Part shown: positions 1 through 64,000 of the stretch, piece after piece
Position numbering within the stretch: position 1 is the first letter of the stretch
Layout of the letters: each line of letters opens with the position of its first letter
Origin: Candidatus Microgenomatus sp.
Lineage (GTDB): Bacteria > Patescibacteriota > Microgenomatia > UBA8517
Length of the DNA: 64,000 nucleotides
NCBI GenBank assembly: GCA_020724585.1
Contig: DYGS01000001.1
Location: 2,893 to 66,892 of the forward strand
Reading direction: 5' to 3'
Translations under genes and position numbers: made by a program
The notes under the pieces: model-generated
The model's database searches: none
What the model saw: only the letters and a program-made list of their open reading frames with translations
What the model was told of the DNA's origin: nothing

Positions 1-440
1 GCAAGAGTAAACAAGTAATCAGAAAGACGATTTATGTATGGAAGTATATTGTGTATAGTATATTGTATATTGGGAACCGCAATTAGACTACGCTCTGCAC
101 GGCGCGCTAGTGCCCGCGCGTAATACAACTTAGTAGCTCTTGGAGTTCCTGAATAAATTATGAAGTTGGTAAGAACTGGCATAGTTCCTTCCATTGCATC
201 AATTTCTCTTTCTAATTTTTTAGTTGCATCTTTTGGAAATGTGAGTTTTGCACCAGAAAGAATTGAATTAATTGTAAATAAATTTTTTTGTATTTCTGTT
301 AGTTTTCCTATTACTCCTAAATATGAATTAAGTTCATCAATTGCACCAATTGCATTTATAGTTTTTGAAGATTTTAAAACTCTTTTCCCATTAAAAAGTC
401 CTGTTTTCCCTTTATCCCCTGTTTTTGTATATACACTCAT
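1..440 (-). CDS. ATP:cob(I)alamin adenosyltransferase, PduO-type (3'-partial, runs off window start)
   Basis: Minus-strand translation starts MSVYTKTGDKGKTGLFNGKRV, with AIDELNSYLG and ARRAERS motifs typical of PduO/MMAB adenosyltransferases. Its start ATG (438-440) overlaps the stop of the downstream Nudix gene. Not in the supplied ORF track because it is partial. Confidence 0.65.
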   Translation of the reverse strand, partial: MSVYTKTGDKGKTGLFNGKRVLKSSKTINAIGAIDELNSYLGVIGKLTEIQKNLFTINSILSGAKLTFPKDATKKLEREIDAMEGTMPVLTNFIIYSGTPRATKLYYARALARRAERSLIAVPNIQYTIHNILPYINRLSDYLFTL

Positions 441-844
441 TTATTTGTAGCAATTGATTGATAATAACTATCAAGAAAAGCTATTTTCTTTAAACTACCC
501 ATTTCATCTAAAGTCACCCAAAGGAATTTATCATGCTCTGTTGGGTTAAGTTTAACTTCACCTTCCAACAACTCACATTCAAAAAGAATTTGAAACTGAT
601 GTCTTTGAGGGTTACTTAAGTATGAATAAACAAATAACGGTTTCCCAACTTTTACTTTCAATCCACTTTCTTCCAAAAACTCGCGTTTCAATGCTTCGAT
701 CGGATTTTCCCCGTGCTCAACTGAGCCACCGGGTGTATCCCAATAGTCAGACATAAAGTCATTTTCTGGGGATCTATGGAGAACTAAATACTTATCGCCA
801 TCTTTAATTAAACCATGTACTGCAACTTTTTGATAGTTCTCCAT
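437..844 (-). CDS. NUDIX hydrolase
   Basis: Nudix box GGSVEHGENPIEALKREFLEESGL (GX5EX7REUXEEXGU). Confidence 0.8.
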   Translation of the reverse strand: MENYQKVAVHGLIKDGDKYLVLHRSPENDFMSDYWDTPGGSVEHGENPIEALKREFLEESGLKVKVGKPLFVYSYLSNPQRHQFQILFECELLEGEVKLNPTEHDKFLWVTLDEMGSLKKIAFLDSYYQSIATNK

Positions 845-846
845 AT

Positions 847-1293
847 TTATTTCAAATCTTTAATTTTTTCTGTAAACTCAATTGGATATTTTACTTCAAG
901 TAATTTTGAGGCTTCAAGAGGTGTGAACCAATTTACCTCAATATGTTCTTCAGATAGTTTTATTTCACTATTTTCAGGAATCTCACAAGTATAAGCTCCA
1001 AGAATTAAACCAACAGAATCATCACCTTGTGGTATTCTAATTTTGGATAAAACCATTGAAAAAGGTTTAATGTTTGAGACTTCTTTAACACCAATTTCTT
1101 CTTCAACTTCTATTTTTAAAGTTTCCTCAACACTAACATCTTTTTTAATTCTTCCACCAGGAACATCCCAATAAGCAACTCCTTTCCAGTCATCTCTATA
1201 TATCAATTTTTTTGGATTCACCTTCAAAAGAAGTATTTTCCCAGCAGAATTTTTAATCAATGCTTTTATACCTAAGTGAAAATTATCTTCCAT
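847..1293 (-). CDS. NUDIX hydrolase (second paralog)
   Basis: Nudix box PGGRIKKDVSVEETLKIEVEEEIGV. Sits 2 nt from the previous gene. Confidence 0.75.
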   Translation of the reverse strand: MEDNFHLGIKALIKNSAGKILLLKVNPKKLIYRDDWKGVAYWDVPGGRIKKDVSVEETLKIEVEEEIGVKEVSNIKPFSMVLSKIRIPQGDDSVGLILGAYTCEIPENSEIKLSEEHIEVNWFTPLEASKLLEVKYPIEFTEKIKDLK

Positions 1294-1341
1294 GACCTAA
1301 TTCTATACTTTATTTTTTAAAATTAAATAATTGAAAAGGAT

Positions 1342-1731
1342 TCAGGACAACCCTTTCCTGCGATAAAGTTTTTTCATTTTTAAGTATTCTTTGTCTGTCC
1401 CGGGCTCCATGCCATTTGTATTCTTCATTTTATCCGCAGGATATTTTTTAGAAATAGTTTCAAGTTTATTTTTAATTATTTCTTCGGCATCAATATTTAA
1501 AAGGGTTGCTATATCTAAACAATAAATTAAAATGTCAGCCAGCTCTTTTTTGATTTCGTTGACTTTTTCTTTGTCTTTTTTGACATCGTTTAAACTTGGA
1601 TTTGACCATTGAAATAGTTCTAGAAGCTCTGAAGATTCAATACTTATTGACTTTGCTAAATCTGAAGGCCTTAATTGGTCCCAATTCCGTTCCTTTAAAT
1701 ACTTCTTAATTTTTATTTGAAGAGACTTCAT
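1342..1731 (-). CDS. MazG-like nucleotide pyrophosphohydrolase (all-alpha NTP-PPase)
   Basis: ELLELFQW ... EIADILIYCLDIA motif arrangement typical of the MazG/dCTPase-like family. Confidence 0.55.
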   Translation of the reverse strand: MKSLQIKIKKYLKERNWDQLRPSDLAKSISIESSELLELFQWSNPSLNDVKKDKEKVNEIKKELADILIYCLDIATLLNIDAEEIIKNKLETISKKYPADKMKNTNGMEPGTDKEYLKMKKLYRRKGLS

Positions 1732-1742
1732 TATGAAGCATT

Positions 1743-2015
1743 TTAAATTACTTTTGTAAATCTATCAACTTCGGCCCCATTATCAAGAGTAACTTTTGCA
1801 AAAAATTCAGTCCCTGTTCTAACCCAAGTTAGTTTATCTCCATATTCTGCTTCATAAACTACACAAGGAGTTTCCGTATCTTCTATAAAGCCAACTGCAA
1901 GTATGTGATAAAACTGGTCTGGATGTTTATAATGATAGAATTTATCGCCCACTGCAACTTTAGATTTTAGATTTTCTAATTCTTTTAACAATTGCGATTG
2001 ATCTTTGTGTGCCAT
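1743..2015 (-). CDS. DUF1653-family small protein
   Basis: YHYKHPDQFYHILAVG...VVYEAEYGDKLTWVRTGTEFF resembles the DUF1653 consensus (YRHYKG..Y.V...A.HSETGE.VVY). Confidence 0.5.
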   Translation of the reverse strand: MAHKDQSQLLKELENLKSKVAVGDKFYHYKHPDQFYHILAVGFIEDTETPCVVYEAEYGDKLTWVRTGTEFFAKVTLDNGAEVDRFTKVI

Positions 2016-2031
2016 ATTTTTATTCTATTCT

Positions 2032-4467
2032 TTAGCATTCACTGTGTCCACAGGCGTGGCATTTGGCACAGCCTTCCTGGAAAACTAGTGCAGAAGCTCC
2101 ACAACCTGGGCAGATATCTCCCGCTTTTTCTTTAGTAGCTGTCAAAAACAAACTTTTCTGCTGTTCTTCTTCAAGATGTGGAACTGTAGCTACAACTTCA
2201 CTGGTTTCAGCTTCTTTTTGTTTTGTCGACCCAAAAACATTAGGACTGCTGTGGTAGCCATTTATACCAAAGTTGTAATGAACTGATATTGCGGCGGCTA
2301 CTGCATCAGGCAAAGACTTTATTTTTGTTGGCCCAAAGCCAATTGTCCTTCTGCCGCCAATCCCCGATAATTGTTCCGCAATCTCTCTTGCTTTATTTTT
2401 TGCAGATACATCTCCCCTAAACTTTAGAGCGGTGGAGATTGTCCTGCCCAATGCTTCAGCCATCGCCGCAACATCTGATCCCGCCTTACCAACATTCACA
2501 AAGACCTCTAAAGGTTCTCCAATACCATCCTCATTTATCGTCACAAAAGCAGTGCCAACAGGGGTGTTTAATCTATAAGTTGCTCCTTTAACCATATATG
2601 GCCTTTCTCTTAGAGGGTCCTTACTATCGCTAACTGTTTGTACTTCGGTCTCTGTATTTTTTGTCCCCAGATTTAATACCTGCGCATCTTTACATCCATC
2701 TCTAAAAACAGTTATGCCTTTGCAATCGCTATCATACGCCTGCAGGTACGCAGTTTTGATATCCTCAGGCGTTACATCATGCCTTAGATTGATGGTCTTG
2801 CTGACCGCATTCTCCGTGTATTTCTGGAAAGCATCCTGCATCCTGATATGCCAAATAGGATCAATTTCGTGAGCTGTTCCAAAAATTGCTTTTACATTGT
2901 TGGGGATTCCTTCAATATTCCTAATGACCCCCTTCTCAGATACTTTGTTCATTAAATCCTCCGACCAAAAACCCCTTTCTTTTGCAATTTTTTCAAAGGC
3001 GGGGTTAACAAAAGTTAGTTTTCTATCCAAATGTTTATCTTTAACTATGTGCTGAAATGCAATCGCGAAAAGAGGTTCTATTCCTGATGAAGCCCCGGCA
3101 ATTATTGATATTGTTCCAGTTGGGGCAATTGTTGTAACGGTTGCATTTCTTCTTTTTGCTTGGCCTTTATAGATAGATTTATCAAAAAGTGGAAAGGCTC
3201 CTCGAACTTTAGCTAGTTTCTGCGTTTCCGAAACTGCGGCCTCTTGAATTGTTTTCATCACTTTTTCCCCAAGTTTTAACGCTTCGTCGCTATCATATGG
3301 AATTCCAAGTTCTAAAAGCATATCAGCCCATCCACCAACTCCAAGACCGATTCTTCTTATGGCAAAGACGGTATTTCTGATTTGCTCAAGAGGATAAGGA
3401 TTAACTTCAATTACATTATCCAAAAACCTGGTAGATAATCTCGCCGTTTTTTCAAGCCCATCCCAATCAACCTGACCATCTTTAACAAAATATGTTAAAA
3501 ATATACTTCCCAGATTACACGCATCAAAAGGATATAAGGGTTGCTCCCCACAAGGATTAGTTGCTTCAATCGGCCCCAAAGTTGGAGTTGGGTTTGCAGT
3601 ACTTTTGTTTATTTTGTCTATAAAAACAAGCCCTGGGTCTCCAGTCTTCCAGGCTCCGTCTGCAATTTCATTAAACACTTCCCTTGCAGACTTCTTATCA
3701 ACAACTTCCCCTGTTTTGGGACTGATCAGATCATAATCTGTATCGTTTTTATAAGCCTCCATAAAGGCGTCTGTTATAGCAACTGAAATATTAAAATTTG
3801 TAATTCCCCCTCCATCCTTGCAGTGAATAAATTCCATAATATTGGGGTGATCAACTCTTAAAATACCCATATTTGCACCCCTTCTTTTGCCTCCTTGTTT
3901 TACTTCATTGGTTGCGGCGTCAAAAATTCGCATAAAAGAAACGGGGCCGGAAGCTGTGCCGCTTGAAGTTTTAACAATAGAACCACTTTCTCTTAAACGA
4001 CTGAATGCAAAACCCGTACCTCCGCCAGTTTTGTGAATGATTGCTTGATACTTTAAGGCATCAAAAATTCCCTCCATAGAGTCCTCAACCGGTAAAACAA
4101 AGCAGGCCGAATATTGCAAGCCATTATTCGTTCCTGCGTTCATTAATGTTGGTGAATTTGGCAAGAATTTACGGCTCACCATGAGTTCGTAAAAATCCCT
4201 TGCAGTATTCAATACACTTTTTTTGTTTCCTCCCCATCTTGCTTCGCTGGAAGCCACATCCCAAGCAACTCTCCAAACCATATCTTCAGGAGTTTCAATT
4301 GGATTTAAATTGCTATCCTTAACCAAGTATCTTTCTTCCAAAACCTTCAAAGCCTGCTCTGTCCAATCACCTTTGGGCAAATCCAAGGGTCTGGCAGGCA
4401 TTGGTCCGACCTTCTTTATCACTTCTTCCCTTATTTTTTGGTAAGACGGAGCTTTGTAGTGCTTCAT
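2032..4467 (-). CDS. nrdJ: Adenosylcobalamin-dependent ribonucleotide reductase, class II (monomeric NrdJ type) with C-terminal zinc ribbon
   Basis: 811 aa. RNR core motifs (NPCGEQPL, active-site cysteines) and a C-terminal CPGCG...CAKCHACG zinc finger. Confidence 0.85.
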   Translation of the reverse strand: MKHYKAPSYQKIREEVIKKVGPMPARPLDLPKGDWTEQALKVLEERYLVKDSNLNPIETPEDMVWRVAWDVASSEARWGGNKKSVLNTARDFYELMVSRKFLPNSPTLMNAGTNNGLQYSACFVLPVEDSMEGIFDALKYQAIIHKTGGGTGFAFSRLRESGSIVKTSSGTASGPVSFMRIFDAATNEVKQGGKRRGANMGILRVDHPNIMEFIHCKDGGGITNFNISVAITDAFMEAYKNDTDYDLISPKTGEVVDKKSAREVFNEIADGAWKTGDPGLVFIDKINKSTANPTPTLGPIEATNPCGEQPLYPFDACNLGSIFLTYFVKDGQVDWDGLEKTARLSTRFLDNVIEVNPYPLEQIRNTVFAIRRIGLGVGGWADMLLELGIPYDSDEALKLGEKVMKTIQEAAVSETQKLAKVRGAFPLFDKSIYKGQAKRRNATVTTIAPTGTISIIAGASSGIEPLFAIAFQHIVKDKHLDRKLTFVNPAFEKIAKERGFWSEDLMNKVSEKGVIRNIEGIPNNVKAIFGTAHEIDPIWHIRMQDAFQKYTENAVSKTINLRHDVTPEDIKTAYLQAYDSDCKGITVFRDGCKDAQVLNLGTKNTETEVQTVSDSKDPLRERPYMVKGATYRLNTPVGTAFVTINEDGIGEPLEVFVNVGKAGSDVAAMAEALGRTISTALKFRGDVSAKNKAREIAEQLSGIGGRRTIGFGPTKIKSLPDAVAAAISVHYNFGINGYHSSPNVFGSTKQKEAETSEVVATVPHLEEEQQKSLFLTATKEKAGDICPGCGASALVFQEGCAKCHACGHSEC

Positions 4468-4630
4468 ATATTTAATTGCATAATCTAATAACCTTTAATT
4501 TTTGTAAACTATCATTTTTTATGTAAAAATATATCAGCTCAGGCTCAAACCAGCTTCGTGAAAACTCCAGTTAAAGTTGCTCGCGGAAATTGTGAGGAGA
4601 TTTAAAAACTTATATGTATACCAAATTTAA

Positions 4631-5293
4631 TCAATCAAAAATGTTTTCAGGAGGAACTAGCCCTTTTGTCAACATCCTATCTCGTGTTTTTTTATAAACT
4701 TCCTTTGTTTTGTCAAGAGTCAAAACAATATGAGGTCTTAAGTCTTCAGGGGCGATAGGCATTATTTCCTGTTCGATCAACTCCCTATGTTTTAAAGATG
4801 AAGTTGCTAACTTCTCGTAAAAACCGTCTTCTGAATTATCGGACAGCTTTTCGGCCAATTCTAGATATTTTTCAGCTTTTGTTAAAGTTGATAACCCCAA
4901 ATCAGGTTTATTGGACTCGAAAAGTTTTAAAGACGACATCAACCGCTTGTCTGCAAATAATAAATTTAGTTCAGCTTTTTTTTGAGGTTTTAAACTAATC
5001 GCAAGCCACGCCTTATCTCTTATCACTTTCGCATACCAGAAAGGGCTATCAGGATGGATCTTTCCTGGATACGCAAACTCATAATCAATTTTCTTGGCTT
5101 TTTCGCTCTCTACTTTTTCTGATAAAACAACGGGGGTATAGGCATACCTAATAGAAGATGTAGACAACATAGTTGCCGAAAGTATTAAAAAGGCTAACAA
5201 CATCGTACCCAATCCTGTAGCAATTTTTTCTCTCATCGCTTCCCTATTTCGTCGGGTACCTTTTATTCTATACCAACTAGTCAATCCGTGCAA
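4631..5293 (-). CDS. hypothetical membrane-anchored protein
   Basis: N-terminal TM helix (LGTMLLAFLILSATML). No recognisable domain. Confidence 0.4.
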   Translation of the reverse strand: MHGLTSWYRIKGTRRNREAMREKIATGLGTMLLAFLILSATMLSTSSIRYAYTPVVLSEKVESEKAKKIDYEFAYPGKIHPDSPFWYAKVIRDKAWLAISLKPQKKAELNLLFADKRLMSSLKLFESNKPDLGLSTLTKAEKYLELAEKLSDNSEDGFYEKLATSSLKHRELIEQEIMPIAPEDLRPHIVLTLDKTKEVYKKTRDRMLTKGLVPPENIFD

Positions 5294-5320
5294 ATAAAAT
5301 TAACTTAAAAAATTCTCCTT

Positions 5321-5959
5321 TCAGCGAAAGAGAACAATTGGCCACTGCCAAAGCACATGAAGAAGTATTGGAGAAACTATATTCTTAGTTCGGGCATAAA
5401 CAAATGCGCTCCCAATACCAAAAAGGGTTGTTAAGAATAAATAAACCAAGGCCGCTGATATGTCAAGTTTCCAAACAAAAAATGTAATAGGTACATGGAT
5501 TAGCGCCCAAAAAACCGAGGTCAAGAGGTTTGCTCCCCACTCGTTTTTCAAAAATTTTAAAACTCTTGTAAATATATAGCCCCTAAATGTTATCTCCTCT
5601 GAAAAAGCGGTTATAAACGAAAGACCGAGCGATGTTATAAACGGCAAACTGCCAATATTTGCATTCAAATTAAATTCGCCTCCATATTTGATAAAATTAA
5701 TTATTAACGCTTCAAGAACAAAAAACATACCTAACCCAAGGGCGTAATAAACTGCAGGAAATAAATTTTTATAAGATATACCAATTGAAGAAAGACCTTC
5801 ACCTTCTTTCTTGAGTAGAATAAAAACGGGAATAAGCCAAACTATTGGTTTTATAAAAATTTCTTCAACAGTTTCCGGCAGTTGGAATAAAAACCTATAA
5901 AACCCCCAAACTATTAAAAGATAGACTGCCAAGTAAATCGCCCGTTTAAAATTTAGCAT
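5321..5959 (-). CDS. CPBP family intramembrane metalloprotease (CAAX protease-like)
   Basis: Polytopic, with EEITFRGYIF (EExxxR motif) and conserved His in later helices. Confidence 0.7.
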   Translation of the reverse strand: MLNFKRAIYLAVYLLIVWGFYRFLFQLPETVEEIFIKPIVWLIPVFILLKKEGEGLSSIGISYKNLFPAVYYALGLGMFFVLEALIINFIKYGGEFNLNANIGSLPFITSLGLSFITAFSEEITFRGYIFTRVLKFLKNEWGANLLTSVFWALIHVPITFFVWKLDISAALVYLFLTTLFGIGSAFVYARTKNIVSPILLHVLWQWPIVLFR

Positions 5960-5965
5960 TTTATC

Positions 5966-6475
5966 TTACTTAATTTTACACCCTTCAAAGGCTTTATCCA
6001 TAGCACTAATTATTAGCTTTACTTTTTCTATCGATTCTTCAAAAGAAATTGCCTTTTTCTCCTCTGGGAACCAATGAAATACGAGATTCCTTCCTTGCGT
6101 CCAAGCGTTCCAAAGTTCTTTTGCCAGTTCGTCTCCATTGCAATAATTTACTAACTTATCATAAACATATGAACCATTTCTATATTTTTTCTCTATAAAT
6201 GGGTTTAAAGCCTTGCCAATTCTAAACCTTTTGCCAAAATAATCCTCTTTGGAAATCATTCCAAGATCAAAAAAAAGTTTTTTTAAAAAACCTTCGTATG
6301 CTTTGGCTGCAGGGAAAACTACAAAAGAATAATCATGGAAGACTTTACTGCCTTGAGGCAAATCTCCTCCCCAACTTTTAACTGTATTTATCAAAAATTC
6401 GGACGCCACTAAAAGCTCTTGTAAATCTGGCTCTATGTACTCCCACCATGTTTTTTTCTCCAAATCCAAATCCAT
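5966..6475 (-). CDS. hypothetical protein
   Basis: ORF of 169 aa in an operon-like arrangement. No recognised motif. Confidence 0.35.
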   Translation of the reverse strand: MDLDLEKKTWWEYIEPDLQELLVASEFLINTVKSWGGDLPQGSKVFHDYSFVVFPAAKAYEGFLKKLFFDLGMISKEDYFGKRFRIGKALNPFIEKKYRNGSYVYDKLVNYCNGDELAKELWNAWTQGRNLVFHWFPEEKKAISFEESIEKVKLIISAMDKAFEGCKIK

Positions 6476-6482
6476 ATAAAGT

Positions 6483-6890
6483 TTATTTTAATCTTTTAAT
6501 TGTTATATCGTCCATGGGATAATCTTTTTTATCAGCCGTAACCAATGTTAGTGAATTAACTTTGCATGTTGCAGCAATCATACAATCAGACATCCATATT
6601 TTTTTTGATTTTCTATTAAAAAGTTTCCTGTATTTAGCGGCTTCCTCTGCTATAACCCTGTCAACAGATAAAGTTTCGAGATTATCAAGAAGCATTTTTA
6701 ATGATATTTCTTCATCTGCCTGCGCCCCCTCTAAAAATTCTGCCACAACAATTGAAGAAAAAAATAAAGTTTTTTGTTCGATAGCCTTTCTGACCCAGCC
6801 CGCATATGGCTCAATTCCCTTGAAAGCATATACCAAAACATTCGTATCAGCTAAATAGCTTACCATTGACTCCTTATCTTTCTGCTCCAC
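6483..6890 (-). CDS. vapC: PIN-domain toxin (VapC-like)
   Basis: MVSYLADTNVLVY PIN N-terminal motif and downstream acidic residues. The start may be the internal Met at 6866 (MVSYLADTN). Confidence 0.7.
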   Translation of the reverse strand: MEQKDKESMVSYLADTNVLVYAFKGIEPYAGWVRKAIEQKTLFFSSIVVAEFLEGAQADEEISLKMLLDNLETLSVDRVIAEEAAKYRKLFNRKSKKIWMSDCMIAATCKVNSLTLVTADKKDYPMDDITIKRLK

Positions 6891-7153
6891 CTATATATTT
6901 CCTCTTTTGAATTCCAATTAGGATGATTATTAATCTTAATTGATCCAACCACTCTATTCGCCAATTTCTTTAAATCTTCTTGCTCCTGTTTTTCTAAAAG
7001 AAGTCTTATTATCGCCGCTTTTCTCAAATATTCAGATAAGCTTTCGCCTCGTTGGCTTGCCATTTGTTCTACATGGTATTTAAGCTGATCGGTTAGGGTT
7101 ATTTGAGTTCGAACAGCTTTGTCATTTTTAGAAAGCATAGGTATTTGTATCAT
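6860..7153 (-). CDS. vapB: Ribbon-helix-helix antitoxin (VapB/CopG-like)
   Basis: Small protein directly upstream of, and overlapping, the PIN gene. EYLRKAAIIRLLLEKQ is RHH-like. Confidence 0.55.
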   Translation of the reverse strand: MIQIPMLSKNDKAVRTQITLTDQLKYHVEQMASQRGESLSEYLRKAAIIRLLLEKQEQEDLKKLANRVVGSIKINNHPNWNSKEEIYRWSRKIRSQW

Positions 7154-7247
7154 GATGTATTAATCATACATCATTAAAATATTTCTGTCAATGCCAGTAT
7201 GCTTTTTATTGGCTTAAATTAAAAATCAATGTAAAATAGACATACTA

Positions 7248-9455
7248 ATGAAAAAATTGTTCCTCAAATTGATTGAGTTTTTAAAAGTGGAGAAAAATAG
7301 GAAAAAAACTATTTTCTTTTCTGCCTTGGGCGCATCTTTTTTGTGGCTTTTTTGGGGGCTTCCACTCCCTACTAAACTCTCCTCGCCTGATATACCCGTC
7401 TCCACCAAACTTTTTGACAGAAATGGAAATTTAATTTATGAAATTTACGCAGACACAAGAAGAACACCGGTTAAACTTGATGAGCTCCCCAACCATATTA
7501 AAAACGCAACAATTGCAATTGAGGATAAAGATTTTTACAAACATTATGGTTTTTCCTACACAGGCATGGCAAGAGCTGTTTGGAAAATTGCCACTCGCGG
7601 CAAACTAGAAGGAGGGTCAACTCTAACGCAACAGTTGGTAAAAAATGCTCTTCTAACACCAGAGCGAACGATCAGAAGAAAAGTCAGAGAATTTTTTTTG
7701 ACCATGATCGTTGAAGGAATTTATTCAAAAAATCAAATCTTGGAGATGTATTTAAATCAAATTCCCTATGGCTCAACGGCTTATGGCATCGAAGCCGCCT
7801 CCGAGCTTTACTTTAAAAAAGCGGCCAAAGACTTAAATTTAGCTGAAAGCGCTCTTTTGGCGGGGCTGCCGCAAAGTCCAACTAGATACTCGCCATTTGG
7901 AGCCAGACCGGAACTTGCAAAACAGCGCCAAAAACAAGTGCTTGATCAAATGGTTATCAATAAGTTCATTTCTCAAGAAGAGGCGAAAAATGCATATAAT
8001 CAGGAGCTAAAATATGCAAAAATTGAAGCGCCCAAAGCACCTCATTTCGCTCTCTGGGTAAAAGAACAACTGGTCGAAAAATATGGAGAAAAAAAAGTTG
8101 AGCAAGGGGGATTGCGTGTTACAACAACACTCGACCTGGAGCTGCAAAATTTTGCCCAAGAAGCTGTTGCAAGCGAAGTTGCTAAACTTGCCAAACAAAA
8201 TGTAGGAAATGGCGCCGCTATTGTCACCTATCCCGCTACCGGAGAGATCTTGGCGATGGTTGGAAGTAAAGATTATTTTGCCGAAGATGAAGATGGAAAG
8301 GTTAATGTAATTTTATCCGAACGCCAGCCGGGATCATCGATTAAACCCTTAAATTACGCTCTCGCACTGCAAGGGAAAAAAATTACACTGGCAACAACTT
8401 TTGCCGATGTACCAACTTGCTTTTCGGTTTTAGGACAGGCACTTTATTGTCCTAAAAATTACGATGGGACATTTCATGGCTTAACCCAAGTAAGATTTGC
8501 ACTTGGAAATTCATTTAATATTCCCGCCGTCAAAGTTTTGGCGCTAAATGGGATTGATGAATTTATTGAATTTGCCAGAAAAATGGGATTAACAACACTT
8601 AGCGATCCGAAAAGATATGGACTTTCATTAACTCTTGGAGGAGGTGAAGTTAAACCTTACGATATGGCAATCGCATTCGGTGTTTTTGCAAACGACGGGG
8701 TAAAACAGGATTTAATTGCAATCACTGAAATTTCAGACTGGAGGGGGAAAGTCTTGGAAAAAGTTGATGTTAACGATCTTAAATTAACTGGTGAAAAAGT
8801 TCTTGATGTCGGAACTTCTTTTTTAATATCGCATACCCTGCATGATAATAATGCCAGACAGCAAGCCTTTGGACCTTCGAGCTTTTTAAATGTCAAAGGC
8901 CACCCTGAAGTTTCAGTTAAAACAGGAACAACAAATGACAGAAGAGACAACTGGACTATTGGCTATACCAAACAAATTGTTGCAGTTACATGGGTTGGTA
9001 ATAATGATAACACTCCAATGAGCGGCGCCATATCCGGGGTTTCTGGTGCCTCCCCCATTTGGAATAAAATTATTGGCTTTGCATTAAGCAAAAGTGAAAA
9101 AGGAGAATATGGAGACGATGACGGCCACGCTTGGCCGCTTCAACCCGAAAATGTGATTGGAGCTAATATTTGCGCTGATACGGGAAGCGCTGTTGTTGAA
9201 GGAGTTAACTGTCCTCAAAGATTTGAATATTTCCTAGAAGGCACTGTTCCTACAACGATAAATGTTATTGGCCAAGATGTCACAATTTTTAAAGATACAG
9301 GTCAAATCGCAATAAGAGACTATTTGCCCGAACAGGTTGAGGTTCAAAACAAACCTTTATATACAGATCCAACTGGAGGAATTTATTGTCTTACATGTCC
9401 AATTTCCTCACAATCCGCAACAATCCGCTACCCTCTTACTAAAAAGAGTAATTAG
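7248..9455 (+). CDS. Class A penicillin-binding protein (bifunctional glycosyltransferase/transpeptidase, PBP1A-like)
   Basis: GT51 motifs (EDKDFYKHYGFS, GGSTLTQQL) and transpeptidase motifs SSIKP (SxxK) and KTGTT. Confidence 0.85.
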   Translation: MKKLFLKLIEFLKVEKNRKKTIFFSALGASFLWLFWGLPLPTKLSSPDIPVSTKLFDRNGNLIYEIYADTRRTPVKLDELPNHIKNATIAIEDKDFYKHYGFSYTGMARAVWKIATRGKLEGGSTLTQQLVKNALLTPERTIRRKVREFFLTMIVEGIYSKNQILEMYLNQIPYGSTAYGIEAASELYFKKAAKDLNLAESALLAGLPQSPTRYSPFGARPELAKQRQKQVLDQMVINKFISQEEAKNAYNQELKYAKIEAPKAPHFALWVKEQLVEKYGEKKVEQGGLRVTTTLDLELQNFAQEAVASEVAKLAKQNVGNGAAIVTYPATGEILAMVGSKDYFAEDEDGKVNVILSERQPGSSIKPLNYALALQGKKITLATTFADVPTCFSVLGQALYCPKNYDGTFHGLTQVRFALGNSFNIPAVKVLALNGIDEFIEFARKMGLTTLSDPKRYGLSLTLGGGEVKPYDMAIAFGVFANDGVKQDLIAITEISDWRGKVLEKVDVNDLKLTGEKVLDVGTSFLISHTLHDNNARQQAFGPSSFLNVKGHPEVSVKTGTTNDRRDNWTIGYTKQIVAVTWVGNNDNTPMSGAISGVSGASPIWNKIIGFALSKSEKGEYGDDDGHAWPLQPENVIGANICADTGSAVVEGVNCPQRFEYFLEGTVPTTINVIGQDVTIFKDTGQIAIRDYLPEQVEVQNKPLYTDPTGGIYCLTCPISSQSATIRYPLTKKSN

Positions 9456-9470
9456 GGGTAAAATACCCGC

Positions 9471-11573
9471 GTGAAGAAAAAAAATTATATTTTCAAATTT
9501 TTTGAAATTGTTGGCAGGCCATTTTATTTTCTACTGTCAGGAATTTTTATTGCTTTGATATTCACTTTATACATAATTGGCCATACTGTAACCAAAGCGG
9601 TCAAACTGATTACAAAGATAGAAATAAAAAAAAATAAAAAATATTTAATACTTTGTTTGCTTCTCTCGTTGGTTTTTGTTTTTTATTATTTAATTTTAAA
9701 AGATTTACCCTCCCCTAAAAAACTTACGAGTAGAAATATAGAACTTTCCACCAAAATATATGACAGAAATGGAATTCTTTTATATACAATATACAAAGAC
9801 AAAAACAGAACTCCTGTCAAACTTTCGCAGGTTCCAAAACATGTTCAACTTGCAACATTAGCTGCCGAGGATGCAGAATTTTACATGCATCCAGGATTTT
9901 CTATTCGAGGAATGCTTAGAGCTATCACTAAAAATTTAAAAGAAGGTAAACTTGAAGGCGGATCAACAATTACTCAGCAACTTGTCAAAAATGCTCTTTT
10001 GTCATCTGAGAAAACTTTTATTAGAAAAGCACGGGAACTGATTTTATCTGTGGGCGTTGAACTAACTTATGAAAAAGACCAGATCCTTGAAATGTATTTA
10101 AATGAGGTTAATTATGGAGGTACAGTCTATGGAATTGAAGAGGCCGCAAGACACTATTTTGGTAAAAATGTTGAAAACTTAACACTTTCCGAAAGTGCGA
10201 TGCTTGCGGGACTTCCTAAAAGTCCAACAAAATTCTCACCCTTTGGGGGTAATCCCGATCTTGCTTTTGCACGCCAAAGGGAAGTCTTATATTTGATGAA
10301 AGTTAATAAATTTATAACTGAAGAAGAAGAAAACAAAGCAATAAATCAGAGACTTTCATTTATCGCTAACAAACAAAATATTTTAGCTCCCCATTTTGTT
10401 ATGTATATCAAGGAAAAATTGGTAGACATGTACGGCGAAGAGATGGTTTTGACGGGTGGATTAAGCGTTACCACCTCACTTGATTTAAATATTCAACTAT
10501 TGGCTGAAGAGGCCGTTAAAGAGGAAATAGATAAACTCAAAAACCTAAATGTAGGAAATGGAGCAGTTGTTATATTAAACCCAAAAACATTTGAAATTCT
10601 AGCTATGGTTGGAAGTAAAGATTATTTTGATATTCAAAATGGAGGCAATGTTAATGTAACAGTTAGACCTCGTCAACCAGGATCTTCAATAAAAGTCATA
10701 AACTATGCTCAAGCACTCTCCGGTAATTATACTCTGGCAACAATAGTTGACGATACTCCGATTACATACATCATAAAGGGCCAGCCCCCATACTCGCCTA
10801 AAAATTACGATAATACTTACCGTGGGAAAATGACGGTCAGACAAGCCCTTGCCCAATCAAGAAATATTCCCGCTGTTAGAATTTTGGCATCTTACGGAGT
10901 TTCCGAAATGATTGATTTGGGGCAGAAAATGGGAATTACAACCTGGAATGACAGATCCAGATTTGGACTGTCGCTAACGCTTGGCGGAGGGGAAACCAAG
11001 CTATTGGATTTAGCTTCAGTATATGCAGTAATTGCCAATTACGGTAAAGGAAAGCAAATAAAAGACATTTTGGAAGTTAAAAATAATAACGGAAAGATCC
11101 TATATTCCAAAAATAATTTTGAGGAAAATGGAGAACAGGTTATAGACCCAAGAGTTTCATACTTATTGATTGATGTTTTGAAAGATAACATTGCCCGTTC
11201 CCCCGCTTTTGGCGCCAATTCAATGCTTGTGATTCCCAATCATCCTGAAGTAGCAGTAAAAACTGGTACGAGTAATAACTTAAAAGACAATTTAACAATT
11301 GGCTTTAGTCAAGATTTTGTCGTTGCTGTCTGGGTGGGAAACAATAACGGTTCACCAATGGCCAGAATCGCATCGGGCATAACGGGCGCCGCGCCTATTT
11401 GGAATAGAATTATGAAAAGTTTGCTTTTCGATAAAGAATCTGTTGAGTGGCCAACCCCCCAAGGCTTGGTTTATAAAGAGTGTTTTTCCAGAAAAGAATG
11501 GTTTTTAGAGGAAAAGCAATTAAGCTGTCCCAAGATTATCGAGCCCGCCGCGACTGATATCTTGATAGAGTAG
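9471..11573 (+). CDS. Class A penicillin-binding protein (second tandem paralog)
   Basis: GTG start. AEDAEFYMHPGFS, GGSTITQQL, GSSIKV and KTGTSNN motifs. Confidence 0.85.
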   Translation: MKKKNYIFKFFEIVGRPFYFLLSGIFIALIFTLYIIGHTVTKAVKLITKIEIKKNKKYLILCLLLSLVFVFYYLILKDLPSPKKLTSRNIELSTKIYDRNGILLYTIYKDKNRTPVKLSQVPKHVQLATLAAEDAEFYMHPGFSIRGMLRAITKNLKEGKLEGGSTITQQLVKNALLSSEKTFIRKARELILSVGVELTYEKDQILEMYLNEVNYGGTVYGIEEAARHYFGKNVENLTLSESAMLAGLPKSPTKFSPFGGNPDLAFARQREVLYLMKVNKFITEEEENKAINQRLSFIANKQNILAPHFVMYIKEKLVDMYGEEMVLTGGLSVTTSLDLNIQLLAEEAVKEEIDKLKNLNVGNGAVVILNPKTFEILAMVGSKDYFDIQNGGNVNVTVRPRQPGSSIKVINYAQALSGNYTLATIVDDTPITYIIKGQPPYSPKNYDNTYRGKMTVRQALAQSRNIPAVRILASYGVSEMIDLGQKMGITTWNDRSRFGLSLTLGGGETKLLDLASVYAVIANYGKGKQIKDILEVKNNNGKILYSKNNFEENGEQVIDPRVSYLLIDVLKDNIARSPAFGANSMLVIPNHPEVAVKTGTSNNLKDNLTIGFSQDFVVAVWVGNNNGSPMARIASGITGAAPIWNRIMKSLLFDKESVEWPTPQGLVYKECFSRKEWFLEEKQLSCPKIIEPAATDILIE

Positions 11574-12185
11574 GTAAAACGGAAGCATTAAAAGAGGAGA
11601 TATTAGCGATAAGACAAATGGCCCTATATATGGGACTGCACCAAAAACTATCGAGGCTAAAAGCGAAAATAAGCCAAAAACCACAGACCTTCCTAAAATT
11701 TTCCAAAAGCGGCCGGAAACCATAGCTTTGCTTGTCCTTAACGCTTCACCAATCTTTAGCCCCCTATCTAAAACCAGCCAGATAGCAAATGAGTACCAAA
11801 CGGCAAATATTATCCCGGGGATAATTAACAGTACTAAACCGAAAAATATTATTAAACCAACAGTCAACGAAATCAAGAAAAATTTAAACATATTTCTGAT
11901 TCCCGCAGTAAAAACACTCCTCACCTCTCCCCCTATATGCAAAAGAGAATAATACTCAATCGTATTCATCCATACACCCGCTATTACTGTTAATGTTATG
12001 AATAATAAATAAAAGGGATCATAAACAGGCTTTTCATAATAACTAAGGGTATAGCCAATAAGTGAAGCTATAATCGCTAAAACAGCCATTATTTTAACAA
12101 AAAAGACAAAGTTTTCTTTTTTGAAGTAAATTCTAAAAGCCTCTTTTATATATTCGGTTGGTGATTTTAGTGTTTGTTCCTGCAT
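11520..12185 (-). CDS. polytopic membrane protein (unknown function)
   Basis: Five to six predicted TM helices. Overlaps the PBP 3' end by about 54 nt, so the true start may lie downstream. Confidence 0.4.
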   Translation of the reverse strand: MQEQTLKSPTEYIKEAFRIYFKKENFVFFVKIMAVLAIIASLIGYTLSYYEKPVYDPFYLLFITLTVIAGVWMNTIEYYSLLHIGGEVRSVFTAGIRNMFKFFLISLTVGLIIFFGLVLLIIPGIIFAVWYSFAIWLVLDRGLKIGEALRTSKAMVSGRFWKILGRSVVFGLFSLLASIVFGAVPYIGPFVLSLISPLLMLPFYLLYQDISRGGLDNLGTA

Positions 12186-12223
12186 TCTTGTTTTTCTATT
12201 ATCTATTAACTTTTACTTATTCG

Positions 12224-13153
12224 CTACCTTGTATGTTCAGTATATAATAGTTTAGTTAATTTTGGAAATAATTCATCTGCTTCTTTCTCAACCACCCCAT
12301 CTGTCATAATAACAAGCACAAAAGGCCTACTGCTCATTACAACTCCCGCATCGTTTACACTATGCACCTCTCTACCATATTTATGAGCAAGTCTAATTTC
12401 AGACGGAATGCCCAAACGAAGCCATTTTTCAAAATTAGTATCTGTTAACGATTCCAAAAATTTATTTGTTAAATCATCGCTTAATAATTCTTTTTTATAT
12501 AATTTTTTGAAAAACAAGCCAATATCCTCGGGTGTTGTGATATTTTCTGATAACGATGTATTAATCATTCCTAAATCTAATATGGCCTTATTTATATTTT
12601 CTTTACCCAGCGTTTCAAGTATTTTAAGGTAAATATTGTTATCAGATTTTTTTCCCATCGCCAAAACATCAGGCCATTTTTTTTCATCCTGTATTGCAAG
12701 ATACATAACAGGCAGTTTAATCAAAGAAGCCGCTTGCATTTTTTCTTGATGATTTAGGCCATAATAGTAATCGCCGTTTAAGTCATAAATATAAAAAGCA
12801 TAAATTCCCGAGTAGCCATTTGTTGCATCCTTAAATAGTTTCTTTACATTCTCAATTTTTTCCAAATTTATAGACGAACCTTTATTGCCAACAACAATTA
12901 CATCTTCCTCAAAAGGGTTTAGCTTTGAAAAATCAGGAATCGAAATTTTTGGCAAATTTGGAAGTTTGAAGTTGCGAGCAGATAGAGCTAAGATTGTTGA
13001 GGTTCCAACTGTTAATAAAAGCATTACTAAAACAAAAAGTCTCTCATAAACTCCCCACGGTTTAATAATTTGCTTTTCTCGAGATAGATTTTCCCTAGCC
13101 TTCTTATTTTCAGGCTTCAAATCCCTAATCTCATTTTTTTCAAAAACTCCCAT
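12224..13153 (-). CDS. membrane-anchored class A beta-lactamase-like serine hydrolase
   Basis: N-terminal TM anchor, then SLIK (SxxK), KSDNN (SDN) and KYG (KTG-like) motifs in the correct order. Confidence 0.55.
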   Translation of the reverse strand: MGVFEKNEIRDLKPENKKARENLSREKQIIKPWGVYERLFVLVMLLLTVGTSTILALSARNFKLPNLPKISIPDFSKLNPFEEDVIVVGNKGSSINLEKIENVKKLFKDATNGYSGIYAFYIYDLNGDYYYGLNHQEKMQAASLIKLPVMYLAIQDEKKWPDVLAMGKKSDNNIYLKILETLGKENINKAILDLGMINTSLSENITTPEDIGLFFKKLYKKELLSDDLTNKFLESLTDTNFEKWLRLGIPSEIRLAHKYGREVHSVNDAGVVMSSRPFVLVIMTDGVVEKEADELFPKLTKLLYTEHTR

Positions 13154-13158
13154 GCTAA

Positions 13159-13192
13159 AATTCTACCATTTAATTCTTGACATTCACACACA
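13159..13192 (+). repeat. 34-bp direct repeat copy 1 (aattctaccatttaattcttgacattcacacaca) with TTGACA and (CA)4
   Basis: Exact match to 13856-13889. Together the two copies flank the BrnT/BrnA module. Confidence 0.85.
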
Positions 13193-13205
13193 AAACTTCA
13201 GTACA
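13177..13205 (+). promoter_or_regulatory. promoter-like element P1 (TTGACA -35, CA-repeat spacer, weak -10); no downstream + strand gene
   Basis: TTGACA at 13177-13182 followed by cacacaca. The best -10 candidate (tacaaa) needs a 19-nt spacer. Confidence 0.3.
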
Positions 13206-13230
13206 AAGAAGCAAATAAGGCAAATTAGAA

Positions 13231-13509
13231 TTACATTGCAAAATCATCTTGAAGTCCTTTAGAAATATATTGTTTCATTAAAGTTTGATATGGCATATCT
13301 TTTTTGTTAGCCATCATCTTTACTCTTGTCAATAAACTCTCGGTGATTCTTAAAGAGATTGGCTTTTTTGTCAACTGTAAATTGGGAAATATAGCATGTT
13401 TAGCTTTACTCCAATCAAAATAATCTGTAGAATCTGCTTTATCCCAAAAATCTCTTTCTTCATCCTCTGTTTTAAAATTAGGAATTTGTTTAAGTTTTTT
13501 TACTTTCAT
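13231..13509 (-). CDS. brnA: BrnA antitoxin (CopG/RHH family)
   Basis: FWDKADSTDYFDWSKAK...ISLRITESLL...YQTLMKQYI pattern. Overlaps the upstream BrnT gene. Confidence 0.7.
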   Translation of the reverse strand: MKVKKLKQIPNFKTEDEERDFWDKADSTDYFDWSKAKHAIFPNLQLTKKPISLRITESLLTRVKMMANKKDMPYQTLMKQYISKGLQDDFAM

Positions 13510-13795
13510 AGATCTTCCTCTCTTTCTTGTTCATTCTTCTCGCAGATATTATTCTAATTTTTTCATTTCTAATTGTAAAAAAGATACTGATCAGGTCACT
13601 GTGTGCTGACTTACCAATGATCTGGAATCTATCTTCAAATTTAGAATGCTCCAAATCTTCAGCCAAGAGCGACTCATTATCTAAAAAAACACTTTCTGCT
13701 TCTTCATTTGAAATTCCGTGCTTTTTAAAATTTTTATCTTTATTTCCTTTATCCCAATCAAAAACAATTGGTTCAAGAATAATAATATTATTCAT
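13490..13795 (-). CDS. brnT: BrnT toxin (DUF497 ribonuclease toxin)
   Basis: FDWDKGNKDKNFKKHGISNEEAESVF and RIISARRMNKKER match the BrnT/DUF497 consensus. Confidence 0.75.
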   Translation of the reverse strand: MNNIIILEPIVFDWDKGNKDKNFKKHGISNEEAESVFLDNESLLAEDLEHSKFEDRFQIIGKSAHSDLISIFFTIRNEKIRIISARRMNKKERKIYESKKT

Positions 13796-13855
13796 AATCA
13801 GTATATACTACATCTATACAAATTGTCAAGATAACTTATGCCAAACCCCTTAAAT

Positions 13856-13897
13856 TAATTCTACCATTTAATTCTTGACATTCACACACACACACAC
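13856..13897 (+). repeat. 34-bp direct repeat copy 2, here extended to (CA)7
   Basis: Same 34-mer as 13159-13192. The CA tract is longer (13883-13897). Confidence 0.85.
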
Positions 13898-13903
13898 TAA
13901 ACT
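13875..13903 (+). promoter_or_regulatory. sigma70-type promoter P2: TTGACA, 17-nt CA-repeat spacer, TAAACT
   Basis: TTGACA at 13875-13880 and TAAACT at 13898-13903. The ATG at 13914 gives a leaderless or very short-leader mRNA. Confidence 0.55.
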
Positions 13904-13913
13904 CGTAGTTAAT

Positions 13914-14330
13914 ATGGCGGAGGAAGTAAGTAACGTTAATCAAGATTTAATAAGCGAAGCACTTAGTGACTTTCGCGAATCAACCGGCCAAAAACCCCAA
14001 AAAGAAGTTGTTTCTGTTGATAAAATTCTTGAAACCGCCAAACAAGTTGCAGTAGACTTTAAAAACAAAGCCTTTGAAACAGTTAATAAATTTCCAAACA
14101 AACTTGATTTTCTTCAGGCATCATTTATGGGCGCGGTTTCGGTTCTACCAGATTTTTATATATATGCCTTAAACTCACCAAATTTTCCTGCTAATGAGCC
14201 TGTTTCAAAGATGTTAGGTACTGTTATGTTTGGTGTCGTGTCGGTTATTTCAAAAGCAGGAACAGTTGAATTATTTAAAGCATGGCATGAAAAAAGCTTT
14301 CCAAAAGCAGAGGTACAGGCAAAACAATGA
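13914..14330 (+). CDS. hypothetical protein (start trimmed to MAEEV)
   Basis: The track ORF starts at 13875, but MTFTHTHT is just translation of the CA repeat. The Met at 13914 follows promoter P2. Confidence 0.45.
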   Translation: MAEEVSNVNQDLISEALSDFRESTGQKPQKEVVSVDKILETAKQVAVDFKNKAFETVNKFPNKLDFLQASFMGAVSVLPDFYIYALNSPNFPANEPVSKMLGTVMFGVVSVISKAGTVELFKAWHEKSFPKAEVQAKQ

Positions 14331-14689
14331 CTACATTTACAACTTTTTTAAATAAAATAAATCAATTTTCAGAACTTTTAGGTTTATCTCAAGAGGACAT
14401 GACAAAAATAAAATCGGATCTACTTGAGGGCGTTTTTTATGATTTAACTTCTAATCTTGCTAGTGATCCTAACCAAAAAACAAATTTGGAAAATCTATCC
14501 AAAATTAAACCAGTTACACAAGATGATTTTGACAAATTTATGTCTGAAGCCTCTACTTTATTAAAAAATGAAGGTTACGATATTAACGAAGCTTTTGATA
14601 AATCTGCAAAAACAGTACTTGAGGCGTTTATTGCAAAACTTGGTAACAGTCTCCCGCAGGATAAAATTGAGGCTCTAAATAAAATTTAA
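14327..14689 (+). CDS. hypothetical protein
   Basis: Start overlaps the previous stop (ATGA), suggesting an operon. No motif recognised. Confidence 0.4.
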   Translation: MTTFTTFLNKINQFSELLGLSQEDMTKIKSDLLEGVFYDLTSNLASDPNQKTNLENLSKIKPVTQDDFDKFMSEASTLLKNEGYDINEAFDKSAKTVLEAFIAKLGNSLPQDKIEALNKI

Positions 14690-14702
14690 CAAGAAGAATA
14701 AA

Positions 14703-15722
14703 TTACTTTCTTCTCTTTTCCCAAACTTCCTTGTTAACTATATTGGGGGGCATTTCAGAAGAATTTACTTTTAAGATGGCAGAAACTGCCAATTCTCCCA
14801 TTTTTTCTCTAGCTTCAACTGTTGCTGAGGCTATGTGTGGTGTTAATATTACATTTTCCATTCCTATTAGTTCTGGATCAATGTTTGGCTCATTATCATA
14901 TACATCAAGTGCAGCTCCTGATAAATGTCCACTTCTTAGAGCTTCAACAAGGTCATGCTCATTAACAACAGGCCCTCTTGCTGTATTAATTAAATAGCTT
15001 CCCTTTTTCATTTTTGAGAATGCTATAGCATTCATCATGTGCCTTGTTTCATCTGTTAACGGCACATGAAGGGTAACTATGTCTGATGTTTGTAAAAGTT
15101 TTTCTAATTCCTCATATCTAACACCTAATTCTTGTTCCACTTTTTCATCTCTTGTTCTTTTATTATAAATAACATTCATACCATAGCCTCCAGCTCTTTT
15201 AGCAACCATTGTTCCAATTCCTCCAAGACCAACTATTCCCAAGGTTTTACCTCTAAGTGATGTGCCTAAAAATATATCAGGCTCCCAGCCTTTATATGCT
15301 CCTCTTTTGGTGGCTTCATCTGCCTCAACTACCCTTCGGCAAAGGCTCAAGGCAAGGGCCCAAGTGTGTTCGGCAACTGCTTCATCAACTTCTTCGCATG
15401 GAGTATTACAAACTACTATTCCCCTCTCAGTTGCATCTTTGATGTTGATATTATCAAAACCAACTGCATAGTTACTAATTAATTTAAGTTGGGGGCCAAT
15501 AGCATCCATTACCTCTCCATCAATTTTGTCAGTTAAAAGAGATAGAATGTAGGAACTATCTTTACTTCCCTCTAAAAACTCATCGGATGTTAAAGGTCTA
15601 TTAAATTCTGATACTTTAACATCAAAACCTTTATCATCTAGGTCTTTTAAATGAGTCGTGGGAATTTGTCTTGATACAAAAACTTTCATTTGATTAAGGT
15701 TATCATAATTTATAACAAGCAC
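14703..15722 (-). CDS. D-isomer-specific 2-hydroxyacid dehydrogenase (glycerate/hydroxypyruvate or phosphoglycerate dehydrogenase-like)
   Basis: NAD-binding GIVGLGGIGTMVAKRA and a catalytic His/Glu/Arg pattern (LTPHIASAT). Confidence 0.8.
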   Translation of the reverse strand: MLVINYDNLNQMKVFVSRQIPTTHLKDLDDKGFDVKVSEFNRPLTSDEFLEGSKDSSYILSLLTDKIDGEVMDAIGPQLKLISNYAVGFDNINIKDATERGIVVCNTPCEEVDEAVAEHTWALALSLCRRVVEADEATKRGAYKGWEPDIFLGTSLRGKTLGIVGLGGIGTMVAKRAGGYGMNVIYNKRTRDEKVEQELGVRYEELEKLLQTSDIVTLHVPLTDETRHMMNAIAFSKMKKGSYLINTARGPVVNEHDLVEALRSGHLSGAALDVYDNEPNIDPELIGMENVILTPHIASATVEAREKMGELAVSAILKVNSSEMPPNIVNKEVWEKRRK

Positions 15723-15739
15723 AAAACAAAATGACTATA

Positions 15740-16735
15740 TTACATCTCATCCACTTTTACACCAGAGGATTTAAATCTTTCAACCCAAATATCAATATCG
15801 TTTTCCTTAAGAAGTCCTCTTTGCGCCCCCGTATAACCTATAACTGATGCGGAGTTAACACTTCCCCACACTAAACACTCGTCAAGAGACTTGCCTTTGA
15901 TTTGTGCAGACAAAAAGCCGGACCCAAAAGCGTCTCCCGCCCCCGTTCTTTCAAAAGCATCAACAGGCAAAGGTGGGCAATGAAAAAAATTGGCCCCATC
16001 AAAAGCATAAGCTCCAACTCCACCATCGGTAATTACTGAAACTTTGGGCCCCAAAGCAGAAAGGGCCAGCAATAGCTCACGGCTAACAAAGTCTTTAGCA
16101 GCAAAACCTGTTAATTTTTCTGCCTCCTGTTTATTAACAAAAATAGTATGCGCAAGCTTCATTACTTTATCAACAGTTTCAGATTTTTCTTTTAATTGCC
16201 AACTGCCTGGATTAAAAACAAGTTTGATTTCTGGATTTTTAAGGAGCCATTCAACCATATGATTATAAAACGGCATATAAGATTCTCCCATTGAAGTCAA
16301 ATAGACATACGACACTCTAGGAAGTTGAACTGGAAATTCATAACTTCTGGGGGCATGATAGGTAAAAATTGTTCTTTCACCTGAATAAGTTAAAACTACA
16401 TTAAAATTCGAGTTTGTTGCGGGCTGTTGAATAACATAAGTTAAATCGACCTCCTCCTTTTTCAAAGACTCAACTATCTGATTTCCAATGCTATCATCCC
16501 CAAGCGTCAACACTAAACCACATTTTATCCCCAATCTTGATGCGCCAACCGCGTTATTGGCTGCATTTCCGCCAACCGAAAAATCTAGACTTTTAACGGG
16601 AATTTTGTCGGCATATGAAAAGGCAATTAAACACTCTTTTGTGTTAATGTTGCAAAGTGACTCGGATTCAGATGGATTAATAAAAGCATCCATATTGCAA
16701 TCCCCAATGGATAGTAAGTCTAAGTTCATGGCCAT
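15740..16735 (-). CDS. PfkB-family carbohydrate kinase (ribokinase superfamily; possible phosphofructokinase)
   Basis: N-terminal GG motif region and C-terminal TGAGDAF anion-hole motif. Confidence 0.7.
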   Translation of the reverse strand: MAMNLDLLSIGDCNMDAFINPSESESLCNINTKECLIAFSYADKIPVKSLDFSVGGNAANNAVGASRLGIKCGLVLTLGDDSIGNQIVESLKKEEVDLTYVIQQPATNSNFNVVLTYSGERTIFTYHAPRSYEFPVQLPRVSYVYLTSMGESYMPFYNHMVEWLLKNPEIKLVFNPGSWQLKEKSETVDKVMKLAHTIFVNKQEAEKLTGFAAKDFVSRELLLALSALGPKVSVITDGGVGAYAFDGANFFHCPPLPVDAFERTGAGDAFGSGFLSAQIKGKSLDECLVWGSVNSASVIGYTGAQRGLLKENDIDIWVERFKSSGVKVDEM

Positions 16736-17721
16736 TACAACTCTCCTTCCCTAGCTAGTGATGTTTTTTTAAGTACTTCTAAAAACTTTTCTTGAGCAAT
16801 TATTACATTTTCTTTTTTTCCTGACCAAATACTCATAGCATCTTGCTGAAGCGCCCTACTGAAAGAAAATGATAAATCCCATGGACCAAAATGTTTTTCT
16901 TTGTTTAATTTAACAATCTCATTTAAGTTAAATATTGCCTGATCGGGAGCCTGCCCTCCTGAAAGAAATACAATTCCAAAAACTTCTTGGGGTACTGAAT
17001 TTTGAAAGGATCGAAGCGTTGAATTTGAAACTTCTAAGGGCATAACGGAAACACCGCTGTCTTTTCCAGGTAAGACCATGCTTGCTTTAAGTATCAAGTT
17101 GGTTACATCAACATTTTTTTGTTTCAATATTTCAAATAATTTTTTAAGTACCTTTGTTGTGACTTCTTCACATCTTGTATTTGTATGTTTTCCATCATAC
17201 AAAACTTCCGGCTCGACAATTGGCAGCATTTCTAAGTCTTGTACAATTTTTGCATAATCAGCCATTTTACCTAAAGTGTCGTCTAAAAATTCATCTGTTG
17301 GATATAAATCAGAAATATTTATTACTCCCCTCCATTTGGTAAATTCTGCTCCTAGTTTTTTGTATTCTTCAAGTCTTTCTTTTAAACCATTAATTCCTTT
17401 TGTAGTTTTTTGATCAGTATCTTTAAAACTTTCCAGTCCCTGATCGACTTTAATGCCAACAACAATACCTTTATTTTTTAAAATTTCGGCAAATGGCTCG
17501 CCCTGAGCTTTTTGTCGGAGGGTTTCGTCAAACAAAATTACTCCACTTATATATTTTTCAATATCCGGGGTCGTAAACAACATTTCTCTGTATTCTTTAT
17601 TCAATTCAGGAGTAGAAACTAAACCAAGATCAGAAAATCTTTTGGTAATAGATGGCGTTGACTCATCTGCAGCCAAAATTCCCTTGTAATGTACTAATAG
17701 TTTTCGGACAGTATCTTTCAT
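16735..17721 (-). CDS. fba: Fructose-bisphosphate aldolase, class I (glycolytic type)
   Basis: KGILAADESTPSITKRF motif of the class I (Schiff-base) aldolase family. Confidence 0.75.
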   Translation of the reverse strand: MKDTVRKLLVHYKGILAADESTPSITKRFSDLGLVSTPELNKEYREMLFTTPDIEKYISGVILFDETLRQKAQGEPFAEILKNKGIVVGIKVDQGLESFKDTDQKTTKGINGLKERLEEYKKLGAEFTKWRGVINISDLYPTDEFLDDTLGKMADYAKIVQDLEMLPIVEPEVLYDGKHTNTRCEEVTTKVLKKLFEILKQKNVDVTNLILKASMVLPGKDSGVSVMPLEVSNSTLRSFQNSVPQEVFGIVFLSGGQAPDQAIFNLNEIVKLNKEKHFGPWDLSFSFSRALQQDAMSIWSGKKENVIIAQEKFLEVLKKTSLAREGEL

Positions 17722-17738
17722 ACATTATAAGATTACAC

Positions 17739-18734
17739 TCATGCGTTCTTTTTGGCAATTAACTTTTTAATGGATTTAATAATATCTTCTTTTGCTAAAC
17801 CATATTCTTTAAAAAGCTCATCTGGTTTTCCTGATTGGCCAAATCTGTCTTGGACCCCAAGCATCTCCATATGCACAGGAAAATTTTTAGAAAGTGTTTG
17901 GGATACAACTGATCCTAGTCCTCCTATTACTTGATGTTCCTCAATTGTCATAATGGCATTAGTAAGTTTCGCATATCTGATAACCACTTCTTCATCGAGG
18001 GGCTTTATTGTGTGCATATTAATAACTATCGTTTCTATTCCATTTTTTTCAAGCTCTTTATAAGCTAACAGTGCCTGATAAACCATTAATCCATAGGCAA
18101 TAATTGCCACCTCGGGCTTTTTACTTTCAGTTAAAATATTTGCTTTCCCGATTTTAAATGGCGATTTTTCAGTCGTATAAACAGGACTTTCAATTCTTGG
18201 AAGTCTCATGTAGAAGGGCTTATCAATTTTGGCCATTTCTAGCGTTGCCTTTTTTGCTTCATTGTAATCACTTGGAGCAACTACATTCATACTTGGTATA
18301 ACTTGGGCAAGAGCAATATCTTCTAAACCCTGATGTGTTACGCCGTAATGACCAATATTAAGTCCGCTTTGTGCCCCAATTATTTTTACAGGATAACCAT
18401 CGATTCCAATTGTTGTTCTAATTTGTTCCCAATTCCTGCCTGGAGAAAATATCGCATAGGATGTTGCAAACGGAATCTTGCCGAAATTTGCAAGGCCTGA
18501 AGCAATTGTAACTAGGTTTTGTTCTGCAACTCCAACTTCAATAAATCTTTCAGGAAATTTATCTGCAAAGTAGTTAACTTTTGTAGATTCTTTTAAATCT
18601 GCAGTTAATGCAACTATTCTTTCATCTTGTTCACCTGCCTCCAATAACCCATGTCCAAAACCATCCCGCATGAGTTTCATTTCAATCTTTTTAGTAAATA
18701 TGTCAGGATTTAGATTTAATTTAGCATTTAGCAT
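17739..18734 (-). CDS. Transketolase, C-terminal subunit (split transketolase)
   Basis: Pyrimidine-binding and C-terminal domain motifs (EQNLVTIASGLA, GAQSGLNIGHYGVTHQ). Confidence 0.8.
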   Translation of the reverse strand: MLNAKLNLNPDIFTKKIEMKLMRDGFGHGLLEAGEQDERIVALTADLKESTKVNYFADKFPERFIEVGVAEQNLVTIASGLANFGKIPFATSYAIFSPGRNWEQIRTTIGIDGYPVKIIGAQSGLNIGHYGVTHQGLEDIALAQVIPSMNVVAPSDYNEAKKATLEMAKIDKPFYMRLPRIESPVYTTEKSPFKIGKANILTESKKPEVAIIAYGLMVYQALLAYKELEKNGIETIVINMHTIKPLDEEVVIRYAKLTNAIMTIEEHQVIGGLGSVVSQTLSKNFPVHMEMLGVQDRFGQSGKPDELFKEYGLAKEDIIKSIKKLIAKKNA

Positions 18735-18744
18735 TTGTAATTTG

Positions 18745-19593
18745 TCACTCCCCGTAAGGGGTTACCTTTCCTCCCATTGTTCTAATTTCCATAATTGCTT
18801 TTTTGGCTTCAATGTCATTTGGCGCTTTAGCATGCCAATTGGGATTATTTTCCATGAAATCAACTCCCATTCCCGGGATAGTATGAGCAATTATTACAGT
18901 CGGATTTTCAAATATGCTTCTGGCTTTACTGCAGGCTGAAACAATTTCATCAAAATTATGTCCGTCTATATCAATCACTGACCAGCCAAATGACTTATAC
19001 TTATCCAACAAGGGCTCGAGCGGCATAATATCTTCTGTATGCCCATCAATTTGAATATTATTTCTATCAACAATCAAGGTTAAATTTGAGAGATTGTTTT
19101 TACCTGCAAACATAACAGCTTCCCAATGGTTTCCCTCATTATGTTCCCCATCGGAACAAATAACGAATGTTCTAAATCTTTTTTTATCCATCCTTGCCCC
19201 ATATGCAACCCCGCAAGCCTGTGATAATCCCGACCCAAGCGGGCCTGATGTTGTTTCAAGACTTTTTAAAAATCTCTTATCAGGATGTCCCTGTAAAATA
19301 CTTCCAAATTTACCAATTTTAAAAAGCTCTTTGTGCTCAAAATAACCTCTATGGGCCATAACTGCATATCTTGCGGGACAAATATGACCATTTGACAATA
19401 CTAACCTGTCTCTATCTTCCCAGTCAGGTTTTTTAGGGTCATGAAGTAAAATCACATAGTAAAGTGTTACTAAAACATCAACCATACCAAGTGAACCCGC
19501 AGGGTGCCCATAACCTGCTTTTAAAATCATTTCAATGATATCTTTTCTAACTTCCTTTGATATTTCTTGTAATTCTTCTGTTGTATACTTCAT
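18745..19593 (-). CDS. Transketolase, N-terminal (TPP-binding) subunit
   Basis: GHPAGSLGMVD, LSNGH, GDGEHNEG and GSLGQG-like thiamine-PP binding motifs. Confidence 0.8.
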   Translation of the reverse strand: MKYTTEELQEISKEVRKDIIEMILKAGYGHPAGSLGMVDVLVTLYYVILLHDPKKPDWEDRDRLVLSNGHICPARYAVMAHRGYFEHKELFKIGKFGSILQGHPDKRFLKSLETTSGPLGSGLSQACGVAYGARMDKKRFRTFVICSDGEHNEGNHWEAVMFAGKNNLSNLTLIVDRNNIQIDGHTEDIMPLEPLLDKYKSFGWSVIDIDGHNFDEIVSACSKARSIFENPTVIIAHTIPGMGVDFMENNPNWHAKAPNDIEAKKAIMEIRTMGGKVTPYGE

Positions 19594-20240
19594 TTTGTGA
19601 ATGCCGCGTCGTACTTATCCATTTGACCATCAACATTATGGTTTCTTTCCACAATCTGATTTTCAAATTTTTTTATAATAGGAAGGACATCATCTACTCT
19701 ATTTGCAATTTCAAAAACTGAAAGTTCCTTATTGTCTATGTTCATATTCTTTCTAAAAACATCAATTATTTCTGCCCAATAACTACCAAAAAGGATAAAT
19801 GGTTTGTGGTGCCCATAATATAGTTTTGCCAAAACCCAAGCAGTTCCAAATTCTGATATTGTTCCAGTTCCTCCTTTAAACATGATAAATAAGTCACCAT
19901 ATTCCATAAGTTTAAACATTCTTTCGATGTAATTTGTCGTCACCACTTCCTCGTCGGGAACATTACCAACATATTTTCCCTCAAAGCCAGGTGCGTTTTG
20001 CGGATCGAAAGTAATCGTTATGGTTTTCCCTCCGCCACTTCTAGCCCCATTTGTTGCAGCTTCCATTACACCCGGTCCACCGCCATCAACTACGACATAA
20101 CCTTCTTTTGCTAAAATTTCTGCAACTTTAAAGGCTTGTGTATAAACTTCATCGCTTTCAGCAATATCTGCGTCTCCAAAAAAGGCAATATTTTTAATTG
20201 CCTTACCGCTATTATTTGCGTATTTTTTTGATTCTTCCAT
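19590..20240 (-). CDS. LOG-family protein (TIGR00730 Rossmann-fold, cytokinin riboside 5'-monophosphate phosphoribohydrolase-like)
   Basis: GGGPGVMEA and PGGTGTISE motifs. Confidence 0.8.
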   Translation of the reverse strand: MEESKKYANNSGKAIKNIAFFGDADIAESDEVYTQAFKVAEILAKEGYVVVDGGGPGVMEAATNGARSGGGKTITITFDPQNAPGFEGKYVGNVPDEEVVTTNYIERMFKLMEYGDLFIMFKGGTGTISEFGTAWVLAKLYYGHHKPFILFGSYWAEIIDVFRKNMNIDNKELSVFEIANRVDDVLPIIKKFENQIVERNHNVDGQMDKYDAAFTK

Positions 20241-20271
20241 AATTTATTTAACCAATAAAAATTAATATTTC

Positions 20272-21387
20272 TCAAGAAACTTTGTGTAAAAGCGTAATTG
20301 GATCAGATGGCACATGACTGCCTTCCAAGTTTCTACCCACTCTAATTACTTGTTCTACTAGTCTATTTGCATATCCCCACTCGTTGTCATACCAAGCAAA
20401 AACCTTAACCATATTTCCCGCAACGACTTGCGTTAATGGCAAATCAACAATTGCGGACTCACTTCTTCCTACTATATCACTTGATACCAAAAATCCCTCA
20501 GAAACTGCTAATATTCCCTTATAAATGGGATTTTCTACTGCTTCTTTAAAGGCATTATTAACTTCTTCTACGCTTACTTCTTTTTTCAAGAGAAATGTAA
20601 AGTCAGTAATTGATCCTGTTGCAACAGGCACTCTTAAACTCATACCATCAAAGAGGCCTTTTAAATCAGGTATTGTTTCAGTTACGGCAATGGCCGCTCC
20701 TGTTGTTGTTGGAACTATATTCACCGCTGCAGCTCGGGCTCGGCGAAGATCTTTATGTGATCCATCTTGCAAATTTTGGTCATCAGTATAACTATGAATT
20801 GTTGTCATCATGGCTTTTTCTATACCAAATTTAGCTTGCATAACTGCTGCAACAGGAGCCACGCAGTTTGTAGTACATGATGCATTTGAAATTACTGTTG
20901 CGTCTCGCAGTCCTGAGCCTGTCGAAGGATTCTCGTTTACACCTAAGACATAAGTGCCAACATTACCACCTTTACTGGGAGCTGAAATAATTACCCTCTT
21001 AGCTCCACCAACAGCATGTTTTTTTGCATCCTCTTCTGAGGTAAATCTTCCAGTTGATTCAATAACCACATCAACTCCATATTTGCTCCATGGGATTAAA
21101 CTTGGATCTTTTTGGGCTAAAACTGGAACATCTACATTGCGTTCTGGAATTAACAAACTTCCTATTTTTGTATCTTCGTTTTTTTCTAAGTACTCTGTAC
21201 TCTGTACTTTGTACTGGTATTCCCGATACATAGTGTCGTAGTTAACCAAATGCCCCCAACCATGAACATCCATTGATCCTGAAGTATTAATTGCACCAAT
21301 CTTAATTTCATCTAGGTGCTTGGATACAGCAATCCTGAAGGCTAATCTTCCTATTCTTCCAAAACCATTGATTCCAACTTTTACCAT
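20272..21387 (-). CDS. gap: Glyceraldehyde-3-phosphate dehydrogenase, type I
   Basis: NGFGRIGR, SNASCTTN and WYDNEWGY motifs. Confidence 0.9.
   Translation of the reverse strand: MVKVGINGFGRIGRLAFRIAVSKHLDEIKIGAINTSGSMDVHGWGHLVNYDTMYREYQYKVQSTEYLEKNEDTKIGSLLIPERNVDVPVLAQKDPSLIPWSKYGVDVVIESTGRFTSEEDAKKHAVGGAKRVIISAPSKGGNVGTYVLGVNENPSTGSGLRDATVISNASCTTNCVAPVAAVMQAKFGIEKAMMTTIHSYTDDQNLQDGSHKDLRRARAAAVNIVPTTTGAAIAVTETIPDLKGLFDGMSLRVPVATGSITDFTFLLKKEVSVEEVNNAFKEAVENPIYKGILAVSEGFLVSSDIVGRSESAIVDLPLTQVVAGNMVKVFAWYDNEWGYANRLVEQVIRVGRNLEGSHVPSDPITLLHKVS
21186..21217 (+). repeat. GTAC-rich short repeat inside the gap coding sequence (encodes QYKVQSTEYL on the minus strand)
   Basis: ctaagtactctgtactctgtactttgtactgg. 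Same length as the corresponding GAPDH segment in other species, so this is a replacement rather than an insertion. Confidence 0.6.
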
Positions 21388-21562
21388 GTGAGCAGTATTT
21401 AGTTAAAGTATAAGATTAAGTTTAAGAATATTAAAGACTCACTTTGGAAAGACTTTGAGGTAATTCGTTAGCTATCTTTACTAATACTGTAGCTAACTTC
21501 ATGGCTTTCTGCCAAACAATAAGTTTTTCAAAATATAACATATCTTAAACTTGTACTTAATC

Positions 21563-22555
21563 TTAAACTGTTAGTGCTTCAATACCCACAAGATTATCAT
21601 TAACTAAATATTCAATCATTGCACCACCGCCTACGGATACCCAATCAAACTTGTCTGCCAAACTATATTTATTAATAGCAGCTAAACTATCTCCACCCCC
21701 CACTACTTTAAAAGCTTTTGAACTGGCTACAGCCTGAAAAACTTTTCTTGTTCCTTGACTATGGCCTTCATCTTCAAATTTACCTAAAACTCCTGCCAAA
21801 ACAATTGTTTTTGCTTTTAAAATTTCTTGGGTAAAAACTTCAATTGTATTTAATGTTATATCCTCTTTGTCTTGTATAAGATTCGCTATTATTATTTTTC
21901 CCGTTTGATTTCTAACACTTTTAAGTCCTTTGTCACCCATTAAATCAGGAAGTTTGCCTCCAACTAATACTTTATCTGCAAGTTTTGATAATGGCTCAAC
22001 CATTTTTAGTTTGTCTTCTTTAACTCCACTTATCAACACAACAAGTGGTCTTTCTGGTTCATTTTTAATTTTGTCTAAATTATTGATCTCGTTCTCTAAA
22101 TTTAGACCTGCATAAGAAGGCAAATATTTTGGTATCCCCACAATTGAAGCATGGCTTCTATGACAGACACTAAATGCTTCATTTACATAAATATCTGCCT
22201 TACTTGCCAACTCTTTGGCAAATTCCATAGCTCCTTTGTCCTGAGCGGGGTCGAGGGATTCTCTTGGGTCAAATCTCAAGTTTTCTAATACTTCAAAATC
22301 TGACCTTCCCAACATTTCTTGAAGAACTTTTTCAATAGGTTTTAGACTTAAACTTTCATCTTTAACTCCATTGGGCCTACCCCTATGCCCTATTAGTATT
22401 ATTTTTGAATTATTTTCAATTAAAAATTTAAGTGTAGGAACTAATCTTTGAAGTCTAATGTCTTTTTCTGATAGATCACTAACATCTAAATCCCCCCTAA
22501 CAATTATTCTTTTTCCTTTTAAGTCTTTTTTTGTGAGTGAAGAAAGTAGTTTCAT
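21563..22555 (-). CDS. pgk: Phosphoglycerate kinase (compact, 330 aa)
   Basis: LKGKRIIVRGDLDV, GHRGRPNG and GGGDS...GGGAM motifs. Confidence 0.8.
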   Translation of the reverse strand: MKLLSSLTKKDLKGKRIIVRGDLDVSDLSEKDIRLQRLVPTLKFLIENNSKIILIGHRGRPNGVKDESLSLKPIEKVLQEMLGRSDFEVLENLRFDPRESLDPAQDKGAMEFAKELASKADIYVNEAFSVCHRSHASIVGIPKYLPSYAGLNLENEINNLDKIKNEPERPLVVLISGVKEDKLKMVEPLSKLADKVLVGGKLPDLMGDKGLKSVRNQTGKIIIANLIQDKEDITLNTIEVFTQEILKAKTIVLAGVLGKFEDEGHSQGTRKVFQAVASSKAFKVVGGGDSLAAINKYSLADKFDWVSVGGGAMIEYLVNDNLVGIEALTV

Positions 22556-22585
22556 TACATTTAATCATAGTTTATTCTTACTAAG

Positions 22586-22616
22586 TTGACAATCACACAC
22601 ACACACTGGCTAGAAT
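22586..22616 (+). promoter_or_regulatory. sigma70 consensus promoter P3: TTGACA, 19-nt spacer containing (CA)6.5, TAGAAT
   Basis: Perfect -35 and a near-consensus -10. The ATG at 22624 lies 7 nt after the -10, implying a leaderless transcript. Confidence 0.6.
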
Positions 22617-22623
22617 ACGCTGT

Positions 22624-22848
22624 ATGGCTACAATTACAATTGTGAGAGATGGTAAACCAAATTTAACTTTGGATATTCCCGATGAAATCGTAAGTGTTGT
22701 TGGAGCAGAAGTGTTATTGATGGGTTTAGAGGCCGAAGAAACCAGTAATAGATGGGGAGGTATTGGTGAAGAAGAATTGGAAAAAATAAAAGAACTTGGT
22801 AGGGCATTAATAGGTAAACATGTGTACGGAGAAAGAGAAAGACTTTAA
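22624..22848 (+). CDS. hypothetical small acidic protein
   Basis: 74-aa ORF directly downstream of P3. Confidence 0.45.
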   Translation: MATITIVRDGKPNLTLDIPDEIVSVVGAEVLLMGLEAEETSNRWGGIGEEELEKIKELGRALIGKHVYGERERL

Positions 22849-23231
22849 TTATTAGCTTCTAATTCCTTTATTTCTTTGTCAAAACTTAAAACTTTATATT
22901 TGTTAGCATTGGCTGAAGAAAGCAGATAGCTATCTACAAAATGTAATTTATTTCTGTAATTAGTCCACATTCCCAAAAGCCCTTTTCTGTCCTCCACTAT
23001 TAGCCATTTTTGGGATAATAGAACTTCCATACATGACGCAATTTCATTAAGAGATTTTTTATAAAACGATTCTAGTACAAAACATGTTTCCGCCACAACA
23101 ACCACTTTGATTAGTAACTTTAACTCACCCGCTTCAGCTTTTTTGAATATATCAACAGATTTTTTATAAAGTATTTCACTATCTCCAACCAGATACCTAA
23201 GTATTATATTTGTGTCTATTATATTAATCAT
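22845..23231 (-). CDS. vapC: PIN-domain toxin (VapC-like), start trimmed to MINIIDTNIIL
   Basis: PIN N-terminal motif IIDTNIILRYL. The upstream antitoxin overlaps by 8 nt (ATGATTAA). Confidence 0.7.
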   Translation of the reverse strand: MINIIDTNIILRYLVGDSEILYKKSVDIFKKAEAGELKLLIKVVVVAETCFVLESFYKKSLNEIASCMEVLLSQKWLIVEDRKGLLGMWTNYRNKLHFVDSYLLSSANANKYKVLSFDKEIKELEANN

Positions 23232-23469
23232 TTCTAGCCCAATTTTTAGAAAAACTATCACGAGCCTTACGAAGCTGTTTATCAGATAACACAGTATCGG
23301 ATTTAAGTGATCCTGCCAGAGACCAAAAATCTTGTTTTGGAGAAACAATTATTGTGTTCCCTACTTTTTGAGCAATAGCCTTGGTGGCACCATGAACACC
23401 TAAATCCTGAAGCATAAGCCTAGGAATTGAAATTTGCCCCTGACTTGTAATTGAAACTATTTGTTGCAT
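23224..23469 (-). CDS. vapB: AbrB/MazE/SpoVT-family antitoxin (VapB-like)
   Basis: ITSQGQISIPRLMLQDLGV swapped-hairpin motif. Confidence 0.65.
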   Translation of the reverse strand: MQQIVSITSQGQISIPRLMLQDLGVHGATKAIAQKVGNTIIVSPKQDFWSLAGSLKSDTVLSDKQLRKARDSFSKNWARND

Positions 23470-23524
23470 TACATTATTATGGTATATCTACATTATTTTG
23501 TCAAGTCACATTATTTACTTGAAG

Positions 23525-23553
23525 TTGACAATCACACACACACTGGCTAGAAT
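23525..23553 (+). promoter_or_regulatory. sigma70 consensus promoter P4: TTGACA, 17-nt spacer containing (CA)5.5, TAGAAT
   Basis: Near-identical to P3 (agttgacaatcacaca...ctggctagaat) but one CA unit shorter. ATG at 23560. Confidence 0.65.
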
Positions 23554-23559
23554 GCAGGT

Positions 23560-23778
23560 ATGGATAAAGAAAAATCGGGTCTTTCATGGTTAATAAGGGG
23601 GGAGAAATGTGAAGATGATTCATTTTTTTGTAAAAAAAACTGTGGGGCAACAGGTAAGCAGACTATAGAATATTTTAAAATATTCGGGGTTGTTATTAAA
23701 TCTCGTGTAAAGAGCTTTGAAATTTCTGGTGGCAATCCTGATTGTAAACACACTTGGCAGGATCATGGCTTAATTTAG
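23560..23778 (+). CDS. hypothetical small Cys-containing protein
   Basis: 72-aa ORF downstream of P4. Four Cys residues and no signal peptide. Confidence 0.4.
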   Translation: MDKEKSGLSWLIRGEKCEDDSFFCKKNCGATGKQTIEYFKIFGVVIKSRVKSFEISGGNPDCKHTWQDHGLI

Positions 23779-23799
23779 ATGATTATTTAGACTCACCAC

Positions 23800-24249
23800 T
23801 TAATTATTTGCTTCCAGCTTTTCAATTTCATCAAGTCTTCTTTCATGCCTAGCATTTTCTTCATATTTTGTTTCTAAAAAAGCAATTAACATTCCTTTGG
23901 CTTCTTTTTCCGTTGTGTAATCTGATGCAATAACTAATATGTTCATATCATCATCTCTTCTTCCTGCTTTTACTTGTAATACTGACTTTCCAATTGCAGC
24001 TCTAATACCATCAAATTTATTTGCAACAACCTCAACTCCTACTCCACTTCCACAAAGTAGTACCCCTCTGCTATGGGGTCTTTTAGCAACCATTGAGGAA
24101 ACCATTTCTGCGTATTTTGAATAATCATCATCGGGGTCAAAATGCAAAGCACCTAAATCCTCAAAATCATAATTCATGTCAAACAACCATGTGGCTATTT
24201 TTTCTTTTAACTCATATCCCCTATGATCGCTACCGATAAATATCTTCAT
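23800..24249 (-). CDS. rpiB: Ribose-5-phosphate isomerase B
   Basis: MKIFIGSDHRGYELKEKI and CGSGVG motifs (RpiB/LacAB family). Confidence 0.85.
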   Translation of the reverse strand: MKIFIGSDHRGYELKEKIATWLFDMNYDFEDLGALHFDPDDDYSKYAEMVSSMVAKRPHSRGVLLCGSGVGVEVVANKFDGIRAAIGKSVLQVKAGRRDDDMNILVIASDYTTEKEAKGMLIAFLETKYEENARHERRLDEIEKLEANN

Positions 24250-24908
24250 TATTTAAATCCTTCTACCAATTCTAACAGTTCTCTTTTAGGATCGCTACTT
24301 AACATCACATCACTTGCAACAGCGACACCCGTTGCACCCAGGCTCAAACTTATACTAATATCCTTTTGCGAATGAATCCCAGCTCCAACGATAAGCGGCA
24401 CACCTGAATTTTTGGATATTAAAACCGCTTTTGATATTATTTCAGGCTGGCTTGTTGCAACTGAAACATCTTTACTTCCTATTAAGGCAGGTGGTTCGTA
24501 GGAAACAAAATCTGGTTTAATTTCAAGCGCTTTTTCCATTTCTTCTATGTCTTTAGTGAAAATTAATGTTTTTAAACCAACTTCTTTTGCTCTTAAATGT
24601 GCTTTTGATAACGTTTCAAAGTCAACAAATCTATTTTCTGAATGATTTAGAACTGTACCAACTGCGCCATCCTCAAAAACGCCTTCAGCTAAAATGCTAC
24701 CTGTATGCGCCCCATATGTAACAGGGTCTATCTTTTGTGCCCAAATTTCAATTGAAGTTGTGCTTACAATTTCCTTAATATCAGAAGGTTGAACAACTGG
24801 TATTATTTTTACACCAGTTTCTTTGGAGACATCTTGAACTTTGTTTGCCATCAAAACAGCATTCTTACCTGTCCCACTTTCGTAAGTTTTAAAATTCAAA
24901 AAAATCAT
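24249..24908 (-). CDS. tpiA: Triosephosphate isomerase, archaeal-type (short, ~220 aa)
   Basis: NFKTY, VLNHSENR, YEPPALIG and VGAGIHS align with archaeal TIM (INYKTY, LINHSEKR, EPPELIG, CGAGIS). Confidence 0.8.
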   Translation of the reverse strand: MIFLNFKTYESGTGKNAVLMANKVQDVSKETGVKIIPVVQPSDIKEIVSTTSIEIWAQKIDPVTYGAHTGSILAEGVFEDGAVGTVLNHSENRFVDFETLSKAHLRAKEVGLKTLIFTKDIEEMEKALEIKPDFVSYEPPALIGSKDVSVATSQPEIISKAVLISKNSGVPLIVGAGIHSQKDISISLSLGATGVAVASDVMLSSDPKRELLELVEGFK

Positions 24909-24920
24909 ATTTTTAATTAT

Positions 24921-25166
24921 CTACATTATCAAATTATCAAGCTTTCCCTTGTCAAAACCAACAATAGTTTCTTTTGTTCCGTCATCTTTGGTAATTACAG
25001 TAAAAGGAACACCCAAAAACCCTCCTGAAATATTAGACATTTCTTCCCTCGCTTTTTCATCTTGATCGACTAATTTTTCAACAAAACTGACACCCTTTGC
25101 TGAAAGATAATCCTTTAGCATTCTGCAGTAAGGACAACTTGTTGTTGAATAAATTGCTACATTCAT
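24921..25166 (-). CDS. Glutaredoxin-like protein (NrdH/Grx fold)
   Basis: CPYC active site at the N-terminus. 81 aa. Confidence 0.7.
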   Translation of the reverse strand: MNVAIYSTTSCPYCRMLKDYLSAKGVSFVEKLVDQDEKAREEMSNISGGFLGVPFTVITKDDGTKETIVGFDKGKLDNLIM

Positions 25167-25669
25167 TTATTTACCACCTCCAAAATTTTTGTTTTTAAAT
25201 CCTCCTCTTTTAAATTTCCTGTGTGTTTAAAGGCTATCACTCCATTTTTGTCTAAAATTACAATTGAATTCTCCTTTGCAATGTTAAATTTTTTGGCCAG
25301 AGCATCTGTTTCTGTTGTGGTTTCGGAATCAAGAATATGAGACCTTAATCCAACAACTCCCTCTTTTGTAAGATCCTCCAAAACATTTCTGAAAAGCCTG
25401 TCCTGATTTAAACATTCAGGACACCAGTTTGCGATAAAAAATATGACCAAAACGCGCTTGTCCGCTAAGGCCTTGTCATATTCTTCTTTTGAATAATCAA
25501 GATATTTTGATGGAGATTCGTTCTCCGTCGCTTCTACACTCACCTTTTCTTGCGATTTCTCAACTTTTTCATTTCTATAACTTTTGAGCTTTATAAATAC
25601 ATTTATGAAAAATGCAAGGAAAGAAAGAAATAAAACAGTCAAAACCAAAATGAGGATAAATTTCTTCAT
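25163..25669 (-). CDS. membrane-anchored thioredoxin-fold thiol:disulfide oxidoreductase (TlpA/redoxin-like)
   Basis: N-terminal TM, then WCPEC active site. Confidence 0.65.
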   Translation of the reverse strand: MKKFILILVLTVLFLSFLAFFINVFIKLKSYRNEKVEKSQEKVSVEATENESPSKYLDYSKEEYDKALADKRVLVIFFIANWCPECLNQDRLFRNVLEDLTKEGVVGLRSHILDSETTTETDALAKKFNIAKENSIVILDKNGVIAFKHTGNLKEEDLKTKILEVVNK

Positions 25670-25693
25670 TTGTCTAATTTAAATATACCCTCT

Positions 25694-26161
25694 TTAGAAT
25701 GATCCTTCAAGGATTTTGGTTTCCAAGTTTTTATCAAGTACTTTTTCTTTACTTATGACCACTTTTTTGTATTCAGGATATTTTGTAGAATCAAAACTTA
25801 AGATAAAACCGCCTTTAGCTATTTGTAATTTTCCGAGTGAAATAAAATCACCATCCTTCTCAAGCCAGGCTTGGTAAAAGTAACCTTCCTCGGGGTCTTT
25901 AGTATCCACTAAGATTTCATTTTTTGTTGCAAGTCCCCTTTCGTCTCCTCCGGTTACACTTTTAAGTTCAATATAGGCCGTATTTTCAGGAATATCGTAC
26001 TTAAATTCTCTTTCAAAATCCTGCTTATATTCTATTGAGGGCGGAGGCGGCGTTGGCGAAATATCGTCTTTTTTTCTAAAGCTAAAAAAATATAGAAGCC
26101 CAAAGACAACCAAAACAACTACTACAAAACCTACCGTTACTTCTCTTTTAGAAAGGTTCAT
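25694..26161 (-). CDS. hypothetical membrane-anchored protein
   Basis: N-terminal TM. No motif recognised. Confidence 0.4.
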   Translation of the reverse strand: MNLSKREVTVGFVVVVLVVFGLLYFFSFRKKDDISPTPPPPSIEYKQDFEREFKYDIPENTAYIELKSVTGGDERGLATKNEILVDTKDPEEGYFYQAWLEKDGDFISLGKLQIAKGGFILSFDSTKYPEYKKVVISKEKVLDKNLETKILEGSF

Positions 26162-26203
26162 TTACTGGCAGGATACGCCAAGACAGTAAAGTTGTCAAGA
26201 AAA

Positions 26204-26425
26204 TCATTCACAACATGGATCTTTGAAGCCACAATTAGTACAAATTGCTTCTTTACTACCTGCAACAACTCCAATTTCATTCCCACATATAGGACAATTT
26301 TGCGTTTCCTTCTTTTTCCGCATATTTAACGCATTATTTCCGAAAGGTATTATTTCAGTTTCAGATAGACCGCAAATAAAGCCAATACTGCTGATACGAG
26401 AAGCCACTGAGTTGATGCAAGCCAC
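26204..26425 (-). CDS. small zinc-ribbon protein
   Basis: CPICGNE...CTNCG pair of CxxC. Confidence 0.4.
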   Translation of the reverse strand: MACINSVASRISSIGFICGLSETEIIPFGNNALNMRKKKETQNCPICGNEIGVVAGSKEAICTNCGFKDPCCE

Positions 26426-26595
26426 AAATCAAAGCCAAGATAACCAATCATGGCCAAAACAACTCCTGCAACAGCTCCTTTTATCAAATAATCTGAATAA
26501 TTTTTAAGCTGTTTTTTTGCCAAAATAAATCACCCCCTACTTCTCATTTCTACTTTACATTAATAATAACATAACATATATTGTTATTGTTGATT

Positions 26596-26637
26596 GTGTT
26601 TCCACGCCTTTTAATGCGTGGTGGTTTATTTGTTTTT
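26596..26637 (+). terminator. rho-independent terminator-like hairpin (ccacgcc-ttttaat-ggcgtgg followed by T-rich run)
   Basis: Perfect 6-7 bp GC-rich stem followed by tttatttgttttt. Confidence 0.5.
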
Positions 26638-26740
26638 AGTGAACCAAAGGAATAAGGGTGTAATCCCCTAGCTGTGCCGCAACCGTGAATCCTGAGTTAA
26701 CCGAAGGATAAGCCGGAAAACTAGCAATCATAAGTAACCA

Positions 26741-27928
26741 ATGCAAGTTGCATTGTTAGAATCTCGAGCAAGAATGGAAAGAACTGCATTAGATTTAAAT
26801 TTCGAAACTGCACATGATTTATTCCAAAGATTATTCATAGGCTACGAAAAAGTATATTTACTACAAGGCTCTGGTTTCAATATGACAAACCAAATTGATC
26901 AATGGATTAGGGATTTTGATCCAAATGATCAAGAATCGAAAAAAATATTGATAGAAAAAACTATGTCTGATGTTAGGGGCTTTTACCACGAATTTTTATC
27001 ACGAAGAGACATCTTTCCATTTGAACTAGAAATTAGAAAAAATGAAACAGGTGAAAGATATGTTTACTCAACTAAATACGATCAGCCGTTAGAAAACATC
27101 ACACAGGCAAATGAAAGAGAAGGAGCATTATTAGAGGGAGTAAAAATTGCGACTGAAATGATTATAAATTCAGAACCAAACACTATAATAATTTTGAACA
27201 GTCCTGAAGGTTGGACAGGACTTCCAACTGGAGCGCATCCGGACAATCAAACACATGTTTATTGGGTTGGATTAGATGGAGATTTAAAAGCATTAACTTT
27301 ACGCTCAGATATTGATATTGTTGCTAGCGAAAAACTTGTTGGATTAGATGGTGTGAATTTAAGTTTGATAAATCGTATTAAAAATGTAGTTAGAAATCCA
27401 ATCAGTGTTGCTGTTGTGAATGATGGGTTTATAGAGGCGCTTGATTTAATAGAAAAAGCATCGGGGCATGAACTAAATAAACTCAGGCATGAAATTCAAA
27501 ACAGAGATACATATATTGAACTTACCGGTGAAGAGGATTTAGAAATCAAACAAGTACTTTCTGATTTAGAATTATTTTTAAATGAAGAGATTAATGATAG
27601 GAGCGAACAAACTATAAAAAAACTTGCATTCAATATTGGAAAATCAATTCTTGACATGCAAAATGCTGTAAACAAACGAGAGGCTAAATACAATAACCAA
27701 ACAATGGTTGTTGGTTATGACTCTTCTGAAATAAAATATCAGGTTTTATCCCAACAAGTTAAAGAAATTTTAGGCTGCAGCAACGGAATTAGAGAACAAA
27801 GAAGTTTCGATTTTGATAGATTTGGTTCACTTGATTTTAACTGTCCGTCTTGTAACAGAAAAAACACTCGCCCACTTGGGCAACTTATTTCCAACTGTCA
27901 ACATTGCGGTGCAGATGTACGATGTTAA
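26741..27928 (+). CDS. hypothetical protein with C-terminal zinc ribbon
   Basis: 395 aa with C-terminal CPSCN...CQHCG. Function unknown. Confidence 0.45.
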   Translation: MQVALLESRARMERTALDLNFETAHDLFQRLFIGYEKVYLLQGSGFNMTNQIDQWIRDFDPNDQESKKILIEKTMSDVRGFYHEFLSRRDIFPFELEIRKNETGERYVYSTKYDQPLENITQANEREGALLEGVKIATEMIINSEPNTIIILNSPEGWTGLPTGAHPDNQTHVYWVGLDGDLKALTLRSDIDIVASEKLVGLDGVNLSLINRIKNVVRNPISVAVVNDGFIEALDLIEKASGHELNKLRHEIQNRDTYIELTGEEDLEIKQVLSDLELFLNEEINDRSEQTIKKLAFNIGKSILDMQNAVNKREAKYNNQTMVVGYDSSEIKYQVLSQQVKEILGCSNGIREQRSFDFDRFGSLDFNCPSCNRKNTRPLGQLISNCQHCGADVRC

Positions 27929-27930
27929 CC

Positions 27931-28140
27931 TTATTTTTTACTACAAACCTTGCATTCTCCCATGTGGGTCATTGCTGAATAAACAGCAGAAACACCAACT
28001 AAAACATATACCAAATTTGCAAGAGCTGGCATTCCACCCAATAAAGCTTGCACAAGGTCAAAATTAAACAAGCCTACTAATCCCCAATTAAGACCTCCCA
28101 CCCATAGAAGAGTATATGCAACATAATGAATAGATTTCAT
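27931..28140 (-). CDS. DUF378-family small membrane protein
   Basis: LWVGGLNWGLVGLFNFDLV matches the DUF378 signature. Confidence 0.7.
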   Translation of the reverse strand: MKSIHYVAYTLLWVGGLNWGLVGLFNFDLVQALLGGMPALANLVYVLVGVSAVYSAMTHMGECKVCSKK

Positions 28141-28208
28141 AAATTAAATCACCCCCATTCCTATTATTAAATATACACTATTCTTCTAAACCTGAATATA
28201 TGAACTGT

Positions 28209-28385
28209 TTAATCAAAGTTTTCAGGGACTCTAATTGTTATAGGCGTTGATGTGAGTTTTAAATTTGGAAACACCCACTTTTCAGCTTTATCCCAGTCTA
28301 AATATTCAAAAGAATTAGCGTTTTGCCAAAATAAACTCTCTTCTTTTTCTGATTTAAACTTTGGTACCCTTTTTAATTTTTTCAT
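28209..28385 (-). pseudogene. truncated BrnA-like antitoxin fragment (58 aa, lacks C-terminal RHH)
   Basis: Minus-strand translation MKKLKRVPKFKSEKEESLFWQNANSFEYLDWDKAEKWVFPNLKLTSTPITIRVPENFD aligns with the N-terminal 60 aa of BrnA at 13231-13509. There is no adjacent BrnT. Below the ORF-track length cutoff. Confidence 0.55.
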
Positions 28386-28387
28386 AT

Positions 28388-28570
28388 TTAACTATACAAA
28401 TCGTCAGCTTCATCTTTGGCTATCTCTGGATCGGTTGGAGTCTTTTTTTCAGATCTCAACATATCAAGAATTCTTTGAACTTCTAAAAATGCATCTGGGC
28501 TAATTTCAAAAACAGTGGTCCAAACGAAGCCTCCTTTTGGTTCTTCTTCTTTTGATACCTCAACAGTCAT
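28388..28570 (-). CDS. hypothetical small acidic protein
   Basis: 60-aa ORF 12 nt upstream of the ABC transporter gene on the same strand. Confidence 0.3.
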   Translation of the reverse strand: MTVEVSKEEEPKGGFVWTTVFEISPDAFLEVQRILDMLRSEKKTPTDPEIAKDEADDLYS

Positions 28571-28582
28571 ATTTATATTTTA

Positions 28583-30361
28583 TCACCTCAATTCATATTT
28601 AGAAAGTAGTTTTTTGTTTCCTTCTATTTGATATTTTAGAAGCTCACTATATAGACCTTTCTTTTTAGCCAAAGTTTGTGGTTTGTCATCGTCAACTATT
28701 TTTCCTTGATCCAAAACTATTACTCTATCTGCATTTTGAATTGTTGAAAATCTATGCGCAATTACTATTGTTAGTCTGTTTTTAAATAATTTTTCTAAGG
28801 CATCTTGGACTAAATGTTCTGACCTTGAATCAAGTGAGCTTGTAGCCTCATCCAAAATTAGTATTGGTTTGTTTTGTAGTATGGCTCTTGCTATTTGAAG
28901 TCTTTGTTTTTGTCCTCCTGAAAGTTTTACTCCCCTTTCCCCTATTTGTTCATCTAGTCCATTTTTATATTTTGAGACAAAGTCCCAGGCATTTGCCTGT
29001 TTTAATGCCGAAATTATTTGGTCATCTGACTTATTATCATGTCCATATGAGACATTTTCCTTAATAGAAGCTGAAAAGAGTTCAGTGTCTTGAAAAACCA
29101 AAGCTATATGATTTCTAATAAAAGAATGGTTTAATTTTGAATAATTCTTCCCAGATAGTAATATTTTTCCTCCAGTTGGATCATATAATTTAAGTATTAA
29201 ATTAATCAAAGTTGTTTTTCCTGCACCCGAGTGGCCAACTAATGCTACTGTTTCGTTATGTTTTAAATCAAGGCTAATATTTGTTAGAACATCTCCACCT
29301 TCTTCATATTTAAAGCTCACATTTTCAAATGAAATTGTTGGTTTATTTAATATTTTTAGTTTATTAAAGTCCTTAACTGTGTTAAATTTTTCCGTTGATT
29401 TTAAAGAAAGTATTTCAAAATAAGTTTTACTATCAGCCTCAGCCCTTTGAACTTGTTCTAATATATAACTCATGGCAAATAGTGGCCATCTGAGTTGATT
29501 TAGAAGCTGTATTATTAAAACCATTTCACCAAGAGTTAAATCTCCAAAAAATGTGCGTTTGAAAATAAGATAAAGAATAATAACTAAAACTACTTCCAAT
29601 CCAAATTCCCTGATAAAATTTAAGATGTGGTAGCCATTTGATTGTTTGTCATAGATTTTATTTATTTTTTCATAAGTTGATGACAAAAAATTCCATTCAG
29701 ATCCTTGAGTGTTATATGTTTTAACAAGTCTAATGTTTCCAATTACTTCTTGTATTCTTCCCCTTATTCCATCTTCAAAAACATTCTTTTCTTCCTGCAT
29801 TTTCCCCCATCTTTTGGTTGAATAACTGGTGATATAGATATAAACAGGAAAGACAGAAAAAGCCAAAAGGCCAACTGTTAAATCAAAATAAGATAAAACT
29901 GCAATTCCAAAAATAGCTTGCAGTAAAGCCGGCATTATAAAGTTGGTGGCACCGTTTACAAAATCGCGAATTGAGTTAATTCCCCTTATAAGCTGGGCTA
30001 CTATTTTTCCTGAAATCTCACCATCAAAAAAATTTTGAGGTAATGTAAATATTTTCTTGTAAAAGATTTCAGTTAAGAATCTACCCAAGCGAGATGAGAT
30101 ATAATCACCCAATCTTTGATTAACAGAATTAAAAATGACGACAGATAAATTAATTATTAAAATTAGGCCAAAAAGAAAAGATAATTTTGAATAATCACCT
30201 GTTTTATTCCCTATTTGATTAGACAGCTCATCAACCACATATTTTAAAGTAACTGGCGTTGCTTGTTGTAAAACCGCCTGAATAATAATTAAAACACAAG
30301 CAACTAGAATGAGTTTGTGCTGTGGTTTACTAATTTCGAAGATCTTGATGATGTTTTTCAC
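28583..30361 (-). CDS. ABC transporter, fused permease/ATP-binding protein (type I exporter, MsbA-like)
   Basis: Six TM helices, then Walker A GHSGAGKTT, signature LSGGQKQR and Walker B ILILDEATS. Confidence 0.85.
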   Translation of the reverse strand: MKNIIKIFEISKPQHKLILVACVLIIIQAVLQQATPVTLKYVVDELSNQIGNKTGDYSKLSFLFGLILIINLSVVIFNSVNQRLGDYISSRLGRFLTEIFYKKIFTLPQNFFDGEISGKIVAQLIRGINSIRDFVNGATNFIMPALLQAIFGIAVLSYFDLTVGLLAFSVFPVYIYITSYSTKRWGKMQEEKNVFEDGIRGRIQEVIGNIRLVKTYNTQGSEWNFLSSTYEKINKIYDKQSNGYHILNFIREFGLEVVLVIILYLIFKRTFFGDLTLGEMVLIIQLLNQLRWPLFAMSYILEQVQRAEADSKTYFEILSLKSTEKFNTVKDFNKLKILNKPTISFENVSFKYEEGGDVLTNISLDLKHNETVALVGHSGAGKTTLINLILKLYDPTGGKILLSGKNYSKLNHSFIRNHIALVFQDTELFSASIKENVSYGHDNKSDDQIISALKQANAWDFVSKYKNGLDEQIGERGVKLSGGQKQRLQIARAILQNKPILILDEATSSLDSRSEHLVQDALEKLFKNRLTIVIAHRFSTIQNADRVIVLDQGKIVDDDKPQTLAKKKGLYSELLKYQIEGNKKLLSKYELR

Positions 30362-30388
30362 CCTAATATTATATCTTGTTTAATGTTT

Positions 30389-30700
30389 TTAGGCACTGGC
30401 AAATTTGGGGTAATTAATTTTATTTTGCTTAGCAATAAATTGACGTCTATCAACATATAAGTCCAAAAGTCGCCTTATCATGCCTTGGTATGAGGCATTT
30501 TCTTTTTTGGCAAAACTTTTAAAAAAATTTAAACTTTTATCAGAAAGTTCTATTGTCACCCTCTTCTTTTTCTCACGCAAAACTAGCTCCTCAGGTTGAG
30601 GAAAAATATCATCAATTATCTCAAACTTAATTGGTTCATCTGTGTATTTTATTTTTTTCATAATAAGCTTTCTTTCCTTTTTTCCAATAACCTGCACCAA
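30389..30700 (-). CDS. brnA: BrnA-like antitoxin (RHH/CopG family), second copy
   Basis: VTIELSDKSLNFFKSFAKKENASYQGMIRRLLDLYV. Overlaps the upstream BrnT gene. The start is probably the internal Met (30661). Confidence 0.6.
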   Translation of the reverse strand: MVQVIGKKERKLIMKKIKYTDEPIKFEIIDDIFPQPEELVLREKKKRVTIELSDKSLNFFKSFAKKENASYQGMIRRLLDLYVDRRQFIAKQNKINYPKFASA

Positions 30701-30923
30701 TTATTCTAATGTTCTTTCCTCTGTACGTAAATCGTACTGTTATTATTCTTGATTTTACTTTTCCAAAACAAAAATATCTTTTTTCAGTTTTACTATGACT
30801 TTTATCTCTAGCATAAATACGTTTTTTATCAAAAAAGGCTAGTTGAGCAATTATAAAATCAACATCATGCTTTTCAATATTTTTTAAATTTTTGCCCCCG
30901 TCCCATTCAAAATACTTGTGCAT
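30636..30923 (-). CDS. brnT: BrnT toxin (DUF497), second copy; start trimmed to MHKYFEWD
   Basis: YFEWDGGKNLKNIEKHDVDF and RIITVRFT...IRIIGAGYWKKGKK match the DUF497 consensus. Confidence 0.65.
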   Translation of the reverse strand: MHKYFEWDGGKNLKNIEKHDVDFIIAQLAFFDKKRIYARDKSHSKTEKRYFCFGKVKSRIITVRFTYRGKNIRIIGAGYWKKGKKAYYEKNKIHR

Positions 30924-31047
30924 AATTATATTACTATTTATATGTATACTTGTCAATACTGTTACATAATATTGATATCTATGTATCTAATTGTAGTACA
31001 TTTTAATTTAAAAGTGCTATATAATAGCCTTGTTCGTTAATGTATAA

Positions 31048-31119
31048 TCCGCGATAGCTCAACGGCAGAGCAACAAGCTGTTAACTTGAAGGTTGTAGGT
31101 TCGAATCCTACTCGCGGAG
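31048..31119 (+). tRNA. tRNA-Asn (anticodon GTT)
   Basis: Cloverleaf folds: acceptor tccgcga/tcgcgga, D-arm gctc-aacggca-gagc, anticodon loop cTGTTaa, T-arm gtagg-ttcgaat-cctac, discriminator G. Confidence 0.8.
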
Positions 31120-31166
31120 CAGGATATAATTAAAATTTTAAAGTTTGATAATCTTTCTAATTTGAA

Positions 31167-31580
31167 TTATTCTTCAACAACTTCTTTTGTCTTTTTTACC
31201 TTTGGGGCTTTAACTACTTTTTCTTCTATAACTACTGGTGATTCTGTTTCCATTTCAAGTTTTTCTTGTTTAGGTGTCAAAAGTTCAATGATTTTGTCCA
31301 TTTTTGAGCTTAATTCATTGAATTGCTTTGAGTAATCAACTTTTTGCGGTCTTTCATCTCTTCTGTTATTCCCACTCTTATTACCCATTTTTTCAAAACA
31401 ATCGGAACAATACACAGGTTTACCTGAAGTTGGGTTAAAAGGGACTTTACAACTCTTTCCACAATTACTACAAATTGCATCAAACATTTCCCTTGGAGCA
31501 CTACTTCGTCCAAATCCACCACGATTTCTGTCAAATGGTCTACCACTTCGGCTGTCTCTATTAAATCTTCCCATATCCAT
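31167..31580 (-). CDS. hypothetical Arg/Gly-rich protein with zinc ribbon
   Basis: CSNCGKSC...CSDCF. RG-rich N-terminus. Confidence 0.4.
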   Translation of the reverse strand: MDMGRFNRDSRSGRPFDRNRGGFGRSSAPREMFDAICSNCGKSCKVPFNPTSGKPVYCSDCFEKMGNKSGNNRRDERPQKVDYSKQFNELSSKMDKIIELLTPKQEKLEMETESPVVIEEKVVKAPKVKKTKEVVEE

Positions 31581-31603
31581 GTATTGTGACAGGTATTTAA
31601 AAA

Positions 31604-32191
31604 TTAGATAGTGGCAATAATATTTTTGACAAAATCTATCCTGTGGTGTTTTGTTATTCCAAATTTTTTAATTGCCTCAATATGTTTTTTGGTTCCATAG
31701 CCTACATTATTTAAAAAGTCATAGTTAGGAAAGTCTTGATGAAGATTATGCATCAAAATATCTCTAGTTACTTTTGCAATAATACTTGAGGCCATAACTG
31801 TTTCGAATAAGTTATCGGCTTTCACAACCGAATTCGTCTTAGATAAGTTTATTTTTAGATTTCCATCAACTATATATTCATCTGCTTTAATTTTTTTAAT
31901 TAGTTTTCTAAAACCTTCTGCATTACAAAGACCTATCCCCTTTTGGTTTATTTCGTCAACTGAAATTTCTAATGTTTCAAAATAAACCAAATTGTTTTTC
32001 AATTCATCAACTATTTTGTTTCTTTGAAGTTTTGTCATTTTTTTAGAATCTCTAAATACAAGATTACCTAATTTTTGTTTAAGTGACTTATTTTCTTGAT
32101 AGACACTTGCACACATTAGCATAGGCCCAGCAAGAGCTCCTCTTCCAACCTCATCCAAACCACAAATTAATTTCATGTTATGATTATACAA
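31604..32191 (-). CDS. rnhB: Ribonuclease HII
   Basis: LICGLDEVGRGALAGPM catalytic N-terminal motif. Confidence 0.85.
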   Translation of the reverse strand: MYNHNMKLICGLDEVGRGALAGPMLMCASVYQENKSLKQKLGNLVFRDSKKMTKLQRNKIVDELKNNLVYFETLEISVDEINQKGIGLCNAEGFRKLIKKIKADEYIVDGNLKINLSKTNSVVKADNLFETVMASSIIAKVTRDILMHNLHQDFPNYDFLNNVGYGTKKHIEAIKKFGITKHHRIDFVKNIIATI

Positions 32192-32652
32192 TGGCTAAAA
32201 AGATTGTAATTATTTTAGTTATTCTGGTTATCATTGCTTCTTTATTTCTATTGCAAAAACCAAAAGAAAAATCTGAGATAGAAATGCCAAAAACAGAAAA
32301 ATTGAATCAAGAATTTAAACCATTTAACGCTAGTTTTGAAATAATTACAAATGGGACCAAAAGGATTTTTACTGATTCCAAGTATCACAATAGAAACCCA
32401 TTTGTTTACATTGAAAAAGGTAACCCGAATGTAATAATAGTTAAAAAAGAAGACACAAAGTGGTCTGAATTTTTTGACTCACTTCCAAGCCCAATGAAGT
32501 TAACAAAAGAATGTTTAACAACCGGAACAGGCCAAAAGTTTTGTACTAATAAAGATAGAAAACTATATTTTTTCTTAAATGGTAGTGAAAAACCAAATGT
32601 GCTGGACCTTTTTATTAAAAACGAAGATTATCTATTGATTGAGTATAAATGA
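32191..32652 (+). CDS. hypothetical membrane-anchored protein
   Basis: N-terminal TM (IVIILVILVIIASLFLL). Confidence 0.4.
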   Translation: MAKKIVIILVILVIIASLFLLQKPKEKSEIEMPKTEKLNQEFKPFNASFEIITNGTKRIFTDSKYHNRNPFVYIEKGNPNVIIVKKEDTKWSEFFDSLPSPMKLTKECLTTGTGQKFCTNKDRKLYFFLNGSEKPNVLDLFIKNEDYLLIEYK

Positions 32653-32673
32653 TTAAACTGTATACTTTTTAGT

Positions 32674-34023
32674 ATGAAAATTAAATTTTTGGGAGCTTCT
32701 GGAACAGTTACTGGTTCTTCGTATGCTTTAGAATCAGATAATGGCACAGCAATTTTAATTGATCTTGGTATGTTTCAAGGCCCGCATGAGGTTGAAAAGC
32801 ATAACCACGAGCCTTTTGACTATGATGCTTCTAAACTTTCTGCAGTAATTTTAACCCATGCTCATTTAGATCACTGCGGTAGGCTTCCAATTTTATTTAA
32901 AAAGGGGTTTAAAGGTAACATCTACATGACCCATCCCACTAAGGACTTAACAGACTTAACCTTAATGGATACTGTTAAAATTGCAAAAGAAGATGCTACA
33001 GAAAGTTTATATTCGCTTTCTGATGTTATCAATATCTCAAAGCAATTTATAACCATAAATTATCATGAAGAAATTCATATAGGAGATTTTCTAATCAAAT
33101 TATATGATGCGGGGCATATCTTAGGATCAAGTAGTGTAGAAATTGTCGATAAAAATTCCAAAGGTAATTTTAGAAAAATTATATTCAGTGGAGACATTGG
33201 AAACTACCCGGCTCAACTTGAAGAAAAAACTGAATTTTTAAAAGATGGTGATGTAGTTATATTAGAATCAACATATGGAGATAGACTTCACCCTAATGAA
33301 AATATATTTGAAGCAATTAAAAATGAAATAAACGAAGTTGAAAAAAGTGGAGGAACTCTATTAATTCCCACTTTTTCACTTGATAGGGCCCAAGAACTAC
33401 TGCACTTAATTGGACATTTGAAAAGAGAAAATAAAATATCAAAAACTACACCAATCATACTTGATAGCCCAATGGCGGAAAAGGCTACAAGAATATATGT
33501 TGATTATCCAAAATTATTTAATGACCATATTGAAGAAGATTATAAAAGAGGAGAACTTTTTGACTTTGAAGGATTAGAGGTAATTAAAAATTGGAAAGAC
33601 AGTCAAAAAATACACGACAGGACTGAGGCTAAAGTGATAATTGCAGGAAGTGGAATGATGGTTGGTGGTAGAATTGTTGGACATGCAAGCTATTATCTTC
33701 CAATGTCAACTACAAGGCTTATGATTGTTGGATATCAGGGTGATGGGACATTAGGAAGAGAACTTTTGGATGGAAAAAGAACAGTATTTATAAATAACCA
33801 AAGAGTTGAAGTGGCAGCATCGGTTCATGATTCACAAGCCATGAGTTCACATGCAGATCAGAAACAACTTTTAGAGTGGCTTAAAAATATTAAAGGAGTT
33901 AAAAAAGTATTTTTAACACACGGAGATGACGAAGCGAGAAAAACGCTCTCAGACATCATTAAGAAAGATTTAAAAATTGATGATGTAACGCTCCCGATTC
34001 TCAATCAAGAAATTTCTTTTTGA
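32674..34023 (+). CDS. MBL-fold beta-CASP ribonuclease (RNase J / CPSF-like RNA-metabolising metallo-beta-lactamase)
   Basis: HAHLDHCG (HxHxDH) motif and downstream beta-CASP His/Asp motifs. 449 aa. Confidence 0.75.
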   Translation: MKIKFLGASGTVTGSSYALESDNGTAILIDLGMFQGPHEVEKHNHEPFDYDASKLSAVILTHAHLDHCGRLPILFKKGFKGNIYMTHPTKDLTDLTLMDTVKIAKEDATESLYSLSDVINISKQFITINYHEEIHIGDFLIKLYDAGHILGSSSVEIVDKNSKGNFRKIIFSGDIGNYPAQLEEKTEFLKDGDVVILESTYGDRLHPNENIFEAIKNEINEVEKSGGTLLIPTFSLDRAQELLHLIGHLKRENKISKTTPIILDSPMAEKATRIYVDYPKLFNDHIEEDYKRGELFDFEGLEVIKNWKDSQKIHDRTEAKVIIAGSGMMVGGRIVGHASYYLPMSTTRLMIVGYQGDGTLGRELLDGKRTVFINNQRVEVAASVHDSQAMSSHADQKQLLEWLKNIKGVKKVFLTHGDDEARKTLSDIIKKDLKIDDVTLPILNQEISF

Positions 34024-34038
34024 TATAATAAAATATAA

Positions 34039-34863
34039 ATGAAAATTAAAAAACTTGTGAGTCTCTTGTTTATACCATGTCTAGCCTGGGTTGTGTTTGC
34101 AGCTAGCCAAGTTTATGCGCAGGAATTTAATTTCACAAAAGCAAAAGCAGATTATATTTTTCAGTCAGACAATTATAAAAATGCTCTTTTTGATTTTAAT
34201 TCAAAAAAAGATTCATACAATAAAAATCAGACGCTTTCTTTAAAAGAGGAGCTTCGCATATCACTTCTTAATTTTGTAGGCATTCGAAATGAATTTATCA
34301 AAAGTTACCTTAATCTTCTTCGAACCAAAACTGTTGAAGCGGCGGGACTGGGTGAAGCCCAAAAACAATCAATTTACACCCAGCTTGACAAGGAAGTTGT
34401 TTGGTACGATAGCAGGGAAAATAGTTATTCAAAAGATAACACCTTAGAAGATATTTTAAATAAATCGAAAGAGGAAGACTCACGATACGAAACAGAAACC
34501 GACCCCGCCATTAAATATACTCTGGCCTATCTAAGCTATAGCGATATAACTTTGTTAAAAAATAAACATTTGGAAATTTATAAAAAATTAAAAACTGAGT
34601 CTGAAACTCTTGTTGGTCTTAAGCGGGCAGACCAGAATCTTTTTAAAAGATGGTTTGACGATATAGACAGAGAGCTTTCCAATTTAGAAGCAGTTGAAAA
34701 AGAAGCAGTGGATGCAACAGCCAAGATTTATGCAGAAGAATCTTGGGAAAGAAGAAAATCTTATGAAAATGTTGTTGAAATTCTGCAAAAAAGTATCTCA
34801 AACTTATCAAGACTTAACAATTTTATTAAAGAGTTAGAAACAGTTATAAAAAATATCAGATGA
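34039..34863 (+). CDS. hypothetical secreted protein
   Basis: Signal peptide (LLFIPCLAWVVFAASQVYAQ). Confidence 0.45.
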   Translation: MKIKKLVSLLFIPCLAWVVFAASQVYAQEFNFTKAKADYIFQSDNYKNALFDFNSKKDSYNKNQTLSLKEELRISLLNFVGIRNEFIKSYLNLLRTKTVEAAGLGEAQKQSIYTQLDKEVVWYDSRENSYSKDNTLEDILNKSKEEDSRYETETDPAIKYTLAYLSYSDITLLKNKHLEIYKKLKTESETLVGLKRADQNLFKRWFDDIDRELSNLEAVEKEAVDATAKIYAEESWERRKSYENVVEILQKSISNLSRLNNFIKELETVIKNIR

Positions 34864-35222
34864 AAGAAAAAATAAATAAGTTTTTATTAAAAGCTAAAGA
34901 AGTCTGGTTAGTAATTGATGCAAAAGTCAGAGAACTTATACCTAATGATAGGTTAAGAAAAGTTCTTTATATCACAATCTCGTCTTTTGTCGGCCTTTTT
35001 GTGTTTCTTATTTTGCTTGGGATACTGTTGTCTCCATTTAGACGAAACGGTGAAGCAGGATTTAGTATTCTTAAGCCAAGAATTGATTCACAATTAAATA
35101 GGGAGATCGTTTTAACCGAAACTGAAAAGGAATTGCAGAAACTTGAAAGTGAAATTAGAAACTTAAAGTTTCCCCAAAGTGAACTAACCATCCCCGATAT
35201 TTTATTCAAGATAGTCCTGTAA
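34860..35222 (+). CDS. hypothetical membrane protein
   Basis: Single TM. Overlapping start/stop with the previous gene. Confidence 0.4.
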
Positions 35223-36281
35223 TTTTTTACGCCTTGATGGATGTTTGAGTTTGCGAAGCGCTTTGGCCTCGATTTGTCTAATTCTTTCTCTGGTAACTCC
35301 AAAAACTTTTCCAACTTCTTCTAGGGTCATTTGTTTTGTCCCTTCCAAACCAAACCTTAATTTTAATACTTTTGCTTCCCTTTCCGTTAAGGTCCCTAGG
35401 ACTTCATCTAAGTGATCTTTAAGAAGTTGTTTACTTGCCTGATCAACCGGAGAGAGTTGGTTTTCATCGGGTATAAAATCTCCCAAAATACTTTCCTGGT
35501 CCTCCCCGACAGGAGCTTCCAAAGATGTTGTTTCCTGAGCAATTTTGAATATCTCTCTGACTCGCTCAGCATCAAGATCAACCTGCTCGCCAATTTCCTC
35601 GGCAGTTGGCTCCCTGCCAAGCTCCTGCATCAACCTTCGACTAACTCTATAAAGCTTGTTTATCGTCTCAACCATATGGACCGGAATTCTAATGGTTCTG
35701 GCCTGATCAGCTATGGCACGGGTTATGGCTTGTCTTATCCACCAAGTGGCATAAGTTGAGAATTTAAAACCTTTTCTCCAATCGTATTTTTCAACAGCAC
35801 GGATCAATCCCTGATTCCCTTCCTGAATTAAATCCAAAAGAGACAAGCCTCTACCTATATATTTCTTGGCAATTGAAACAACTAACCTTAAATTACTTTC
35901 TGTTAACTTGTCTTTGGAGCGCTTATCGCCTTTCTCATACTTCTTGGCATACTCAATTTCATCCTCGGCATTTAAAAGTGTTACCCTCCCGATTTCTCTT
36001 AAATATTGTCTGACTGGATCGGTTGATTCAATTCCCTCAAGTCTTGTTAGAAGTTCAATTTCCTTATCAAGTTTTTCTTTTGAAGTTTCAATTGTAAGCT
36101 CATCATCGCTTGTAACTGACTCAAAAACATCAATTCCTTCACCAATTAATTTATCATAAAGATCATCAAGCTCCTCAATTCTATCTTCAGCATCGGGATA
36201 AATCTCTAAAATTTCATCCTGAGTCAAAAATCCCTGCTCCCTAGCTTTTTTGATGATATCTACAACTTGTTTTCTAATCAT
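35202..36281 (-). CDS. rpoD: RNA polymerase sigma factor RpoD (sigma-70)
   Basis: Region 2 [18 protein letters not shown]...[18 protein letters not shown] and region 4 [15 protein letters not shown]. Confidence 0.9.
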
Positions 36282-36302
36282 TGCTTTTTTTTATTTTAAA
36301 GA

Positions 36303-38054
36303 CTAACTCTCCTCTTCAAGTTTTGAGAGTTTTTCAGCAAGTTGTGTAAAAATATTTTGGAGTCTCGATACCTCTGTATCGTTTCCCGATTGTTCTTGCT
36401 CTCTTATTTCCCCCGCCAACTTTTCCAACGACTGTCTAATATCAAGTATTTTAAGCTCTTTGATTAAAATATTCAAATCCTCTTTTTCAGAAACAGAGAG
36501 AATAATATCTGAAAAGCCTTTTTTAAATTCATCGGGAAGAATTTCTAAAATTTCTTTTATATCTAATTTATTGGCTTTTTTAATCTTTTGGCATATCAAA
36601 TCGTAGGTTCTTTTAACAAACGGTGTAGTAATCAATTGTTTAATTTCCTGATCAAAAAATAAATCGTCTTTTGAAAGTATCAAATTTGCAAAAACCGCCT
36701 CCTCTAAAAGCTGTCTTCTGTCTTTTTTCTCATCCAATCTTTCAATAGCCGCTACCTTCTCACTGTTTTTATTTTTATTTTCTTTTAAGACTTCCTGTTC
36801 TACCGCCTCAATTGAAACAGATAATCTTCTTGCAACCAAATCCATATAGTGGGATTGAACAATTTTGTCTTCAATTAGTGCTAAAAGTGGCGTAATTTCG
36901 CGGCTTATCACGGCCTTCGTTTCTCCCTTTAGATTTTTAAATTTGGCAAAAACCTGGTCAATCAAAAAATCCCAGATGGATTTTGAATTAGACAAAATCT
37001 TTTTAAACTCATTGGGATTTTTCCTTGCAATTTCATCCGGATCTTTATAATTTTTAATCTCAGCTACTTTTACATCAAATCCAAAATTTGAAGCAAGAAT
37101 TGCTCCCCTTTTAGAAGCCTCATCTCCGGCAAAATCGGCATCTAAACATAAAATCATTTTTTTACAAAACCTACCCAAAAGTCTTATTTGATCTTCTGTT
37201 AAAGCGGAGCCTTTAATTGCAACAACATTTCTAAAACCCGCGGAGTAAGTTGAAATCATGTCAAGCTCACCCTCAACTATTATTGCAAAGCCTTTATCGC
37301 GGATTTCGTTTTTGGAAATATTTAGCCCATACAAAATTTTTGATTTGTGATATGCGGGAGTCTCGGGAGAATTTATATATTTTCCAGCTTCGCGCCTATC
37401 CCAAGGCAATACTCTTCCTGAAAAACCAACGGGATTATCACGGTGGTCAAAAAGTGGAAAAATTATTCTACCTCCAAACCTATCTATAACCCCTTTTCTA
37501 GTTTTAACAGCAAGTCCGCCTAAAACCAGGTCGCTTTGACTAATTTTTTTCTTTTTTTCCAAATACTCAATTAGCGCGCTGGAAAAATCTGGGGAAAAGC
37601 CAATTTTAAACTTTTTTATTTGATCAAGGCTTAAGCCCCTATTTTTTAATAAATAATTTAAGGCCTTTTCACCAGATTTGTGTTGGGTTAGCGCGTATTG
37701 ATAAAAATTTAGCGCATTTTTATTCATTTCTATTATTTTTTCCTTTTGGCTTGTTTCATGGGGTTTATAAAGTTTAAGTTTTACTCCAACTCTGTCTGCC
37801 AAATATTTGAGTGCTTCACTAAATTCCATAGATTCGTGGCGCTCCAGAAATGAAAAGACATCACCACTTGCTCCACATCCAAAACATTTAAAAATCTGAA
37901 GTTCGGGGGATACAAAAAAAGACGGGGTTTTCTCTCCATGAAATGGACAATTGGCCTTATAATTTCTGCCCGCTTTTTTAAGTTCCAAATATTCGGAAAT
38001 CAACGAAACAATATCTGTTTTGCTTTTCACCTCTTCTACTTGATTGTTTGCCAT
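36303..38054 (-). CDS. dnaG: DNA primase
   Basis: Zinc-binding CPFHGEKTPSF...CFGCG and TOPRIM EGELD...DADFAGDEA. Confidence 0.9.
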   Translation of the reverse strand: MANNQVEEVKSKTDIVSLISEYLELKKAGRNYKANCPFHGEKTPSFFVSPELQIFKCFGCGASGDVFSFLERHESMEFSEALKYLADRVGVKLKLYKPHETSQKEKIIEMNKNALNFYQYALTQHKSGEKALNYLLKNRGLSLDQIKKFKIGFSPDFSSALIEYLEKKKKISQSDLVLGGLAVKTRKGVIDRFGGRIIFPLFDHRDNPVGFSGRVLPWDRREAGKYINSPETPAYHKSKILYGLNISKNEIRDKGFAIIVEGELDMISTYSAGFRNVVAIKGSALTEDQIRLLGRFCKKMILCLDADFAGDEASKRGAILASNFGFDVKVAEIKNYKDPDEIARKNPNEFKKILSNSKSIWDFLIDQVFAKFKNLKGETKAVISREITPLLALIEDKIVQSHYMDLVARRLSVSIEAVEQEVLKENKNKNSEKVAAIERLDEKKDRRQLLEEAVFANLILSKDDLFFDQEIKQLITTPFVKRTYDLICQKIKKANKLDIKEILEILPDEFKKGFSDIILSVSEKEDLNILIKELKILDIRQSLEKLAGEIREQEQSGNDTEVSRLQNIFTQLAEKLSKLEEES

Positions 38055-38109
38055 AAGTTAATTGAATTATATCATCGACCTATTACATAATTCTGTACAG
38101 ATTGTCAAA

Positions 38110-38838
38110 CTACAATTCGAGTACTAGTGGCAAATGATCAGAAATTTTAATTTCAGGAACAAGAAGATTTTTAACCTTAATAGACTTGTCAACAAAACAA
38201 TAGTCCGCATACTTTTGTTTACCGTAATATTCATAGCCCCTATTTTTTGATTTTTCTCGCGCTTCACTCCATGCCATTTCATTCCTTGTTGTTTTGATGT
38301 TATATTCGAGAACCAAATTTTTATAACCTAATTTCTCAAAAATTTTAATACTTTTAGTTTCTGGATTTAAATTAAAATCACCCCCTATAATTTTGTTGCT
38401 GTCCTTATTTTTATAACTATCAAGAATTATTTCAGACTGTTTAATTCTGGCCCTAGTGTCATTTTTATGTCCGGGAGTTGCCATTCCATGAACATTTCCA
38501 ATTGAATATTTTTTGCCATTAAATTCCAGATCTATGTTTTGCAAAAAACCGTAATTGCGATTTATATTTTTGAAGATTTCTATAGACTCAAAACCTGTTA
38601 TTTTTATATTCTCGTTTACCGCGACCAACTGACCGTAATTTGGATAGCCCTCAAAATTATTTTGGGTTTGACTAAAAAATGTGGTAAAATTTTTAAAAGT
38701 GCTACTTGATAATAAACTCAGATTATCACTGCTAATTTCTTGTAAGCAAAATAGATTGGCGCCGATGTTGTCATTAAAAAAATCAATGATATTTGTTTTT
38801 AATCTAAGGTAATAGCAATTTAAAAATATTATCTTCAT
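38110..38838 (-). CDS. Endonuclease/exonuclease/phosphatase (EEP) family protein
   Basis: GGDFNLNPET and SDHLPLVLEL C-terminal catalytic motifs. Confidence 0.65.
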   Translation of the reverse strand: MKIIFLNCYYLRLKTNIIDFFNDNIGANLFCLQEISSDNLSLLSSSTFKNFTTFFSQTQNNFEGYPNYGQLVAVNENIKITGFESIEIFKNINRNYGFLQNIDLEFNGKKYSIGNVHGMATPGHKNDTRARIKQSEIILDSYKNKDSNKIIGGDFNLNPETKSIKIFEKLGYKNLVLEYNIKTTRNEMAWSEAREKSKNRGYEYYGKQKYADYCFVDKSIKVKNLLVPEIKISDHLPLVLEL

Positions 38839-38846
38839 TAAATTTC

Positions 38847-39326
38847 TTATGTTTTAAAATGATTCATAATACTGTTAAGCATTTGTTGTAGGCACCAGTT
38901 TGCATAAAGAGGTCCCAACAAATAACTTATTGGGCGGATAAAAAAGGATTTTGGCAATTGATAGTCTATAAACAATTTCACTTTAGAGCCATTGTTCACT
39001 TTGTTAATTTCTATACCCATTTTATAACCACCAATTACAATCAATCTAGGTTCATCTACTGTTTTCCATTCTTTTCTGTTGGGTGGGTCATAATGAGTTA
39101 CAACTTCATCAAGAAATAGCAATATCCCAAATACCTTACCCTCCATTTTTAAATGAGAACCAATTTTTTTAAAATGCCCGCTATCAATTGATGTTTCCAT
39201 CTTTCCTCCACTCATCATCCAAGAAGATTTACCCATATGCGAAGAAAGGTGGGAATGCTCATCAATAAACTCAAAGACCTCAGTAGGCGTGGCTTTTACA
39301 AAGACAATTTTTTCTTGATGAACCAC
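38847..39326 (-). CDS. hypothetical protein
   Basis: 159-aa ORF. No motif recognised. Confidence 0.35.
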   Translation of the reverse strand: MVHQEKIVFVKATPTEVFEFIDEHSHLSSHMGKSSWMMSGGKMETSIDSGHFKKIGSHLKMEGKVFGILLFLDEVVTHYDPPNRKEWKTVDEPRLIVIGGYKMGIEINKVNNGSKVKLFIDYQLPKSFFIRPISYLLGPLYANWCLQQMLNSIMNHFKT

Positions 39327-39368
39327 TATGAATAAATTATCTCACAAATTATGTTTTTAGCATAACAA

Positions 39369-39386
39369 GCGGTAAGGGAGAGATTC
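39369..39386 (-). repeat. partial duplicate of tRNA-Ser(GGA) 3' end (T-loop/acceptor 3' strand), 17/18 identical
   Basis: gcggtaagggagagattc matches gcggtgagggagagattc at 39483-39500 inside the tRNA gene, about 100 bp downstream of the tRNA 3' end. Confidence 0.7.
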
Positions 39387-39482
39387 ACCGTGCAATTACA
39401 ATACTTAGCACCATCGAATCGATCCCGATCGCGAGCAAAGCGAGCGATTTGCTATGCAAATCTTTAGCCTCGTTAAGCGGGG

Positions 39483-39570
39483 CGGTGAGGGAGAGATTCG
39501 AACTCTCGATAACCGTAAAGGCTATACGCGCTCTCCAAGCGCGCGCACTCGACCACTATGCGACCTCACC
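39483..39570 (-). tRNA. tRNA-Ser (anticodon GGA), class II with long variable arm
   Basis: Acceptor ggtgagg/cctcacc, 3-bp D-stem, anticodon stem cgcgc/gcgcg with loop tTGGAga, long variable arm, T-arm gagag-ttcgaat-ctctc, discriminator G. Confidence 0.75.
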
Positions 39571-39605
39571 GAGTCAGCAGACGAGGTGAAGGAGCACAAG
39601 ATTTG

Positions 39606-39628
39606 TCTTATGCGACCTCACCGAGTCA
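39606..39628 (-). repeat. duplicate of the 5' leader plus first 15 nt of tRNA-Ser(GGA)
   Basis: tatgcgacctcaccgagtcagc repeats 39556-39577 (ctatgcgacctcaccgagtcagc). Confidence 0.65.
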
Positions 39629-39629
39629 G

Positions 39630-40067
39630 CTATTTTTTCTTTCTTTTTTTCTCCCACTCCTTAATCATTATTGAAGCGTCTTTTAGCATGTCTTTTTCTC
39701 TTTTTAGCTCAAGTTTTTTTACTGCATTTGGATAATCAAACCAAGAAACATCCCCAATACCCAAAATTTCAGCTCCTGTTTTAAAAAATAAAAGATAGTA
39801 TATATATTTATAGGTCACGCTCTTGCCATTAACTGTTCCCGATCCCGCGGCTCTGCCTACTTCATCTAAGACTTTTATGTTCATGTTGCCCTGTTCTGAG
39901 GTGTGCCTTATAACGGCTCTGACAGATGATTCACCTCTTCTAACTGCAGTCTTTGGAATTTCCCAATCCCCGTCAACATTTTTTATAAGAAGATATAAAA
40001 TTTTACCGCGGCCTTCTTTAAAAATTACTGATCCTCCAATTAAAATCTCCCCATTCCCATTTTTCAT
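39630..40067 (-). CDS. hypothetical protein, possible degenerate NUDIX-fold
   Basis: GGSVIFKEGRGKILYLLIK...RRGESSVRAVIRHTSEQG loosely resembles a Nudix box, but the REUXEE core is not conserved. Confidence 0.3.
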   Translation of the reverse strand: MKNGNGEILIGGSVIFKEGRGKILYLLIKNVDGDWEIPKTAVRRGESSVRAVIRHTSEQGNMNIKVLDEVGRAAGSGTVNGKSVTYKYIYYLLFFKTGAEILGIGDVSWFDYPNAVKKLELKREKDMLKDASIMIKEWEKKRKKK

Positions 40068-40163
40068 ATTGGTATTTTACCATGAAAATGGCAAGTTTTG
40101 CTCAATCAGATTCGCAAAAGGCGGAGGATATAGGAATCCCCGCCCTAGGTGGGCTAACCTTAG

Positions 40164-40250
40164 CGGCGAGAGAGGGATTTGAACCCCCGTTCCGCAAATG
40201 CGGAGCATGGTTTTCGAAACCAGCCTGTTAGACCACTCCAGCATCTCGCC
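40164..40250 (-). tRNA. tRNA-Ser (anticodon CGA), class II
   Basis: Acceptor ggcgaga/tctcgcc, 3-bp D-stem ctg/cag with gagtggtctaa loop, anticodon loop tTCGAaa, variable-arm hairpin ccgca-tttg-cgg, T-arm ggggg-ttcaaat-ccctc, discriminator G. Confidence 0.75.
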
Positions 40251-40268
40251 TTGTTATTTATTAAAGTG

Positions 40269-40340
40269 TGTGCCCGACAAGAATCGAACTTGTATCTAAA
40301 GATCCGCAATCTTCAATTCTATCCGTTGAACTACGGGCAC
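40269..40340 (-). tRNA. tRNA-Arg (anticodon GCG)
   Basis: Acceptor gtgcccg/cgggcac, D-loop with GG, anticodon stem gaaga/tcttt with loop tTGCGga, T-arm acaag-ttcgatt-cttgt, discriminator A. Confidence 0.6.
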
Positions 40341-40359
40341 CTGTAGTTTGTATTATACT

Positions 40360-40899
40360 TCACTGAGGCAATTTTTTGGAAAACCAGTCAATAGCTTTAT
40401 CCAAATTTGATGGCGAGGCTTCCTCTTCAAGAAGATAATCTTTTAAGATTTTCCTTATATCCTCCTTATTTTCAGGTTTTATAACAAGCTCCATTCTGTT
40501 TGGAATTTTTCTTGTTTCAAAGACCAAAAGCTCTGTATCGTATCTCTTTGAAAACCAAAATCTTGTCAACATCTCCCATGGAGTTGCCCCTCCTGCAATT
40601 TTTACTCCCCTATCTGTGATTTTGTATTCAATAACCTCCGGTTCGACAGTTGACATAACATAATAGAGGAAAATTAAAGAAATTATAAGAATTACAGGCA
40701 TCGCCCCCTCTGCCAAAAACAAAATCAAGGAAACTATTCCTGCAATCGAAACAGTGGTTAAATAAAACTGCCTATCTCTTCTTTTAAATGGCCTTGAAGG
40801 TGCAATCCAAATCAATAAATCCTTTTCAAGTTCAGGCTTTTTGAATTTTGAAGTCTCAGCCTCATTACTCGAATTATTATTGGCAATATTATCACTCAT
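40360..40899 (-). CDS. hypothetical membrane protein (start trimmed to MSDNIANN)
   Basis: Two adjacent TM helices. The longer track ORF would run into tRNA-Ser(GCT). Confidence 0.4.
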   Translation of the reverse strand: MSDNIANNNSSNEAETSKFKKPELEKDLLIWIAPSRPFKRRDRQFYLTTVSIAGIVSLILFLAEGAMPVILIISLIFLYYVMSTVEPEVIEYKITDRGVKIAGGATPWEMLTRFWFSKRYDTELLVFETRKIPNRMELVIKPENKEDIRKILKDYLLEEEASPSNLDKAIDWFSKKLPQ

Positions 40900-40940
40900 A
40901 TCTAAATTATACCTCAAGTCTGATATAATTGCCTCTATTG

Positions 40941-41027
40941 GTGGGGTCGCATAGCCCGGTCCATTGCGGAGGTTTGCTAAATCTCTGAGCTGAAAAGCTC
41001 GCGCAGGTTCGAATCCTGTCCCCACCG
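40941..41027 (+). tRNA. tRNA-Ser (anticodon GCT), class II
   Basis: Acceptor ggtgggg/ccccacc, anticodon stem gaggt/atctc with loop tTGCTaa, variable-arm hairpin gagc-tgaaaa-gctc, T-arm gcagg-ttcgaat-cctgt, discriminator G. Confidence 0.75.
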
Positions 41028-41086
41028 CTCATATACATTCGCGATGTGGACAGTTTCGATGGTGCCAAGTAAAGAAAATGCACGGC

Positions 41087-41104
41087 GAATCCTGTCCCCA
41101 CCGC
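41087..41104 (+). repeat. exact 18-nt duplicate of tRNA-Ser(GCT) 3' end (gaatcctgtccccaccgc) followed by CA
   Basis: Identical to 41011-41028. No matching 5' half is present, so it is a fragment rather than a tRNA. Confidence 0.75.
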
Positions 41105-41123
41105 CAGTTCAATATGATTAAAA

Positions 41124-41205
41124 GGAAGGTGGGCAGGACGGTAATGCGCGAGTCTTGAAAACTCGTGAGCGTAAGCTCTAACAGGTTCGACCCCTGTACC
41201 TTCCG
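41124..41205 (+). tRNA. tRNA-Ser (anticodon TGA), class II
   Basis: Acceptor ggaaggt/accttcc, anticodon stem cgagt/actcg with loop cTTGAaa, variable-arm hairpin gagc-gtaa-gctc, T-arm acagg-ttcgacc-cctgt, discriminator G. Confidence 0.75.
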
Positions 41206-41211
41206 CAAAAT

Positions 41212-41245
41212 TAAGCCTAACTGGCAATAGTTAGGCTTTTTATAT
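41212..41245. terminator. bidirectional rho-independent terminator (taagcctaac-tggcaata-gttaggctt with T-runs on both strands)
   Basis: 10-bp stem hairpin between convergent tRNA-Ser(TGA) (+) and comF (-). T-tracts follow on both strands. Confidence 0.6.
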
Positions 41246-41816
41246 TTTTAAAATCTGCATTTTGAAGTGTTTTTTTGGCCTCATTAATTGTGGTTCCTGT
41301 TGTATAAACATCATCAAAGAGTAGTATATTGGGGATAGTATATTGTATATAGAGTTTGTTTACTTCAAAAACATTTTTAAGGTTATTTTTTCTATCAACC
41401 CCTTTTAGTCCAACCTGATGTTTTGTTTCTTTGGTTTTTATTAGTAAATCAGGAATAAATTTTAGGTTTAATTTTTCTGCAATTTTTTTACCCAAAATTT
41501 CCGTTTGATTGAAACCTCTAAAATTCTCTCTTTTTCTATCTAAGGGAATAGGAACCAAATTAGCATTATGCCACAAGCCATATGTTTTAAGCCTATCAAC
41601 ACAAATAGAAGCTAGTTCCTCAGCAATATCATATGCAAATTTGTATTTAATAGTAATTATTGCTCTTCTAATTACTCCTTTGTACTTAAATATTGAATAG
41701 TTATTATTTCTATATTGTCCCCTACGAACCTTTTCTAAACAATTTGGACAAATATATTTCCCTGAAGCACTACACTCCAAACACTTTTTAGGAAAAATAA
41801 AATCAAATAGACCCAT
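41217..41816 (-). CDS. comF: ComF-family protein (ComFC-like phosphoribosyltransferase-domain competence protein)
   Basis: N-terminal zinc finger CLECS...CPNCL and C-terminal PRTase motif LLFDDVYTTGTTINEA. Confidence 0.75.
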   Translation of the reverse strand: MGLFDFIFPKKCLECSASGKYICPNCLEKVRRGQYRNNNYSIFKYKGVIRRAIITIKYKFAYDIAEELASICVDRLKTYGLWHNANLVPIPLDRKRENFRGFNQTEILGKKIAEKLNLKFIPDLLIKTKETKHQVGLKGVDRKNNLKNVFEVNKLYIQYTIPNILLFDDVYTTGTTINEAKKTLQNADFKNIKSLTIAS

Positions 41817-41833
41817 TCTGATATATAATACTA

Positions 41834-41864
41834 TGTACTAAGTACTTTGTACTATGTACTGTAT
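41834..41864 (+). repeat. GTAC-rich short repeat (atgtactaagtactttgtactatgtactgta)
   Basis: 26/27 identical to 63886-63912. Member of a dispersed repeat family found at 7 or more loci. Confidence 0.7.
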
Positions 41865-42296
41865 ATGAAAGTTGTTAACAAAAAAGCAAATTTTAATTAC
41901 ACTCTATTTCCCGAAAGAATTGAGGCGGGCATTGCCTTAAAAGGAATTGAAGCCAAATCCTTTAGAGATAACAGAATTGATCTCTTAAACTCGTTTGTCA
42001 AAATAATTAATGGTGAAGTTTATTTAGTTAATGCCAATATCCCTGCAAAGGGCTTACAAAAGTATGATCCAACTAGAGCCAGGAAATTACTTTTACATAA
42101 ACGCGAAATCATAAAACTAATAACTAAAACGAAGCAACAAAAGTTGCAAATTGTGGCTGTTTCAATGTATAATAAGCATCGTAAAATTAAACTCGAACTA
42201 GCCTTAGCTAAGCCTAAAAGAAAGTTTGACAAGAAGGAGAGTATTAAAAAACATGATGTGCAACGCGACATTGAAAGAGAATTAAAAGGTCTTTGA
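41865..42296 (+). CDS. smpB: SsrA-binding protein SmpB (start trimmed to MKVVNKKANFNY)
   Basis: NKKANFNY...EAGIALKGIEAKS...KLLLHKREI motifs. The track ORF's extra 6 codons are translation of the GTAC repeat. Confidence 0.85.
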   Translation: MKVVNKKANFNYTLFPERIEAGIALKGIEAKSFRDNRIDLLNSFVKIINGEVYLVNANIPAKGLQKYDPTRARKLLLHKREIIKLITKTKQQKLQIVAVSMYNKHRKIKLELALAKPKRKFDKKESIKKHDVQRDIERELKGL

Positions 42297-42351
42297 GTTA
42301 AATTGAAAATTGAAAATTGTTAATTGAAAATTCCAAGCGTAGCTTGGACAT

Positions 42352-42733
42352 GGGGATGACCGGTTTCGACGGGAAGCTCTTTTAAAATAAGCAAGCCAAG
42401 TTTGATATAAACTTGTCAAAATGTATCAAAACTTAAAAGCAAAACAAATTTTTGCTTCTGTTAAGCCATACGCTGATATGCAATATGCATATCTTACTGT
42501 AAAGGCTTAAACAGCATTCTTGTATTTGGATTCCGACTGAATTTCAAGGGTGTCAACCAAATCGGAAGTAGTTTTTTATTCTTAGTTGTGGATAGAAAAC
42601 GAAATAATAACAACTTTACTTTTCATCATCCTGACAATTGGTTAGATAAAAAGGACATACAATAAATTGTCTAAGCTTGTAGAAATTTTTAAAAATGTAT
42701 TTTCGGATGAGGGTTCGATTCCCTCCATCTCCA
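42352..42733 (+). ncRNA. ssrA: tmRNA (SsrA), about 382 nt
   Basis: 5' end GGGGATGACCGGTTTCGACGGG (tRNA-like acceptor/D region). 3' end GAGGGTTCGATTCCCTCCATCTCCA (T-arm plus acceptor 3' strand pairing with the 5' end). Directly downstream of smpB. Confidence 0.8.
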
Positions 42734-42800
42734 CTCGCATTCGCTCGTTCCGATTTCAGGAATCGATAGCGCAAGTTATTGTGCTCCGTGTTTTGCACGC

Positions 42801-42817
42801 CGATTCCCTCCATCTCC
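42801..42817 (+). repeat. exact 17-nt duplicate of tmRNA 3' end (cgattccctccatctcc)
   Basis: Identical to 42717-42733, located 68 nt downstream of the ssrA 3' end. Confidence 0.75.
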
Positions 42818-42829
42818 TCCTAAGATGGT

Positions 42830-44236
42830 TTACTCAAACTCAATCATGTAAAGTTTTTGGTTTTTTATAAGAATTATCCTTTTTAATTCTTCTGAAATTA
42901 CCAAATCGGATGCTCCTTCTATGTTCTCGTTTACATATTGGATTTTGAATTTTCCATTTTTATCAAACACAACGATTCTCCTCTCTTTTTGATCCAATAT
43001 ATAAACATTTTTTAAACCTTCGTTGGTATAAATTGCATCAGGATTATTCATTTGGACAGCCAACCCTGACATTGAAACCGCAATTGGATTGCCATTTGCA
43101 AATCTGGAAACCTTGCCCGTTTCAGATAAAAGCCAGATGTTCCCGTCAATAGAAATATCTTTAACTTTTGAAAAATCAGCCTCAATTCCTGGAGCTAACC
43201 AATCCGTCTTTGCACCAAATCCCGATGTTTGACCCGAGTATCTATAAATTTTGTTTTGACTTTTATCAACTAAGTATATATTTCCCGCATATAAATAAAA
43301 TAGGGCGCTATCCCAGTCTTTATCTAATACTTTTTGAGAATTGTCCTTAATTTCCAAGATACCCTCGTTATTTAACGAGAACAACCTGTCCTCATATGAA
43401 GCAATATTTATTGAATTTTTCAAATCTTCTCTGTCTGCAACCTTCTTGGCATTTTTTGTTTTTATGTTGACTTTTATCACATTTTGGTTTTCTTTATCAA
43501 AAATAAACATTTCATCGCCAGTGGATGCAATCTGGCTGCCTTTAAAATCATTTATCTGCAAAGATAAATCAAGAAATTCTTTTGATTCTACTTTTACCTC
43601 GCCCAATATTTCCCCCTCCTTACCTTTGATACTATCAAGAAGTGCTTCTAAATCATCGCTTTTATACCCAGCATCTTTTAAGCGTTGGGCTTTGTCTTTT
43701 GAAGATCTAAAAAGTTCTCTTGAACGGGAAATATCAATTTCAAAAAGAGATATTGCTTCATCGTATTCATAAACAGCATCACCAAGTGTTTCTTTGGATA
43801 AATTTTCAAAATCATTAAGTTTCTTCTGCCTAATACCAAAAAACACACTCAAAAAAAGTAAGATCAATAAAATCATTCCAACTGTTAATGTCGTTTTTTT
43901 ACCTTGGGGAATAGCTTCGTTAAAATCGCTATTTTTAATATATAGATTGGGGCTAACCTCTATTTGCTCAATTTTAACTATTAATTTTTCAGTTTCCCCG
44001 AGCGTATAAATATCTCCAATTTGAGGCTTGCCTGTAATTAATTTTTCTTCATTTTGTGTTTCCGCCAAAATATAATTTTTACCATTTCGGGTTAAAACTG
44101 CTTTGGTAAAAGGCTCTAATTTAACAAAAATTTTATCATCTTTAATTTTAACTGATCCCACGCCGCGCAAGAATGTGTCAACTTTATTTGAAGAAAGTGT
44201 GAATTTGGATTTTTTTTTAAAAAAATTTATTATCAC
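42830..44236 (-). CDS. hypothetical membrane-anchored protein with beta-rich extracytoplasmic domain
   Basis: Single TM near residue 120. The C-terminal region has repetitive beta-strand-like segments. No named motif. Confidence 0.4.
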   Translation of the reverse strand: MIINFFKKKSKFTLSSNKVDTFLRGVGSVKIKDDKIFVKLEPFTKAVLTRNGKNYILAETQNEEKLITGKPQIGDIYTLGETEKLIVKIEQIEVSPNLYIKNSDFNEAIPQGKKTTLTVGMILLILLFLSVFFGIRQKKLNDFENLSKETLGDAVYEYDEAISLFEIDISRSRELFRSSKDKAQRLKDAGYKSDDLEALLDSIKGKEGEILGEVKVESKEFLDLSLQINDFKGSQIASTGDEMFIFDKENQNVIKVNIKTKNAKKVADREDLKNSINIASYEDRLFSLNNEGILEIKDNSQKVLDKDWDSALFYLYAGNIYLVDKSQNKIYRYSGQTSGFGAKTDWLAPGIEADFSKVKDISIDGNIWLLSETGKVSRFANGNPIAVSMSGLAVQMNNPDAIYTNEGLKNVYILDQKERRIVVFDKNGKFKIQYVNENIEGASDLVISEELKRIILIKNQKLYMIEFE

Positions 44237-44451
44237 AGTATTATCATAGCAAATATCAATACTGCTATTGCAAAAAGGAAGTGAGCAAAAGAAAGAATTT
44301 TTAGTTGTTTTTCAAAACCAACCTGAACAGTGTCTGTCATTAAACCAACTTGACGAATAATTACAAAGGCAAAAATTGCATAAATAATCAAGAATATAAG
44401 TATAAAAATTTTAATCAGCGGCCAAACCGAAAAATCTGCTAGGGATAACAT
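44233..44451 (-). CDS. small membrane protein
   Basis: 72 aa with two TM helices. Translationally coupled to flanking genes. Confidence 0.35.
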   Translation of the reverse strand: MLSLADFSVWPLIKIFILIFLIIYAIFAFVIIRQVGLMTDTVQVGFEKQLKILSFAHFLFAIAVLIFAMIIL

Positions 44452-45102
44452 TTACCTCACCCTCCCCTCTATTGCTTCAACCTGCTCTTCAATCCTCAAA
44501 TCTTGCAAAACTTTGGCAACTTGGTCAGGTTTTGGAACTGCCAAAAATTCAAAATTGGGAACTTCTGAAGCTGTTTGAATTAATACATCGCCGTAATTAA
44601 ATAGCGTTCTTACAACTCCCCCCATTTTATAAGTTACATCCTGAATTTTATCAATTGAAGCATCGCTGACTTCTTTGTAAATAAGATTAAAAAAATCTAC
44701 ATCAACAATTCTCTCGTCGGTTACAATGTAAACATTAAAAAACCAAGTCAAAAAACTTTCTAAAAAATAGGCAGTTGAAATAAGATACCAAATAAGGCTG
44801 AAAATAAACAAGAAATTTTTAGGAACACCTTCAAAAATTGACAAACCCATAACAAGTGAGGGAATTAAAAACAAAATGACTGCAGTTACTACCCAAGGAA
44901 CATTTGTTATCCAATGCTTCCTTAAAAAAAGAACCACTTTTTCTTCATTGTCCATTGTTTCAAATTTTAAATTCTCGGGGCAAAACATTATGGCGCTTAG
45001 GGGGTTATGTATTTGAGTTGGAAGATCTTTATACAACGCTTTTTTGTATTTATTCGTATCGGGATGGACAATAGGTTTTTTGGAAATAAAAATATCAGGC
45101 AT
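44452..45102 (-). CDS. membrane protein with bacterial PH-like (bPH_2/DUF304-like) domain
   Basis: Two TM helices followed by IVTDERIVDVDF...GDVLIQTAS... resembling YdbS/YdbT-type bPH domains. Confidence 0.4.
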   Translation of the reverse strand: MPDIFISKKPIVHPDTNKYKKALYKDLPTQIHNPLSAIMFCPENLKFETMDNEEKVVLFLRKHWITNVPWVVTAVILFLIPSLVMGLSIFEGVPKNFLFIFSLIWYLISTAYFLESFLTWFFNVYIVTDERIVDVDFFNLIYKEVSDASIDKIQDVTYKMGGVVRTLFNYGDVLIQTASEVPNFEFLAVPKPDQVAKVLQDLRIEEQVEAIEGRVR

Positions 45103-45114
45103 CTTTAAATTATA

Positions 45115-46767
45115 TCACTTCCGCTCGATATTAAAAAAAGCAAAGCCCTTTTGTGGAATCATTAGATACCCAGGGGCTCTTAAGTTAAAGGCTTGCTTAA
45201 ATTCATCACCAGTTAAATTGATGGTGCCATTAATGTTTATGTTAGTTGTCACTCCATTTCCTTGCGTTACTGTAACACTTGTAACTGAATTTACTCCTCC
45301 TTTTTGTTTTAATTCCGAAATGGAATAGGGATTTCCTCCCCAACAAGAAGTTGATGTTGATGTTACGCGCGAATCAGGACCTTGTTTCAATACAACGGCT
45401 GCATTAACAATATCTGTAAATTCTTCATTTGTTAGCCAGGGATTTGATCTGCCGCAAGTATCCCCCGTGTTTGAGTAACCTTTTCTGTACCAAGCCTTAT
45501 AAAGCCAAGGCGAACCACCCAGTTTTTCATATGTCCTCTCCATAAAATCTGATCCACCACTGCCATTTGTTGTATCCCAGCCTGAAGTTGTTATGTACCC
45601 CCCCGTGGTTGATGAGTAAAAAGTGGTCACTCCTTCAAGAACTTGCCCGCGAGTAGTAATTACAGCCTGTTTCCATGCATCAGGAGGATTATCTGCCTTA
45701 CTTTTTCTAAAAACCTGGCAAGATTCTGTTATACAAATTGTTTTCCCTTCTAATTTATATCTATATGCATATGTTCTGGCTGCAATTGCCTGCGCCTTTA
45801 GTGCTTCCGGATGCCATGAACTTGGCATCTCAGCAATACCCATCAAATAATAATCTTCAAAATTTACGCTTCCCACACCTGAAACGCTAATGTTTCCTCC
45901 TGTATCTTTATTAACCGGTTCTTTTCCATAATATGCCTTGAGAATATCGTTTGCTTTTTGATTATTTTGGGCTCTACCTCTCGCGCCGTATTGACTCATA
46001 CCTTTTCGATGAGTATAAGCACCAAAAGAAAATACAGCAAAAGATCCGCTTGGGGCAGACTCTCTAAAACCTTTGATTGATGCATTATAATCATCTGCCA
46101 GATCACTATCCCCCACACTTGCAGTAAAACCGCCCGATTTTGCCGCCAGCAATTCTTGTTGTTTGGCAGAAAGTGAAGATAAATACCCTTCAACTTTATT
46201 TACCTCGCCTGCCAAAAACTTTTCTTTTTCTGCAATCTGGGCTTTTAGCGAGGCTAGAGAATTTTTTGATTTTTCCAAATTTTCTTTATCTTTTTTAAGT
46301 TTTGACAAATCAGATACATATTTTTCTATTTGCTCTCTATCAGAATCAGCCGCTTTTTGTCTAAAATTTACTTCCCTAAATGCATCTAGCGCATCATGAG
46401 AGGCCAAAAAGGGCATTATCGGATCATAGAGCCTTATCAATTTATATGAGTTTTTGATTTTTTCCTCAAAAAGAGCTTTTGTGTAGGATAAATCATCTTC
46501 CCTTTTTTGAATCGATTTTTCCGTTTTTTGAATCTCTTGGGTTAAGTTGCCAATGCGTTTTCCTAAATCAACAATTTTGACCCTTAAATCTTCTAAATCC
46601 TGTTTATTTTTCTCATGTGCAGGAGTTAGAGCGTTGATTTCTCTTTGAATGCTATTTATCTGACAATCAAAATCGCTACTTGGACACTCTTGAGCCAAGC
46701 TAGGTAATAGCGAATAAGCAATAGCGAATAGAAAAACAATAACAAAAATTACAAATTTAAATTTCAT
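45115..46767 (-). CDS. secreted coiled-coil protein with C-terminal SpoIID/LytB-like domain
   Basis: Signal peptide, a ~250-aa coiled-coil, then HRKGMSQYGARGRAQ...ILKAYYG resembling the SpoIID/LytB signature (GMSQYGA...IL.HYY). Confidence 0.5.
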   Translation of the reverse strand: MKFKFVIFVIVFLFAIAYSLLPSLAQECPSSDFDCQINSIQREINALTPAHEKNKQDLEDLRVKIVDLGKRIGNLTQEIQKTEKSIQKREDDLSYTKALFEEKIKNSYKLIRLYDPIMPFLASHDALDAFREVNFRQKAADSDREQIEKYVSDLSKLKKDKENLEKSKNSLASLKAQIAEKEKFLAGEVNKVEGYLSSLSAKQQELLAAKSGGFTASVGDSDLADDYNASIKGFRESAPSGSFAVFSFGAYTHRKGMSQYGARGRAQNNQKANDILKAYYGKEPVNKDTGGNISVSGVGSVNFEDYYLMGIAEMPSSWHPEALKAQAIAARTYAYRYKLEGKTICITESCQVFRKSKADNPPDAWKQAVITTRGQVLEGVTTFYSSTTGGYITTSGWDTTNGSGGSDFMERTYEKLGGSPWLYKAWYRKGYSNTGDTCGRSNPWLTNEEFTDIVNAAVVLKQGPDSRVTSTSTSCWGGNPYSISELKQKGGVNSVTSVTVTQGNGVTTNININGTINLTGDEFKQAFNLRAPGYLMIPQKGFAFFNIERK

Positions 46768-46798
46768 TAAGTAATTATAACAACTTATCTGCTATAAT

Positions 46799-47365
46799 TT
46801 GCTTACGAAAATCGCGAATATGAAAATTGCGAAAAAAATATTAATTAGTCTGGTTTTAGTTTTTACAGTTCTACTTAAATTTTCAACTACTCCAGCATAT
46901 GCAATCTGTAGACAGTGGGTTCCATCCCAATGTGCGGCTGTTAGATGCAATGTTGGTGGAACTTGGCATTGCTGTGACACCACATCTGAATGTACTGCAC
47001 TCAACGGTTCGCCTATGCAAAATAACCCTGGAGGTAGCGTATATAATCCCAATCCATCTAATTCCAATCCAACATGCAATGGAGGTAGTGGTATTGACAC
47101 GGCAATAGGTTGCATTCCTGTTGAAGATACTAATTCCTTTATGGGCTGGATATTGGGTTGGGCAATTGGAGTTGGTGGCGGAATTGCTTTTTTACTAATT
47201 GTTTATGCCAGTTTTATGATAATGACTTCTCAAGGAGATCCTACAAGACTAAAGGCGGGACAAGAACTATTAACATCTGCAATTTCAGGCCTTATAATGC
47301 TTATCTTTTCAGTCTTTATACTTAAATTTATAGGAATTGATATACTTAAATTAGATAATTTATAA
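46799..47365 (+). CDS. pilin-like two-TM hairpin protein with N-terminal Cys-rich extracellular domain (array member 1 of 8)
   Basis: Signal/TM, Cys-rich 80-aa domain, then a TM-loop-TM module with MTSQGDPTRLKAGQELLTSAISGLIMLIF shared with the seven downstream paralogs. Confidence 0.6.
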   Translation: MLTKIANMKIAKKILISLVLVFTVLLKFSTTPAYAICRQWVPSQCAAVRCNVGGTWHCCDTTSECTALNGSPMQNNPGGSVYNPNPSNSNPTCNGGSGIDTAIGCIPVEDTNSFMGWILGWAIGVGGGIAFLLIVYASFMIMTSQGDPTRLKAGQELLTSAISGLIMLIFSVFILKFIGIDILKLDNL

Positions 47366-47367
47366 AT

Positions 47368-47691
47368 ATGTTTAATTCTGATAATTTAAATCAAATTCAA
47401 AACATCGGCCTTCCCACATTCACTTTTAGAGAGGGAGGGCGAACCACTGGAATTTCAAGAATTTTTCCAGTTATCCTCCCCTACATATTTGCCGCTGCGG
47501 GTATTATTTTAGTTTTTAACCTAATTTCTGCAGGTTTTAGGCTAATGACATCTTCAGGCGACCCTAAGGCAACCGGCGCCGCGCAAGCCAAAATTACAAC
47601 ATCATTAATTGGAATTTTAGTTATTTTTGTATCTTTTTGGGTAGTTAAACTTATTTTGCAGTTTTTTGGAATAAATATACAATTAATATGA
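47368..47691 (+). CDS. pilin-like two-TM hairpin protein (TrbC/VirB2-like), array member 2
   Basis: TM1 - MTSSGDPKATGAAQAKITTSLIG - TM2 architecture. Stop overlaps the next start. Confidence 0.6.
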   Translation: MFNSDNLNQIQNIGLPTFTFREGGRTTGISRIFPVILPYIFAAAGIILVFNLISAGFRLMTSSGDPKATGAAQAKITTSLIGILVIFVSFWVVKLILQFFGINIQLI

Positions 47692-47999
47692 ATAAACTTG
47701 CAGTTGATATCGGACAGCAATTTGTGGGAAACAATCCAAATTTAACTGATCCCAACAATATAAATAAAATTACAAAATCATTAATAGGTGGGTCACTCTC
47801 GCTGGCGGGAGTGTTGCTGCTTTTTATTTTGATCTTAGGCGGGATTGGAATGATTAGGGGTGCGGGAAATAACGACCCTAAAATGGTTGAGCAAGGCAAA
47901 AAAGCAGCAACTTCAGCTCTAATCGGTTTTATAGTTGTATTTACATCCTTTTGGATAGTAAAATTGATTGAACAAATTACGGGCTTAGTGTTACTTTAA
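47688..47999 (+). CDS. pilin-like two-TM hairpin protein, array member 3
   Basis: RGAGNNDPKMVEQGKKAATSALIGFIVVF loop/TM2 motif. Confidence 0.6.
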   Translation: MNKLAVDIGQQFVGNNPNLTDPNNINKITKSLIGGSLSLAGVLLLFILILGGIGMIRGAGNNDPKMVEQGKKAATSALIGFIVVFTSFWIVKLIEQITGLVLL

Positions 48000-48004
48000 A
48001 AAAT

Positions 48005-48376
48005 ATGGAAAATTTATCGGTACGGCAACTCCTTGCACAAACAAACCCATTTGGGACTGTAGATTTGCCCGCGGGCTTACAAGCCTATGGAAAAGAGCCT
48101 GGACCTGCTATAGGAAAATTGATACAGTTCTCTCTTCGAGCACTAGTTGTTGGTGCAGGTCTGTATGCCCTATTTAATCTGGTTTTGGCCGGTTATTCTT
48201 TTATGAGTGCAGGAGATGACAGTAAAAAAGTGGCCGCCGCCTGGGCACAAATATGGCAAACAATGTTAGGCCTGGCCGTTGCAGCAGGAAGTTTTGTCCT
48301 GGCAGCAATCTTTGGCCAAATCTTATTTGACGATCCTATGTTTTTACTATCACCAAAAATAGAAACACCAAATTAA
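48005..48376 (+). CDS. pilin-like two-TM hairpin protein, array member 4 (divergent)
   Basis: MSAGDDSKKVAAAWAQIWQTMLGLAV loop motif. Confidence 0.55.
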   Translation: MENLSVRQLLAQTNPFGTVDLPAGLQAYGKEPGPAIGKLIQFSLRALVVGAGLYALFNLVLAGYSFMSAGDDSKKVAAAWAQIWQTMLGLAVAAGSFVLAAIFGQILFDDPMFLLSPKIETPN

Positions 48377-48377
48377 C

Positions 48378-48746
48378 ATGAATAAAATTGCAGCAACATT
48401 AGATTTTTCAAACGGAGGATTAAAGGGTTTTGGAGCATTGGGATTAGAACAAAACCAAGCTAGTGAGTCGGTTTTTCAAGTTTTTATTTCTTCAGCCATT
48501 GGTATTATTAGTTTTGTTGCAATAGTTTGGTTTGTTTTCATAATCGTCACAAGTGGAATTTCATACATGAACGCTGGAGCTGATGCTAAAGCAGCCGAAG
48601 CAGCCAGAAAACGTATTACCAATGGTTTGATTGGTTTACTAATAACAATCTTTGGAATATTCATAATTAATTTGACAGGACAAATATTCGGCATCAAAAA
48701 TGTCTTAAATGTACCTGAAATGATTAAAAATTTAATTATTAAATAA
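48378..48746 (+). CDS. pilin-like two-TM hairpin protein, array member 5
   Basis: MNAGADAKAAEAARKRITNGLIGLLITIF. Confidence 0.6.
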   Translation: MNKIAATLDFSNGGLKGFGALGLEQNQASESVFQVFISSAIGIISFVAIVWFVFIIVTSGISYMNAGADAKAAEAARKRITNGLIGLLITIFGIFIINLTGQIFGIKNVLNVPEMIKNLIIK

Positions 48747-49123
48747 TGACGAACAACTTACTAGCTGGTGGTGGTGTTCCAAATACCATAACCAATCCAA
48801 TTTTTAAGGGAAGTATTTTTGACGCCATGATTTCAACAGAAGATGGTGGATATATTTTTTTTGGTACAGTTATTCCCAATCTAGTTGGTCTAATTTTTGT
48901 TGCAGGCGTGGTTGTTTTTATCTTTACATTTTTAATTGGAGCGTTTTCCTATATAATTTCCGGGGGGGACAAAACCAAGGTTGAAGGGGCAAAAGGTAGA
49001 ATTACTAGCGCACTTATAGGTATTGTTTTGCTATTATCTTCGTTTTTAATAATACAGTTGGTTGAAACATTTTTCAAAATAGATATTTTAACTATTGACA
49101 TAGGTCCATTGGTTATTCAATAA
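48746..49123 (+). CDS. pilin-like two-TM hairpin protein, array member 6
   Basis: ISGGDKTKVEGAKGRITSALIGIVLLL. Confidence 0.6.
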   Translation: MTNNLLAGGGVPNTITNPIFKGSIFDAMISTEDGGYIFFGTVIPNLVGLIFVAGVVVFIFTFLIGAFSYIISGGDKTKVEGAKGRITSALIGIVLLLSSFLIIQLVETFFKIDILTIDIGPLVIQ

Positions 49124-49135
49124 TACTTATTAGAT

Positions 49136-49486
49136 ATGAAGGATTTAGCAACAACAGCTTATTTATTAGCAGAGGAAAAAATCAATCTTCAGCCTGGCAA
49201 GGGAATTGCAGGTGAATTACAAGGTTTAAAACTTGACAACTTAGTTGGTGGTTTTCTAAATCTTATTTTGGTATTAGCCGCGTTGGTTTTCTTCTTTATT
49301 TTGGTTATAGGTGGAGTTAAATATATAGCTTCTGGTGGTGACAAAACCCATACTGAGGCTGCTCGAAGTCAAATTACAGCTGCTTTAATAGGTTTAGTTA
49401 TAGTTTTTGCAGCTTGGGCAATAGCTTCACTTATTGGAACATTCTTTGGAATAAACATATTCCAACTTGAAATACCAACAGTTTAA
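49136..49486 (+). CDS. pilin-like two-TM hairpin protein, array member 7
   Basis: ASGGDKTHTEAARSQITAALIGLVIVF. Confidence 0.6.
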   Translation: MKDLATTAYLLAEEKINLQPGKGIAGELQGLKLDNLVGGFLNLILVLAALVFFFILVIGGVKYIASGGDKTHTEAARSQITAALIGLVIVFAAWAIASLIGTFFGINIFQLEIPTV

Positions 49487-49534
49487 CTAATTCTTCACTT
49501 GTTCAAATATCTAGTTTAAGTTACACTAATTGTT

Positions 49535-49819
49535 ATGCAGCCACCAACATTAGACAAATTAGAAGGTGTTTTTACAAATTTAGTTTCAACACTTGTTGCA
49601 ATTGGTGCTTTTGGGCTTTTAATTATGCTTCTTTTGGGTGGTTTTAAATATTTGACATCCGGGGGCGATCAAAAAGCCGCCGAGGGAGCAAAAAATACTC
49701 TATCATATGCAATTGGAGGATTTTTGCTTCTCGCGGGTTCTTACTTAATTCTAAAAATCATTGAGAAAATTACAGGTGTGACTGATATTACACAATTTAA
49801 AATTTTTAAAGCTAATTAA
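49535..49819 (+). CDS. pilin-like two-TM hairpin protein, array member 8
   Basis: TSGGDQKAAEGAKNTLSYAIGGFLLLA. Confidence 0.6.
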   Translation: MQPPTLDKLEGVFTNLVSTLVAIGAFGLLIMLLLGGFKYLTSGGDQKAAEGAKNTLSYAIGGFLLLAGSYLILKIIEKITGVTDITQFKIFKAN

Positions 49820-49829
49820 TAAATGTCTA

Positions 49830-52313
49830 ATGAAAAACCTGTCTAAATTATCCTACTTCCTTTTATTTTTTCTATTTTTTGCCTTACTTATTGCCCATTA
49901 TTTGTTGAACACAACTATTGCTAAAGCTCAAGTTCCTGGTTTGAAATTTCCCTGCGATCAAACTGATGAGAATGAATTTAACACACTAAGACCCTACCAA
50001 GCCTCTCCATGTTCGGATGGCCCAAAAGCACTTTTCTGCAGTAATAAATTAGTAATTTTTGAAAATTTTCAACTAAAGGAAGAATGTAGAAGCCAGAAAA
50101 CTGGTTGTCCTAACTGTGACTGGACCTGTAACCTAAATTACCAGGTTGAGCCGCACAATTTAAATATCACACTTGACGAATCCGAATTACCAATCATGGG
50201 AAATACCCAAGATGATTTTGACAATGCCACAAAACTTAACGAATATGCCAGCTGGTATTTATCAGGCATTGATAGCACCGGTTCAACGGGCGAAACAACA
50301 GATGATCGAGTTGTCAATTTTTCAGGTCCAATTAACAAACTTTTGCCCCAAATGATACAAGATGCCGAAAGAAAAAGAACAATAGCTAGGGCCACAAATG
50401 AAAGGGAATATACAACCGATGACGATCAAGGTAAGTCAAGCCAAGTTACTTCTGTTGAAATGCATAACCAAATAGTTGCTTGCGGCGATGTATTCAAACT
50501 TTTTGGAATTTGGGATATCGGCCAGATTAAGCCTACTGATTGCTATAACGGCAATGAAAAAATAAGATTAAAGGACTGGATTGACGGAGATTTGTCTGAT
50601 TTTAATAAACTCATAAACAGGCTGGGCGGAGATGTCTGGAACAAGAGATATCCCCCTCTACCTTGGGCAGATGAAAATAATAAACCTTTTGAAAGCCAGA
50701 CAGCTTACCAAAAAGCATATCGAGAATGGAGAGGAGCATCTTGCATTACTATTCCAGGTATTGATAAAAATCTCTGTTTAGATAACCCTTTTGTACCAAA
50801 CAAGTGGGCTAAACTTTATCCCTATATACCTCTTTCATCTACAACCGATGTTGAAGGAAAAAATTATCTTTTAACAGGAGATGGACCGAATTATGTTCCG
50901 TCTCAAGGTACAGGGATTGAGAATGCACAGCATAAAAGTTATAAAAACGCCCCTCTCTATTTACCCCATTTACAGGAAGTCTATGACCTATCACAAATTT
51001 TGAATAAAACTTTTAGGCCGCAAGAATATGAAAGTGAGCCCTTACCCAAAACAACAGAGAAACTCAAAAAAGGTATTTCCACTAAAAGCGAAGATCTTTT
51101 GGGGCGTAATTCTGACCCAAAGCCAAATGACCAATTTGCATCCAGAGATCCCTACTCAACACTAGATTGCTCAGCAGTAAATGTTAGGGTAAATGAAGGG
51201 GATGATATTTTCCCGGGTGATAGACCAAGCGAACAAGAATTGTATGTTGAAGGAGTTGAGTACACAATCACTCAAGTTGAGTGCCATGAAGAAAATAGAA
51301 TAGAGTGTTTGCCAATTGGACCAGACCCAATACCCTGTACACGAAGAACAATAAATATACTAAATTGCCCCGCCCAAGTTGGAATAGAGTTTAAACTGGG
51401 GACAAAAACTCCACTTGCTGATGAAATTTTTTCTCAAACAGTTGCAGATTCAGGCAGTACCTTTAGAAAAATATTTCCAAAAGTAGAAGAGGGTGCCCCA
51501 GTTGAATGTATTGCAGATATTCCAACAACAACAAATGTAACATATAGCATTGATAACCCATTACACCAAGTTCCTGCAGGCGGTGAACAAGAATTCAAAC
51601 AAACATCATATCCAGCTGATGGAGCAAACAGTGGAACACAACTTACATTCCCCCACATAGGTTCTGTCTATGAATACTTTTTAAAAGGAATTCAAACCGC
51701 CTTAAGGCCAAAAGGTTTTGGCGAACCAATAGCAAATGGAAATTGTAAACCAACTGAGGAGGAAGAAGAATCAACATGTAAGGAAGATGTCCCAGACTCG
51801 GCAGTAAACAATAAATATTTGGGTCAATTCAAAACTAATTTTATTGATTTAGCAAACAGATGGAGTCAAAAGTGTCCTGGCGGAGAAAACAATATGGCTG
51901 AAAAATGCTACAATTTTGTAGCAAGTGAGGCCCAAAAGGCGGGTGTTAATCCAGCTTTTGTTTTAACAATCTGGCTCAACGAATCGGGCGCAAGTAACTA
52001 TTGTGAAGGAGGTACAACCACTCAAGACTTTGGTATGAACCTTCCATCAATTTATCAAAACATTTCCGAGCAACTTAAAAAGTTCTTAGATTTTGCTAAA
52101 GTAAAGTGGTGTGATGGACAGTCGGGTTTTGTTGAGCCCATGCATGGGTGGCTTAGTAGATTTCAAAGTTCTGCGGGAGTATGTAATCCAAACGATCCAG
52201 TTGCAACACAATACTACCATGATGTTATGAATACCACATGGAGCTGGGTTACTGGATGCACTACTGGAGGTAAATTTGGAATTCAGTGGCCCACAGATGG
52301 AAACTGTCCGTAA
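49830..52313 (+). CDS. large secreted Cys-rich protein with possible C-terminal lysozyme-like (GH73/glucosaminidase-like) domain
   Basis: Signal/TM anchor, many paired Cys throughout. C-terminal AFVLTIWLNESGAS...DFGMN resembles the E-S-G ... F-G motif of GH73 muramidase/FlgJ-like domains (tentative). Confidence 0.45.
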   Translation: MKNLSKLSYFLLFFLFFALLIAHYLLNTTIAKAQVPGLKFPCDQTDENEFNTLRPYQASPCSDGPKALFCSNKLVIFENFQLKEECRSQKTGCPNCDWTCNLNYQVEPHNLNITLDESELPIMGNTQDDFDNATKLNEYASWYLSGIDSTGSTGETTDDRVVNFSGPINKLLPQMIQDAERKRTIARATNEREYTTDDDQGKSSQVTSVEMHNQIVACGDVFKLFGIWDIGQIKPTDCYNGNEKIRLKDWIDGDLSDFNKLINRLGGDVWNKRYPPLPWADENNKPFESQTAYQKAYREWRGASCITIPGIDKNLCLDNPFVPNKWAKLYPYIPLSSTTDVEGKNYLLTGDGPNYVPSQGTGIENAQHKSYKNAPLYLPHLQEVYDLSQILNKTFRPQEYESEPLPKTTEKLKKGISTKSEDLLGRNSDPKPNDQFASRDPYSTLDCSAVNVRVNEGDDIFPGDRPSEQELYVEGVEYTITQVECHEENRIECLPIGPDPIPCTRRTINILNCPAQVGIEFKLGTKTPLADEIFSQTVADSGSTFRKIFPKVEEGAPVECIADIPTTTNVTYSIDNPLHQVPAGGEQEFKQTSYPADGANSGTQLTFPHIGSVYEYFLKGIQTALRPKGFGEPIANGNCKPTEEEEESTCKEDVPDSAVNNKYLGQFKTNFIDLANRWSQKCPGGENNMAEKCYNFVASEAQKAGVNPAFVLTIWLNESGASNYCEGGTTTQDFGMNLPSIYQNISEQLKKFLDFAKVKWCDGQSGFVEPMHGWLSRFQSSAGVCNPNDPVATQYYHDVMNTTWSWVTGCTTGGKFGIQWPTDGNCP

Positions 52314-52321
52314 AATATAAA

Positions 52322-53155
52322 TTAGATAGTTATATAATACTTCCCCCCACTTTCAGTAATTAAGCCTTTTATACCCATAATTGAAAGTGTTGTTCCTGTT
52401 TCCTCAATCCTCATTCCTGTTTTTCTTGCAATTTCGTCAATTTCCAATGGCTCAAGTTGTAGAATTTTATAAATTCGTTCTTCCTGTTTTGGCAGTTCTG
52501 GTCTATTTTTAATTTGTAATTTGTCATTTATAATTTGGCATTCCGCGATATCCTTCGCGGCCGTTGCCATCTTTGCATCTCCACTTTTAATTAATTCGTT
52601 ACACCCTACAGATACTCTTGAATTAATAGGCCCGGGAATTGCCCAAACTTTTTTACCTGCCTTTTTAGCTAGTTTGGCAGTTACCAAACTTCCACTGTTT
52701 TCACTTGCCTCAATAACCAAAACTCCAAGTGAAGCAAGATTTACAACTACTTTATTTCTTTGAGGATATTTCCACATACTAGGTTTAGCATTATCCTCAT
52801 ATTCAGAAACAATTGATCCACCTGATTTTATAATCTCATCATATAACTTTTTGTTTTCGGGTGGATAAATATGGTTTAGACCGCAACCAAACACTGCAAT
52901 GTGTTTTCCCCCATATTCCAATGTTTTTAATGCGACTTCTGTATCCACACCATACATAAAACCAGAAATTGTAGTTATGCTATTTGCAACTAAATCACAA
53001 ACAAATTTATCTACAACATCCCTTCCATATCTTGTCATCTGTCTACTTCCAACAATTGCAATTGAATTGGCAATTAAATTATTTGGATCCTCCCCACGAT
53101 AATTTAACTTCTTTTTTGTCTTCCCTGTTTTAATCTCTGTTGTTTTTGTTTCCAT
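52322..53155 (-). CDS. dprA: DNA-processing protein DprA (Smf)
   Basis: IAIVGSRQMTRYG...GFMYGVDTEVALKTLEYGGKHIAVFGCGL Rossmann-like DprA core. Confidence 0.85.
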   Translation of the reverse strand: METKTTEIKTGKTKKKLNYRGEDPNNLIANSIAIVGSRQMTRYGRDVVDKFVCDLVANSITTISGFMYGVDTEVALKTLEYGGKHIAVFGCGLNHIYPPENKKLYDEIIKSGGSIVSEYEDNAKPSMWKYPQRNKVVVNLASLGVLVIEASENSGSLVTAKLAKKAGKKVWAIPGPINSRVSVGCNELIKSGDAKMATAAKDIAECQIINDKLQIKNRPELPKQEERIYKILQLEPLEIDEIARKTGMRIEETGTTLSIMGIKGLITESGGKYYITI

Positions 53156-53168
53156 AATATCAACTAAT

Positions 53169-53237
53169 TGTCATTGCGAACGCAGTGAAGCAATCTATTG
53201 TTGTGGATTGCCATGTCGCAAGCTCCTCGCAATGACA
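53169..53237. repeat. 11-bp inverted repeat (tgtcattgcga ... tcgcaatgaca) with 47-nt spacer between dprA and yraN
   Basis: Perfect reverse-complement arms at 53169-53179 and 53227-53237. Confidence 0.6.
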
Positions 53238-53242
53238 CAGAT

Positions 53243-53647
53243 TCAAAAACTTATATTCTCGTAATGAGTTATTCTGCCCGTCTCCTCTACTATACAAATT
53301 GCATCTATTTGATACCTGTCATAAGTTTTGGCGATATCAGGGTTATTTAATAAATACATTTCCGCAGTTCTTTGAACCTGCATCAACTTATTTTTTCCTA
53401 TCATTTCTTCAGGCGTTCCATAATCTTCTGTTTGTTTAAATTTAACTTCCACAAAAACCAAAATCGCCTGCCCTGAGGGCATTCGGCTGAGCTCAGTCGT
53501 AGCCCCTGCCCAACGTGTAGCAATAATATCTAATTCACCAAATTTGGTTGAATTATTTTGGTCAATTATCTGATAGCCATGGTCAATTAGCCATTTAACT
53601 GCTAATTCTTCGCCTTGATTTCCTTTTAACCTATTAAATTGCTTCAT
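53243..53647 (-). CDS. yraN: YraN-family (UPF0102) endonuclease
   Basis: GEELAVKWLIDHGYQIIDQN...GELDIIA motif. Confidence 0.75.
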   Translation of the reverse strand: MKQFNRLKGNQGEELAVKWLIDHGYQIIDQNNSTKFGELDIIATRWAGATTELSRMPSGQAILVFVEVKFKQTEDYGTPEEMIGKNKLMQVQRTAEMYLLNNPDIAKTYDRYQIDAICIVEETGRITHYENISF

Positions 53648-53739
53648 GTTGACAAATTGTGTATAATGCAGTTAAGGTAAGCCGAGAGTTAAGCGGAACC
53701 CACGCGTAAAAGCGGGTGGTGATGTCGACAACTTTCGGT

Positions 53740-54201
53740 TTATTTTTTTAAATTCCAATACTTTATAATGTCTTCGTATTTTAAAACTAGCGCTTTACTC
53801 TTGTCTTTTCTTCTGTGAATACTCCACGCCAATTTATGTGACGGAGAATGTTTTCCAACTCTGACAAAAAATATTTGTGGTTTATTAATAATCTTTGAAA
53901 TTGCAAATAATTTGTATATTGTTTCTTTTATAAATTTATCTCTATTTGAATATTCCTCGTCAATTTCTAATTTAGTTATGTTTTTACTGAATTTAATTAT
54001 CAATATGAAGATCATTGTTGCGAACACTGTTTGAATTAAATCCGACCGTGCAACAATTGTTTTTCTTAAGAACTTTACTAATTTTATTTTTTCTGAAACA
54101 GATATATAAACTGCGCCGCAAAAATGGTTGGCGAGAGAAATAACGGTGTGGGTGTTTAAGTGTTCTAATTTTCCACTTTGATCAACTTCAGCTTTCATCA
54201 T
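53740..54201 (-). CDS. hypothetical protein
   Basis: 153-aa ORF translationally coupled (ATGA) to comM. Confidence 0.35.
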   Translation of the reverse strand: MMKAEVDQSGKLEHLNTHTVISLANHFCGAVYISVSEKIKLVKFLRKTIVARSDLIQTVFATMIFILIIKFSKNITKLEIDEEYSNRDKFIKETIYKLFAISKIINKPQIFFVRVGKHSPSHKLAWSIHRRKDKSKALVLKYEDIIKYWNLKK

Positions 54202-55757
54202 TATTCATTTCTAACACGATATTGCAACGCTTCAGCAACATGATTTGGAAGAATCCGATTGGTTCGGCTTCGCTCACCACCCTCAGCTACGCTGAGGTCT
54301 GCAATTGTTTGGGAAACTTTTATCAGTCTAAAATAAGTTCTGGCTGATAGATTATATGTATTTACAGCTTGTTTAAGTAAAACTAAAGCTTCCGGAGCAA
54401 TATCAACAAATTCCTTAATGTGTTTATTTTTCATGTTGGCATTGGTATAAAATGACAAGCCTTTAAATCTTTTATTCTGAATTTCTCTAGCCTTAACCAC
54501 TTCTTCTCTTATTTGTTTTGAGTTTTTAGCTATTCGCTTTTCGCTATTCGCTATCAGCTTATTAACATCGACAGCTGGTACATTCAAATGCAAGTCAATT
54601 CTATCCATTAAAGGTCCAGAAAGTCTTGATTGATAATTCATAACCATTCTTGGTGTACATATGCATTCTCTTTTGGGATCACCCAAGTAGCCACAAGGGC
54701 AAGGGTTAGCGGCCGCAATTAACATAAAACTTGCAGGAAAATTAACACTTCCTGCAATTCTGGTTATTGAAACCTTTCTATCTTCCAAAGGTTGTCTTAA
54801 GGCTTCCAAGGTTCCTCTTGAAAACTCAGGAAACTCATCCAAAAACAAAACTCCATTATGGGCAAGCGATATTTCCCCCGGATGTGGGTTTGTTCCTCCT
54901 CCAATTAAGCCTATTAAACTGGTTGTGTGGTGTGCAGTTCTAAATGGACGATTTCGAATTAACCCCTCTCCTGCAGGAATAAGCCCTGAAACAGAATAAA
55001 TTTTAGTAACTTCTAATGCTTCATCTTCGTTTAAAGGTGGCAATATACCTGCCGTGGCCCGAGCCAGCATTGTTTTACCTGCCCCAGGAGTTCCAACTAA
55101 AAATATATTGTGTCCTCCCGCAGCTGCGATTGTCATTGCTCTTTTTGCCGACTCTTGGCCAATAATTTCTGCAAAGTCAAACTCGACAGAACAGTACTCA
55201 GTACTTAGTACAGAGTACTTAGAACTTTTGATTTTCTCAATTTTCTTCAATCCATTTAAATGTGCAATTAATTCTGAGAGTGATTTAACAGGATAAACAT
55301 CAATTCCAGATAAAACTGATGCTTCATTGGCAGATTCACTTGGGACAAAAACACTTTTAATCCCCTTTTGTTTTGCAGCCAGTCCTAAAAGAAAAACTCC
55401 TTTGGTATGTCTTAGTCCTCCATCAAGTGAAAGTTCACCATAGAAAAAACTTTTTTCGATCGGTAACTTAACAAGTTCCATTGAAGCCAAAATTCCAATT
55501 GCGATAGGAAGATCATACAAAGATCCCTCTTTGGGAATATCAGCAGGAGCAAGATTAACTACAATTTTCTGATTTGGAAAATCAATGTCTGAATTTAAAA
55601 TTGCAGTTTTTACTCTTTCTTTTGCTTCTTCTATAGATTTATTGGGAAGTCCAATTATTGAAAATCCGGGGAATCCTTTTTTGAAAACATTAACTTCAAC
55701 CTCAATTAAATTTGGAGTTAATCCAAAATGCGACGCCGAAAGTATCTTCGTGAGCAT
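54201..55757 (-). CDS. comM: YifB/ComM-family Mg-chelatase-like AAA+ ATPase (competence protein ComM)
   Basis: N-terminal Lon-like domain, Walker A GTPGAGKTMLA, and the C-terminal ChlI-like region. Confidence 0.85.
   Translation of the reverse strand: MLTKILSASHFGLTPNLIEVEVNVFKKGFPGFSIIGLPNKSIEEAKERVKTAILNSDIDFPNQKIVVNLAPADIPKEGSLYDLPIAIGILASMELVKLPIEKSFFYGELSLDGGLRHTKGVFLLGLAAKQKGIKSVFVPSESANEASVLSGIDVYPVKSLSELIAHLNGLKKIEKIKSSKYSVLSTEYCSVEFDFAEIIGQESAKRAMTIAAAGGHNIFLVGTPGAGKTMLARATAGILPPLNEDEALEVTKIYSVSGLIPAGEGLIRNRPFRTAHHTTSLIGLIGGGTNPHPGEISLAHNGVLFLDEFPEFSRGTLEALRQPLEDRKVSITRIAGSVNFPASFMLIAAANPCPCGYLGDPKRECICTPRMVMNYQSRLSGPLMDRIDLHLNVPAVDVNKLIANSEKRIAKNSKQIREEVVKAREIQNKRFKGLSFYTNANMKNKHIKEFVDIAPEALVLLKQAVNTYNLSARTYFRLIKVSQTIADLSVAEGGERSRTNRILPNHVAEALQYRVRNE
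55191..55225 (+). repeat. GTAC-rich short repeat inside comM coding sequence (encodes ...SKYSVLSTEYCS... on the minus strand)
   Basis: acagtactcagtacttagtacagagtacttagaac shares k-mers (agtacagagtac, gtacttagtac) with intergenic copies at 62075, 63346 and 63875. Confidence 0.6.
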
Positions 55758-55818
55758 TATAAAAAAGTATGATACAAAATATTACAAATTACAACCATTT
55801 GACAATAATATATAGTTT

Positions 55819-55855
55819 ACAGTATACTGTTCCTAGTGTACTAGGAACTAGGAAC
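55819..55855 (+). promoter_or_regulatory. tandem palindromic operator-like sites upstream of the HTH-PRTase gene
   Basis: Perfect 12-bp palindrome acagtatactgt (55819-55830), then a 9-bp inverted repeat gttcctagt-gt-actaggaac (55829-55848) and an extra taggaac half-site. They lie 6-40 nt upstream of the ATG at 55861. Confidence 0.5.
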
Positions 55856-55860
55856 TTTTT

Positions 55861-56832
55861 ATGACTACGAAGCTAAAGATATTACAATATTTGAATCGAA
55901 AGGGCGAAACAACAGGTAATGAGCTCTCAAACCATTTAGGTCTATCTGACAGGGCAATTCGAAAACAGTTGAAAAACTTGATTGAAGAAGGAAAAATTTC
56001 GAAAATAGGAATTCCTCCCAAAGTCTATTATTATTTAAGTGAGAGGAAAATGACAAAAGATACTCCATATTTAGATAAAAATACTGAAGAATTTATTAAT
56101 ACCAACTATTTATACATTTCTCCAATTGGCGAAAGACTTGATGGAGTAGCGGGATTCGTAGAATGGTGCAAAAAAACAAACCAATCCGTAGAAAAAACTG
56201 CAAAAAACTATGTTGAAACAATTAATAAATATTACAAGTTCAAAAGGCATGGGTTGATAAATGGAACATTAAAATTAAAAAATACATTTCAAAGAACTGG
56301 CCTTGAAAAACTTTATTACTTAGATTTTTATTCAATTGACAGGTTTGGGAAAACCAAACTTGGACAGATGCTTTTGTATGCAAAACAAAGTCAAAACAAA
56401 GCATTAATGAAAGAGATATCTACAAATATTCGTCCAAAAATTATGAGGTTAATTAAAAAACTTAATATCACAAGCATTGGGTTTATTCCCCCAACTGTTA
56501 AAAGACAATTCCAATTTATGAAAGAGTTGCAAAAAAATCTTAGACTTGATCAAAATATAATTACAATTTCAAAAGCAAAAATACCTTACATGACACCGCA
56601 AAAAACACTAACCAAACTTGAGGATAGAATAGAAAATGCAAAAAAAACAATAATCGTGGAGGATAATAATAAACATAAAAATATTCTTTTAATTGACGAC
56701 GCAGTTGGTTCTGGAGCAACATTAAATGAAACTGCTTTACAAATCAAAAGAAAAAAACTTTGTACAGGTAAAATCTACGGACTAGCAATAGTCGGTAGTT
56801 TTAAAGGTTTTGATGTAATCAGCGAAGTGTAA
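55861..56832 (+). CDS. winged-helix HTH domain protein fused to phosphoribosyltransferase (ComF-like PRTase) domain
   Basis: N-terminal ETTGNELSNHLGLSDRAIRKQLKNLIEEGKI (wHTH) and C-terminal ILLIDDAVGSGATLNE PRTase motif. Confidence 0.55.
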   Translation: MTTKLKILQYLNRKGETTGNELSNHLGLSDRAIRKQLKNLIEEGKISKIGIPPKVYYYLSERKMTKDTPYLDKNTEEFINTNYLYISPIGERLDGVAGFVEWCKKTNQSVEKTAKNYVETINKYYKFKRHGLINGTLKLKNTFQRTGLEKLYYLDFYSIDRFGKTKLGQMLLYAKQSQNKALMKEISTNIRPKIMRLIKKLNITSIGFIPPTVKRQFQFMKELQKNLRLDQNIITISKAKIPYMTPQKTLTKLEDRIENAKKTIIVEDNNKHKNILLIDDAVGSGATLNETALQIKRKKLCTGKIYGLAIVGSFKGFDVISEV

Positions 56833-56862
56833 TTAAATTCAAAATATTGTATTATATAACTA

Positions 56863-57267
56863 ATGCCTAACCTCAATACAACTAATAATTTAAAGCTAAG
56901 AACTAAGAGCTTAAAATCAAATAGCCTCAGAGATAGAACCTTTGACTTTTCTATTCAAATAATTAAATTAATTTCTAATTTTCCAAACAAAACTGTTTAT
57001 TGGAAGATTGGAGATCAATTATTGCGATCAGGAACAAGTATCGGTGCAAATGTTACAGAAGCTCAGGGCTCATTATCTAAAAAAGAATTTATTAGCTTTT
57101 ACCATATAGCTTTAAAAAGCGCCAAAGAAACTGTTTATTGGCTTGAGATACTGCAAAAGTCTAACTTGATTAAAGAATCAGAATTATCTTGGTTTATTGA
57201 TGAATCAAACCAATTAGTTAAAATGCTTACATCGAGTATACTTACATTAAAGAGAAATTTGAATTAA
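56863..57267 (+). CDS. four-helix-bundle protein (TIGR02436-type, 23S rRNA intervening-sequence protein family)
   Basis: GDQLLRSGTSIGANVTEAQGSLSKKEFISFYHIALKSAKETVYWLEIL signature. Confidence 0.7.
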   Translation: MPNLNTTNNLKLRTKSLKSNSLRDRTFDFSIQIIKLISNFPNKTVYWKIGDQLLRSGTSIGANVTEAQGSLSKKEFISFYHIALKSAKETVYWLEILQKSNLIKESELSWFIDESNQLVKMLTSSILTLKRNLN

Positions 57268-57276
57268 AATAAAATT

Positions 57277-58935
57277 ATGAAAATAACTAAAATGCATTTT
57301 GTAAAAAAAATTGTTCTGATATTAATGTCTTCACTATTAGTTCTTAGTTCTTCGCTATTAACTCCTGCCATGGCAATGGCAGCCGACCCCGCCCCAAGCA
57401 CTTGGTACAATCAGGGTTTTACTGACTGGTATTCAAAAGTTTACGGCGACGAATCCCCCCCATCTGAAATTTTTGGAGAAAGATATACTGCAGCCCAAGT
57501 TCAATGGATTTTATATTCACTCTTTGCGTTTCCAATTAATTTTTTGGGTAGTAAAGTACAAGGTGCTGTAGCTTGTCTTTACGCTTTTGGACCCGGAAGT
57601 GTGTTTGATAAAACTGCTTGTATTCAACAGACTTTAGAAGCAGCTGGTGACGCTTTTCAGGTACTAAAAATTACAACATCTGTGGGCAACAACACAACAG
57701 AAACTAAAAGTTTTGCTAGCGCAGTATTCCAAGGATATAATAATAGGCCTGTTTCTGGTATAAAATATTTGAACGATACATTTTTTAGACTAAACATTAT
57801 TCAAACAGCCAATGCACAAGGATTTGGATATACCACCGCGATCGATGGTTTAAAAGAATATTGGCAAGGTTTTAGAGATATTGCATATGCCTTATCTGTA
57901 TTGGTAGTTATCATCTTTGCTTTTATGATAATGTTTCGAGTAAAGCTGTCGCCACAACTAGTTATTTCGGTTCAATCAGCCTTACCTAAAATTGTGGGCG
58001 CATTAATATTAGCGACATTCTCATATGCCATAGCAGGCTTTGTGATAGATCTTTCTTATGTTGTGGGTGGGTTATTCGCCTCACTAATGTCACTTGCTGG
58101 TTTTGCACAGTCAATACAAGGTCAAGGGCCAGCGCAAGCAAGTGCTTTTCAAAATGCATTTAATCAAATTATGCCAATTCAAGGAACTCAGGCTGTGGGG
58201 GGTTTCTATATACTTATTTGGATGTTTAGTTATACTATCGTCTTTTTCTTTGCAGCTGCATGGGCACTAATAAGTACAATTTCAGGGTTGTCTGTTTACG
58301 GTGTTTTGGCGGGAGTTTTAATGGTATTACTTACAATTTGGTTACTGATTTTAATGCTGTGGTACACCCTAAAAGTTCCTTGGGTCTTATTAAAAAACTT
58401 AATCAGTTTGTTTGTGTCGATTATAGTTGCACCGCTTCAAATAGTAATTGGGGCACTGGTTCCCACAATTGGTTTTGGGGTATGGTTTAAAAAGATTATT
58501 GCAGAAGCGCTTGTGTTTCCTCTTACTGGTCTATTTATGTTTTTGGCCTTGAAAACGCTTATGGCTTCTTTCGCAGCCAGTACTGGACAATTTTTACACT
58601 ATGAAGACGGCACATTATGGACACCTCCCATTTTAGGATCATCTGAGGATATGGCAGGCATAATTTGGCTATCTGTAAGTTTTGTTTTTATTACTATGAT
58701 TCCAAAGGCAGTTGATATAATGAAGATGCTTATCATGGGTGCCAAATTTGACTTTGGAAGCGCAATTGGTGAAGCTGCACAACCTCTAACTGGTGCATTA
58801 AGACTTTCCTCGGCCATAGGAAATATTGGGAAAGAGATTTCTACAGGGTGGGGTTTTCTTAACCCTAAATCAGACCAAGAAATTGGTGGTGCTAGCAGTC
58901 AGAAAAAATGGTGGGATCCAAGAAAAAAGTCTTGA
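57277..58935 (+). CDS. secreted/polytopic membrane protein (signal peptide, ~200-aa extracytoplasmic domain, then about 6 TM helices; VirB6/TrbL-like topology)
   Basis: Hydrophobicity pattern only. No named motif, so any VirB6/TrbL assignment is an inference. Confidence 0.4.
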   Translation: MKITKMHFVKKIVLILMSSLLVLSSSLLTPAMAMAADPAPSTWYNQGFTDWYSKVYGDESPPSEIFGERYTAAQVQWILYSLFAFPINFLGSKVQGAVACLYAFGPGSVFDKTACIQQTLEAAGDAFQVLKITTSVGNNTTETKSFASAVFQGYNNRPVSGIKYLNDTFFRLNIIQTANAQGFGYTTAIDGLKEYWQGFRDIAYALSVLVVIIFAFMIMFRVKLSPQLVISVQSALPKIVGALILATFSYAIAGFVIDLSYVVGGLFASLMSLAGFAQSIQGQGPAQASAFQNAFNQIMPIQGTQAVGGFYILIWMFSYTIVFFFAAAWALISTISGLSVYGVLAGVLMVLLTIWLLILMLWYTLKVPWVLLKNLISLFVSIIVAPLQIVIGALVPTIGFGVWFKKIIAEALVFPLTGLFMFLALKTLMASFAASTGQFLHYEDGTLWTPPILGSSEDMAGIIWLSVSFVFITMIPKAVDIMKMLIMGAKFDFGSAIGEAAQPLTGALRLSSAIGNIGKEISTGWGFLNPKSDQEIGGASSQKKWWDPRKKS

Positions 58936-58944
58936 TAAAAACCC

Positions 58945-61014
58945 TTATCTACTTCCAACTAAACCAAGAGCGTTTGCGATTGAATTGCCCATTCTAATCA
59001 TAGATCCAATTCTCTGTAGTGTTTTTGCATCTAATTGACCCGACTGATCATTACTTCTAAGCATTTTTATAAGGTCATTATAGTTATCCTCAGCAAACGG
59101 ATTATCCGCTATTGTAAAGGAAATATCTCCACCTTGTAAAGCTTGTAAATGTCCTTGTTTATAGTTAAATTCTGGACCAAGCAAAAAACTCCTAGCCTCA
59201 TAAAGAGGTCTCGTTTTTGACTCAGGGTCAAAAACAATTTTAAGAGCATCGCCCTTATCTGGTGGTTTCGTCTCAAGAGTACTTGCCAATATTTTGGCTT
59301 CTAGAATTCTAATTATCTGTGCACCGGCAATGTCTCTCCCTATCTCACCATCAACTTCTTGGGTACCTAATACCTGAGCACATAACCTCTCTGCTTCTAA
59401 TAAATCATTTAATGCCGGACCGCTCCAAAGAGAAAGATTTTGAGCCATTGGACCACCTGTAATTTTGTTTATCATTTGAGATTGGCGATTAAGTATTTTG
59501 ATATTTGTAACAGCAGAGGCTATTGGCAATCTTATGTTAGGAGGTAGGTCCTTCCCTTCTTTTTCTTCATATAATTCCTTAATCACATTATAAATATCTG
59601 TTGGTCGGAAAGCACTATCTAACATATCTAAAACAATTGAGGCAGAATTTTTATACACACTTTTTAATCTCTGTAATCCTGTTGGGTGTATCACAAAATC
59701 AAAAGGGTCACCACCCCAACCTTTTGGAATCGGCTGTAATTTACTAGGCTTATTATGTAGATCAGATTTATTAACAATATCTACATATTCAGTCCACTTA
59801 TCAACCAAAAAGATGTCGCAAGCGAGCTTTGCTGCCGCTCTCGTAACTCTCGTGTCCATCTCAGCGGTTCTAACCTCTTTTACAAGAACTTTGTCTATAT
59901 AAGCATCAAGTCCACCCTGTCTAGCCTCATCTTTAACAAAATGAATAACTCCATTTGCATTCATATTTATTTTGTCGCTATGAATTGTAATCTTTCTTGG
60001 TGTTTGGTTTTTATCGCCATGCCATTCGCTTTCTCCGTTTTGTTCAATTCCTAAATCCTCCATTAATCTGTCGTAATATTTTCTTATCAAAGGATCATTT
60101 AATAAATTTATTATTTTGTTTGGATCAGCATGTAGCAAATATGCATCATTCTCGTCCTGCCATCCGATATTTGGAGAGCCTTTCTCATTGCTACCAGTTA
60201 AAATTTTTGCATAATCTTCAAATGCACCACCTGATATTTCCATCGCCCTTGCAGAAGCAGTCACTGCCATTGATGCTCTTAAAAATTCATTCGAACTTTC
60301 TAGTTCTGTATTTGTAATTCTTGCACCCTTTTCCTTTGCAACATGTAAGTCCGTTTCATAATTTAAGGTTGCACTTAGCCATCCAGCATTCATTCTTGCG
60401 TTTTTTAAATACAATGAATTAAAAGCATATAAATTTCTAAAAACAAACTTCCGTCTATCTGATTGTTTTTCTGGGTCCAATCTAACAACTAATTCGGGTG
60501 AAACAAGATACGGTTCATTCTGTCCATTTTTAAAAACAGCACCGAGGTATAATGGTTGATCTCTCGCCGGTATTTTTTCTCTGTCATGGGCTACAGTAAC
60601 AACTGATGGGGTATTTCTTTCGTTTGCTACCAATAATTCTTGTCTTTGTTCGATGCGTTCCATCCACAATGCAGCCTCGCCTAAATCTAGACCCTCCTCA
60701 ATCATTTTATCAATCTCATCATGTATCTTCATTAAATAATCTGAATTCACGGATATATCACTTCTACGGGCCAATAATCTTATTTTCATTCGAAGTTTTG
60801 GATCATTTATGTCGTCGAACTCCTTCATGTCTCGCACTAACCAACTTGCCCATTTTTCATCATCTTTACCATTAATTCTACCTTTGTCAAGATTTGCCTC
60901 TATATCTTTACCTATTTCAATTGAACGAGAGATGTTCATTTCAGACCCAACTAATTTAGTAGCCCCACCCACATTGAATTTAACTGGATATTCAGTCGCT
61001 TCTGCCATATTCAT
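58945..61014 (-). CDS. hypothetical large protein (689 aa)
   Basis: Long ORF with no Walker motifs or TM helices recognised. Confidence 0.4.
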   Translation of the reverse strand: MNMAEATEYPVKFNVGGATKLVGSEMNISRSIEIGKDIEANLDKGRINGKDDEKWASWLVRDMKEFDDINDPKLRMKIRLLARRSDISVNSDYLMKIHDEIDKMIEEGLDLGEAALWMERIEQRQELLVANERNTPSVVTVAHDREKIPARDQPLYLGAVFKNGQNEPYLVSPELVVRLDPEKQSDRRKFVFRNLYAFNSLYLKNARMNAGWLSATLNYETDLHVAKEKGARITNTELESSNEFLRASMAVTASARAMEISGGAFEDYAKILTGSNEKGSPNIGWQDENDAYLLHADPNKIINLLNDPLIRKYYDRLMEDLGIEQNGESEWHGDKNQTPRKITIHSDKINMNANGVIHFVKDEARQGGLDAYIDKVLVKEVRTAEMDTRVTRAAAKLACDIFLVDKWTEYVDIVNKSDLHNKPSKLQPIPKGWGGDPFDFVIHPTGLQRLKSVYKNSASIVLDMLDSAFRPTDIYNVIKELYEEKEGKDLPPNIRLPIASAVTNIKILNRQSQMINKITGGPMAQNLSLWSGPALNDLLEAERLCAQVLGTQEVDGEIGRDIAGAQIIRILEAKILASTLETKPPDKGDALKIVFDPESKTRPLYEARSFLLGPEFNYKQGHLQALQGGDISFTIADNPFAEDNYNDLIKMLRSNDQSGQLDAKTLQRIGSMIRMGNSIANALGLVGSR

Positions 61015-61040
61015 AATTTTACCATTTTATTTATAAAATG

Positions 61041-61210
61041 GCCAAACTTTGTTTATTATTTTATTCACTTTGTGAAGGGTGAGGAGGAAAGAGGGAAAAG
61101 GAATGAGGAAAGAGAGAAAACAGAACAGAGGAAAGAGAAGTGAGGAGAGAGTTAACCACAAAAACTCATTCCTACTTACTCATTCCTGTTTCCTGTTCAC
61201 TCATTCCTAA
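61041..61210. repeat. homopurine (GA-rich) tract followed by its imperfect reverse complement (cctcattcc repeats)
   Basis: ggaatgagg occurs in the purine arm, and cctcattcc occurs three times in the pyrimidine arm, so the region can fold into a long imperfect hairpin or H-DNA. Confidence 0.55.
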
Positions 61211-61573
61211 TTACTTACTTACGCTCTTTATAAGCCCAGCCAACATTCTAGATATCTCCTCATTTCTAGCCACGAACTCCTTTACTTTGTTTCTGTCAAA
61301 TTCTTTCATCTCTGCAATTATTTCCAACCAACAACCGGTTTCGTAATTTGAGCCCCTTGCAATATCTAAAAATAGTTTAAAACTTTTCTTGGAGTTTCTT
61401 CCGTAACCTTCTGCAATATTTGCAGGAATTGATCCAACCGCACGAAATAATTGATTTAAAAGAAACTGCTTTGGAATAGGCAATTTATAATCTGAAAAGT
61501 GTTGAATAATATCAACTGTTAATCGTTTTGACTTTTGATATACAAGAAGTTCTTTGTGTGAAGTTAAACTCAT
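61211..61573 (-). CDS. four-helix-bundle protein (TIGR02436-type), second copy
   Basis: LVYQKSKRLTVDI...AVGSIPANIAEGYGRNSKKSFKLFLDIARGSNYETGCWLEI. Confidence 0.7.
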   Translation of the reverse strand: MSLTSHKELLVYQKSKRLTVDIIQHFSDYKLPIPKQFLLNQLFRAVGSIPANIAEGYGRNSKKSFKLFLDIARGSNYETGCWLEIIAEMKEFDRNKVKEFVARNEEISRMLAGLIKSVSK

Positions 61574-61599
61574 ATCTTAATCATACACTTTCCTCATTC

Positions 61600-62040
61600 C
61601 TGTCTCCTCTTTTCTATCTAGGAATAGCTTAGAAATCTAATATCTAATTTAATCTTATGTTCTTTAGAAAATATTTTTTTAATTCACTCCAATTAAATTC
61701 AACTAACATATTTGGATCAACATCATTTTTTGCATCACCAAAATAAATCAGTGCTTTTTTTAGGTATTAGTTACAAACCGAGAATTTTTAAGGTTTAATT
61801 TTATATATATGTTGCCAAAAATTTTTAGATTTTTTTGAAAGTCTACCATTTGAAATTACATTTTTAATTAACTCCCTATCAAAATTTTTATTAGGTCAAT
61901 CAATTGCCTTGGCATTTCCTAATTCTAGTATTCTATTAATAAAATACTTGTTTTTTAGTTACATCTACTTTTTTTGGATCAATGTCCCAAAAATATTTGT
62001 GAAGTGTTTTTAGCAGCATCATGTTCATATTATACTATTT
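61600..62040 (-). pseudogene. possible decayed remnants of DUF4143-type ATPase paralog(s)
   Basis: Minus-strand fragments translate to ALIYFGDAKNDVDPNMLVEFNW and LLKTLHKYFWDIDPKKVDV, resembling the K-x-YF-x-D motif region (KLYFLDTGL) of the adjacent intact ATPase. No intact ORF. Confidence 0.3.
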
Positions 62041-62043
62041 TAC

Positions 62044-62088
62044 TTGTGAAAATGTCGGTCTAGTTGCACCAAAAGCAGTACAGAGTAC
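62044..62088 (+). repeat. 45-bp direct repeat A flanking the AAA ATPase gene (ttgtgaaaatgtcggtctagttgcaccaaaagcagtacagagtac)
   Basis: 41/45 identical to 63314-63358. Confidence 0.75.
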
Positions 62089-62118
62089 AAAGAAAGCATA
62101 GAGAAACAATTGTTATAT

Positions 62119-63267
62119 CTATATTTGTGTATACGGAAGATATTGGACGCCTCCAGTAACTTTTAGGGGCTCTTTGATTAAGGAAATTATTGTTTTAGAT
62201 TTAAAATCTTTTGATTTTTTCTCAAAATAATTCATATTTTTTTCAAATTCTGTATCTGTCTTTGCCGCAATTTTAAACTCATACATATGAAGCCCGTTGT
62301 CATGAATAAGTAAGTCAACTTCGTGGCCTTCTTTGTCTCTTAAATAATATAAATATGGTATTTTGCCTTGGTTTATATATTTTTTGATAAATTCACAAAC
62401 CAAGTGGGTTTCATAAAAAGCTCCAGACATTGCTCCTGCTCTCATGGTGTCTGGGCTATTCCACCTAGTTAGAAATGAGGCCAGTCCTGTATCTAAAAAG
62501 TATAATTTCGGTGCTTTAATTATTCTTTTTGTTATATTTGCAAAATATGGACGGAGCAAATAAATTTGTTTTGTAGCTTCTAAAATTGAAAGCCATTCAC
62601 TTGCCGTAGTAATTGGAATTCCTGCATCTCTTGCCATGTCGGAAATATTTAAAATCTGGGCGGTCCTTGCTGCACAAACTTCAATAAAACGGTTAAATTC
62701 TGATATTTTTGTTATGCCGAAAATATCAGACAAGTCTCTGTCTAAATAAGTTTGTATATAAGAATTGAAAAAAGTATTTCTGTCTGGTTTATTTTTTGAT
62801 TGAAAAATTGGAAATCCCCCTTCAAAGATTTCTTCGAAAAGTGATTTTATTTTAAGCTTCTCTTTCTGAGATAGACCCAATAAGTCTAGGATTGCAACTC
62901 TCCCAGCAAGTGACTCTTGAATGTTTTTAATGAGATTAAACTGTTGAGATCCTGTAATCCAGAATTGTCCATTTTTATCTGATCTGTCAACTATTTCCTT
63001 TATCACTGAGAAAAGTTCGGGTGCATATTGTACTTCATCAATAATTACTGGTAATTTTAATTGCTCTATAAAAAGTTTTGGATCATCTTTAGCGCTTCTC
63101 CTTTGGACTACATCATCAAGTGTTACATATGTTCTATTCTCATTTTCTGAAAGTTTTTTTAATAATGTAGTCTTACCAACCTGCCTTGGCCCACCAAGAT
63201 ATACGACCTTAAAAGTTCTACTTGCTCGCAAGACAACTTCTTCTAGCAGCCTAGGTATATAGTTCAT
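62119..63267 (-). CDS. AAA-family ATPase with DUF4143-like C-terminal domain
   Basis: Walker A GGPRQVGKTT, Walker B VIIDEVQY, KLYFLDTGL motif. Confidence 0.7.
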   Translation of the reverse strand: MNYIPRLLEEVVLRASRTFKVVYLGGPRQVGKTTLLKKLSENENRTYVTLDDVVQRRSAKDDPKLFIEQLKLPVIIDEVQYAPELFSVIKEIVDRSDKNGQFWITGSQQFNLIKNIQESLAGRVAILDLLGLSQKEKLKIKSLFEEIFEGGFPIFQSKNKPDRNTFFNSYIQTYLDRDLSDIFGITKISEFNRFIEVCAARTAQILNISDMARDAGIPITTASEWLSILEATKQIYLLRPYFANITKRIIKAPKLYFLDTGLASFLTRWNSPDTMRAGAMSGAFYETHLVCEFIKKYINQGKIPYLYYLRDKEGHEVDLLIHDNGLHMYEFKIAAKTDTEFEKNMNYFEKKSKDFKSKTIISLIKEPLKVTGGVQYLPYTQI

Positions 63268-63313
63268 ATATGACTATATTACATTGACAGCGTAAATTAG
63301 TCAAGCACCAATT

Positions 63314-63358
63314 TTGTGAAAATGTTGATCTAGTTGCACCATAAACAGTACAGAGTAC
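63314..63358 (+). repeat. 45-bp direct repeat B flanking the AAA ATPase gene
   Basis: ttgtgaaaatgttgatctagttgcaccataaacagtacagagtac matches copy A. Confidence 0.75.
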
Positions 63359-63420
63359 TTAGTACAAAGTACATAAATATCACTGTGAAACATTAAACAA
63401 GTTGCAACAAAAGCTTCACA

Positions 63421-63490
63421 TAGTACGATAAAGGTAGTACCTAGTACAAAGTACACAGTACATAATACACAGTACATAGTACATAGTACA
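63421..63490 (+). repeat. GTAC-rich microsatellite-like tract (agtac/catagtaca units)
   Basis: tagtacaaagtacacagtacataatacacagtacatagtacatagtacatag. The track ORF 63301-63513 is just its translation. Confidence 0.7.
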
Positions 63491-63511
63491 TAGAAAAAAC
63501 AAACACAAAAC

Positions 63512-63886
63512 ATGGTTAATAGTTATAAAGATTTAACTGTATTTCAAAAATCAAAAGCTTTAACTATTGACGTAATCAAATACTTTAAGAAAAATAAAGT
63601 AAATAAATCAAATGACTTTTTACTTAATCAAGTTTTTAGATCTGTAAGTTCAGTTGGAGCTAATTTGGCTGAAGGATTTGGAAGAAACTATAGTCAAAAT
63701 TTTAAACAATTTGTTGGAATTGCTAGAGGTTCATCTTTCGAAACAGAATATTGGCTTGAGATATTATTAGATTTAAATGAATTTGATCAAAAAATTATTA
63801 AAGAATTCATTGAAAGAAATACAGAAATAAACAAAATGTTAACAGGATTAATGAAAAATATGAAAGGAGAATCGACTAAGTACTAA
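63512..63886 (+). CDS. four-helix-bundle protein (TIGR02436-type), third copy
   Basis: LTVFQKSKALTIDV...SVSSVGANLAEGFGRNYSQNFKQFVGIARGSSFETEYWLEIL. Confidence 0.7.
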   Translation: MVNSYKDLTVFQKSKALTIDVIKYFKKNKVNKSNDFLLNQVFRSVSSVGANLAEGFGRNYSQNFKQFVGIARGSSFETEYWLEILLDLNEFDQKIIKEFIERNTEINKMLTGLMKNMKGESTKY

Positions 63887-63906
63887 GTACTCTGTACTAT
63901 GTACTG
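63875..63906 (+). repeat. GTAC-rich short repeat overlapping the stop of the third four-helix-bundle gene
   Basis: actaagtactaagtactctgtactatgtactg. Shares a 16-mer (ctaagtactctgtact) with the copy inside gap (21186-21201) and 26/27 nt with 41836-41863. Confidence 0.7.
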
Positions 63907-64000
63907 CGTCTTCGACGCATGGAACAACATCCAATACCGCAACAGATAAGTTCATATCAGTTTAAGCTGGTTGGGGATATGACTTTAAAACAGTTTTTCC

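What the first reader, a model, noticed from the sequence alone, without database searches (positions are those of the whole stretch)
13159..13897. BrnT/BrnA toxin-antitoxin module bracketed by 34-bp direct repeats that carry a promoter; the VapBC module at 22845-23469 is bracketed by the other promoter-repeat pair
The exact 34-mer aattctaccatttaattcttgacattcacacaca occurs at 13159-13192 and at 13856-13889. Between the copies lie only the BrnA (13231-13509) and BrnT (13490-13795) genes. The left copy has no + strand gene to drive. The right copy serves as promoter for the 13914 gene. Similarly, the P3 and P4 promoter repeats flank the VapC/AbrB-antitoxin pair. This looks like TA cassettes inserted by recombination within or between duplicated promoter-bearing repeat units, or like repeat-mediated cassette gain and loss. 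That would make these TA modules mobile or exchangeable cassettes rather than fixed chromosomal genes.
Basis: seen in the sequence. Interest (0 to 1): 0.6.

Follow-up and report, generated by a model that had tools for sequence, protein, structure and literature searches.

The report
Toxin-antitoxin cassettes flanked by duplicated promoters
In a tiny-genome groundwater bacterium (Woesebacteria), two small toxin-antitoxin gene pairs sit inside housekeeping gene rows between duplicated copies of the local promoter region, and related genomes show such pairs being gained, moved, swapped or lost at these spots, an ordinary kind of gene mobility seen here in an unusual, enzyme-less-looking form.

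Summary
An exact 34-mer (13159-13192 and 13857-13890; the finding's right copy is one base off) brackets a BrnT/BrnA operon. A second promoter pair (22583-22616, 23522-23553) differs by one CA unit and brackets a PIN/antitoxin pair plus a 74-aa gene. The organism is a Woesebacterium (CPR).

About 30 related contigs show three things:
- **BrnTA is a discrete cassette.** It runs from its own -35 box to the BrnA stop. It sits at a different gene junction in five related contigs and is less diverged at synonymous sites than its neighbours.
- **The pgk|rpiB junction varies.** One relative has a single promoter and no TA there. Others carry the same or a different VapBC. One is bracketed by 35-nt repeats made from the rpiB 3' end.
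- **The repeats are target-derived.** The 34-mer is the core of a divergent promoter. At locus 2 the whole intergenic module is duplicated.

The promoter (TTGACA-(CA)n-TAnAAT-ATG) is a conserved Woesebacterial class driving apparently leaderless small genes, not a cassette-specific site. TA mobility and repeat-associated gain/loss are supported. The recombination mechanism is only inferred. I found no recombinase, no attC-like structure and no CA-length variation. The rest of the genome could not be scanned.

The parts
13159..13192 (+). Left copy of the 34-mer (P1). The + strand has a -35 TTGACA (13177-13182) and (CA)4 but no -10. The - strand reads TGGTAGAAT (13168->13160), an extended -10 lying 6 nt before the ATG of the serine-hydrolase gene (13153).
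   Evidence: Exact repeat. No -10 found. The - strand promoter reading is my inference from the sequence.
13193..13230 (.). 38 nt of unknown origin between the left 34-mer and the BrnA stop codon. Part of the inserted segment, but not part of the conserved cassette.
   Evidence: Alignment A3. No match in L241 or L242.
13231..13509 (-). BrnA-type (CopG/RHH) antitoxin, 92 aa.
   Evidence: PF12441 2.1e-31. NF047399 BrnA 3.9e-10, below its cut-off. 85-89% aa identity to L241-L244.
13490..13795 (-). BrnT toxin, 101 aa. It is the first gene of the operon and overlaps BrnA by 20 nt.
   Evidence: PF04365 1.3e-25. Homologues at 79-83% identity.
13800..13829 (-). The BrnTA operon's own promoter (TTGACA-18-TATACT, 11/12). 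The conserved cassette begins at this -35 box.
   Evidence: Conserved in L241 and L242.
13830..13856 (.). 27 nt of unknown origin between the cassette's -35 box and the right 34-mer.
13857..13890 (+). Right copy of the 34-mer. It forms the upstream part of promoter P2.
13875..13903 (+). Promoter P2: TTGACA, a 17-nt spacer containing (CA)7, then TAAACT. The ATG of the 138-aa gene follows 10 nt later.
   Evidence: A homologous promoter with homologous genes occurs in L206.
13914..14689 (+). Two-gene operon, 138 aa and 120 aa, with no family match. It runs antisense to the surrounding housekeeping row and is part of the lineage-specific insert 13154-14702.
   Evidence: Absent from about 22 relatives in which HacidDH abuts the serine hydrolase. 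Distant homologues in L206.
22556..22874 (+). Intergenic module U1. It comprises a leader next to the pgk ATG; the pgk promoter on the - strand (22592->22564); P3 (TTGACA at 22586, (CA)6, 19-nt spacer, TAGAAT 22611-22616); orf74 (22624-22848); and an rpiB-like tail (22845-22874) that supplies the last codons of VapC.
22845..23237 (-). PIN-domain VapC toxin. Its C-terminus ...KEIKELEANN* copies the RpiB C-terminus.
   Evidence: PF01850 7.5e-10. Tail comparison.
23224..23469 (-). 81-aa antitoxin, probably with a MazE/AbrB-type fold. Its own promoter lies at 23504->23476.
   Evidence: PF04014 E 0.039, sub-threshold. 62% identical to the L206 partner. Promoter.
23470..23829 (+). Intergenic module U2. 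It comprises a leader next to the VapB ATG; P4 (TTGACA at 23525, (CA)5, 17-nt spacer, TAGAAT 23548-23553); orf72 (23560-23778); and the true rpiB 3' end (23800-23829).

Best explanation
Both repeat pairs are duplicated pieces of the target intergenic region. The duplication arose when small, self-contained type II toxin-antitoxin cassettes were inserted into conserved housekeeping gene rows of a Woesebacterium.

**Locus 1.** A roughly 0.6-kb BrnTA cassette (own promoter, BrnT, BrnA) plus 27 and 38 nt of foreign flank landed inside a 62-bp back-to-back promoter region. That region lay between the serine-hydrolase gene and a 138-aa/120-aa operon. The 34 bp that became duplicated carry two things: the extended -10 for the leftward gene, and the -35 box plus part of the (CA)n spacer for the rightward operon. 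Each neighbour therefore kept what it needs. The left copy is dead as a rightward promoter.

**Locus 2.** The whole intergenic module stands on both sides of the VapBC body. The module consists of a leader, the (CA)n promoter, an antisense small ORF and the last codons of rpiB.

**Gain and loss.** I think the most likely route for gain is recombination of incoming or excised DNA that carries a copy of the junction (single-crossover, Campbell-type, or double-crossover through flanking homology). Loss would go by recombination between the two flanking copies, which leaves a single copy as seen in L233.

**Shown:** the repeats; the insertions relative to relatives; the cassette boundaries; a different location in relatives; presence, absence and replacement at one junction; and the target-derived nature of the repeats.

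**Inferred:** the recombination route; the - strand promoter for the hydrolase gene; apparently leaderless starts; and the direction of each event (gain versus loss).
For: **The repeats**
- Exact 34-mer pair, never seen in 100 shuffles.

**Locus 1 is an insertion**
- About 22 related species have HacidDH directly followed by the serine hydrolase, with nothing in between (also L240). So 13154-14702 is an insertion.

**BrnTA is a mobile cassette**
- The window aligns with L241 and L242 only from TTGACAAT, the operon's -35 box, to the BrnA stop. Mean column identity is 84%.
- In L241-L245 the cassette sits one junction away, directly after PfkB (shown for L241-L244); HacidDH lies beyond it in L242.
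- Third-position identity is 0.61-0.66 for BrnT/BrnA against 0.44-0.46 for PfkB. Four-fold-site identity is about 0.6 against 0.22-0.30.

**Locus 2 varies among relatives**
- L233 (RpiB 84% aa) has pgk, one promoter, one small ORF and rpiB, with no TA.
- L206 has the same VapBC (67%/62% aa by tblastn) at the same junction.
- L175 has a different VapBC (no MazE/AbrB-type antitoxin signal; no window-VapBC hit) there.

**The repeats are target-derived**
- Alignment A2 and the repeat finder show conserved ends (leader plus promoter; tail) around unrelated middles.
- The VapC tails in the window and in L206 mimic RpiB C-termini.
- L175 carries 35-nt, 97% identical direct repeats that encode IEKIEANN*. 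It also carries an RpiB C-terminal remnant (ARHKRRHSDIEKIEANN*) downstream of VapC. These bracket the promoter, the small ORF and VapBC.

**Promoters**
- Promoter calls.

**Not an assembly error at locus 2**
- Four assemblies of this strain are identical there.
Against: - No empty site could be found for locus 1. The 138-aa protein has no close homologue and the nearest genome is only 71% identical in the hydrolase.
- The BrnTA cassette has no flanking repeats in L241 or L242. Repeats are therefore not an obligatory footprint of its movement.
- 34 bp is near the lower limit for RecA-type recombination. A Campbell-type event also needs a donor that already carries the same 34-mer, so the first insertion remains unexplained.
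- The VapBC insertion is shared with a distant relative at ordinary divergence. The near-identity of P3 and P4 therefore needs selection or gene conversion, not recency.
- The promoter with its (CA)n spacer is itself strongly conserved: L233's copy matches P4 exactly, including (CA)5, over the 32-nt core from AAG to TAGAAT.
- The rest of the roughly 0.7-Mb genome was not searched for more copies.
Confidence: 0.55

Rival explanations
1. The repeats are simply separate members of one strongly conserved promoter class. Selection on promoter and regulator-binding sequence keeps them alike. Their position on either side of TA modules says nothing about insertion.
For: - The same architecture (TTGACA, WT(CA)n, TGSC, TAnAAT, then ATG 6-10 nt later) recurs in at least 12 other Woesebacteria/Microgenomates contigs.
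- L233's copy is identical to P4 from AAG to TAGAAT, although the flanks have diverged.
- The P3/P4 identity covers essentially only the promoter.
- Several class members have no TA nearby (L017 twice, L020, L233).
Against: - The P1/P2 identity includes 18 nt upstream of the -35 box. Those 18 nt are not part of the class consensus, and P1 lacks a -10, so it is not a working member.
- At locus 2 the duplication also includes the leader and an rpiB-derived coding tail fused to VapC.
- L175 has rpiB-tail repeats that are not promoters at all.
Confidence: 0.15
2. The duplications are local events, such as unequal crossing-over, replication slippage or gene conversion between paralogous promoters. 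They happened independently of the arrival of the TA modules, and the TA modules are long-resident chromosomal genes.
For: - VapBC at pgk|rpiB is shared with the distant L206 at the same divergence as its neighbours.
- P3' and P4' have diverged in L206 but are alike in the window. This fits later homogenisation in the window lineage.
- In L241-L245 the BrnTA position is stable.
Against: - BrnTA is at a different junction in the window than in its five closest relatives, and it has lower synonymous divergence than PfkB.
- The 34-mer copies abut foreign sequence with sharp edges on the inner sides.
- Different VapBC families occupy the same junction in different genomes.
Confidence: 0.15
3. A dedicated site-specific system moves the cassettes, and the repeats are its att-like sites. 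The recombinase would be encoded elsewhere and of unknown type, or the mechanism would be a staggered cut with fill-in that duplicates about 30-35 bp.
For: - The direct repeats are of similar length in independent cases: 34 nt in the window and 35 nt in L175.
- Insertion at a gene's 3' end, with the gene end reconstituted, is typical of integrase-borne islands (established knowledge).
- TA modules lie next to this promoter class at about 7 of 10 assessable independent sites.
Against: - No recombinase or transposase family hit lies within about 6 kb of either locus, nor among ten further window proteins.
- The repeats have no hairpin or inverted-repeat structure.
- The repeat sequences differ between sites (promoter core versus rpiB tail).
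- There are no repeats around BrnTA in L241 or L242.
Confidence: 0.1
4. Assembly artefact. The BrnTA segment was joined into this place through a 34-nt repeat, and it really lies elsewhere or in another strain.
For: - Logan contigs of the same strain stop exactly at the edges of the 34-mer (L002, L005, L006).
- The exact BrnT and BrnA proteins are on record only for the JGI and NCBI contigs, not for Logan.
Against: - A 34-nt repeat longer than k = 31 forces exactly those breaks even if the assembly is right.
- Both ends branch, as a true repeat requires.
- Two long assemblies (644 kb and 744.5 kb) carry BrnT as well as both flanking proteins on record.
- Locus 2 is confirmed base for base in four assemblies.
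Confidence: 0.05

Closest known systems
Toxin-antitoxin gene cassettes of sedentary chromosomal integrons (for example the Vibrio superintegron; PMC13108822)
   Same: Both are small TA modules with their own promoters, often in the opposite orientation to their neighbours. Both are bracketed by repeats and interspersed among other small cassettes. Both are thought to be exchangeable.
   Different: - There is no attC. The repeats do not fold and have no inverted-repeat cores.
- There is no IntI, attI or Pc nearby.
- The repeats are copies of the local target (promoter core, gene 3' end), not cassette-borne sites.
- The cassettes are scattered inside glycolysis/pentose-phosphate and cell-wall gene rows, not in an array.
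Integrative islands that insert into the 3' end of a gene and duplicate it as attL/attR (established knowledge of tyrosine-recombinase islands)
   Same: Both have target-derived direct repeats of about 30-35 nt flanking the insert. At pgk|rpiB the duplicated piece is the 3' end of rpiB, so the gene end is reconstituted. A single-copy state exists in a relative.
   Different: The inserts are only 0.6-1.2 kb and encode no recombinase. At locus 1 the duplicated target is a promoter core rather than a gene end. VapC has actually fused to the duplicated rpiB tail.
Simple-sequence-repeat promoters that phase-vary, for example the (TA)n tract in the overlapping divergent hifA/hifB promoters of Haemophilus influenzae (reviewed in PMC2651432)
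   Same: Both have a dinucleotide tract between the -35 and -10 boxes of a promoter that is part of a divergent pair. Spacer lengths differ in 2-nt steps (15, 17, 19) between paralogous and orthologous copies.
   Different: The tracts are short, at 4-9 units. CA counts are identical in four assemblies of this strain. No evidence of switching was found.
BrnT/BrnA and VapBC type II toxin-antitoxin systems
   Same: BrnT and PIN domains score above the Pfam cut-offs. Each is a two-gene overlapping operon with its own promoter. Leptospira plasmid genes that align to the module are annotated BrnA/BrnT.
   Different: Nothing is unusual in the proteins themselves, except the rpiB-derived C-terminal tail on VapC. 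The VapB DNA-binding domain is only sub-threshold.

Membership tests
BrnT/BrnA type II toxin-antitoxin | Toxin belongs to the BrnT family. | tested here: met
   PF04365 1.3e-25, 89.9 bits against a cut-off of 34.5.
BrnT/BrnA type II toxin-antitoxin | Adjacent RHH/CopG-type BrnA antitoxin, co-transcribed with the toxin gene first. | tested here: met
   PF12441 CopG_antitoxin 108.9 bits against a cut-off of 28. The BrnA-specific models are below their cut-offs: PF14384 17 bits (cut-off 26), NF047399 39.7 bits (cut-off 60). BrnT lies upstream and overlaps BrnA by 20 nt.
BrnT/BrnA type II toxin-antitoxin | RNase toxicity neutralised by the antitoxin. | not testable with these tools
   Needs expression experiments.
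VapBC type II toxin-antitoxin | PIN-domain toxin. | tested here: met
   PF01850 39.9 bits against a cut-off of 23.6.
VapBC type II toxin-antitoxin | Upstream overlapping antitoxin with a DNA-binding domain (AbrB/MazE, RHH and similar). | tested here: inconclusive
   The gene order and a 14-nt overlap are present. The domain is only sub-threshold: PF04014 E 0.039 over the whole profile. There is no NCBIfam hit, and PDB hits to 'addiction module antidote' have E 0.15-0.3.
Integron gene cassette | attC site: imperfect inverted repeats that fold as a single-strand hairpin at the cassette boundary. | tested here: not met
   The 34-mer (both strands) and the P4 unit have a minimum free energy of 0 kcal/mol; the L175 repeat reaches only -0.8, no better than shuffles. 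No inverted repeats lie at the boundaries.
Integron gene cassette | Integron integrase with attI and Pc adjacent to the array. | tested here: not met
   No recombinase family appears among the called genes within about 6 kb of either locus, nor among ten other window proteins. The rest of the genome was not seen.
Integrase-borne integrative island (attL/attR) | Target-derived direct repeats flanking the insert, and a single copy at the empty site. | tested here: met
   34-nt exact repeats at locus 1. A duplicated module at locus 2, with a single copy in L233. 35-nt rpiB-tail repeats in L175.
Integrase-borne integrative island (attL/attR) | Recombinase encoded in the element. | tested here: not met
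   The inserts contain only the TA genes and small ORFs.
IS or transposon insertion | Terminal inverted repeats, a transposase and a short target-site duplication. | tested here: not met
   There are no terminal inverted repeats and no transposase. The duplication is 34 nt.
SSR-driven phase-variable promoter | Simple-sequence tract between the -35 and -10 boxes, so that unit changes alter the spacer length. | tested here: met
   (CA)5-7 lies inside the spacers of P2, P3 and P4. Spacers of 15, 17 and 19 nt occur across the class.
SSR-driven phase-variable promoter | Repeat number varies within a strain or population. | tested here: not met
   CA counts at P3 and P4 are identical in JGI 3300029893 and in Logan SRR5011275, SRR5011273 and SRR28264341. 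P2 is identical in two Logan samples. This is consensus level only; read-level variation was not testable.

The most novel reading that the evidence does not exclude
Woesebacteria, and perhaps other CPR bacteria, may have a recombinase-independent cassette economy. In it, a conserved (CA)n-spacer leaderless promoter and short gene-end 'tails' would act as portable homology handles. These handles would let toxin-antitoxin modules and antisense small ORFs be swapped in and out of housekeeping operons by uptake of foreign DNA and homologous recombination. The (CA)n tract would additionally set promoter strength in 2-nt steps. The association of TA modules with this promoter class (about 7 of 10 assessable sites) would then be mechanistic rather than coincidental.
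Probability: 0.15. Interest if true: 0.75.

Novelty: new variant of a known kind. Interest (0 to 1): 0.45.

Why it matters
CPR bacteria have tiny, streamlined genomes and few recognisable mobile elements, so how they gain and lose accessory genes is poorly known. This window, with its relatives, gives a concrete, base-level picture. Discrete TA cassettes and antisense small genes occupy a few permissive junctions inside conserved operons. They carry target-derived direct repeats and show presence, absence and replacement polymorphism, yet no recombinase is in sight.

It also exposes a conserved promoter class with a (CA)n spacer and a start codon 6-10 nt after the -10 box. That class could be used to annotate apparently leaderless small genes in these genomes.

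If only the ordinary reading holds, the result is a tidy example of TA mobility and of a promoter duplication that keeps both neighbours expressed.

Tried and rejected
- **Metagenome scan for the promoter motif.** The scan did reveal the promoter class in other contigs.
- **Homologue search with the 138-aa protein.** It found only itself, so no empty site for locus 1.
- **The closest hydrolase relatives (L239, L240).** They have a 227-aa gene or nothing at the junction, and are too distant for nucleotide comparison.
- **Viral contigs and plasmids.** Viral contigs held no close BrnT relative and no 34-mer. Plasmids gave only distant Leptospira BrnTA. No vector was identified.
- **Rfam.** No RNA family in 12000-25000.
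- **Terminator scan.** None found.
- **A BrnA 3' end copying the HacidDH 3' end, by analogy with VapC/rpiB.** It does not.
- **A possible extension of the left repeat.** AAACT after an 8-nt gap would make P1 a spacer-deleted full copy. I judged this too short to claim.
- **Similarity of the first codons of pgk and VapB (31 nt, 74%).** I judged it likely chance, because the VapB N-terminus is conserved in L206's VapB.
- **CA-length variation.** None in four assemblies. Contig L238 ends inside the P3 tract, but that sample is fragmentary.
Full report
**1. The observation**

The 34-mer AATTCTACCATTTAATTCTTGACATTCACACACA is present exactly twice, at 13159-13192 and 13857-13890. It occurs nowhere else in the window even with three mismatches, and never in 100 shuffles. 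The finding's right copy is one base low. Identity ends abruptly on both sides.

Between the copies lie a BrnA-type antitoxin (13231-13509, -) and a BrnT toxin (13490-13795, -). Pfam gives 2e-31 for PF12441 and 1e-25 for PF04365. The BrnA-specific models are sub-threshold.

The second pair is 22583-22616 and 23522-23553. These copies are identical except that the first has (CA)6 and the second (CA)5. Their interval holds three genes: orf74 on the + strand, a PIN VapC and an 81-aa antitoxin. The antitoxin's MazE/AbrB-type domain is only sub-threshold. The four sites are the only (CA)>=4 tracts in the window and the only matches to TTGACAWTCACACACA.

**2. Promoter anatomy**

| Promoter | Architecture | ATG after -10 | Called by the scan? 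|
|---|---|---|---|
| P2 | TTGACA-17-TAAACT | 10 nt | yes |
| P4 | TTGACA-17-TAGAAT | 6 nt | yes |
| P3 | same boxes as P4, 19-nt spacer | 7 nt | no, outside the 16-18 nt range |
| P1 | -35 box only | none | no |

Each TA operon has its own near-consensus promoter on the - strand: 13829->13800 and 23504->23476, both 11/12. The pgk gene has one at 22592->22564.

On the - strand the 34-mer reads TGGTAGAAT (13168->13160). This is an extended -10 lying 6 nt before the ATG of the serine-hydrolase gene at 13153. I infer that it is that gene's promoter, because the -10-to-ATG distance matches the other promoters here. On this reading the 34-mer is the core of a back-to-back divergent promoter.

**3. 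Source and synteny**

The window comes from JGI metagenome contig Ga0246236_1000003 (644 kb). The same proteins are also on record from an NCBI contig of 744.5 kb and from Logan assemblies. The hydrolase's best homologues are Woesebacteria, and the nearest is 71% identical.

In about 22 related species the 2-hydroxyacid dehydrogenase gene is followed directly by the hydrolase gene. L240 shows the same arrangement, and L239 has a 227-aa gene in between. So 13154-14702 is lineage-specific. It comprises the TA plus the 138-aa and 120-aa genes on the opposite strand.

L206, a distant relative, has distant homologues of these two genes next to the dehydrogenase gene (E 3e-9 and 1e-15). They lie behind the same type of promoter.

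**4. BrnTA is a discrete, relocated cassette**

The closest BrnT homologues (79-83% identity) come from five Logan contigs. In them BrnT-BrnA directly follows PfkB (shown for L241-L244), with HacidDH beyond the cassette in L242. That is one junction away from its place in the window.

Nucleotide alignment shows homology from the operon's -35 box (TTGACAAT...) to the BrnA stop, and none outside. The cassette is less diverged than the adjacent PfkB:

| Measure | BrnT/BrnA | PfkB |
|---|---|---|
| Third-position identity | 0.61-0.66 | 0.44-0.46 |
| Four-fold-site identity | about 0.6 | 0.22-0.30 |

They point to more recent shared ancestry of the cassette, that is, transfer or relocation. In L241 and L242 the cassette has no flanking repeats. 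Other BrnTA copies lie at still other junctions in L017, L029 and L120.

**5. Locus 2**

L233 (RpiB 84% identical) has pgk, 30 bp, one promoter, one unrelated 71-aa ORF and rpiB. Its promoter is AAGTTGACAATC(AC)nTGGCTAGAAT with (CA)5. This is the single-copy, TA-free state.

L206 has the same VapBC (67%/62% aa by tblastn) at the same junction, with small ORFs on both sides. Its divergence is similar to that of its neighbours, and its VapC appears frameshifted. L175 has a different VapBC (no MazE/AbrB-type antitoxin signal) at this junction.

Alignment of the two window modules with L233 shows conserved ends and unrelated middles. The conserved ends are the leader, the promoter and a TTAATTATTNGCTTC... 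tail. The tail supplies the last codons of both rpiB and VapC:

| Genome | VapC C-terminus | RpiB C-terminus |
|---|---|---|
| Window | ...KEIKELEANN* | ...DEIEKLEANN* |
| L206 | ...EKRSSEKIEVNN* | ...EKRLEEIERIEANN* |

In L175, 35-nt direct repeats (97% identical, encoding IEKIEANN*) bracket the promoter, the small ORF and VapBC. An RpiB C-terminal remnant also lies downstream of VapC.

So insertions at this junction duplicate the target, including the rpiB 3' end. The window's VapBC insertion is probably old. L233 is either ancestral or a deletion product.

**6. The promoter is a class**

The motif scan found at least 12 further contigs from Woesebacteria or Microgenomates with the same architecture: TTGACA, WT(CA)n, usually CTGSC, TAnAAT, then ATG 6-10 nt later. 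Spacers are 15, 17 or 19 nt.

The promoters drive diverse small proteins, some of them conserved between genomes. TA genes are the immediate neighbours at about 7 of 10 assessable independent sites:
- With a TA neighbour: both window loci, L029/L120, L168, L175/L192, L229 and L155.
- Without a TA neighbour: L017 (two sites), L020 and L233.

Other TA modules in the window lack such promoters and lack flanking repeats. These are PIN/antitoxin at 6483-7153, HEPN at 5966-6475 and BrnT at 30636-30956.

CA counts are identical in four assemblies of this strain. There is therefore no sign of fast phase variation.

**7. Mechanism**

- **Shown:** target-derived duplication around inserted TA cassettes; cassette relocation; and presence, absence and replacement at one junction.
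- **Inferred, about 0.4 of my belief:** gain by homologous recombination of DNA that carries a copy of the junction, and loss by recombination between the flanking copies.
- **Alternatives:** a staggered break with fill-in or an unknown site-specific enzyme; or a local duplication unrelated to TA arrival.

No recombinase, transposase, terminal inverted repeat or hairpin-forming site was found. No viral or plasmid carrier was found either. The first insertion at locus 1 must have been illegitimate, because the 27-nt and 38-nt inner flanks match nothing available.

**8. Caveats**

- The rest of the genome was not searched.
- Logan contigs break exactly at the 34-mer edges, as a repeat longer than k = 31 requires. 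However, the exact BrnT and BrnA proteins are not on record for those samples. Whether this reflects a filled/empty polymorphism or a gap in the index cannot be told.
- Apparently leaderless starts and the hydrolase promoter are readings of sequence, not data.

Noticed in passing
window 13875-13903, 22586-22616, 23525-23553; also L017 (9924-, 1717-), L020 9893-, L029 10961-, L120 1895-, L138 2027-, L168 42+, L175 2303-, L206 104+, L229 1227+, L233 516+: A conserved promoter class in Woesebacteria/Microgenomates. It consists of TTGACA, a spacer made largely of (CA)4-9 and often ending CTGSC, TAnAAT, and an ATG 6-10 nt later, which looks leaderless. Spacers come in 15, 17 and 19 nt. It drives diverse small ORFs, usually antisense to housekeeping operons.
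   Followed up: partly
window 22845-22874 versus 23800-23829; L206 10211-10250 versus 11049-11090; L175 2010-2044 and 3204-3238: The C-terminal codons of VapC copy the C-terminus of RpiB (...LEANN*). L175 carries two 35-nt rpiB-tail remnants, plus a longer RpiB C-terminal pseudo-fragment downstream of its VapC.
   Followed up: yes
window 63435-63493, 63875-63905, 41829-41860, 21190-21215, 55190-55221, 61084-61151, 52505-52542: Short arrays of 7-nt tandem repeats (TAGTACA-like, GAGGAAA-like, ATTTGTA) in intergenic regions. Several lie next to genes for 23S-rRNA-intervening-sequence / four-helix-bundle proteins: 61211-61573 has a PF05635 hit, 63512-63886 is similar in sequence, and L241 has one inserted in the same operon.
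   Followed up: no
window 30417-30956 and 31048-31120: A second BrnT-family toxin (30636-30956, PF04365 1.8e-21) with a small partner ORF. It lies next to tRNA-Asn and has neither flanking direct repeats nor a (CA)n promoter.
   Followed up: partly
window 5966-7153: A further defence/TA cluster: a HEPN_RnaseLS-like 169-aa protein, a PIN protein (135 aa) and a 97-aa antitoxin. It is divergent from the first of two tandem class A PBP genes.
   Followed up: no
L206 10211-10586: The VapC orthologue in this distant relative is split into two overlapping ORFs, an apparent frameshift. This suggests decay of the toxin, or a sequencing error.
   Followed up: no
L002 1-35, L005 1-53, L006 1-53 (Logan SRR5011275 and SRR5011273): Contigs of the same strain end exactly one k-mer inside each edge of the 34-mer. 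The exact BrnT and BrnA proteins are not on record for these samples, although both flanking genes are. This may be a filled/empty polymorphism or a gap in the index.
   Followed up: partly
L239 2120-2716 and 3777-4460; L240 20-644; L017 3777-4025; L242 1500-1664: Other junctions of the same conserved gene row (PfkB|HacidDH, HacidDH|hydrolase, upstream of HacidDH) hold different accessory genes in different relatives. These include a Fic/Doc pair, AbrB-like antitoxins and genes of unknown function. A few permissive junctions seem to collect the accessory genes.
   Followed up: partly
window 47368-49819: A run of eight small genes (94-125 aa), each with a hydrophobic segment, followed by an 827-aa gene. 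It looks like a pilin-like or secretion-related cluster. Not examined.
   Followed up: no

Follow-up and report, generated by a model that had tools for sequence, protein, structure and literature searches.

The GTAC repeats in this genome of Candidatus Woesebacteria (candidate phyla radiation) are short tandem arrays of 7-nt units, belonging to the heptanucleotide class of simple sequence repeats known as STRRs in cyanobacteria and occurring either as paired arms or as solitary arrays that probably turn over in place. Their period is strict, the complementarity of paired arms is maintained across cassettes with unrelated arms, and the coding arrays leave protein length unchanged and share a register with the arrays of orthologs. 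The window, by which we mean the whole 64-kb stretch of DNA analysed, carries GTAC arrays at 7-nt spacing at seven loci, in both orientations. All seven GTAC sites of an earlier, sequence-only reading were found where it had placed them, and its description of a dispersed family, intergenic as well as in frame in gap and comM, was borne out. The unit that it proposed, AGTAC-N2-3-GTAC, was mistaken, the real unit being a strict tandem heptamer, (A/T)GTAC(A/T)N. That reading also overlooked the period-7 tandem arrangement, the presence of other heptamers in these genes and the inverted arms that the 63.4-63.9 kb cluster forms around a PF05635 gene.

Among GTAC-to-GTAC distances of less than 60 nt in the window, 21 were exactly 7 nt and two were 14 nt. 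Searching with GTACNNNGTACNNNGTAC and allowing at most one mismatch returned 18 three-unit matches, compared with 0.00 in shuffled sequence (100 shuffles preserving dinucleotides), and Tandem Repeats Finder called the same arrays as period 7. The window also holds arrays of non-GTAC heptamers; we counted 11 period-7 arrays where 0.8 were expected, enrichment in the window was confined to 7 among the periods from 4 to 12, and the autocorrelation of its intergenic DNA peaked at lags 7, 14, 21 and 28. In 894 kb of DNA flanking gap in relatives there were 83 period-7 arrays, compared with 3-36 for other periods. A CAACTGA-like unit was present in two relatives (L200 and L202).

The long matches between GTAC arrays require care. 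The 26/27 match reported earlier is real, with its coordinates corrected to 41835-41861 and 63880-63906; the 16-mer CTAAGTACTCTGTACT is indeed common to gap (21186) and the 63.9-kb array, where it starts at 63883 rather than 63888, and its reverse complement lies at 55207 and 63347. Since four spacers (TTA, ATA, AGA and AAA) fill 24 of the 29 GTAC units, such matches add no proof of copying: when the 3-nt spacers were shuffled among units, shared 16-20-mers were expected (P about 0.7-0.9). Four other assemblies from different samples were identical to window positions 62000-64000 wherever each covered that region, indicating that assembly did not create the arrays. These are imperfect, and no difference in copy number was found across the five assemblies; ongoing slippage was therefore not observed.

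Table 1. Positions of heptamer arrays and associated features in the window
Feature	Coordinates	Strand	Remarks
GTATATT array	44-72		similar GTATATN array in relative L203, UPF0102 gene/dprA spacer
GTAC array in gap, 4 units	21186-21217	-	mRNA strand CCAGTACAAAGTACAGAGTACAGAGTACTTAG; encodes QYKVQSTEYL, residues 57-66
GTAC array, 4 units	41834-41864	+	comF-like gene/smpB spacer; ends 3 nt before first smpB ATG (41865)
AATTGAA array	42298-42332	+	between smpB stop codon and tmRNA gene (42352-42736)
ATAGCGA/CTATTCG family array	46706-46731	-	part of N-terminal hydrophobic segment of SpoIID-like protein
AAATNNN array in dprA	52504-52537	-	between DNA_processg_A (17-196) and winged-helix (218-271) domains
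ATAGCGA array in comM	54529-54555	-	encodes IANSEKRIA; junction of Mg_chelatase (194-399) and Mg_chelatase_C (411-514)
GTAC array in comM, 4 units	55191-55225	-	encodes KYSVLSTEYC; linker between ChlI (20-141) and Mg_chelatase AAA+ (194-399)
Cassette a, 3' arrays	61084-61215	-	GAGGAAA-type and TCATTCC-type heptamers; outer arm 61085-61112
Four-helix-bundle gene a	61211-61573	-	PF05635, 120 aa
Cassette a, 5' arm	61588-61615	-	86% complementary to 61085-61112
45-nt direct repeat, copy 1	62044-62090	+	two terminal GTAC units (62075-62090); adjoins 3' end of AAA_14/DUF4143 ATPase gene
Direct repeat, copy 2	63314-63375	+	91% identical to copy 1; then four GTAC units (63346-63375)
Cassette b, 5' arm	63421-63493	+	about 8 AGTACAN units; stops 19 nt short of gene b ATG
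Four-helix-bundle gene b	63512-63886	+	PF05635, 23S_rRNA_IVP / S23p family, 124 aa; E 1.5e-27; between two GTAC arms
Cassette b, 3' arm	63875-63909	+	4-5 NTGTACT units; 86% complementary to 63453-63487

A gene of the four-helix-bundle family PF05635 (S23p) is bracketed by the largest GTAC arrays, at 63421-63493 and 63875-63909, which form its inverted arms. The predicted stem of this cassette b is about 35 bp; the final codons of the gene lie within the 3' arm, after which comes a short GC hairpin. Cassette a encodes a protein 52% identical to that of cassette b, and its arms are built from different, unrelated heptamers. The predicted long-range stems gave z = -4.07 and -2.08, and a predicted internal hairpin within the 3' arrays of cassette a gave z = -4.3. 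All ten four-helix-bundle genes tested from the window and its relatives had complementary flanks (scores of 17-21 out of 24), compared with 14.6 +/- 1.0 for controls, only 2 of 668 of which reached 19. A third such gene in the window (gene c, 56863-57267) is without arrays, shows weak flank complementarity (17/24) and is missing from the orthologous spacer of relative L204. Paralogs at 52-65% identity have divergent arm sequences that keep their complementarity, as in L141 and L146, whose proteins are 65% identical and whose arms differ. Cassettes occupy differing intergenic positions in related genomes, and one relative carries a heptamer-armed cassette of the same kind inside its 23S rRNA gene. 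A search of the window for rRNA gave no match, and both of its armed cassettes sit between protein-coding genes.

Within gap and comM, the in-frame peptides reported earlier (QYKVQSTEYL and SKYSVLSTEYCS, respectively) were confirmed, and both are three-phase readings of the heptamer unit, S-T-x-Y-x-V-Q. The claim that the gap segment has the length of canonical GapA holds for the repeat-encoded part, which matches the segment PGEVAYDDQY in Thermus GAPDH apart from one gap of a single residue in the alignment, but not beyond it, as gaps of 11 and 2 residues in Thermus GAPDH follow. No indel was found at the gap array relative to orthologs, and the suggestion that coding copies are replacements rather than insertions stands, neither gap nor comM having changed in length. 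Orthologs with no more than 72-85% identity have the array at the very same codons. Its 21 carriers are scattered over the tree of gap proteins, on which parsimony requires 18 changes, and its pooled codon identity, from pairwise counts, is about 0.78 versus about 0.46 at synonymous sites elsewhere in the gene. This excess suggests either selection on the nucleotides or recombination limited to that segment.

The comM peptide is lineage-specific: the closest orthologs (91% identical) differ there, and the orthologous codons of one relative have YCAC at nt 12, 19, 26 and 33, the very positions at which the window has GTAC. The second comM array, of ATAGCGA units, is shared with the L205 ortholog (83% identical). 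In three relatives the matching segments of comM, dprA and the SpoIID-like gene carry other units; the dprA segment of L203 has a GTACAGN-type array, and the N-terminal SpoIID-like segment has a GTAC array in L204 and a TTCTNNN array in L203. Judged from Pfam coordinates, the coding arrays lie in inter-domain linkers. In intergenic DNA, a TATAAT hexamer lies immediately upstream of the array in the comF-like/smpB spacer, and a third, degenerate copy of the 45-nt direct repeat occupies 63382-63426.

We propose that the arms of a cassette, once transcribed, would base-pair with each other, giving a stem of about 28-35 bp around the whole four-helix-bundle gene. Since the architecture is like that of 23S rRNA intervening sequences, we infer that such stems may be double-stranded RNA processing sites, at which cleavage by RNase III would free the cassette transcript from its surroundings. 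The solitary arrays (the smpB leader, gap and comM, together with the arrays of other units in comM, dprA and the SpoIID-like gene) may be born, homogenised and lost by decay in place, through slipped-strand or unequal exchange and concerted evolution. Coding arrays would persist only where the three-phase reading yields a tolerated peptide free of stops (S-T-x-Y-x-V-Q) and array length remains a multiple of three. Against birth in place, it leaves a single unit at seven loci in 64 kb unaccounted for, and the scatter of the gap array on the protein tree and the conservation of its codons also count against it. Among the three closer relatives, GTAC arrays were limited to the one of L204 and the GTACAGN-type array in dprA of L203.

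It is quite unlikely that the arrays are instead a small mobile element colonising intergenic DNA and coding frames, or solitary arms left over from four-helix-bundle cassettes. Such an element would account for the recurrence of one unit in both orientations, the shifting positions of cassettes among relatives, the absence of gene c from the L204 spacer and the scatter of the gap array, and in Clostridium hydrogenum inverted arrays of GTAC heptamers delimit elements some 200 nt long. However, the lengths of gap and comM are unchanged, other heptamers stand in the same register at orthologous codons, similarity ends at the array edges, terminal repeats or target duplications were not seen around solitary arrays, and a small unit repertoire by itself predicts long shared k-mers. 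The likeness to Rickettsia palindromic elements drawn in the sequence-only reading is not upheld. Those elements are palindromic, about 100-150 bp long, and add tens of residues; both they and the window arrays are dispersed, intergenic as well as in frame in conserved genes, and found at surface or linker positions, but the copies here are tandem 7-nt arrays of 16-70 nt that add no residues and share their register with ortholog arrays. On sequence comparison, the coding copies thus appear to fit turnover in place better than an inserted element of that type.

Proteins of PF05635 (Avd) form pentamers and bind nucleic acid, and the arrays could be multivalent DNA or RNA sites for a sequence-specific factor, such as the pentameric four-helix-bundle protein whose gene lies between two of them, with gap, comM and smpB as a regulon, or could allow transcripts to pair in trans. 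The 4-6 units flanking each four-helix-bundle gene, the array abutting the smpB start codon, the conservation of gap nucleotides beyond the need of the protein, and a 22/23-nt complementarity, read from the sequences, between gap mRNA and the 3' arm of cassette b would all suit this reading, which we nevertheless consider unlikely. Arm unit is uncorrelated with protein similarity (as in genes a and b and in L141 and L146), GTAC arms in Akkermansia accompany a protein that shares only 26% identity with that of gene b, a neighbouring four-helix-bundle gene was seen at just one of 120 loci with GTAC arrays in other phyla, units are switched freely at orthologous sites, and the predicted structures of solitary arrays are inconsistent. 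That the coding occurrences arose by coincidence, through the codons used for a conserved peptide, and have no relation to the intergenic repeats is very improbable. Three residues of the gap peptide, Y, V and S, do line up with positions conserved among orthologs (EYEVKSEE) and with Thermus GAPDH, ortholog L131 retains QSTE, written with AGC ACT codons, and the 894 kb of gap flanks in relatives hold no GTAC array besides those in gap. Opposed to this are the codon identity of the gap array, whose conserved codons include the rarer TAC and GAG in a genome of 35% G+C, the lack of any conservation of the comM peptide, and the recurrence of period 7 in many coding linkers. We regard clusters of GTAC as restriction-modification or recombination hotspots, another earlier suggestion, as extremely improbable. 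GTAC is a 4-bp palindrome, and the strong avoidance of another, ACGT (8 observed, 46 expected in the window), shows that restriction pressure does act on the genome. GTAC outside the arrays is nevertheless at 0.79 of expectation (71 observed, 89 expected), the same as GATC, CTAG and CATG, so that the depletion which had been proposed as a check was not found, and the non-palindromic units ATAGCGA, AAATNNN and GAGGAAA behave alike. Neither is GTAC a special core among the heptamer arrays of viral contigs, where cores of the same composition give 15-110 heptamer stretches versus 67 for AGTAC.

Reportedly, the STRR sequences of cyanobacteria were the subject of work by Mazel in 1990. According to Mrazek 2007, as quoted in PMC4679880 and PMC4692102, heptamers are the commonest class of long simple repeats in most genomes surveyed, and these two papers describe the function of heptameric repeats as unknown and polymerase slippage as their proposed origin. 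As far as those accounts go, the window arrays resemble STRRs and other heptameric repeats in consisting of tandem 7-nt units, in forming many short dispersed arrays of several unit families per genome, and in being mostly intergenic. They differ from STRRs in their unit, in belonging to the candidate phyla radiation, in being short (2-8 units) and imperfect, in the sizeable minority that is in frame in housekeeping genes, and in the swapping of units at orthologous sites.

The TAACTGA direct repeats described in PMC4679880 from marine Beggiatoaceae, cyanobacteria and Bacteroidetes comprise 2-6 heptamers each; many of them sit immediately before a start codon, with no Shine-Dalgarno sequence, a placement that the smpB array resembles. 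Some lie within ORFs, mostly outside regions of assigned function, whereas the window arrays are also found in internal linkers of conserved enzymes; horizontal spread is suspected, by a mechanism that is not evident (PMC4679880). That family has one dominant unit, with related heptamers rarely repeated, whereas many units coexist in the window. The heptameric GGGAATC repeats of Xanthomonas are intergenic, include about 70 convergent inverted pairs capable of forming stem-loops, and are conserved in position but variable in length between species (PMC4692102); they are G-rich and quadruplex-forming, unlike the A/T-rich window units, and no link with a PF05635 gene is reported for them in PMC4692102. 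The tandem repeats of Borgs arise independently, evolve fast and create new disordered, linker-like protein segments (PMC9879509). The window arrays likewise encode linker-like segments and may also arise independently and evolve fast, but a period of 7, not being a multiple of three, means that the unit is read in three phases and that the frame is kept only when units come in threes, which sets them apart from the Borg repeats as described there. A parallel in layout to the cassettes is the 23S rRNA intervening sequence with an S23p ORF, known from Coxiella burnetii and also from Leptospira and others (PMC4990558). In Coxiella it comprises a PF05635-family ORF, terminal inverted repeats forming a stem of about 28 bp in which RNase III cuts, and a 5' region of tandem GACAGAT heptamers (PMC4990558). 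The window cassettes share with it the heptamers and the inverted-repeat stem around a PF05635 gene, but lie outside rRNA and have heptamer arrays as both arms, where Coxiella has them in the 5' region.

All seven sites at which the sequence-only reading had noted GTAC-rich repeats were present, and the feature is real and non-random. The sites are head-to-tail arrays of a 7-nt unit, (A/T)GTAC(A/T)N: across the window, GTAC-to-GTAC distances below 60 nt were exactly 7 in 21 cases and 14 in 2. A three-unit GTAC pattern with at most one mismatch occurred 18 times in the window vs 0.00 in shuffles, and Tandem Repeats Finder reported period 7 at the same sites. Since the GTAC word was not enriched over the whole window (101 observed vs 97 expected), the signal lies in periodic clustering and not in the word itself. 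Period 7 was the sole enriched tandem period in the window (11 arrays vs 0.8 expected), periods 4-6 and 8-12 standing at background level, and intergenic autocorrelation peaked at lags 7, 14, 21 and 28. The dispersed, mostly intergenic arrays of several unit families that mark the STRR-like class were found here as the seven GTAC arrays together with arrays of other units (see table).

Coordinates of heptamer arrays, cassette arms and related elements (loci named L are from other genomes)
Feature	Sequence	Positions	Length	Remarks
GTATATT heptamer array	window	44-72		
AATTGAA heptamer array	window	42298-42332		
ATAGCGA heptamer arrays	window	46706-46731; 54529-54555		
AAATNNN heptamer array	window	52504-52537		
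GAGGAAA heptamer array	window	61084-61151		
Cassette b arms	window	63453-63487 vs 63875-63909	35 nt	86% complementary
Cassette a arms	window	61588-61615 vs 61085-61112	28 nt	86% complementary; unit unrelated to that of cassette b
Direct repeat copies	window	62044-62088; 63314-63358	45 nt	degenerate third copy at 63382-63426
23S rRNA gene, Microgenomates relative	L196	12483-16927	4,445 nt	model 2,925 nt
PF05635 ORF inside the L196 23S rRNA gene	L196	13705-14157		between heptamer-built inverted arms
Clostridium hydrogenum CUEA01 element	L089	724-934		
Clostridium hydrogenum CUEA01 element	L076	1610-1817		
Clostridium hydrogenum CUEA01 element	L118	4472-4681		
Clostridium hydrogenum CUEA01 element	L100	3823-4403		
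Clostridium hydrogenum CUEA01 element	L065	6520-6656		

Several simple explanations of the arrays could be weighed from these data. Restriction avoidance, which the sequence-only reading had raised, should leave GTAC depleted, and no such depletion was seen: with the arrays masked the word occurred 71 times vs 89 expected, a ratio of 0.79 that is similar to that of other 4-bp palindromes, and we rejected the explanation. Matches of 16-27 nt between arrays might be taken as a sign of copying; they are expected because the arrays have four spacer types in common, and a spacer-shuffle null led us to reject them as evidence of copying. Five assemblies of one strain were identical, the 2 kb compared (window 62000-64000) having 0 variable columns, and this identity rules out an assembly artefact. 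No copy-number polymorphism was seen among these same-strain assemblies. As a separate observation, ACGT was strongly avoided across the window (8 occurrences where trinucleotide frequencies predict 46, a ratio of 0.17), the other 4-bp palindromes having ratios of 0.68-1.15; this avoidance suggests that the lineage has an ACGT-specific restriction system.

Within genes, the arrays encode the in-frame peptides claimed for them, QYKVQSTEYL in gap (21186-21217) and KYSVLSTEYC in comM (55191-55225), both being three-phase readings of the unit. Replacement and not insertion, which the sequence-only reading had proposed for the gap copy, holds for both coding copies, since neither protein has extra residues when compared with its orthologs, and the gap peptide aligns without gaps to ortholog sequences of the EYEVKSEE type. 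The more specific statement that the gap segment has exactly the length of its counterpart in canonical GapA held in part: PGEVAYDDQY of Thermus GAPDH aligned with the peptide, with a one-residue gap, and past the peptide the alignment has an 11-residue and then a 2-residue gap in the Thermus sequence. In gap orthologs 72-85% identical, (AGTACAN)3-4 occupies the very codons that it does in the window. On a tree from the remainder of the protein the array is scattered, its 21 carriers requiring 18 parsimony changes, and its codon identity of ~0.78 (pooled pairwise counts), vs 0.46 at synonymous sites elsewhere in the gene, ends at the array edges. Together with the sharing of the unit by seven loci, this conservation and scatter suggest nucleotide-level selection or exchange confined to the segment. 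We also noted, 3' of the array, a near-identical 26-nt stretch (GAAAAAAACGAAGATACAAAAATAGG) between window 21130-21185 and L001, a locus from another genome, codon identity elsewhere being ~0.56. A LEKNEDTKIG module recurs in gap orthologs scattered on the tree; module and 26-nt segment hint at recombination limited to that segment.

The linker at the comM array, already proposed as such from the sequence, proved hypervariable among orthologs. The DNA of three relatives has other heptamer arrays in this first linker: YCAC cores in L205 lie at nt 12, 19, 26 and 33, exactly the positions of GTAC in the window, and L204 has AAACTCN units. In the second comM linker an ATAGCGA array is near-identical in the window and L205, whose proteins are only 83% identical, and L204 has a GTNACYN array. 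Arrays are swapped likewise in the dprA linker and in the N-terminal segment of a SpoIID-like protein, sites at which two relatives have a GTAC-type unit instead. Among ComM orthologs P0121-P0240 the second linker (residues ~400-412) has a few recurrent versions (NNPSLVTRNSK, NSEKRIxxNSK, PTSHEASRG and others), the occurrence of which does not track overall identity to the window protein, and both versions whose DNA was examined are heptamer-encoded. The spacer upstream of comM holds a hairpin-forming TAGGAAC/GTTCCTA repeat (55826-55858), and a related AGTTCCT tandem repeat occupies the same place in L204 (4522-4542).

Other observations concern the surroundings of these genes. The smpB gene lies between two different arrays, its leader being a GTAC array and the spacer to the tmRNA gene directly 3' of it (42352-42736) being filled by the AATTGAA array. 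A competence-related cluster (41217-55757) comprises a comF-like gene, dprA and comM, together with eight small ORFs whose counterparts by synteny are T4SS_pilin genes of relatives. Past the window end there are T4SS-like PrgI/TraC/TraG genes, the TraG-like gene in locus L203 containing an intein. About 7.5-10 kb beyond the end, locus L206 (17400-20375) has dnaN and dnaA, whose spacers contain DnaA-box-like repeats (TGTGGATAA, ~12-nt spacing) and further heptamer arrays (AAGAATT, ACTAGAA and CAATTTA).

Two ORFs, at 63512-63886 (+, cassette b) and 61211-61573 (-, cassette a), matched PF05635, the 23S rRNA intervening sequence protein (S23p) or four-helix-bundle family, with E = 1.5e-27 and 3.8e-26, and both have inverted heptamer arrays on either side. 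Transcript folding predicted a long-range arm-arm stem around each ORF (z = -4.07 and -2.08) and an additional internal 3' hairpin in cassette a (z = -4.3). The same arrangement, with a different unit each time, was found around four-helix-bundle genes at loci L141, L146, L156, L172, L200, L202 and L205 of relatives and in an Akkermansia genome. When flank complementarity was scored, all ten four-helix-bundle genes reached 17-21 of 24, vs 14.6 +/- 1.0 for controls, 2 of 668 of which reached 19. Paralogs 52-65% identical have arm sequences that are unrelated yet still complementary, as selection for pairing predicts, and such turnover argues for a stem that is probably under selection. Because arm units do not track protein similarity, we rejected a cognate specificity between arms and protein.

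Since a cassette lies inside the 23S rRNA gene of the Microgenomates relative, we interpret those of the window as elements of the intervening-sequence type located outside rRNA. No rRNA match was found in the window, whose cassettes lie between protein genes; of the features of S23p intervening sequences they have the PF05635 protein and the enclosing stem and lack the 23S rRNA location (helix 45 or 25). Their arms would serve as double-stranded RNA processing sites, at which we infer a cleavage step; RNase III cleavage in an intervening-sequence stem has been shown for Coxiella only (PMC4990558). A diversity-generating retroelement would combine Avd with a reverse transcriptase and a template/variable repeat pair, a set that the cassettes do not show: no reverse transcriptase domain was found near them in ten large ORFs, and the four-helix-bundle genes have as neighbours an AAA_14/DUF4143 ATPase, T4SS-like genes and proteins of no known kind. 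The ATPase gene (62119-63267, -) has on both sides a direct repeat, 91% identical and ending in GTAC heptamers, an arrangement that suggests either a "leader plus array" module that was duplicated or the junction of a cassette. A third PF05635 gene, gene c (56863-57267), has no heptamer arms; it is missing from the orthologous 30-nt spacer of L204 (3515-3546), where the downstream gene opens with a match to the initial codons of gene c, ATGCCTAA, as though gene c had been inserted where that gene begins.

The closest named relatives for GAPDH and ComM were metagenome-assembled genomes of Candidatus Woesebacteria and Patescibacteria; the contig that holds the window is 744,514 bp long. The 894 kb around metagenomic gap orthologs contained 83 period-7 arrays vs 3-36 for other periods. 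Heptamer repeats pervade Woesebacteria and related Microgenomates genomes of the candidate phyla radiation. Arrays of the window and relatives together comprise many units, are frequently clustered and lie mostly outside long ORFs (65 of 94); at orthologous sites in relatives, unit and array length differ. Further afield, (GTACNNN)4 arrays occurred in many phyla among the matches listed in a scan of genome collections. In viral contigs, heptamer cores of the same composition as AGTAC (67) were comparably frequent (ACTAG 74, AGATC 42, ACATG 15 and AGACT 110), as were other periods (at least 120 for period 6 and 47 for period 8). The cross-phylum matches are therefore generic tandem repeats and not one family, and we rejected a special status of GTAC among heptamer cores across life. 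A universal pairing of GTAC arrays with four-helix-bundle genes was likewise rejected: a general profile from 133 representatives found such a gene near the array at 1 of 120 loci from other phyla among the matches listed (L057, Akkermansia), and none was found near the arrays of 67 viral loci. In Clostridium hydrogenum we observed repeated ~200-nt elements without an ORF, in which a conserved core, GAAGGATGATTT ... AAATCATCCTTC, lies between inverted (AGTACAN)3-4 and (TGTACTN)3-4 arrays; the left array of the L065 element consists of a different unit, CACAATN. No Rfam family matched these elements or any of the arrays.

The coding arrays may be born, homogenised and replaced in place, with length and reading frame kept by selection. 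Unit swaps at a fixed register without length change fit such in-place turnover and not the insertion of a discrete element. The seven loci within 64 kb have one unit in common, and in the 894 kb of relatives' flanks GTAC arrays occur in gap only. An active, templated process that rewrites sites from a unit repertoire, with the Avd-like cassettes as source or driver or with arm RNAs pairing in trans, would account for the single unit at seven loci, for unit switches without change of length or register, and for a gap array scattered on the tree yet conserved in nucleotides; we regard it as very improbable. The arrays would then not be passive microsatellites, the tolerant sites would be protein linkers, signal peptides and mRNA leaders, and the unit repertoire of candidate phyla radiation genomes would be small and genome-specific; in the trans variant, processed arm RNAs would pair with complementary arrays in gap, comM and smpB transcripts. 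Apart from templating, conserved enzymes have variable linkers and loops that heptamer arrays encode, with units swapped at fixed position and length, and such swaps would offer a simple route to linker diversity. These findings do not overturn current views, and the mechanism is one that we still infer.

The analogy with Rickettsia palindromic elements drawn in the sequence-only reading fails: those elements are palindromic, ~100-150 bp long and add residues to the host protein on insertion, whereas the arrays are 16-70-nt tandem repeats that add none to the gap and comM products. Phase-variable contingency loci have perfect repeats whose copy number switches genes, typically for surface or virulence functions; here the repeats are imperfect, their host genes (gap, comM, dprA) have housekeeping functions and five same-strain assemblies are invariant. 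The GTAC arrays belong to the known, poorly understood class of heptanucleotide repeats, the closest being heptanucleotide simple-sequence repeats including the STRRs of Calothrix and Nostoc. Such repeats have reportedly been known in cyanobacteria since 1990, and later cases are those of Xanthomonas, Beggiatoaceae and the Coxiella intervening sequence. No relevant description from the candidate phyla radiation turned up when we searched the literature for heptamer repeats. The TAACTGA repeats of Beggiatoaceae are often immediately 5' of start codons, with some inside ORFs (PMC4679880), and the GGGAATC repeats of Xanthomonas frequently form inverted pairs (PMC4692102). The paired arrays of the window match the architecture of S23p intervening sequences (PMC4990558), and non-rRNA S23p genes with inverted heptamer arms connect the intervening sequences of rRNA with a broader type of cassette. 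Modest novelty lies in two observations: S23p cassettes outside rRNA have heptamer arms that covary, and in protein linkers units are swapped with the register preserved.

Follow-up and report, generated by a model that had tools for sequence, protein, structure and literature searches.

Promoters P3 and P4, which lie between the PGK and RpiB genes, are almost identical, and their spacers between the -35 and -10 elements consist largely of a CA-dinucleotide tract that differs by one repeat unit. The question raised by this locus is whether such tracts serve as a switch of expression for the small genes behind them, or whether they are by-products of microsatellite drift, of duplication, or of a spacer kept for other reasons. 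We addressed it in the window (the whole 64-kb stretch of DNA that was analysed, 64,000 nt) and in related loci from other genomes.

Organism and compared loci

By sequence affinity, the window belongs to a Woesebacteria-like bacterium of the Candidate Phyla Radiation (CPR; Candidatus Woesebacteria), uncultivated and of groundwater type. Both in the genome scan and in the protein collection, the best relatives by PGK (phosphoglycerate kinase) are Candidatus Woesebacteria MAGs with identity of at most 75%. Proteins 75-100% identical to PGK, sought as closer relatives for microevolution, were absent from the protein collection, and the top identity in a VapB-based metagenome scan for closer relatives was 84%. 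Approximately 40 related loci, denoted here by L and a number, were gathered by scanning genomes with PGK and metagenomes with VapB and by looking up homologues of PGK. The window strain is represented by five independent assemblies, selected because they carry the same proteins: JGI 3300029893 (the 644-kb source contig), SRR6488399, SRR28264341, SRR5011273 and SRR5011275. Loci L066 (SRR24881069) and L067 (SRR22388160), whose PGK proteins are identical, come from two assemblies of a single related strain. A literature search for sample metadata found no paper citing the run or sample accessions. An Rfam scan of positions 12800-24400 yielded one sub-threshold chance match and nothing else.

Structure of the P3 and P4 promoters

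The promoter elements of the region, read directly from the sequence in the case of P3 and P4, are as follows.

22564-22592, minus strand: PGK promoter, TTGTCA (22592-22587), 17-nt spacer, TATGAT, 8 nt to the PGK ATG (22555)
22586-22616, plus strand: P3 promoter, -35 TTGACA at 22586-22591 and -10 TAGAAT at 22611-22616
22592-22610, plus strand: P3 spacer, 19 nt, AT(CA)6C TGGC, with the (CA)6C tract at 22594-22606
23476-23504, minus strand: VapB promoter, TTGACA-17-CATAAT, 6 nt to ATG (leaderless layout), back to back with P4
23525-23553, plus strand: P4 promoter, -35 TTGACA at 23525-23530 and -10 TAGAAT at 23548-23553
23531-23547, plus strand: P4 spacer, 17 nt, AT(CA)5C TGGC, with the (CA)5C tract at 23533-23543

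The preliminary description of this DNA had reported the near-identity of P3 and P4, with TTGACA and TAGAAT hexamers and CA spacers of 19 and 17 nt, and direct reading confirms it: one CA unit is the sole difference between 22583-22616 and 23522-23553, and the similarity restarts at gtATGG. The start codon had been placed 7 nt past the -10 element in both cases; this holds for P3 (ATG at 22624), while in P4 the distance is 6 nt (ATG at 23560).

The optimal spacer of a sigma70 promoter is 17 +/- 1 nt. At a spacing of 17 nt, the hexamers of P4 match the consensus in 11 of 12 positions, and those of P2, a promoter of the same type at a second locus, in 10 of 12. P3 has the same hexamers as P4, but its 19-nt spacing falls outside the range of 16-18 nt. 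An alternative -35 element of P3 at 17-nt spacing, GACAAT, matches in one position of six and was rejected. The -35 element of the PGK promoter overlaps that of P3, hence forming a bidirectional core, and this arrangement is repeated in L065.

The motif shared by P3, P4 and the two elements of the second locus, P1 and P2, does not originate by chance, since TTGACANTCACACACA has four occurrences in the 64-kb window with 0.01 expected, and CACACACA has ten matches, all within the tracts of P1-P4, with 0.79 expected. All window tracts of at least four CA units are likewise situated within these four elements.

Genes adjacent to P3 and P4

The genes and repeats of this region are listed below.

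21563-22555, minus strand: PGK, flanking the hotspot
22624-22848, plus strand: ORF74, 74 aa, orphan, behind P3 in a leaderless layout; convergent with the PIN gene, stop codons overlapping
22845-23231, minus strand: PIN-domain toxin (VapC-like), Pfam PF01850, E = 7e-10, above the cut-off
23224-23469, minus strand: VapB-like antitoxin (AbrB/MazE-like), weak Pfam match to MazE/AbrB, E = 0.039, below the cut-off
23471-23515, plus strand: three ACATTATT repeats (at 23471, 23490 and 23508) in the VapB promoter region
23560-23778, plus strand: ORF72, 72 aa, Cys-containing, behind P4 in a leaderless layout; convergent with RpiB
23800-24249, minus strand: RpiB, whose 3' tail (23800-23814, GAAGCAAATAATTAA on the minus strand) is repeated at the PIN end

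Small ORFs of 74 and 72 aa downstream of P3 and P4, respectively, had been announced, and both are present. For ORF74, the only match among 5.8 billion proteins is ORF74 itself, no Pfam family scores above the cut-off, and the single-sequence AlphaFold (AF2) model is poor (pLDDT 55.6). Its possible weak relatives, of 64 aa in L032 and 79 aa in L035, were recognized by eye only, BLASTP being not significant. ORF72 also has no Pfam match above the cut-off, and its AF2 model, again from a single sequence, is poor (pLDDT 46.3); its one distant match is the repeat motif GGNPxxGGTWxxNGL of an 1840-aa T9SS surface protein, which is too weak to assign a function. Homology of the two ORFs by simple tandem duplication was rejected, as their bodies cannot be aligned. 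Nine related small ORFs from other genomes have no Pfam match above the cut-off either, and the genes controlled by P3, P4 and P2 are orphans without signal peptides or recognised domains.

The toxin and antitoxin genes of both loci form adjacent pairs of small genes with family domains (PF01850, PF04365 and PF12441), as in type II toxin-antitoxin modules. The ACATTATT repeats upstream of VapB are operator-like and are kept in relatives. The last codons of the PIN gene (22845-22859, ...EIKELEANN*) copy the C-terminal tail of RpiB.

Neither ORF74 nor ORF72 is followed by a recognisable terminator-like site, and thus transcripts started at P3 and P4 would continue in antisense orientation into PIN/VapB and RpiB. 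One may speculate that such antisense reading is a second function of these promoters.

The second locus: P1, P2 and the BrnT/BrnA module

The second locus comprises the following elements.

13159-13192, plus strand: P1, left copy of a 34-nt repeat, TTGACA TT(CA)4 at 13177, vestigial on this strand
13231-13509, minus strand: BrnA/CopG antitoxin, Pfam PF12441, E = 2e-31, between the P1 and P2 repeats
13490-13795, minus strand: BrnT toxin, Pfam PF04365, E = 1e-25, between the P1 and P2 repeats
13829-13800, minus strand: the own promoter of BrnT/BrnA, TTGACA-18-TATACT
13857-13903, plus strand: P2 promoter, containing the right copy of the 34-nt repeat; -35 TTGACA at 13875-13880, 17-nt spacer TT(CA)7C, -10 TAAACT at 13898-13903
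13914-14330, plus strand: orphan ORF of 138 aa, predicted to be driven by P2

A 34-nt exact direct repeat (13159-13192 and 13857-13890), which by its sequence is a bidirectional promoter core, flanks the BrnT/BrnA module. P1 and P2 had been described as a second promoter family with (CA)4 in one copy and (CA)7 in the other. This is correct for P2, a promoter with a 17-nt spacer, but not for P1, as its plus strand has neither a usable -10 element at a workable distance nor an ORF. On the minus strand of P1, TGgTAGAAT (13168-13160) is followed after 6 nt by the ATG of a beta-lactamase-like gene (13153), and the copy is presumably retained because this strand still serves that gene as the -10 element. 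Thus, P1 looks like a scar of BrnTA insertion into a compact divergent promoter region, and not like a switch.

In P2, the distance from the -10 element to the ATG at 13914 is 10 nt, leaving a predicted leader of approximately 3 nt. The 138-aa ORF has no homologue among 5.8 billion proteins and no Pfam match above the cut-off. The length of the P2 tract is unchanged in SRR5011273.

A promoter family with CA-rich spacers

In the window and the related genomes, we tabulated 17 distinct promoters of the CA-spacer type. The modal spacer length is 17 nt (eight promoters), followed by 15 nt (four) and 19 nt (two); lengths of 11, 13 and 7 nt occur once each, the last in a decayed remnant at position 764 of L035 with a 9-codon ORF. 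All 17 lengths are odd, the differences being whole CA units, and within sub-families the CA count alone sets the length of the spacer: AT(CA)5CTGGC (17 nt) is found in P4 and L067, AT(CA)6CTGGC (19 nt) in P3 and L066, and TT(CA)4CTGGC (15 nt) in L032. Intact ORFs of 64-102 aa lie behind spacers of 11, 13, 15 and 19 nt. In 316 kb of the window and relatives, 11 of the 15 distinct tracts of at least four CA units directly follow TTGAC[AT]NN.

Some members have 17-nt spacers without a pure repeat. These are the orthologous promoter of L014 (PGK 75% identical), TTGACA-ATTACACATAATCTGAA-TAGAAT-6 nt-ATG, and the promoters of L017 and L028 with the C/A-rich spacers TTCACCCGCACAAGGCC and CCCACAAAGACACATCC, respectively.

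The position of P3 is orthologous to that of the PGK-proximal promoter, with the junction seen in L065 and promoters also in L066 and L068, and the position of P4 to that of the VapB-proximal promoter in L014, L032, L035 and L068. Judging from this orthology, P3 and P4 are two old, separately conserved slots. A phage origin of the promoter was rejected, as none of the five IMG/VR matches has the -10/ATG layout.

As far as the sequences tell, P2, P3 and P4 are representatives of one conserved Woesebacteria promoter type, in which TTGACA would be followed by two bases, (CA)n, 0-8 further bases, TAnnnT, 6-8 nt (10 nt in P2) and the start codon. With such a distance between the -10 element and the start codon, the mRNA would be leaderless or nearly so. 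Sixteen of the 17 family members, all except P2, keep a distance of 6-8 nt, and the predicted starts of the ORFs behind P3 and P4 coincide with the expected transcription start and lack a Shine-Dalgarno sequence. The order of -35, spacer, -10, 6-8 nt and ATG is kept at orthologous positions in at least 12 related Woesebacteria genomes (among them L014, L017, L018, L028, L031, L032, L035, L062, L065, L066 and L068) with unrelated ORFs downstream. This conservation supports the original suggestion of sigma70-type promoters with a leaderless layout, and the initiation at P3 and P4 is likely to be leaderless.

The layout of a -10 element, 4-8 nt and ATG is also observed in the window at VapB, BrnT, PGK, the gene starting at 26161 and the beta-lactamase-like gene. 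As VapB, BrnT and the gene at 26161 share it, leaderless starts appear to be common in this genome.

Changes of the tract length between strains

A perfect tandem repeat is situated between the -35 and -10 elements of P2, P3 and P4. The tracts comprise 5.5 units in P4, 6.5 in P3, 7.5 in P2 and 4 in P1; the first three are at or above the cut-offs used in the field for phase-variable dinucleotide loci, at least 5 (PMC2651432) or at least 6 (PMC6321876) units. They are borderline, at the lower edge of the range regarded as phase-variable and well below the (TA)9-11 of hifA/hifB. Phase variation in the strict sense requires switching that is frequent, reversible and adaptive, in both directions above a threshold rate (PMC11868660).

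It had been proposed that the differences between the copies within the window demonstrate changes of the tract length in this lineage. The changes themselves are borne out by the homologous promoters with spacers of 11, 13, 15, 17 and 19 nt and by a CA indel between L066 and L067; the comparison of copies is not suitable as proof, as P3 and P4 are paralogues and the P1-P2 pair is a duplication scar left by the BrnTA insertion. Along 1346 aligned nt, L066 and L067 are free of mismatches and are distinguished solely by a 2-nt gap in the CA tract of the spacer (19 nt in L066, 17 nt in L067); this polymorphism rests on one short Logan contig, the L067 tract being located 20 nt from the contig end. 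This single case of a one-unit change would be the signature expected of a hypermutable repeat.

At the consensus level, the five window-strain assemblies show 100% identity to the window, also in the lengths of the tracts, and the tract length is also invariant within the same-strain sets L059-61, L062/63 and L035/36. With approximately one change in roughly 15 same-strain comparisons of tracts, the rate of tract change, as estimated from these sequences, is elevated relative to substitutions, and is not extreme.

The RpiB-PGK junction as a hotspot of small genes

The Grx-TIM-RpiB-PGK-GAPDH operon is conserved among the related loci; what differs is the content of the RpiB-PGK junction. In five loci (L016, L019, L020, L022 and L069) the junction is empty; the others have there a module of the VapB/PIN or RHH/PIN type, small opposite-strand ORFs (one or two), or the two together. 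Several unrelated, mostly orphan families are represented among these ORFs: Cys-rich ORF72-like proteins; ORF74-like proteins, whose resemblance is recognized by eye only; the 88-aa 'QEAAIFAGD' family (ORF88) in L062, L065 and L068; and a four-Cys family in L017, L018 and L068, the small ORFs of L017 and L018 matching each other with E = 9e-19 (BLASTP). Depending on the genome, the same family is found in either slot.

Each slot is bounded by a promoter on one side and by the C-terminal tail of RpiB, ...EIEK(L/I)EANN* (GAAGCWAATAATTAA), on the other. The tail is duplicated at the PIN end in the window and in L031, L034, L035 and L068, and in L035 it also persists as a non-coding remnant.

These boundaries allow for a broader reading, which we consider unlikely: the CA-repeat promoter and the duplicated 'EANN' tail of RpiB could be the ends of an exchangeable small-gene cassette, such that orphan genes would be swapped by recombination in two slots around the toxin-antitoxin module, each gated stochastically by slippage in its own spacer. 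If this were the case, an uncultivated symbiont with a reduced genome would harbor a contingency-cassette system within a core metabolic operon. Independently of this reading, the RpiB-PGK hotspot provides a defined site for studying the gain, exchange and loss of orphan genes in CPR genomes.

Possible role of the CA tracts

On the evidence of the sequences, the CA tracts are probably slippage-prone promoter-spacer repeats that act as a mutational, in principle reversible, switch of expression for small lineage-specific genes. As a CA microsatellite makes up most of the spacer between -35 and -10, slippage during replication would shift the spacing in 2-nt steps. A promoter with a 17-nt spacer (P4, P2) would be fully active, one with 15 nt or 19 nt (P3) would be weak, and one with 11-13 nt, as in some relatives, would be off; given such dependence of activity on spacing, the tract would act as an expression switch. 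The genes switched in this way would be those in the two slots around VapB/PIN in the Grx-TIM-RpiB-PGK-GAPDH operon and at the second locus beside BrnT/BrnA.

The influence of spacer length on transcription from P2, P3 and P4 is expected from the general sigma70 spacing rules, and we also infer that the tract changes would be reversible and may have an adaptive value. Genes typical of phase variation are surface or restriction-modification genes; those behind P2-P4 encode small orphan proteins and belong to neither class.

If the tracts were subject to neutral drift, they would be mutational by-products in a CA-rich spacer, and spacers of aberrant length would mark the promoters of dispensable orphan genes heading to loss. 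The orphan status of the downstream genes agrees with this, as do the decayed remnants (P1 and the 7-nt spacer with the 9-codon ORF in L035), the invariance of the five window-strain assemblies and the five loci with empty slots. However, full-length ORFs still stand behind spacers of 11-19 nt, many lineages that diverge by 25-50% in PGK retain pure tracts without interruptions, and the modal length remains 17 nt, so that drift seems rather unlikely to us, while retaining appreciable weight. The near-identical promoters might also be nothing but direct repeats left by toxin-antitoxin insertion or segment duplication, with an incidental one-unit difference acquired after the duplication. This is true for P1, where the 34-nt exact repeat flanks BrnTA, and insufficient for P3 and P4. 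There, ORF74 together with PIN/VapB is indeed flanked by the two promoters, the 3' tail of RpiB is duplicated at the PIN end, and promoter pairs of the same genome (the window, L068) are more alike than orthologues; but the P3-PGK junction (L065, L066) and the P4-VapB junction (L014, L032, L035, L068) are separately orthologous, and no alignment can be made between the ORFs behind P3 and P4. Moreover, duplication would account for the origin of the copies, not for the unit-wise length series across genomes, and as an explanation of the tracts in general it is improbable.

It is very improbable, finally, that the CA-rich spacer is kept as a regulatory or structural element, be it the operator of a repressor or a Z-DNA-prone, supercoiling-sensitive spacer, with length variation as a side effect. 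Spacers rich in C and A even when the pure repeat is missing (L017, L028, L014) and the start TTGACA(A/T)TCAC common to different loci would be accounted for in this way, but no candidate regulator has been identified, an operator would not tolerate variation between 11 and 19 nt, and other promoters of the window lack the motif; such an element would in any case be compatible with slippage switching. Thus, with the unit-wise length series, the preserved ORFs and the pure tracts considered jointly, the slippage switch appears to explain the sequence data better than each of these alternatives.

Provided that the CA tracts function as switches, mutation would be a means by which these environmental bacteria, poor in regulators and with tiny genomes, diversify the expression of fast-turnover small genes beside toxin-antitoxin modules. 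The series of spacers from 11 to 19 nt also constitutes a natural experiment on promoter spacing.

Comparison with known systems

The known cases of repeat-driven phase variation come almost entirely from host-associated pathogens. Among the matches listed by a full-text literature search, no paper joined phase variation with the Candidate Phyla Radiation.

The closest parallel considered here is the hifA/hifB fimbrial promoter of Haemophilus influenzae with (TA)9-11 between the -35 and -10 elements (van Ham et al. 1993, as related in PMC2651432). In both systems a dinucleotide repeat forms the spacer, the spacing changes in 2-bp steps, the divergent promoter region is compact, and the number of units differs between strains. 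The differences are the repeat unit (CA instead of TA), the number of units (4-7.5 instead of 9-11), the restriction of the tract to one spacer of the divergent promoter pair, the leaderless layout, small orphan proteins instead of fimbriae, and the uncultivated CPR host, in which switching is a prediction.

The repeat unit of the Vmm promoter of Mycoplasma mycoides is reportedly TA as well. In Vmm, dinucleotide insertions and deletions occur in the repetitive promoter region (Persson et al. 2002, as related in PMC2628566), transcription being turned ON and OFF by slippage, and the dinucleotide repeat in a promoter of a reduced-genome bacterium is a feature shared with our case. For Vmm, a surface lipoprotein, switching at high frequency has been demonstrated, whereas the CA-tract promoters are known from sequence alone. 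In porA of Neisseria meningitidis, a poly-G homopolymer in the promoter spacer is responsible for phase variation (PMC3639595); as is predicted here, a tract inside the promoter acts on the level of expression rather than on the reading frame, but the repeat is mononucleotide, changing in 1-bp steps with graded expression, in contrast to the 2-bp steps of the CA tracts.

Leaderless transcripts of toxin-antitoxin and small-protein genes are known in Mycobacterium (PMC3898074, PMC4633059, PMC8485053). Similarly, the start codon here is situated at the predicted transcription start, approximately 6-8 nt past the -10 element, and toxin-antitoxin modules and small proteins show an enrichment of this layout; the phylum is different, the layout here has been read from DNA, and the mycobacterial leaderless promoters, unlike P2-P4, have no repeat in the spacer.

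The hotspot resembles integron-type cassette arrays in that repeat-bounded slots at one site are filled with toxin-antitoxin modules and with small genes that are unrelated and often orphan. Unlike integrons, each small ORF has its own promoter, the slots are bounded by a promoter and by a housekeeping-gene 3' tail, and no integrase or attC-like site came to notice, either in the related loci or among the ORFs between 11.5 and 26 kb, most of the genome lying outside the window. The mechanism is already known; new are the phylum and the repeat unit, together with the leaderless layout and the cassette-like context.

Other genes and repeat arrays

The window contains a tandem pair of penicillin-binding-protein-like genes (transglycosylase/transpeptidase); the conserved stretch common to both (8244-8280 and 10593-10629) suggests that they are paralogues. 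Transketolase is split into two separate genes, encoding the N-terminal (18745-19593) and the C-terminal (17739-18734) part, respectively, and is likewise split in the relatives L059 and L066.

Two sets of arrays were also observed in the window:

63435-63493, 63344-63375, 55190-55221, 41829-41860, 63875-63905, 21190-21215: tandem arrays of the 7-nt unit (A)GTAC(W)NN, up to 8.4 copies
61084-61151, 61169-61208, 52393-52418, 61590-61615: purine-rich GAGGAAA-type and then pyrimidine-rich TTCCT-type arrays

The majority of the (A)GTAC(W)NN arrays are apparently intergenic, the one at 21190-21215 (YREYQYKVQSTEY) lying inside the GAPDH coding region; possibly, they are a repeated protein-binding site.

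CA-repeat promoters and a probable VapB operator

Read from the sequence, the CA-repeat promoter elements work out as bidirectional, with parts of opposite-strand promoters present at both P1, a copy that is vestigial on the plus strand, and P3:

13160-13168, minus strand: TGgTAGAAT, 6 nt and ATG of the beta-lactamase-like gene, within the P1 repeat
22564-22592, minus strand: the PGK promoter, TTGTCA-17-TATGAT, 8 nt and ATG, overlapping the -35 box of P3

Gene callers and ORF lists run ORFs through the promoter, yielding artificial "THTHT" N-termini that are encoded by the CA tract. Such over-extended ORFs are found at 13875-13916 in the window and at 3400-3480 in L059 (likewise in L060 and L061); in L059, the GTG situated 7 nt after TAATAT is more likely to be the start.

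Three ACATTATT repeats with 18-19-nt spacing are situated in the VapB promoter (23471-23515) and kept in VapB relatives, and they likely form the antitoxin operator. Toxin-antitoxin modules are abundant in the window, and an additional CopG/BrnA-type antitoxin gene is located at about 28209-28249 (L001, 1-41), a few kb off the RpiB-PGK hotspot.

Duplicated RpiB tails

The C-terminus of the PIN toxin is a duplicate of the last RpiB codons (...EIEKLEANN*, GAAGCWAATAATTAA):

22845-22859: end of the PIN toxin gene
23800-23814: end of the RpiB gene

Copies are also present in the related loci L031, L034, L035 and L068, and a non-coding remnant of the tail persists in L035 (1491-1505). The same locus (700-790), and likewise L036, retains what is left of a collapsed cassette, consisting of TTGACA, a 7-nt spacer, TAAAAT, 7 nt, ATG and a 9-codon ORF leading into the RpiB tail, and adjoined by a second RHH/PIN module. 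It seems that the RpiB tail was copied with every insertion into the hotspot, resembling attachment-site duplication.
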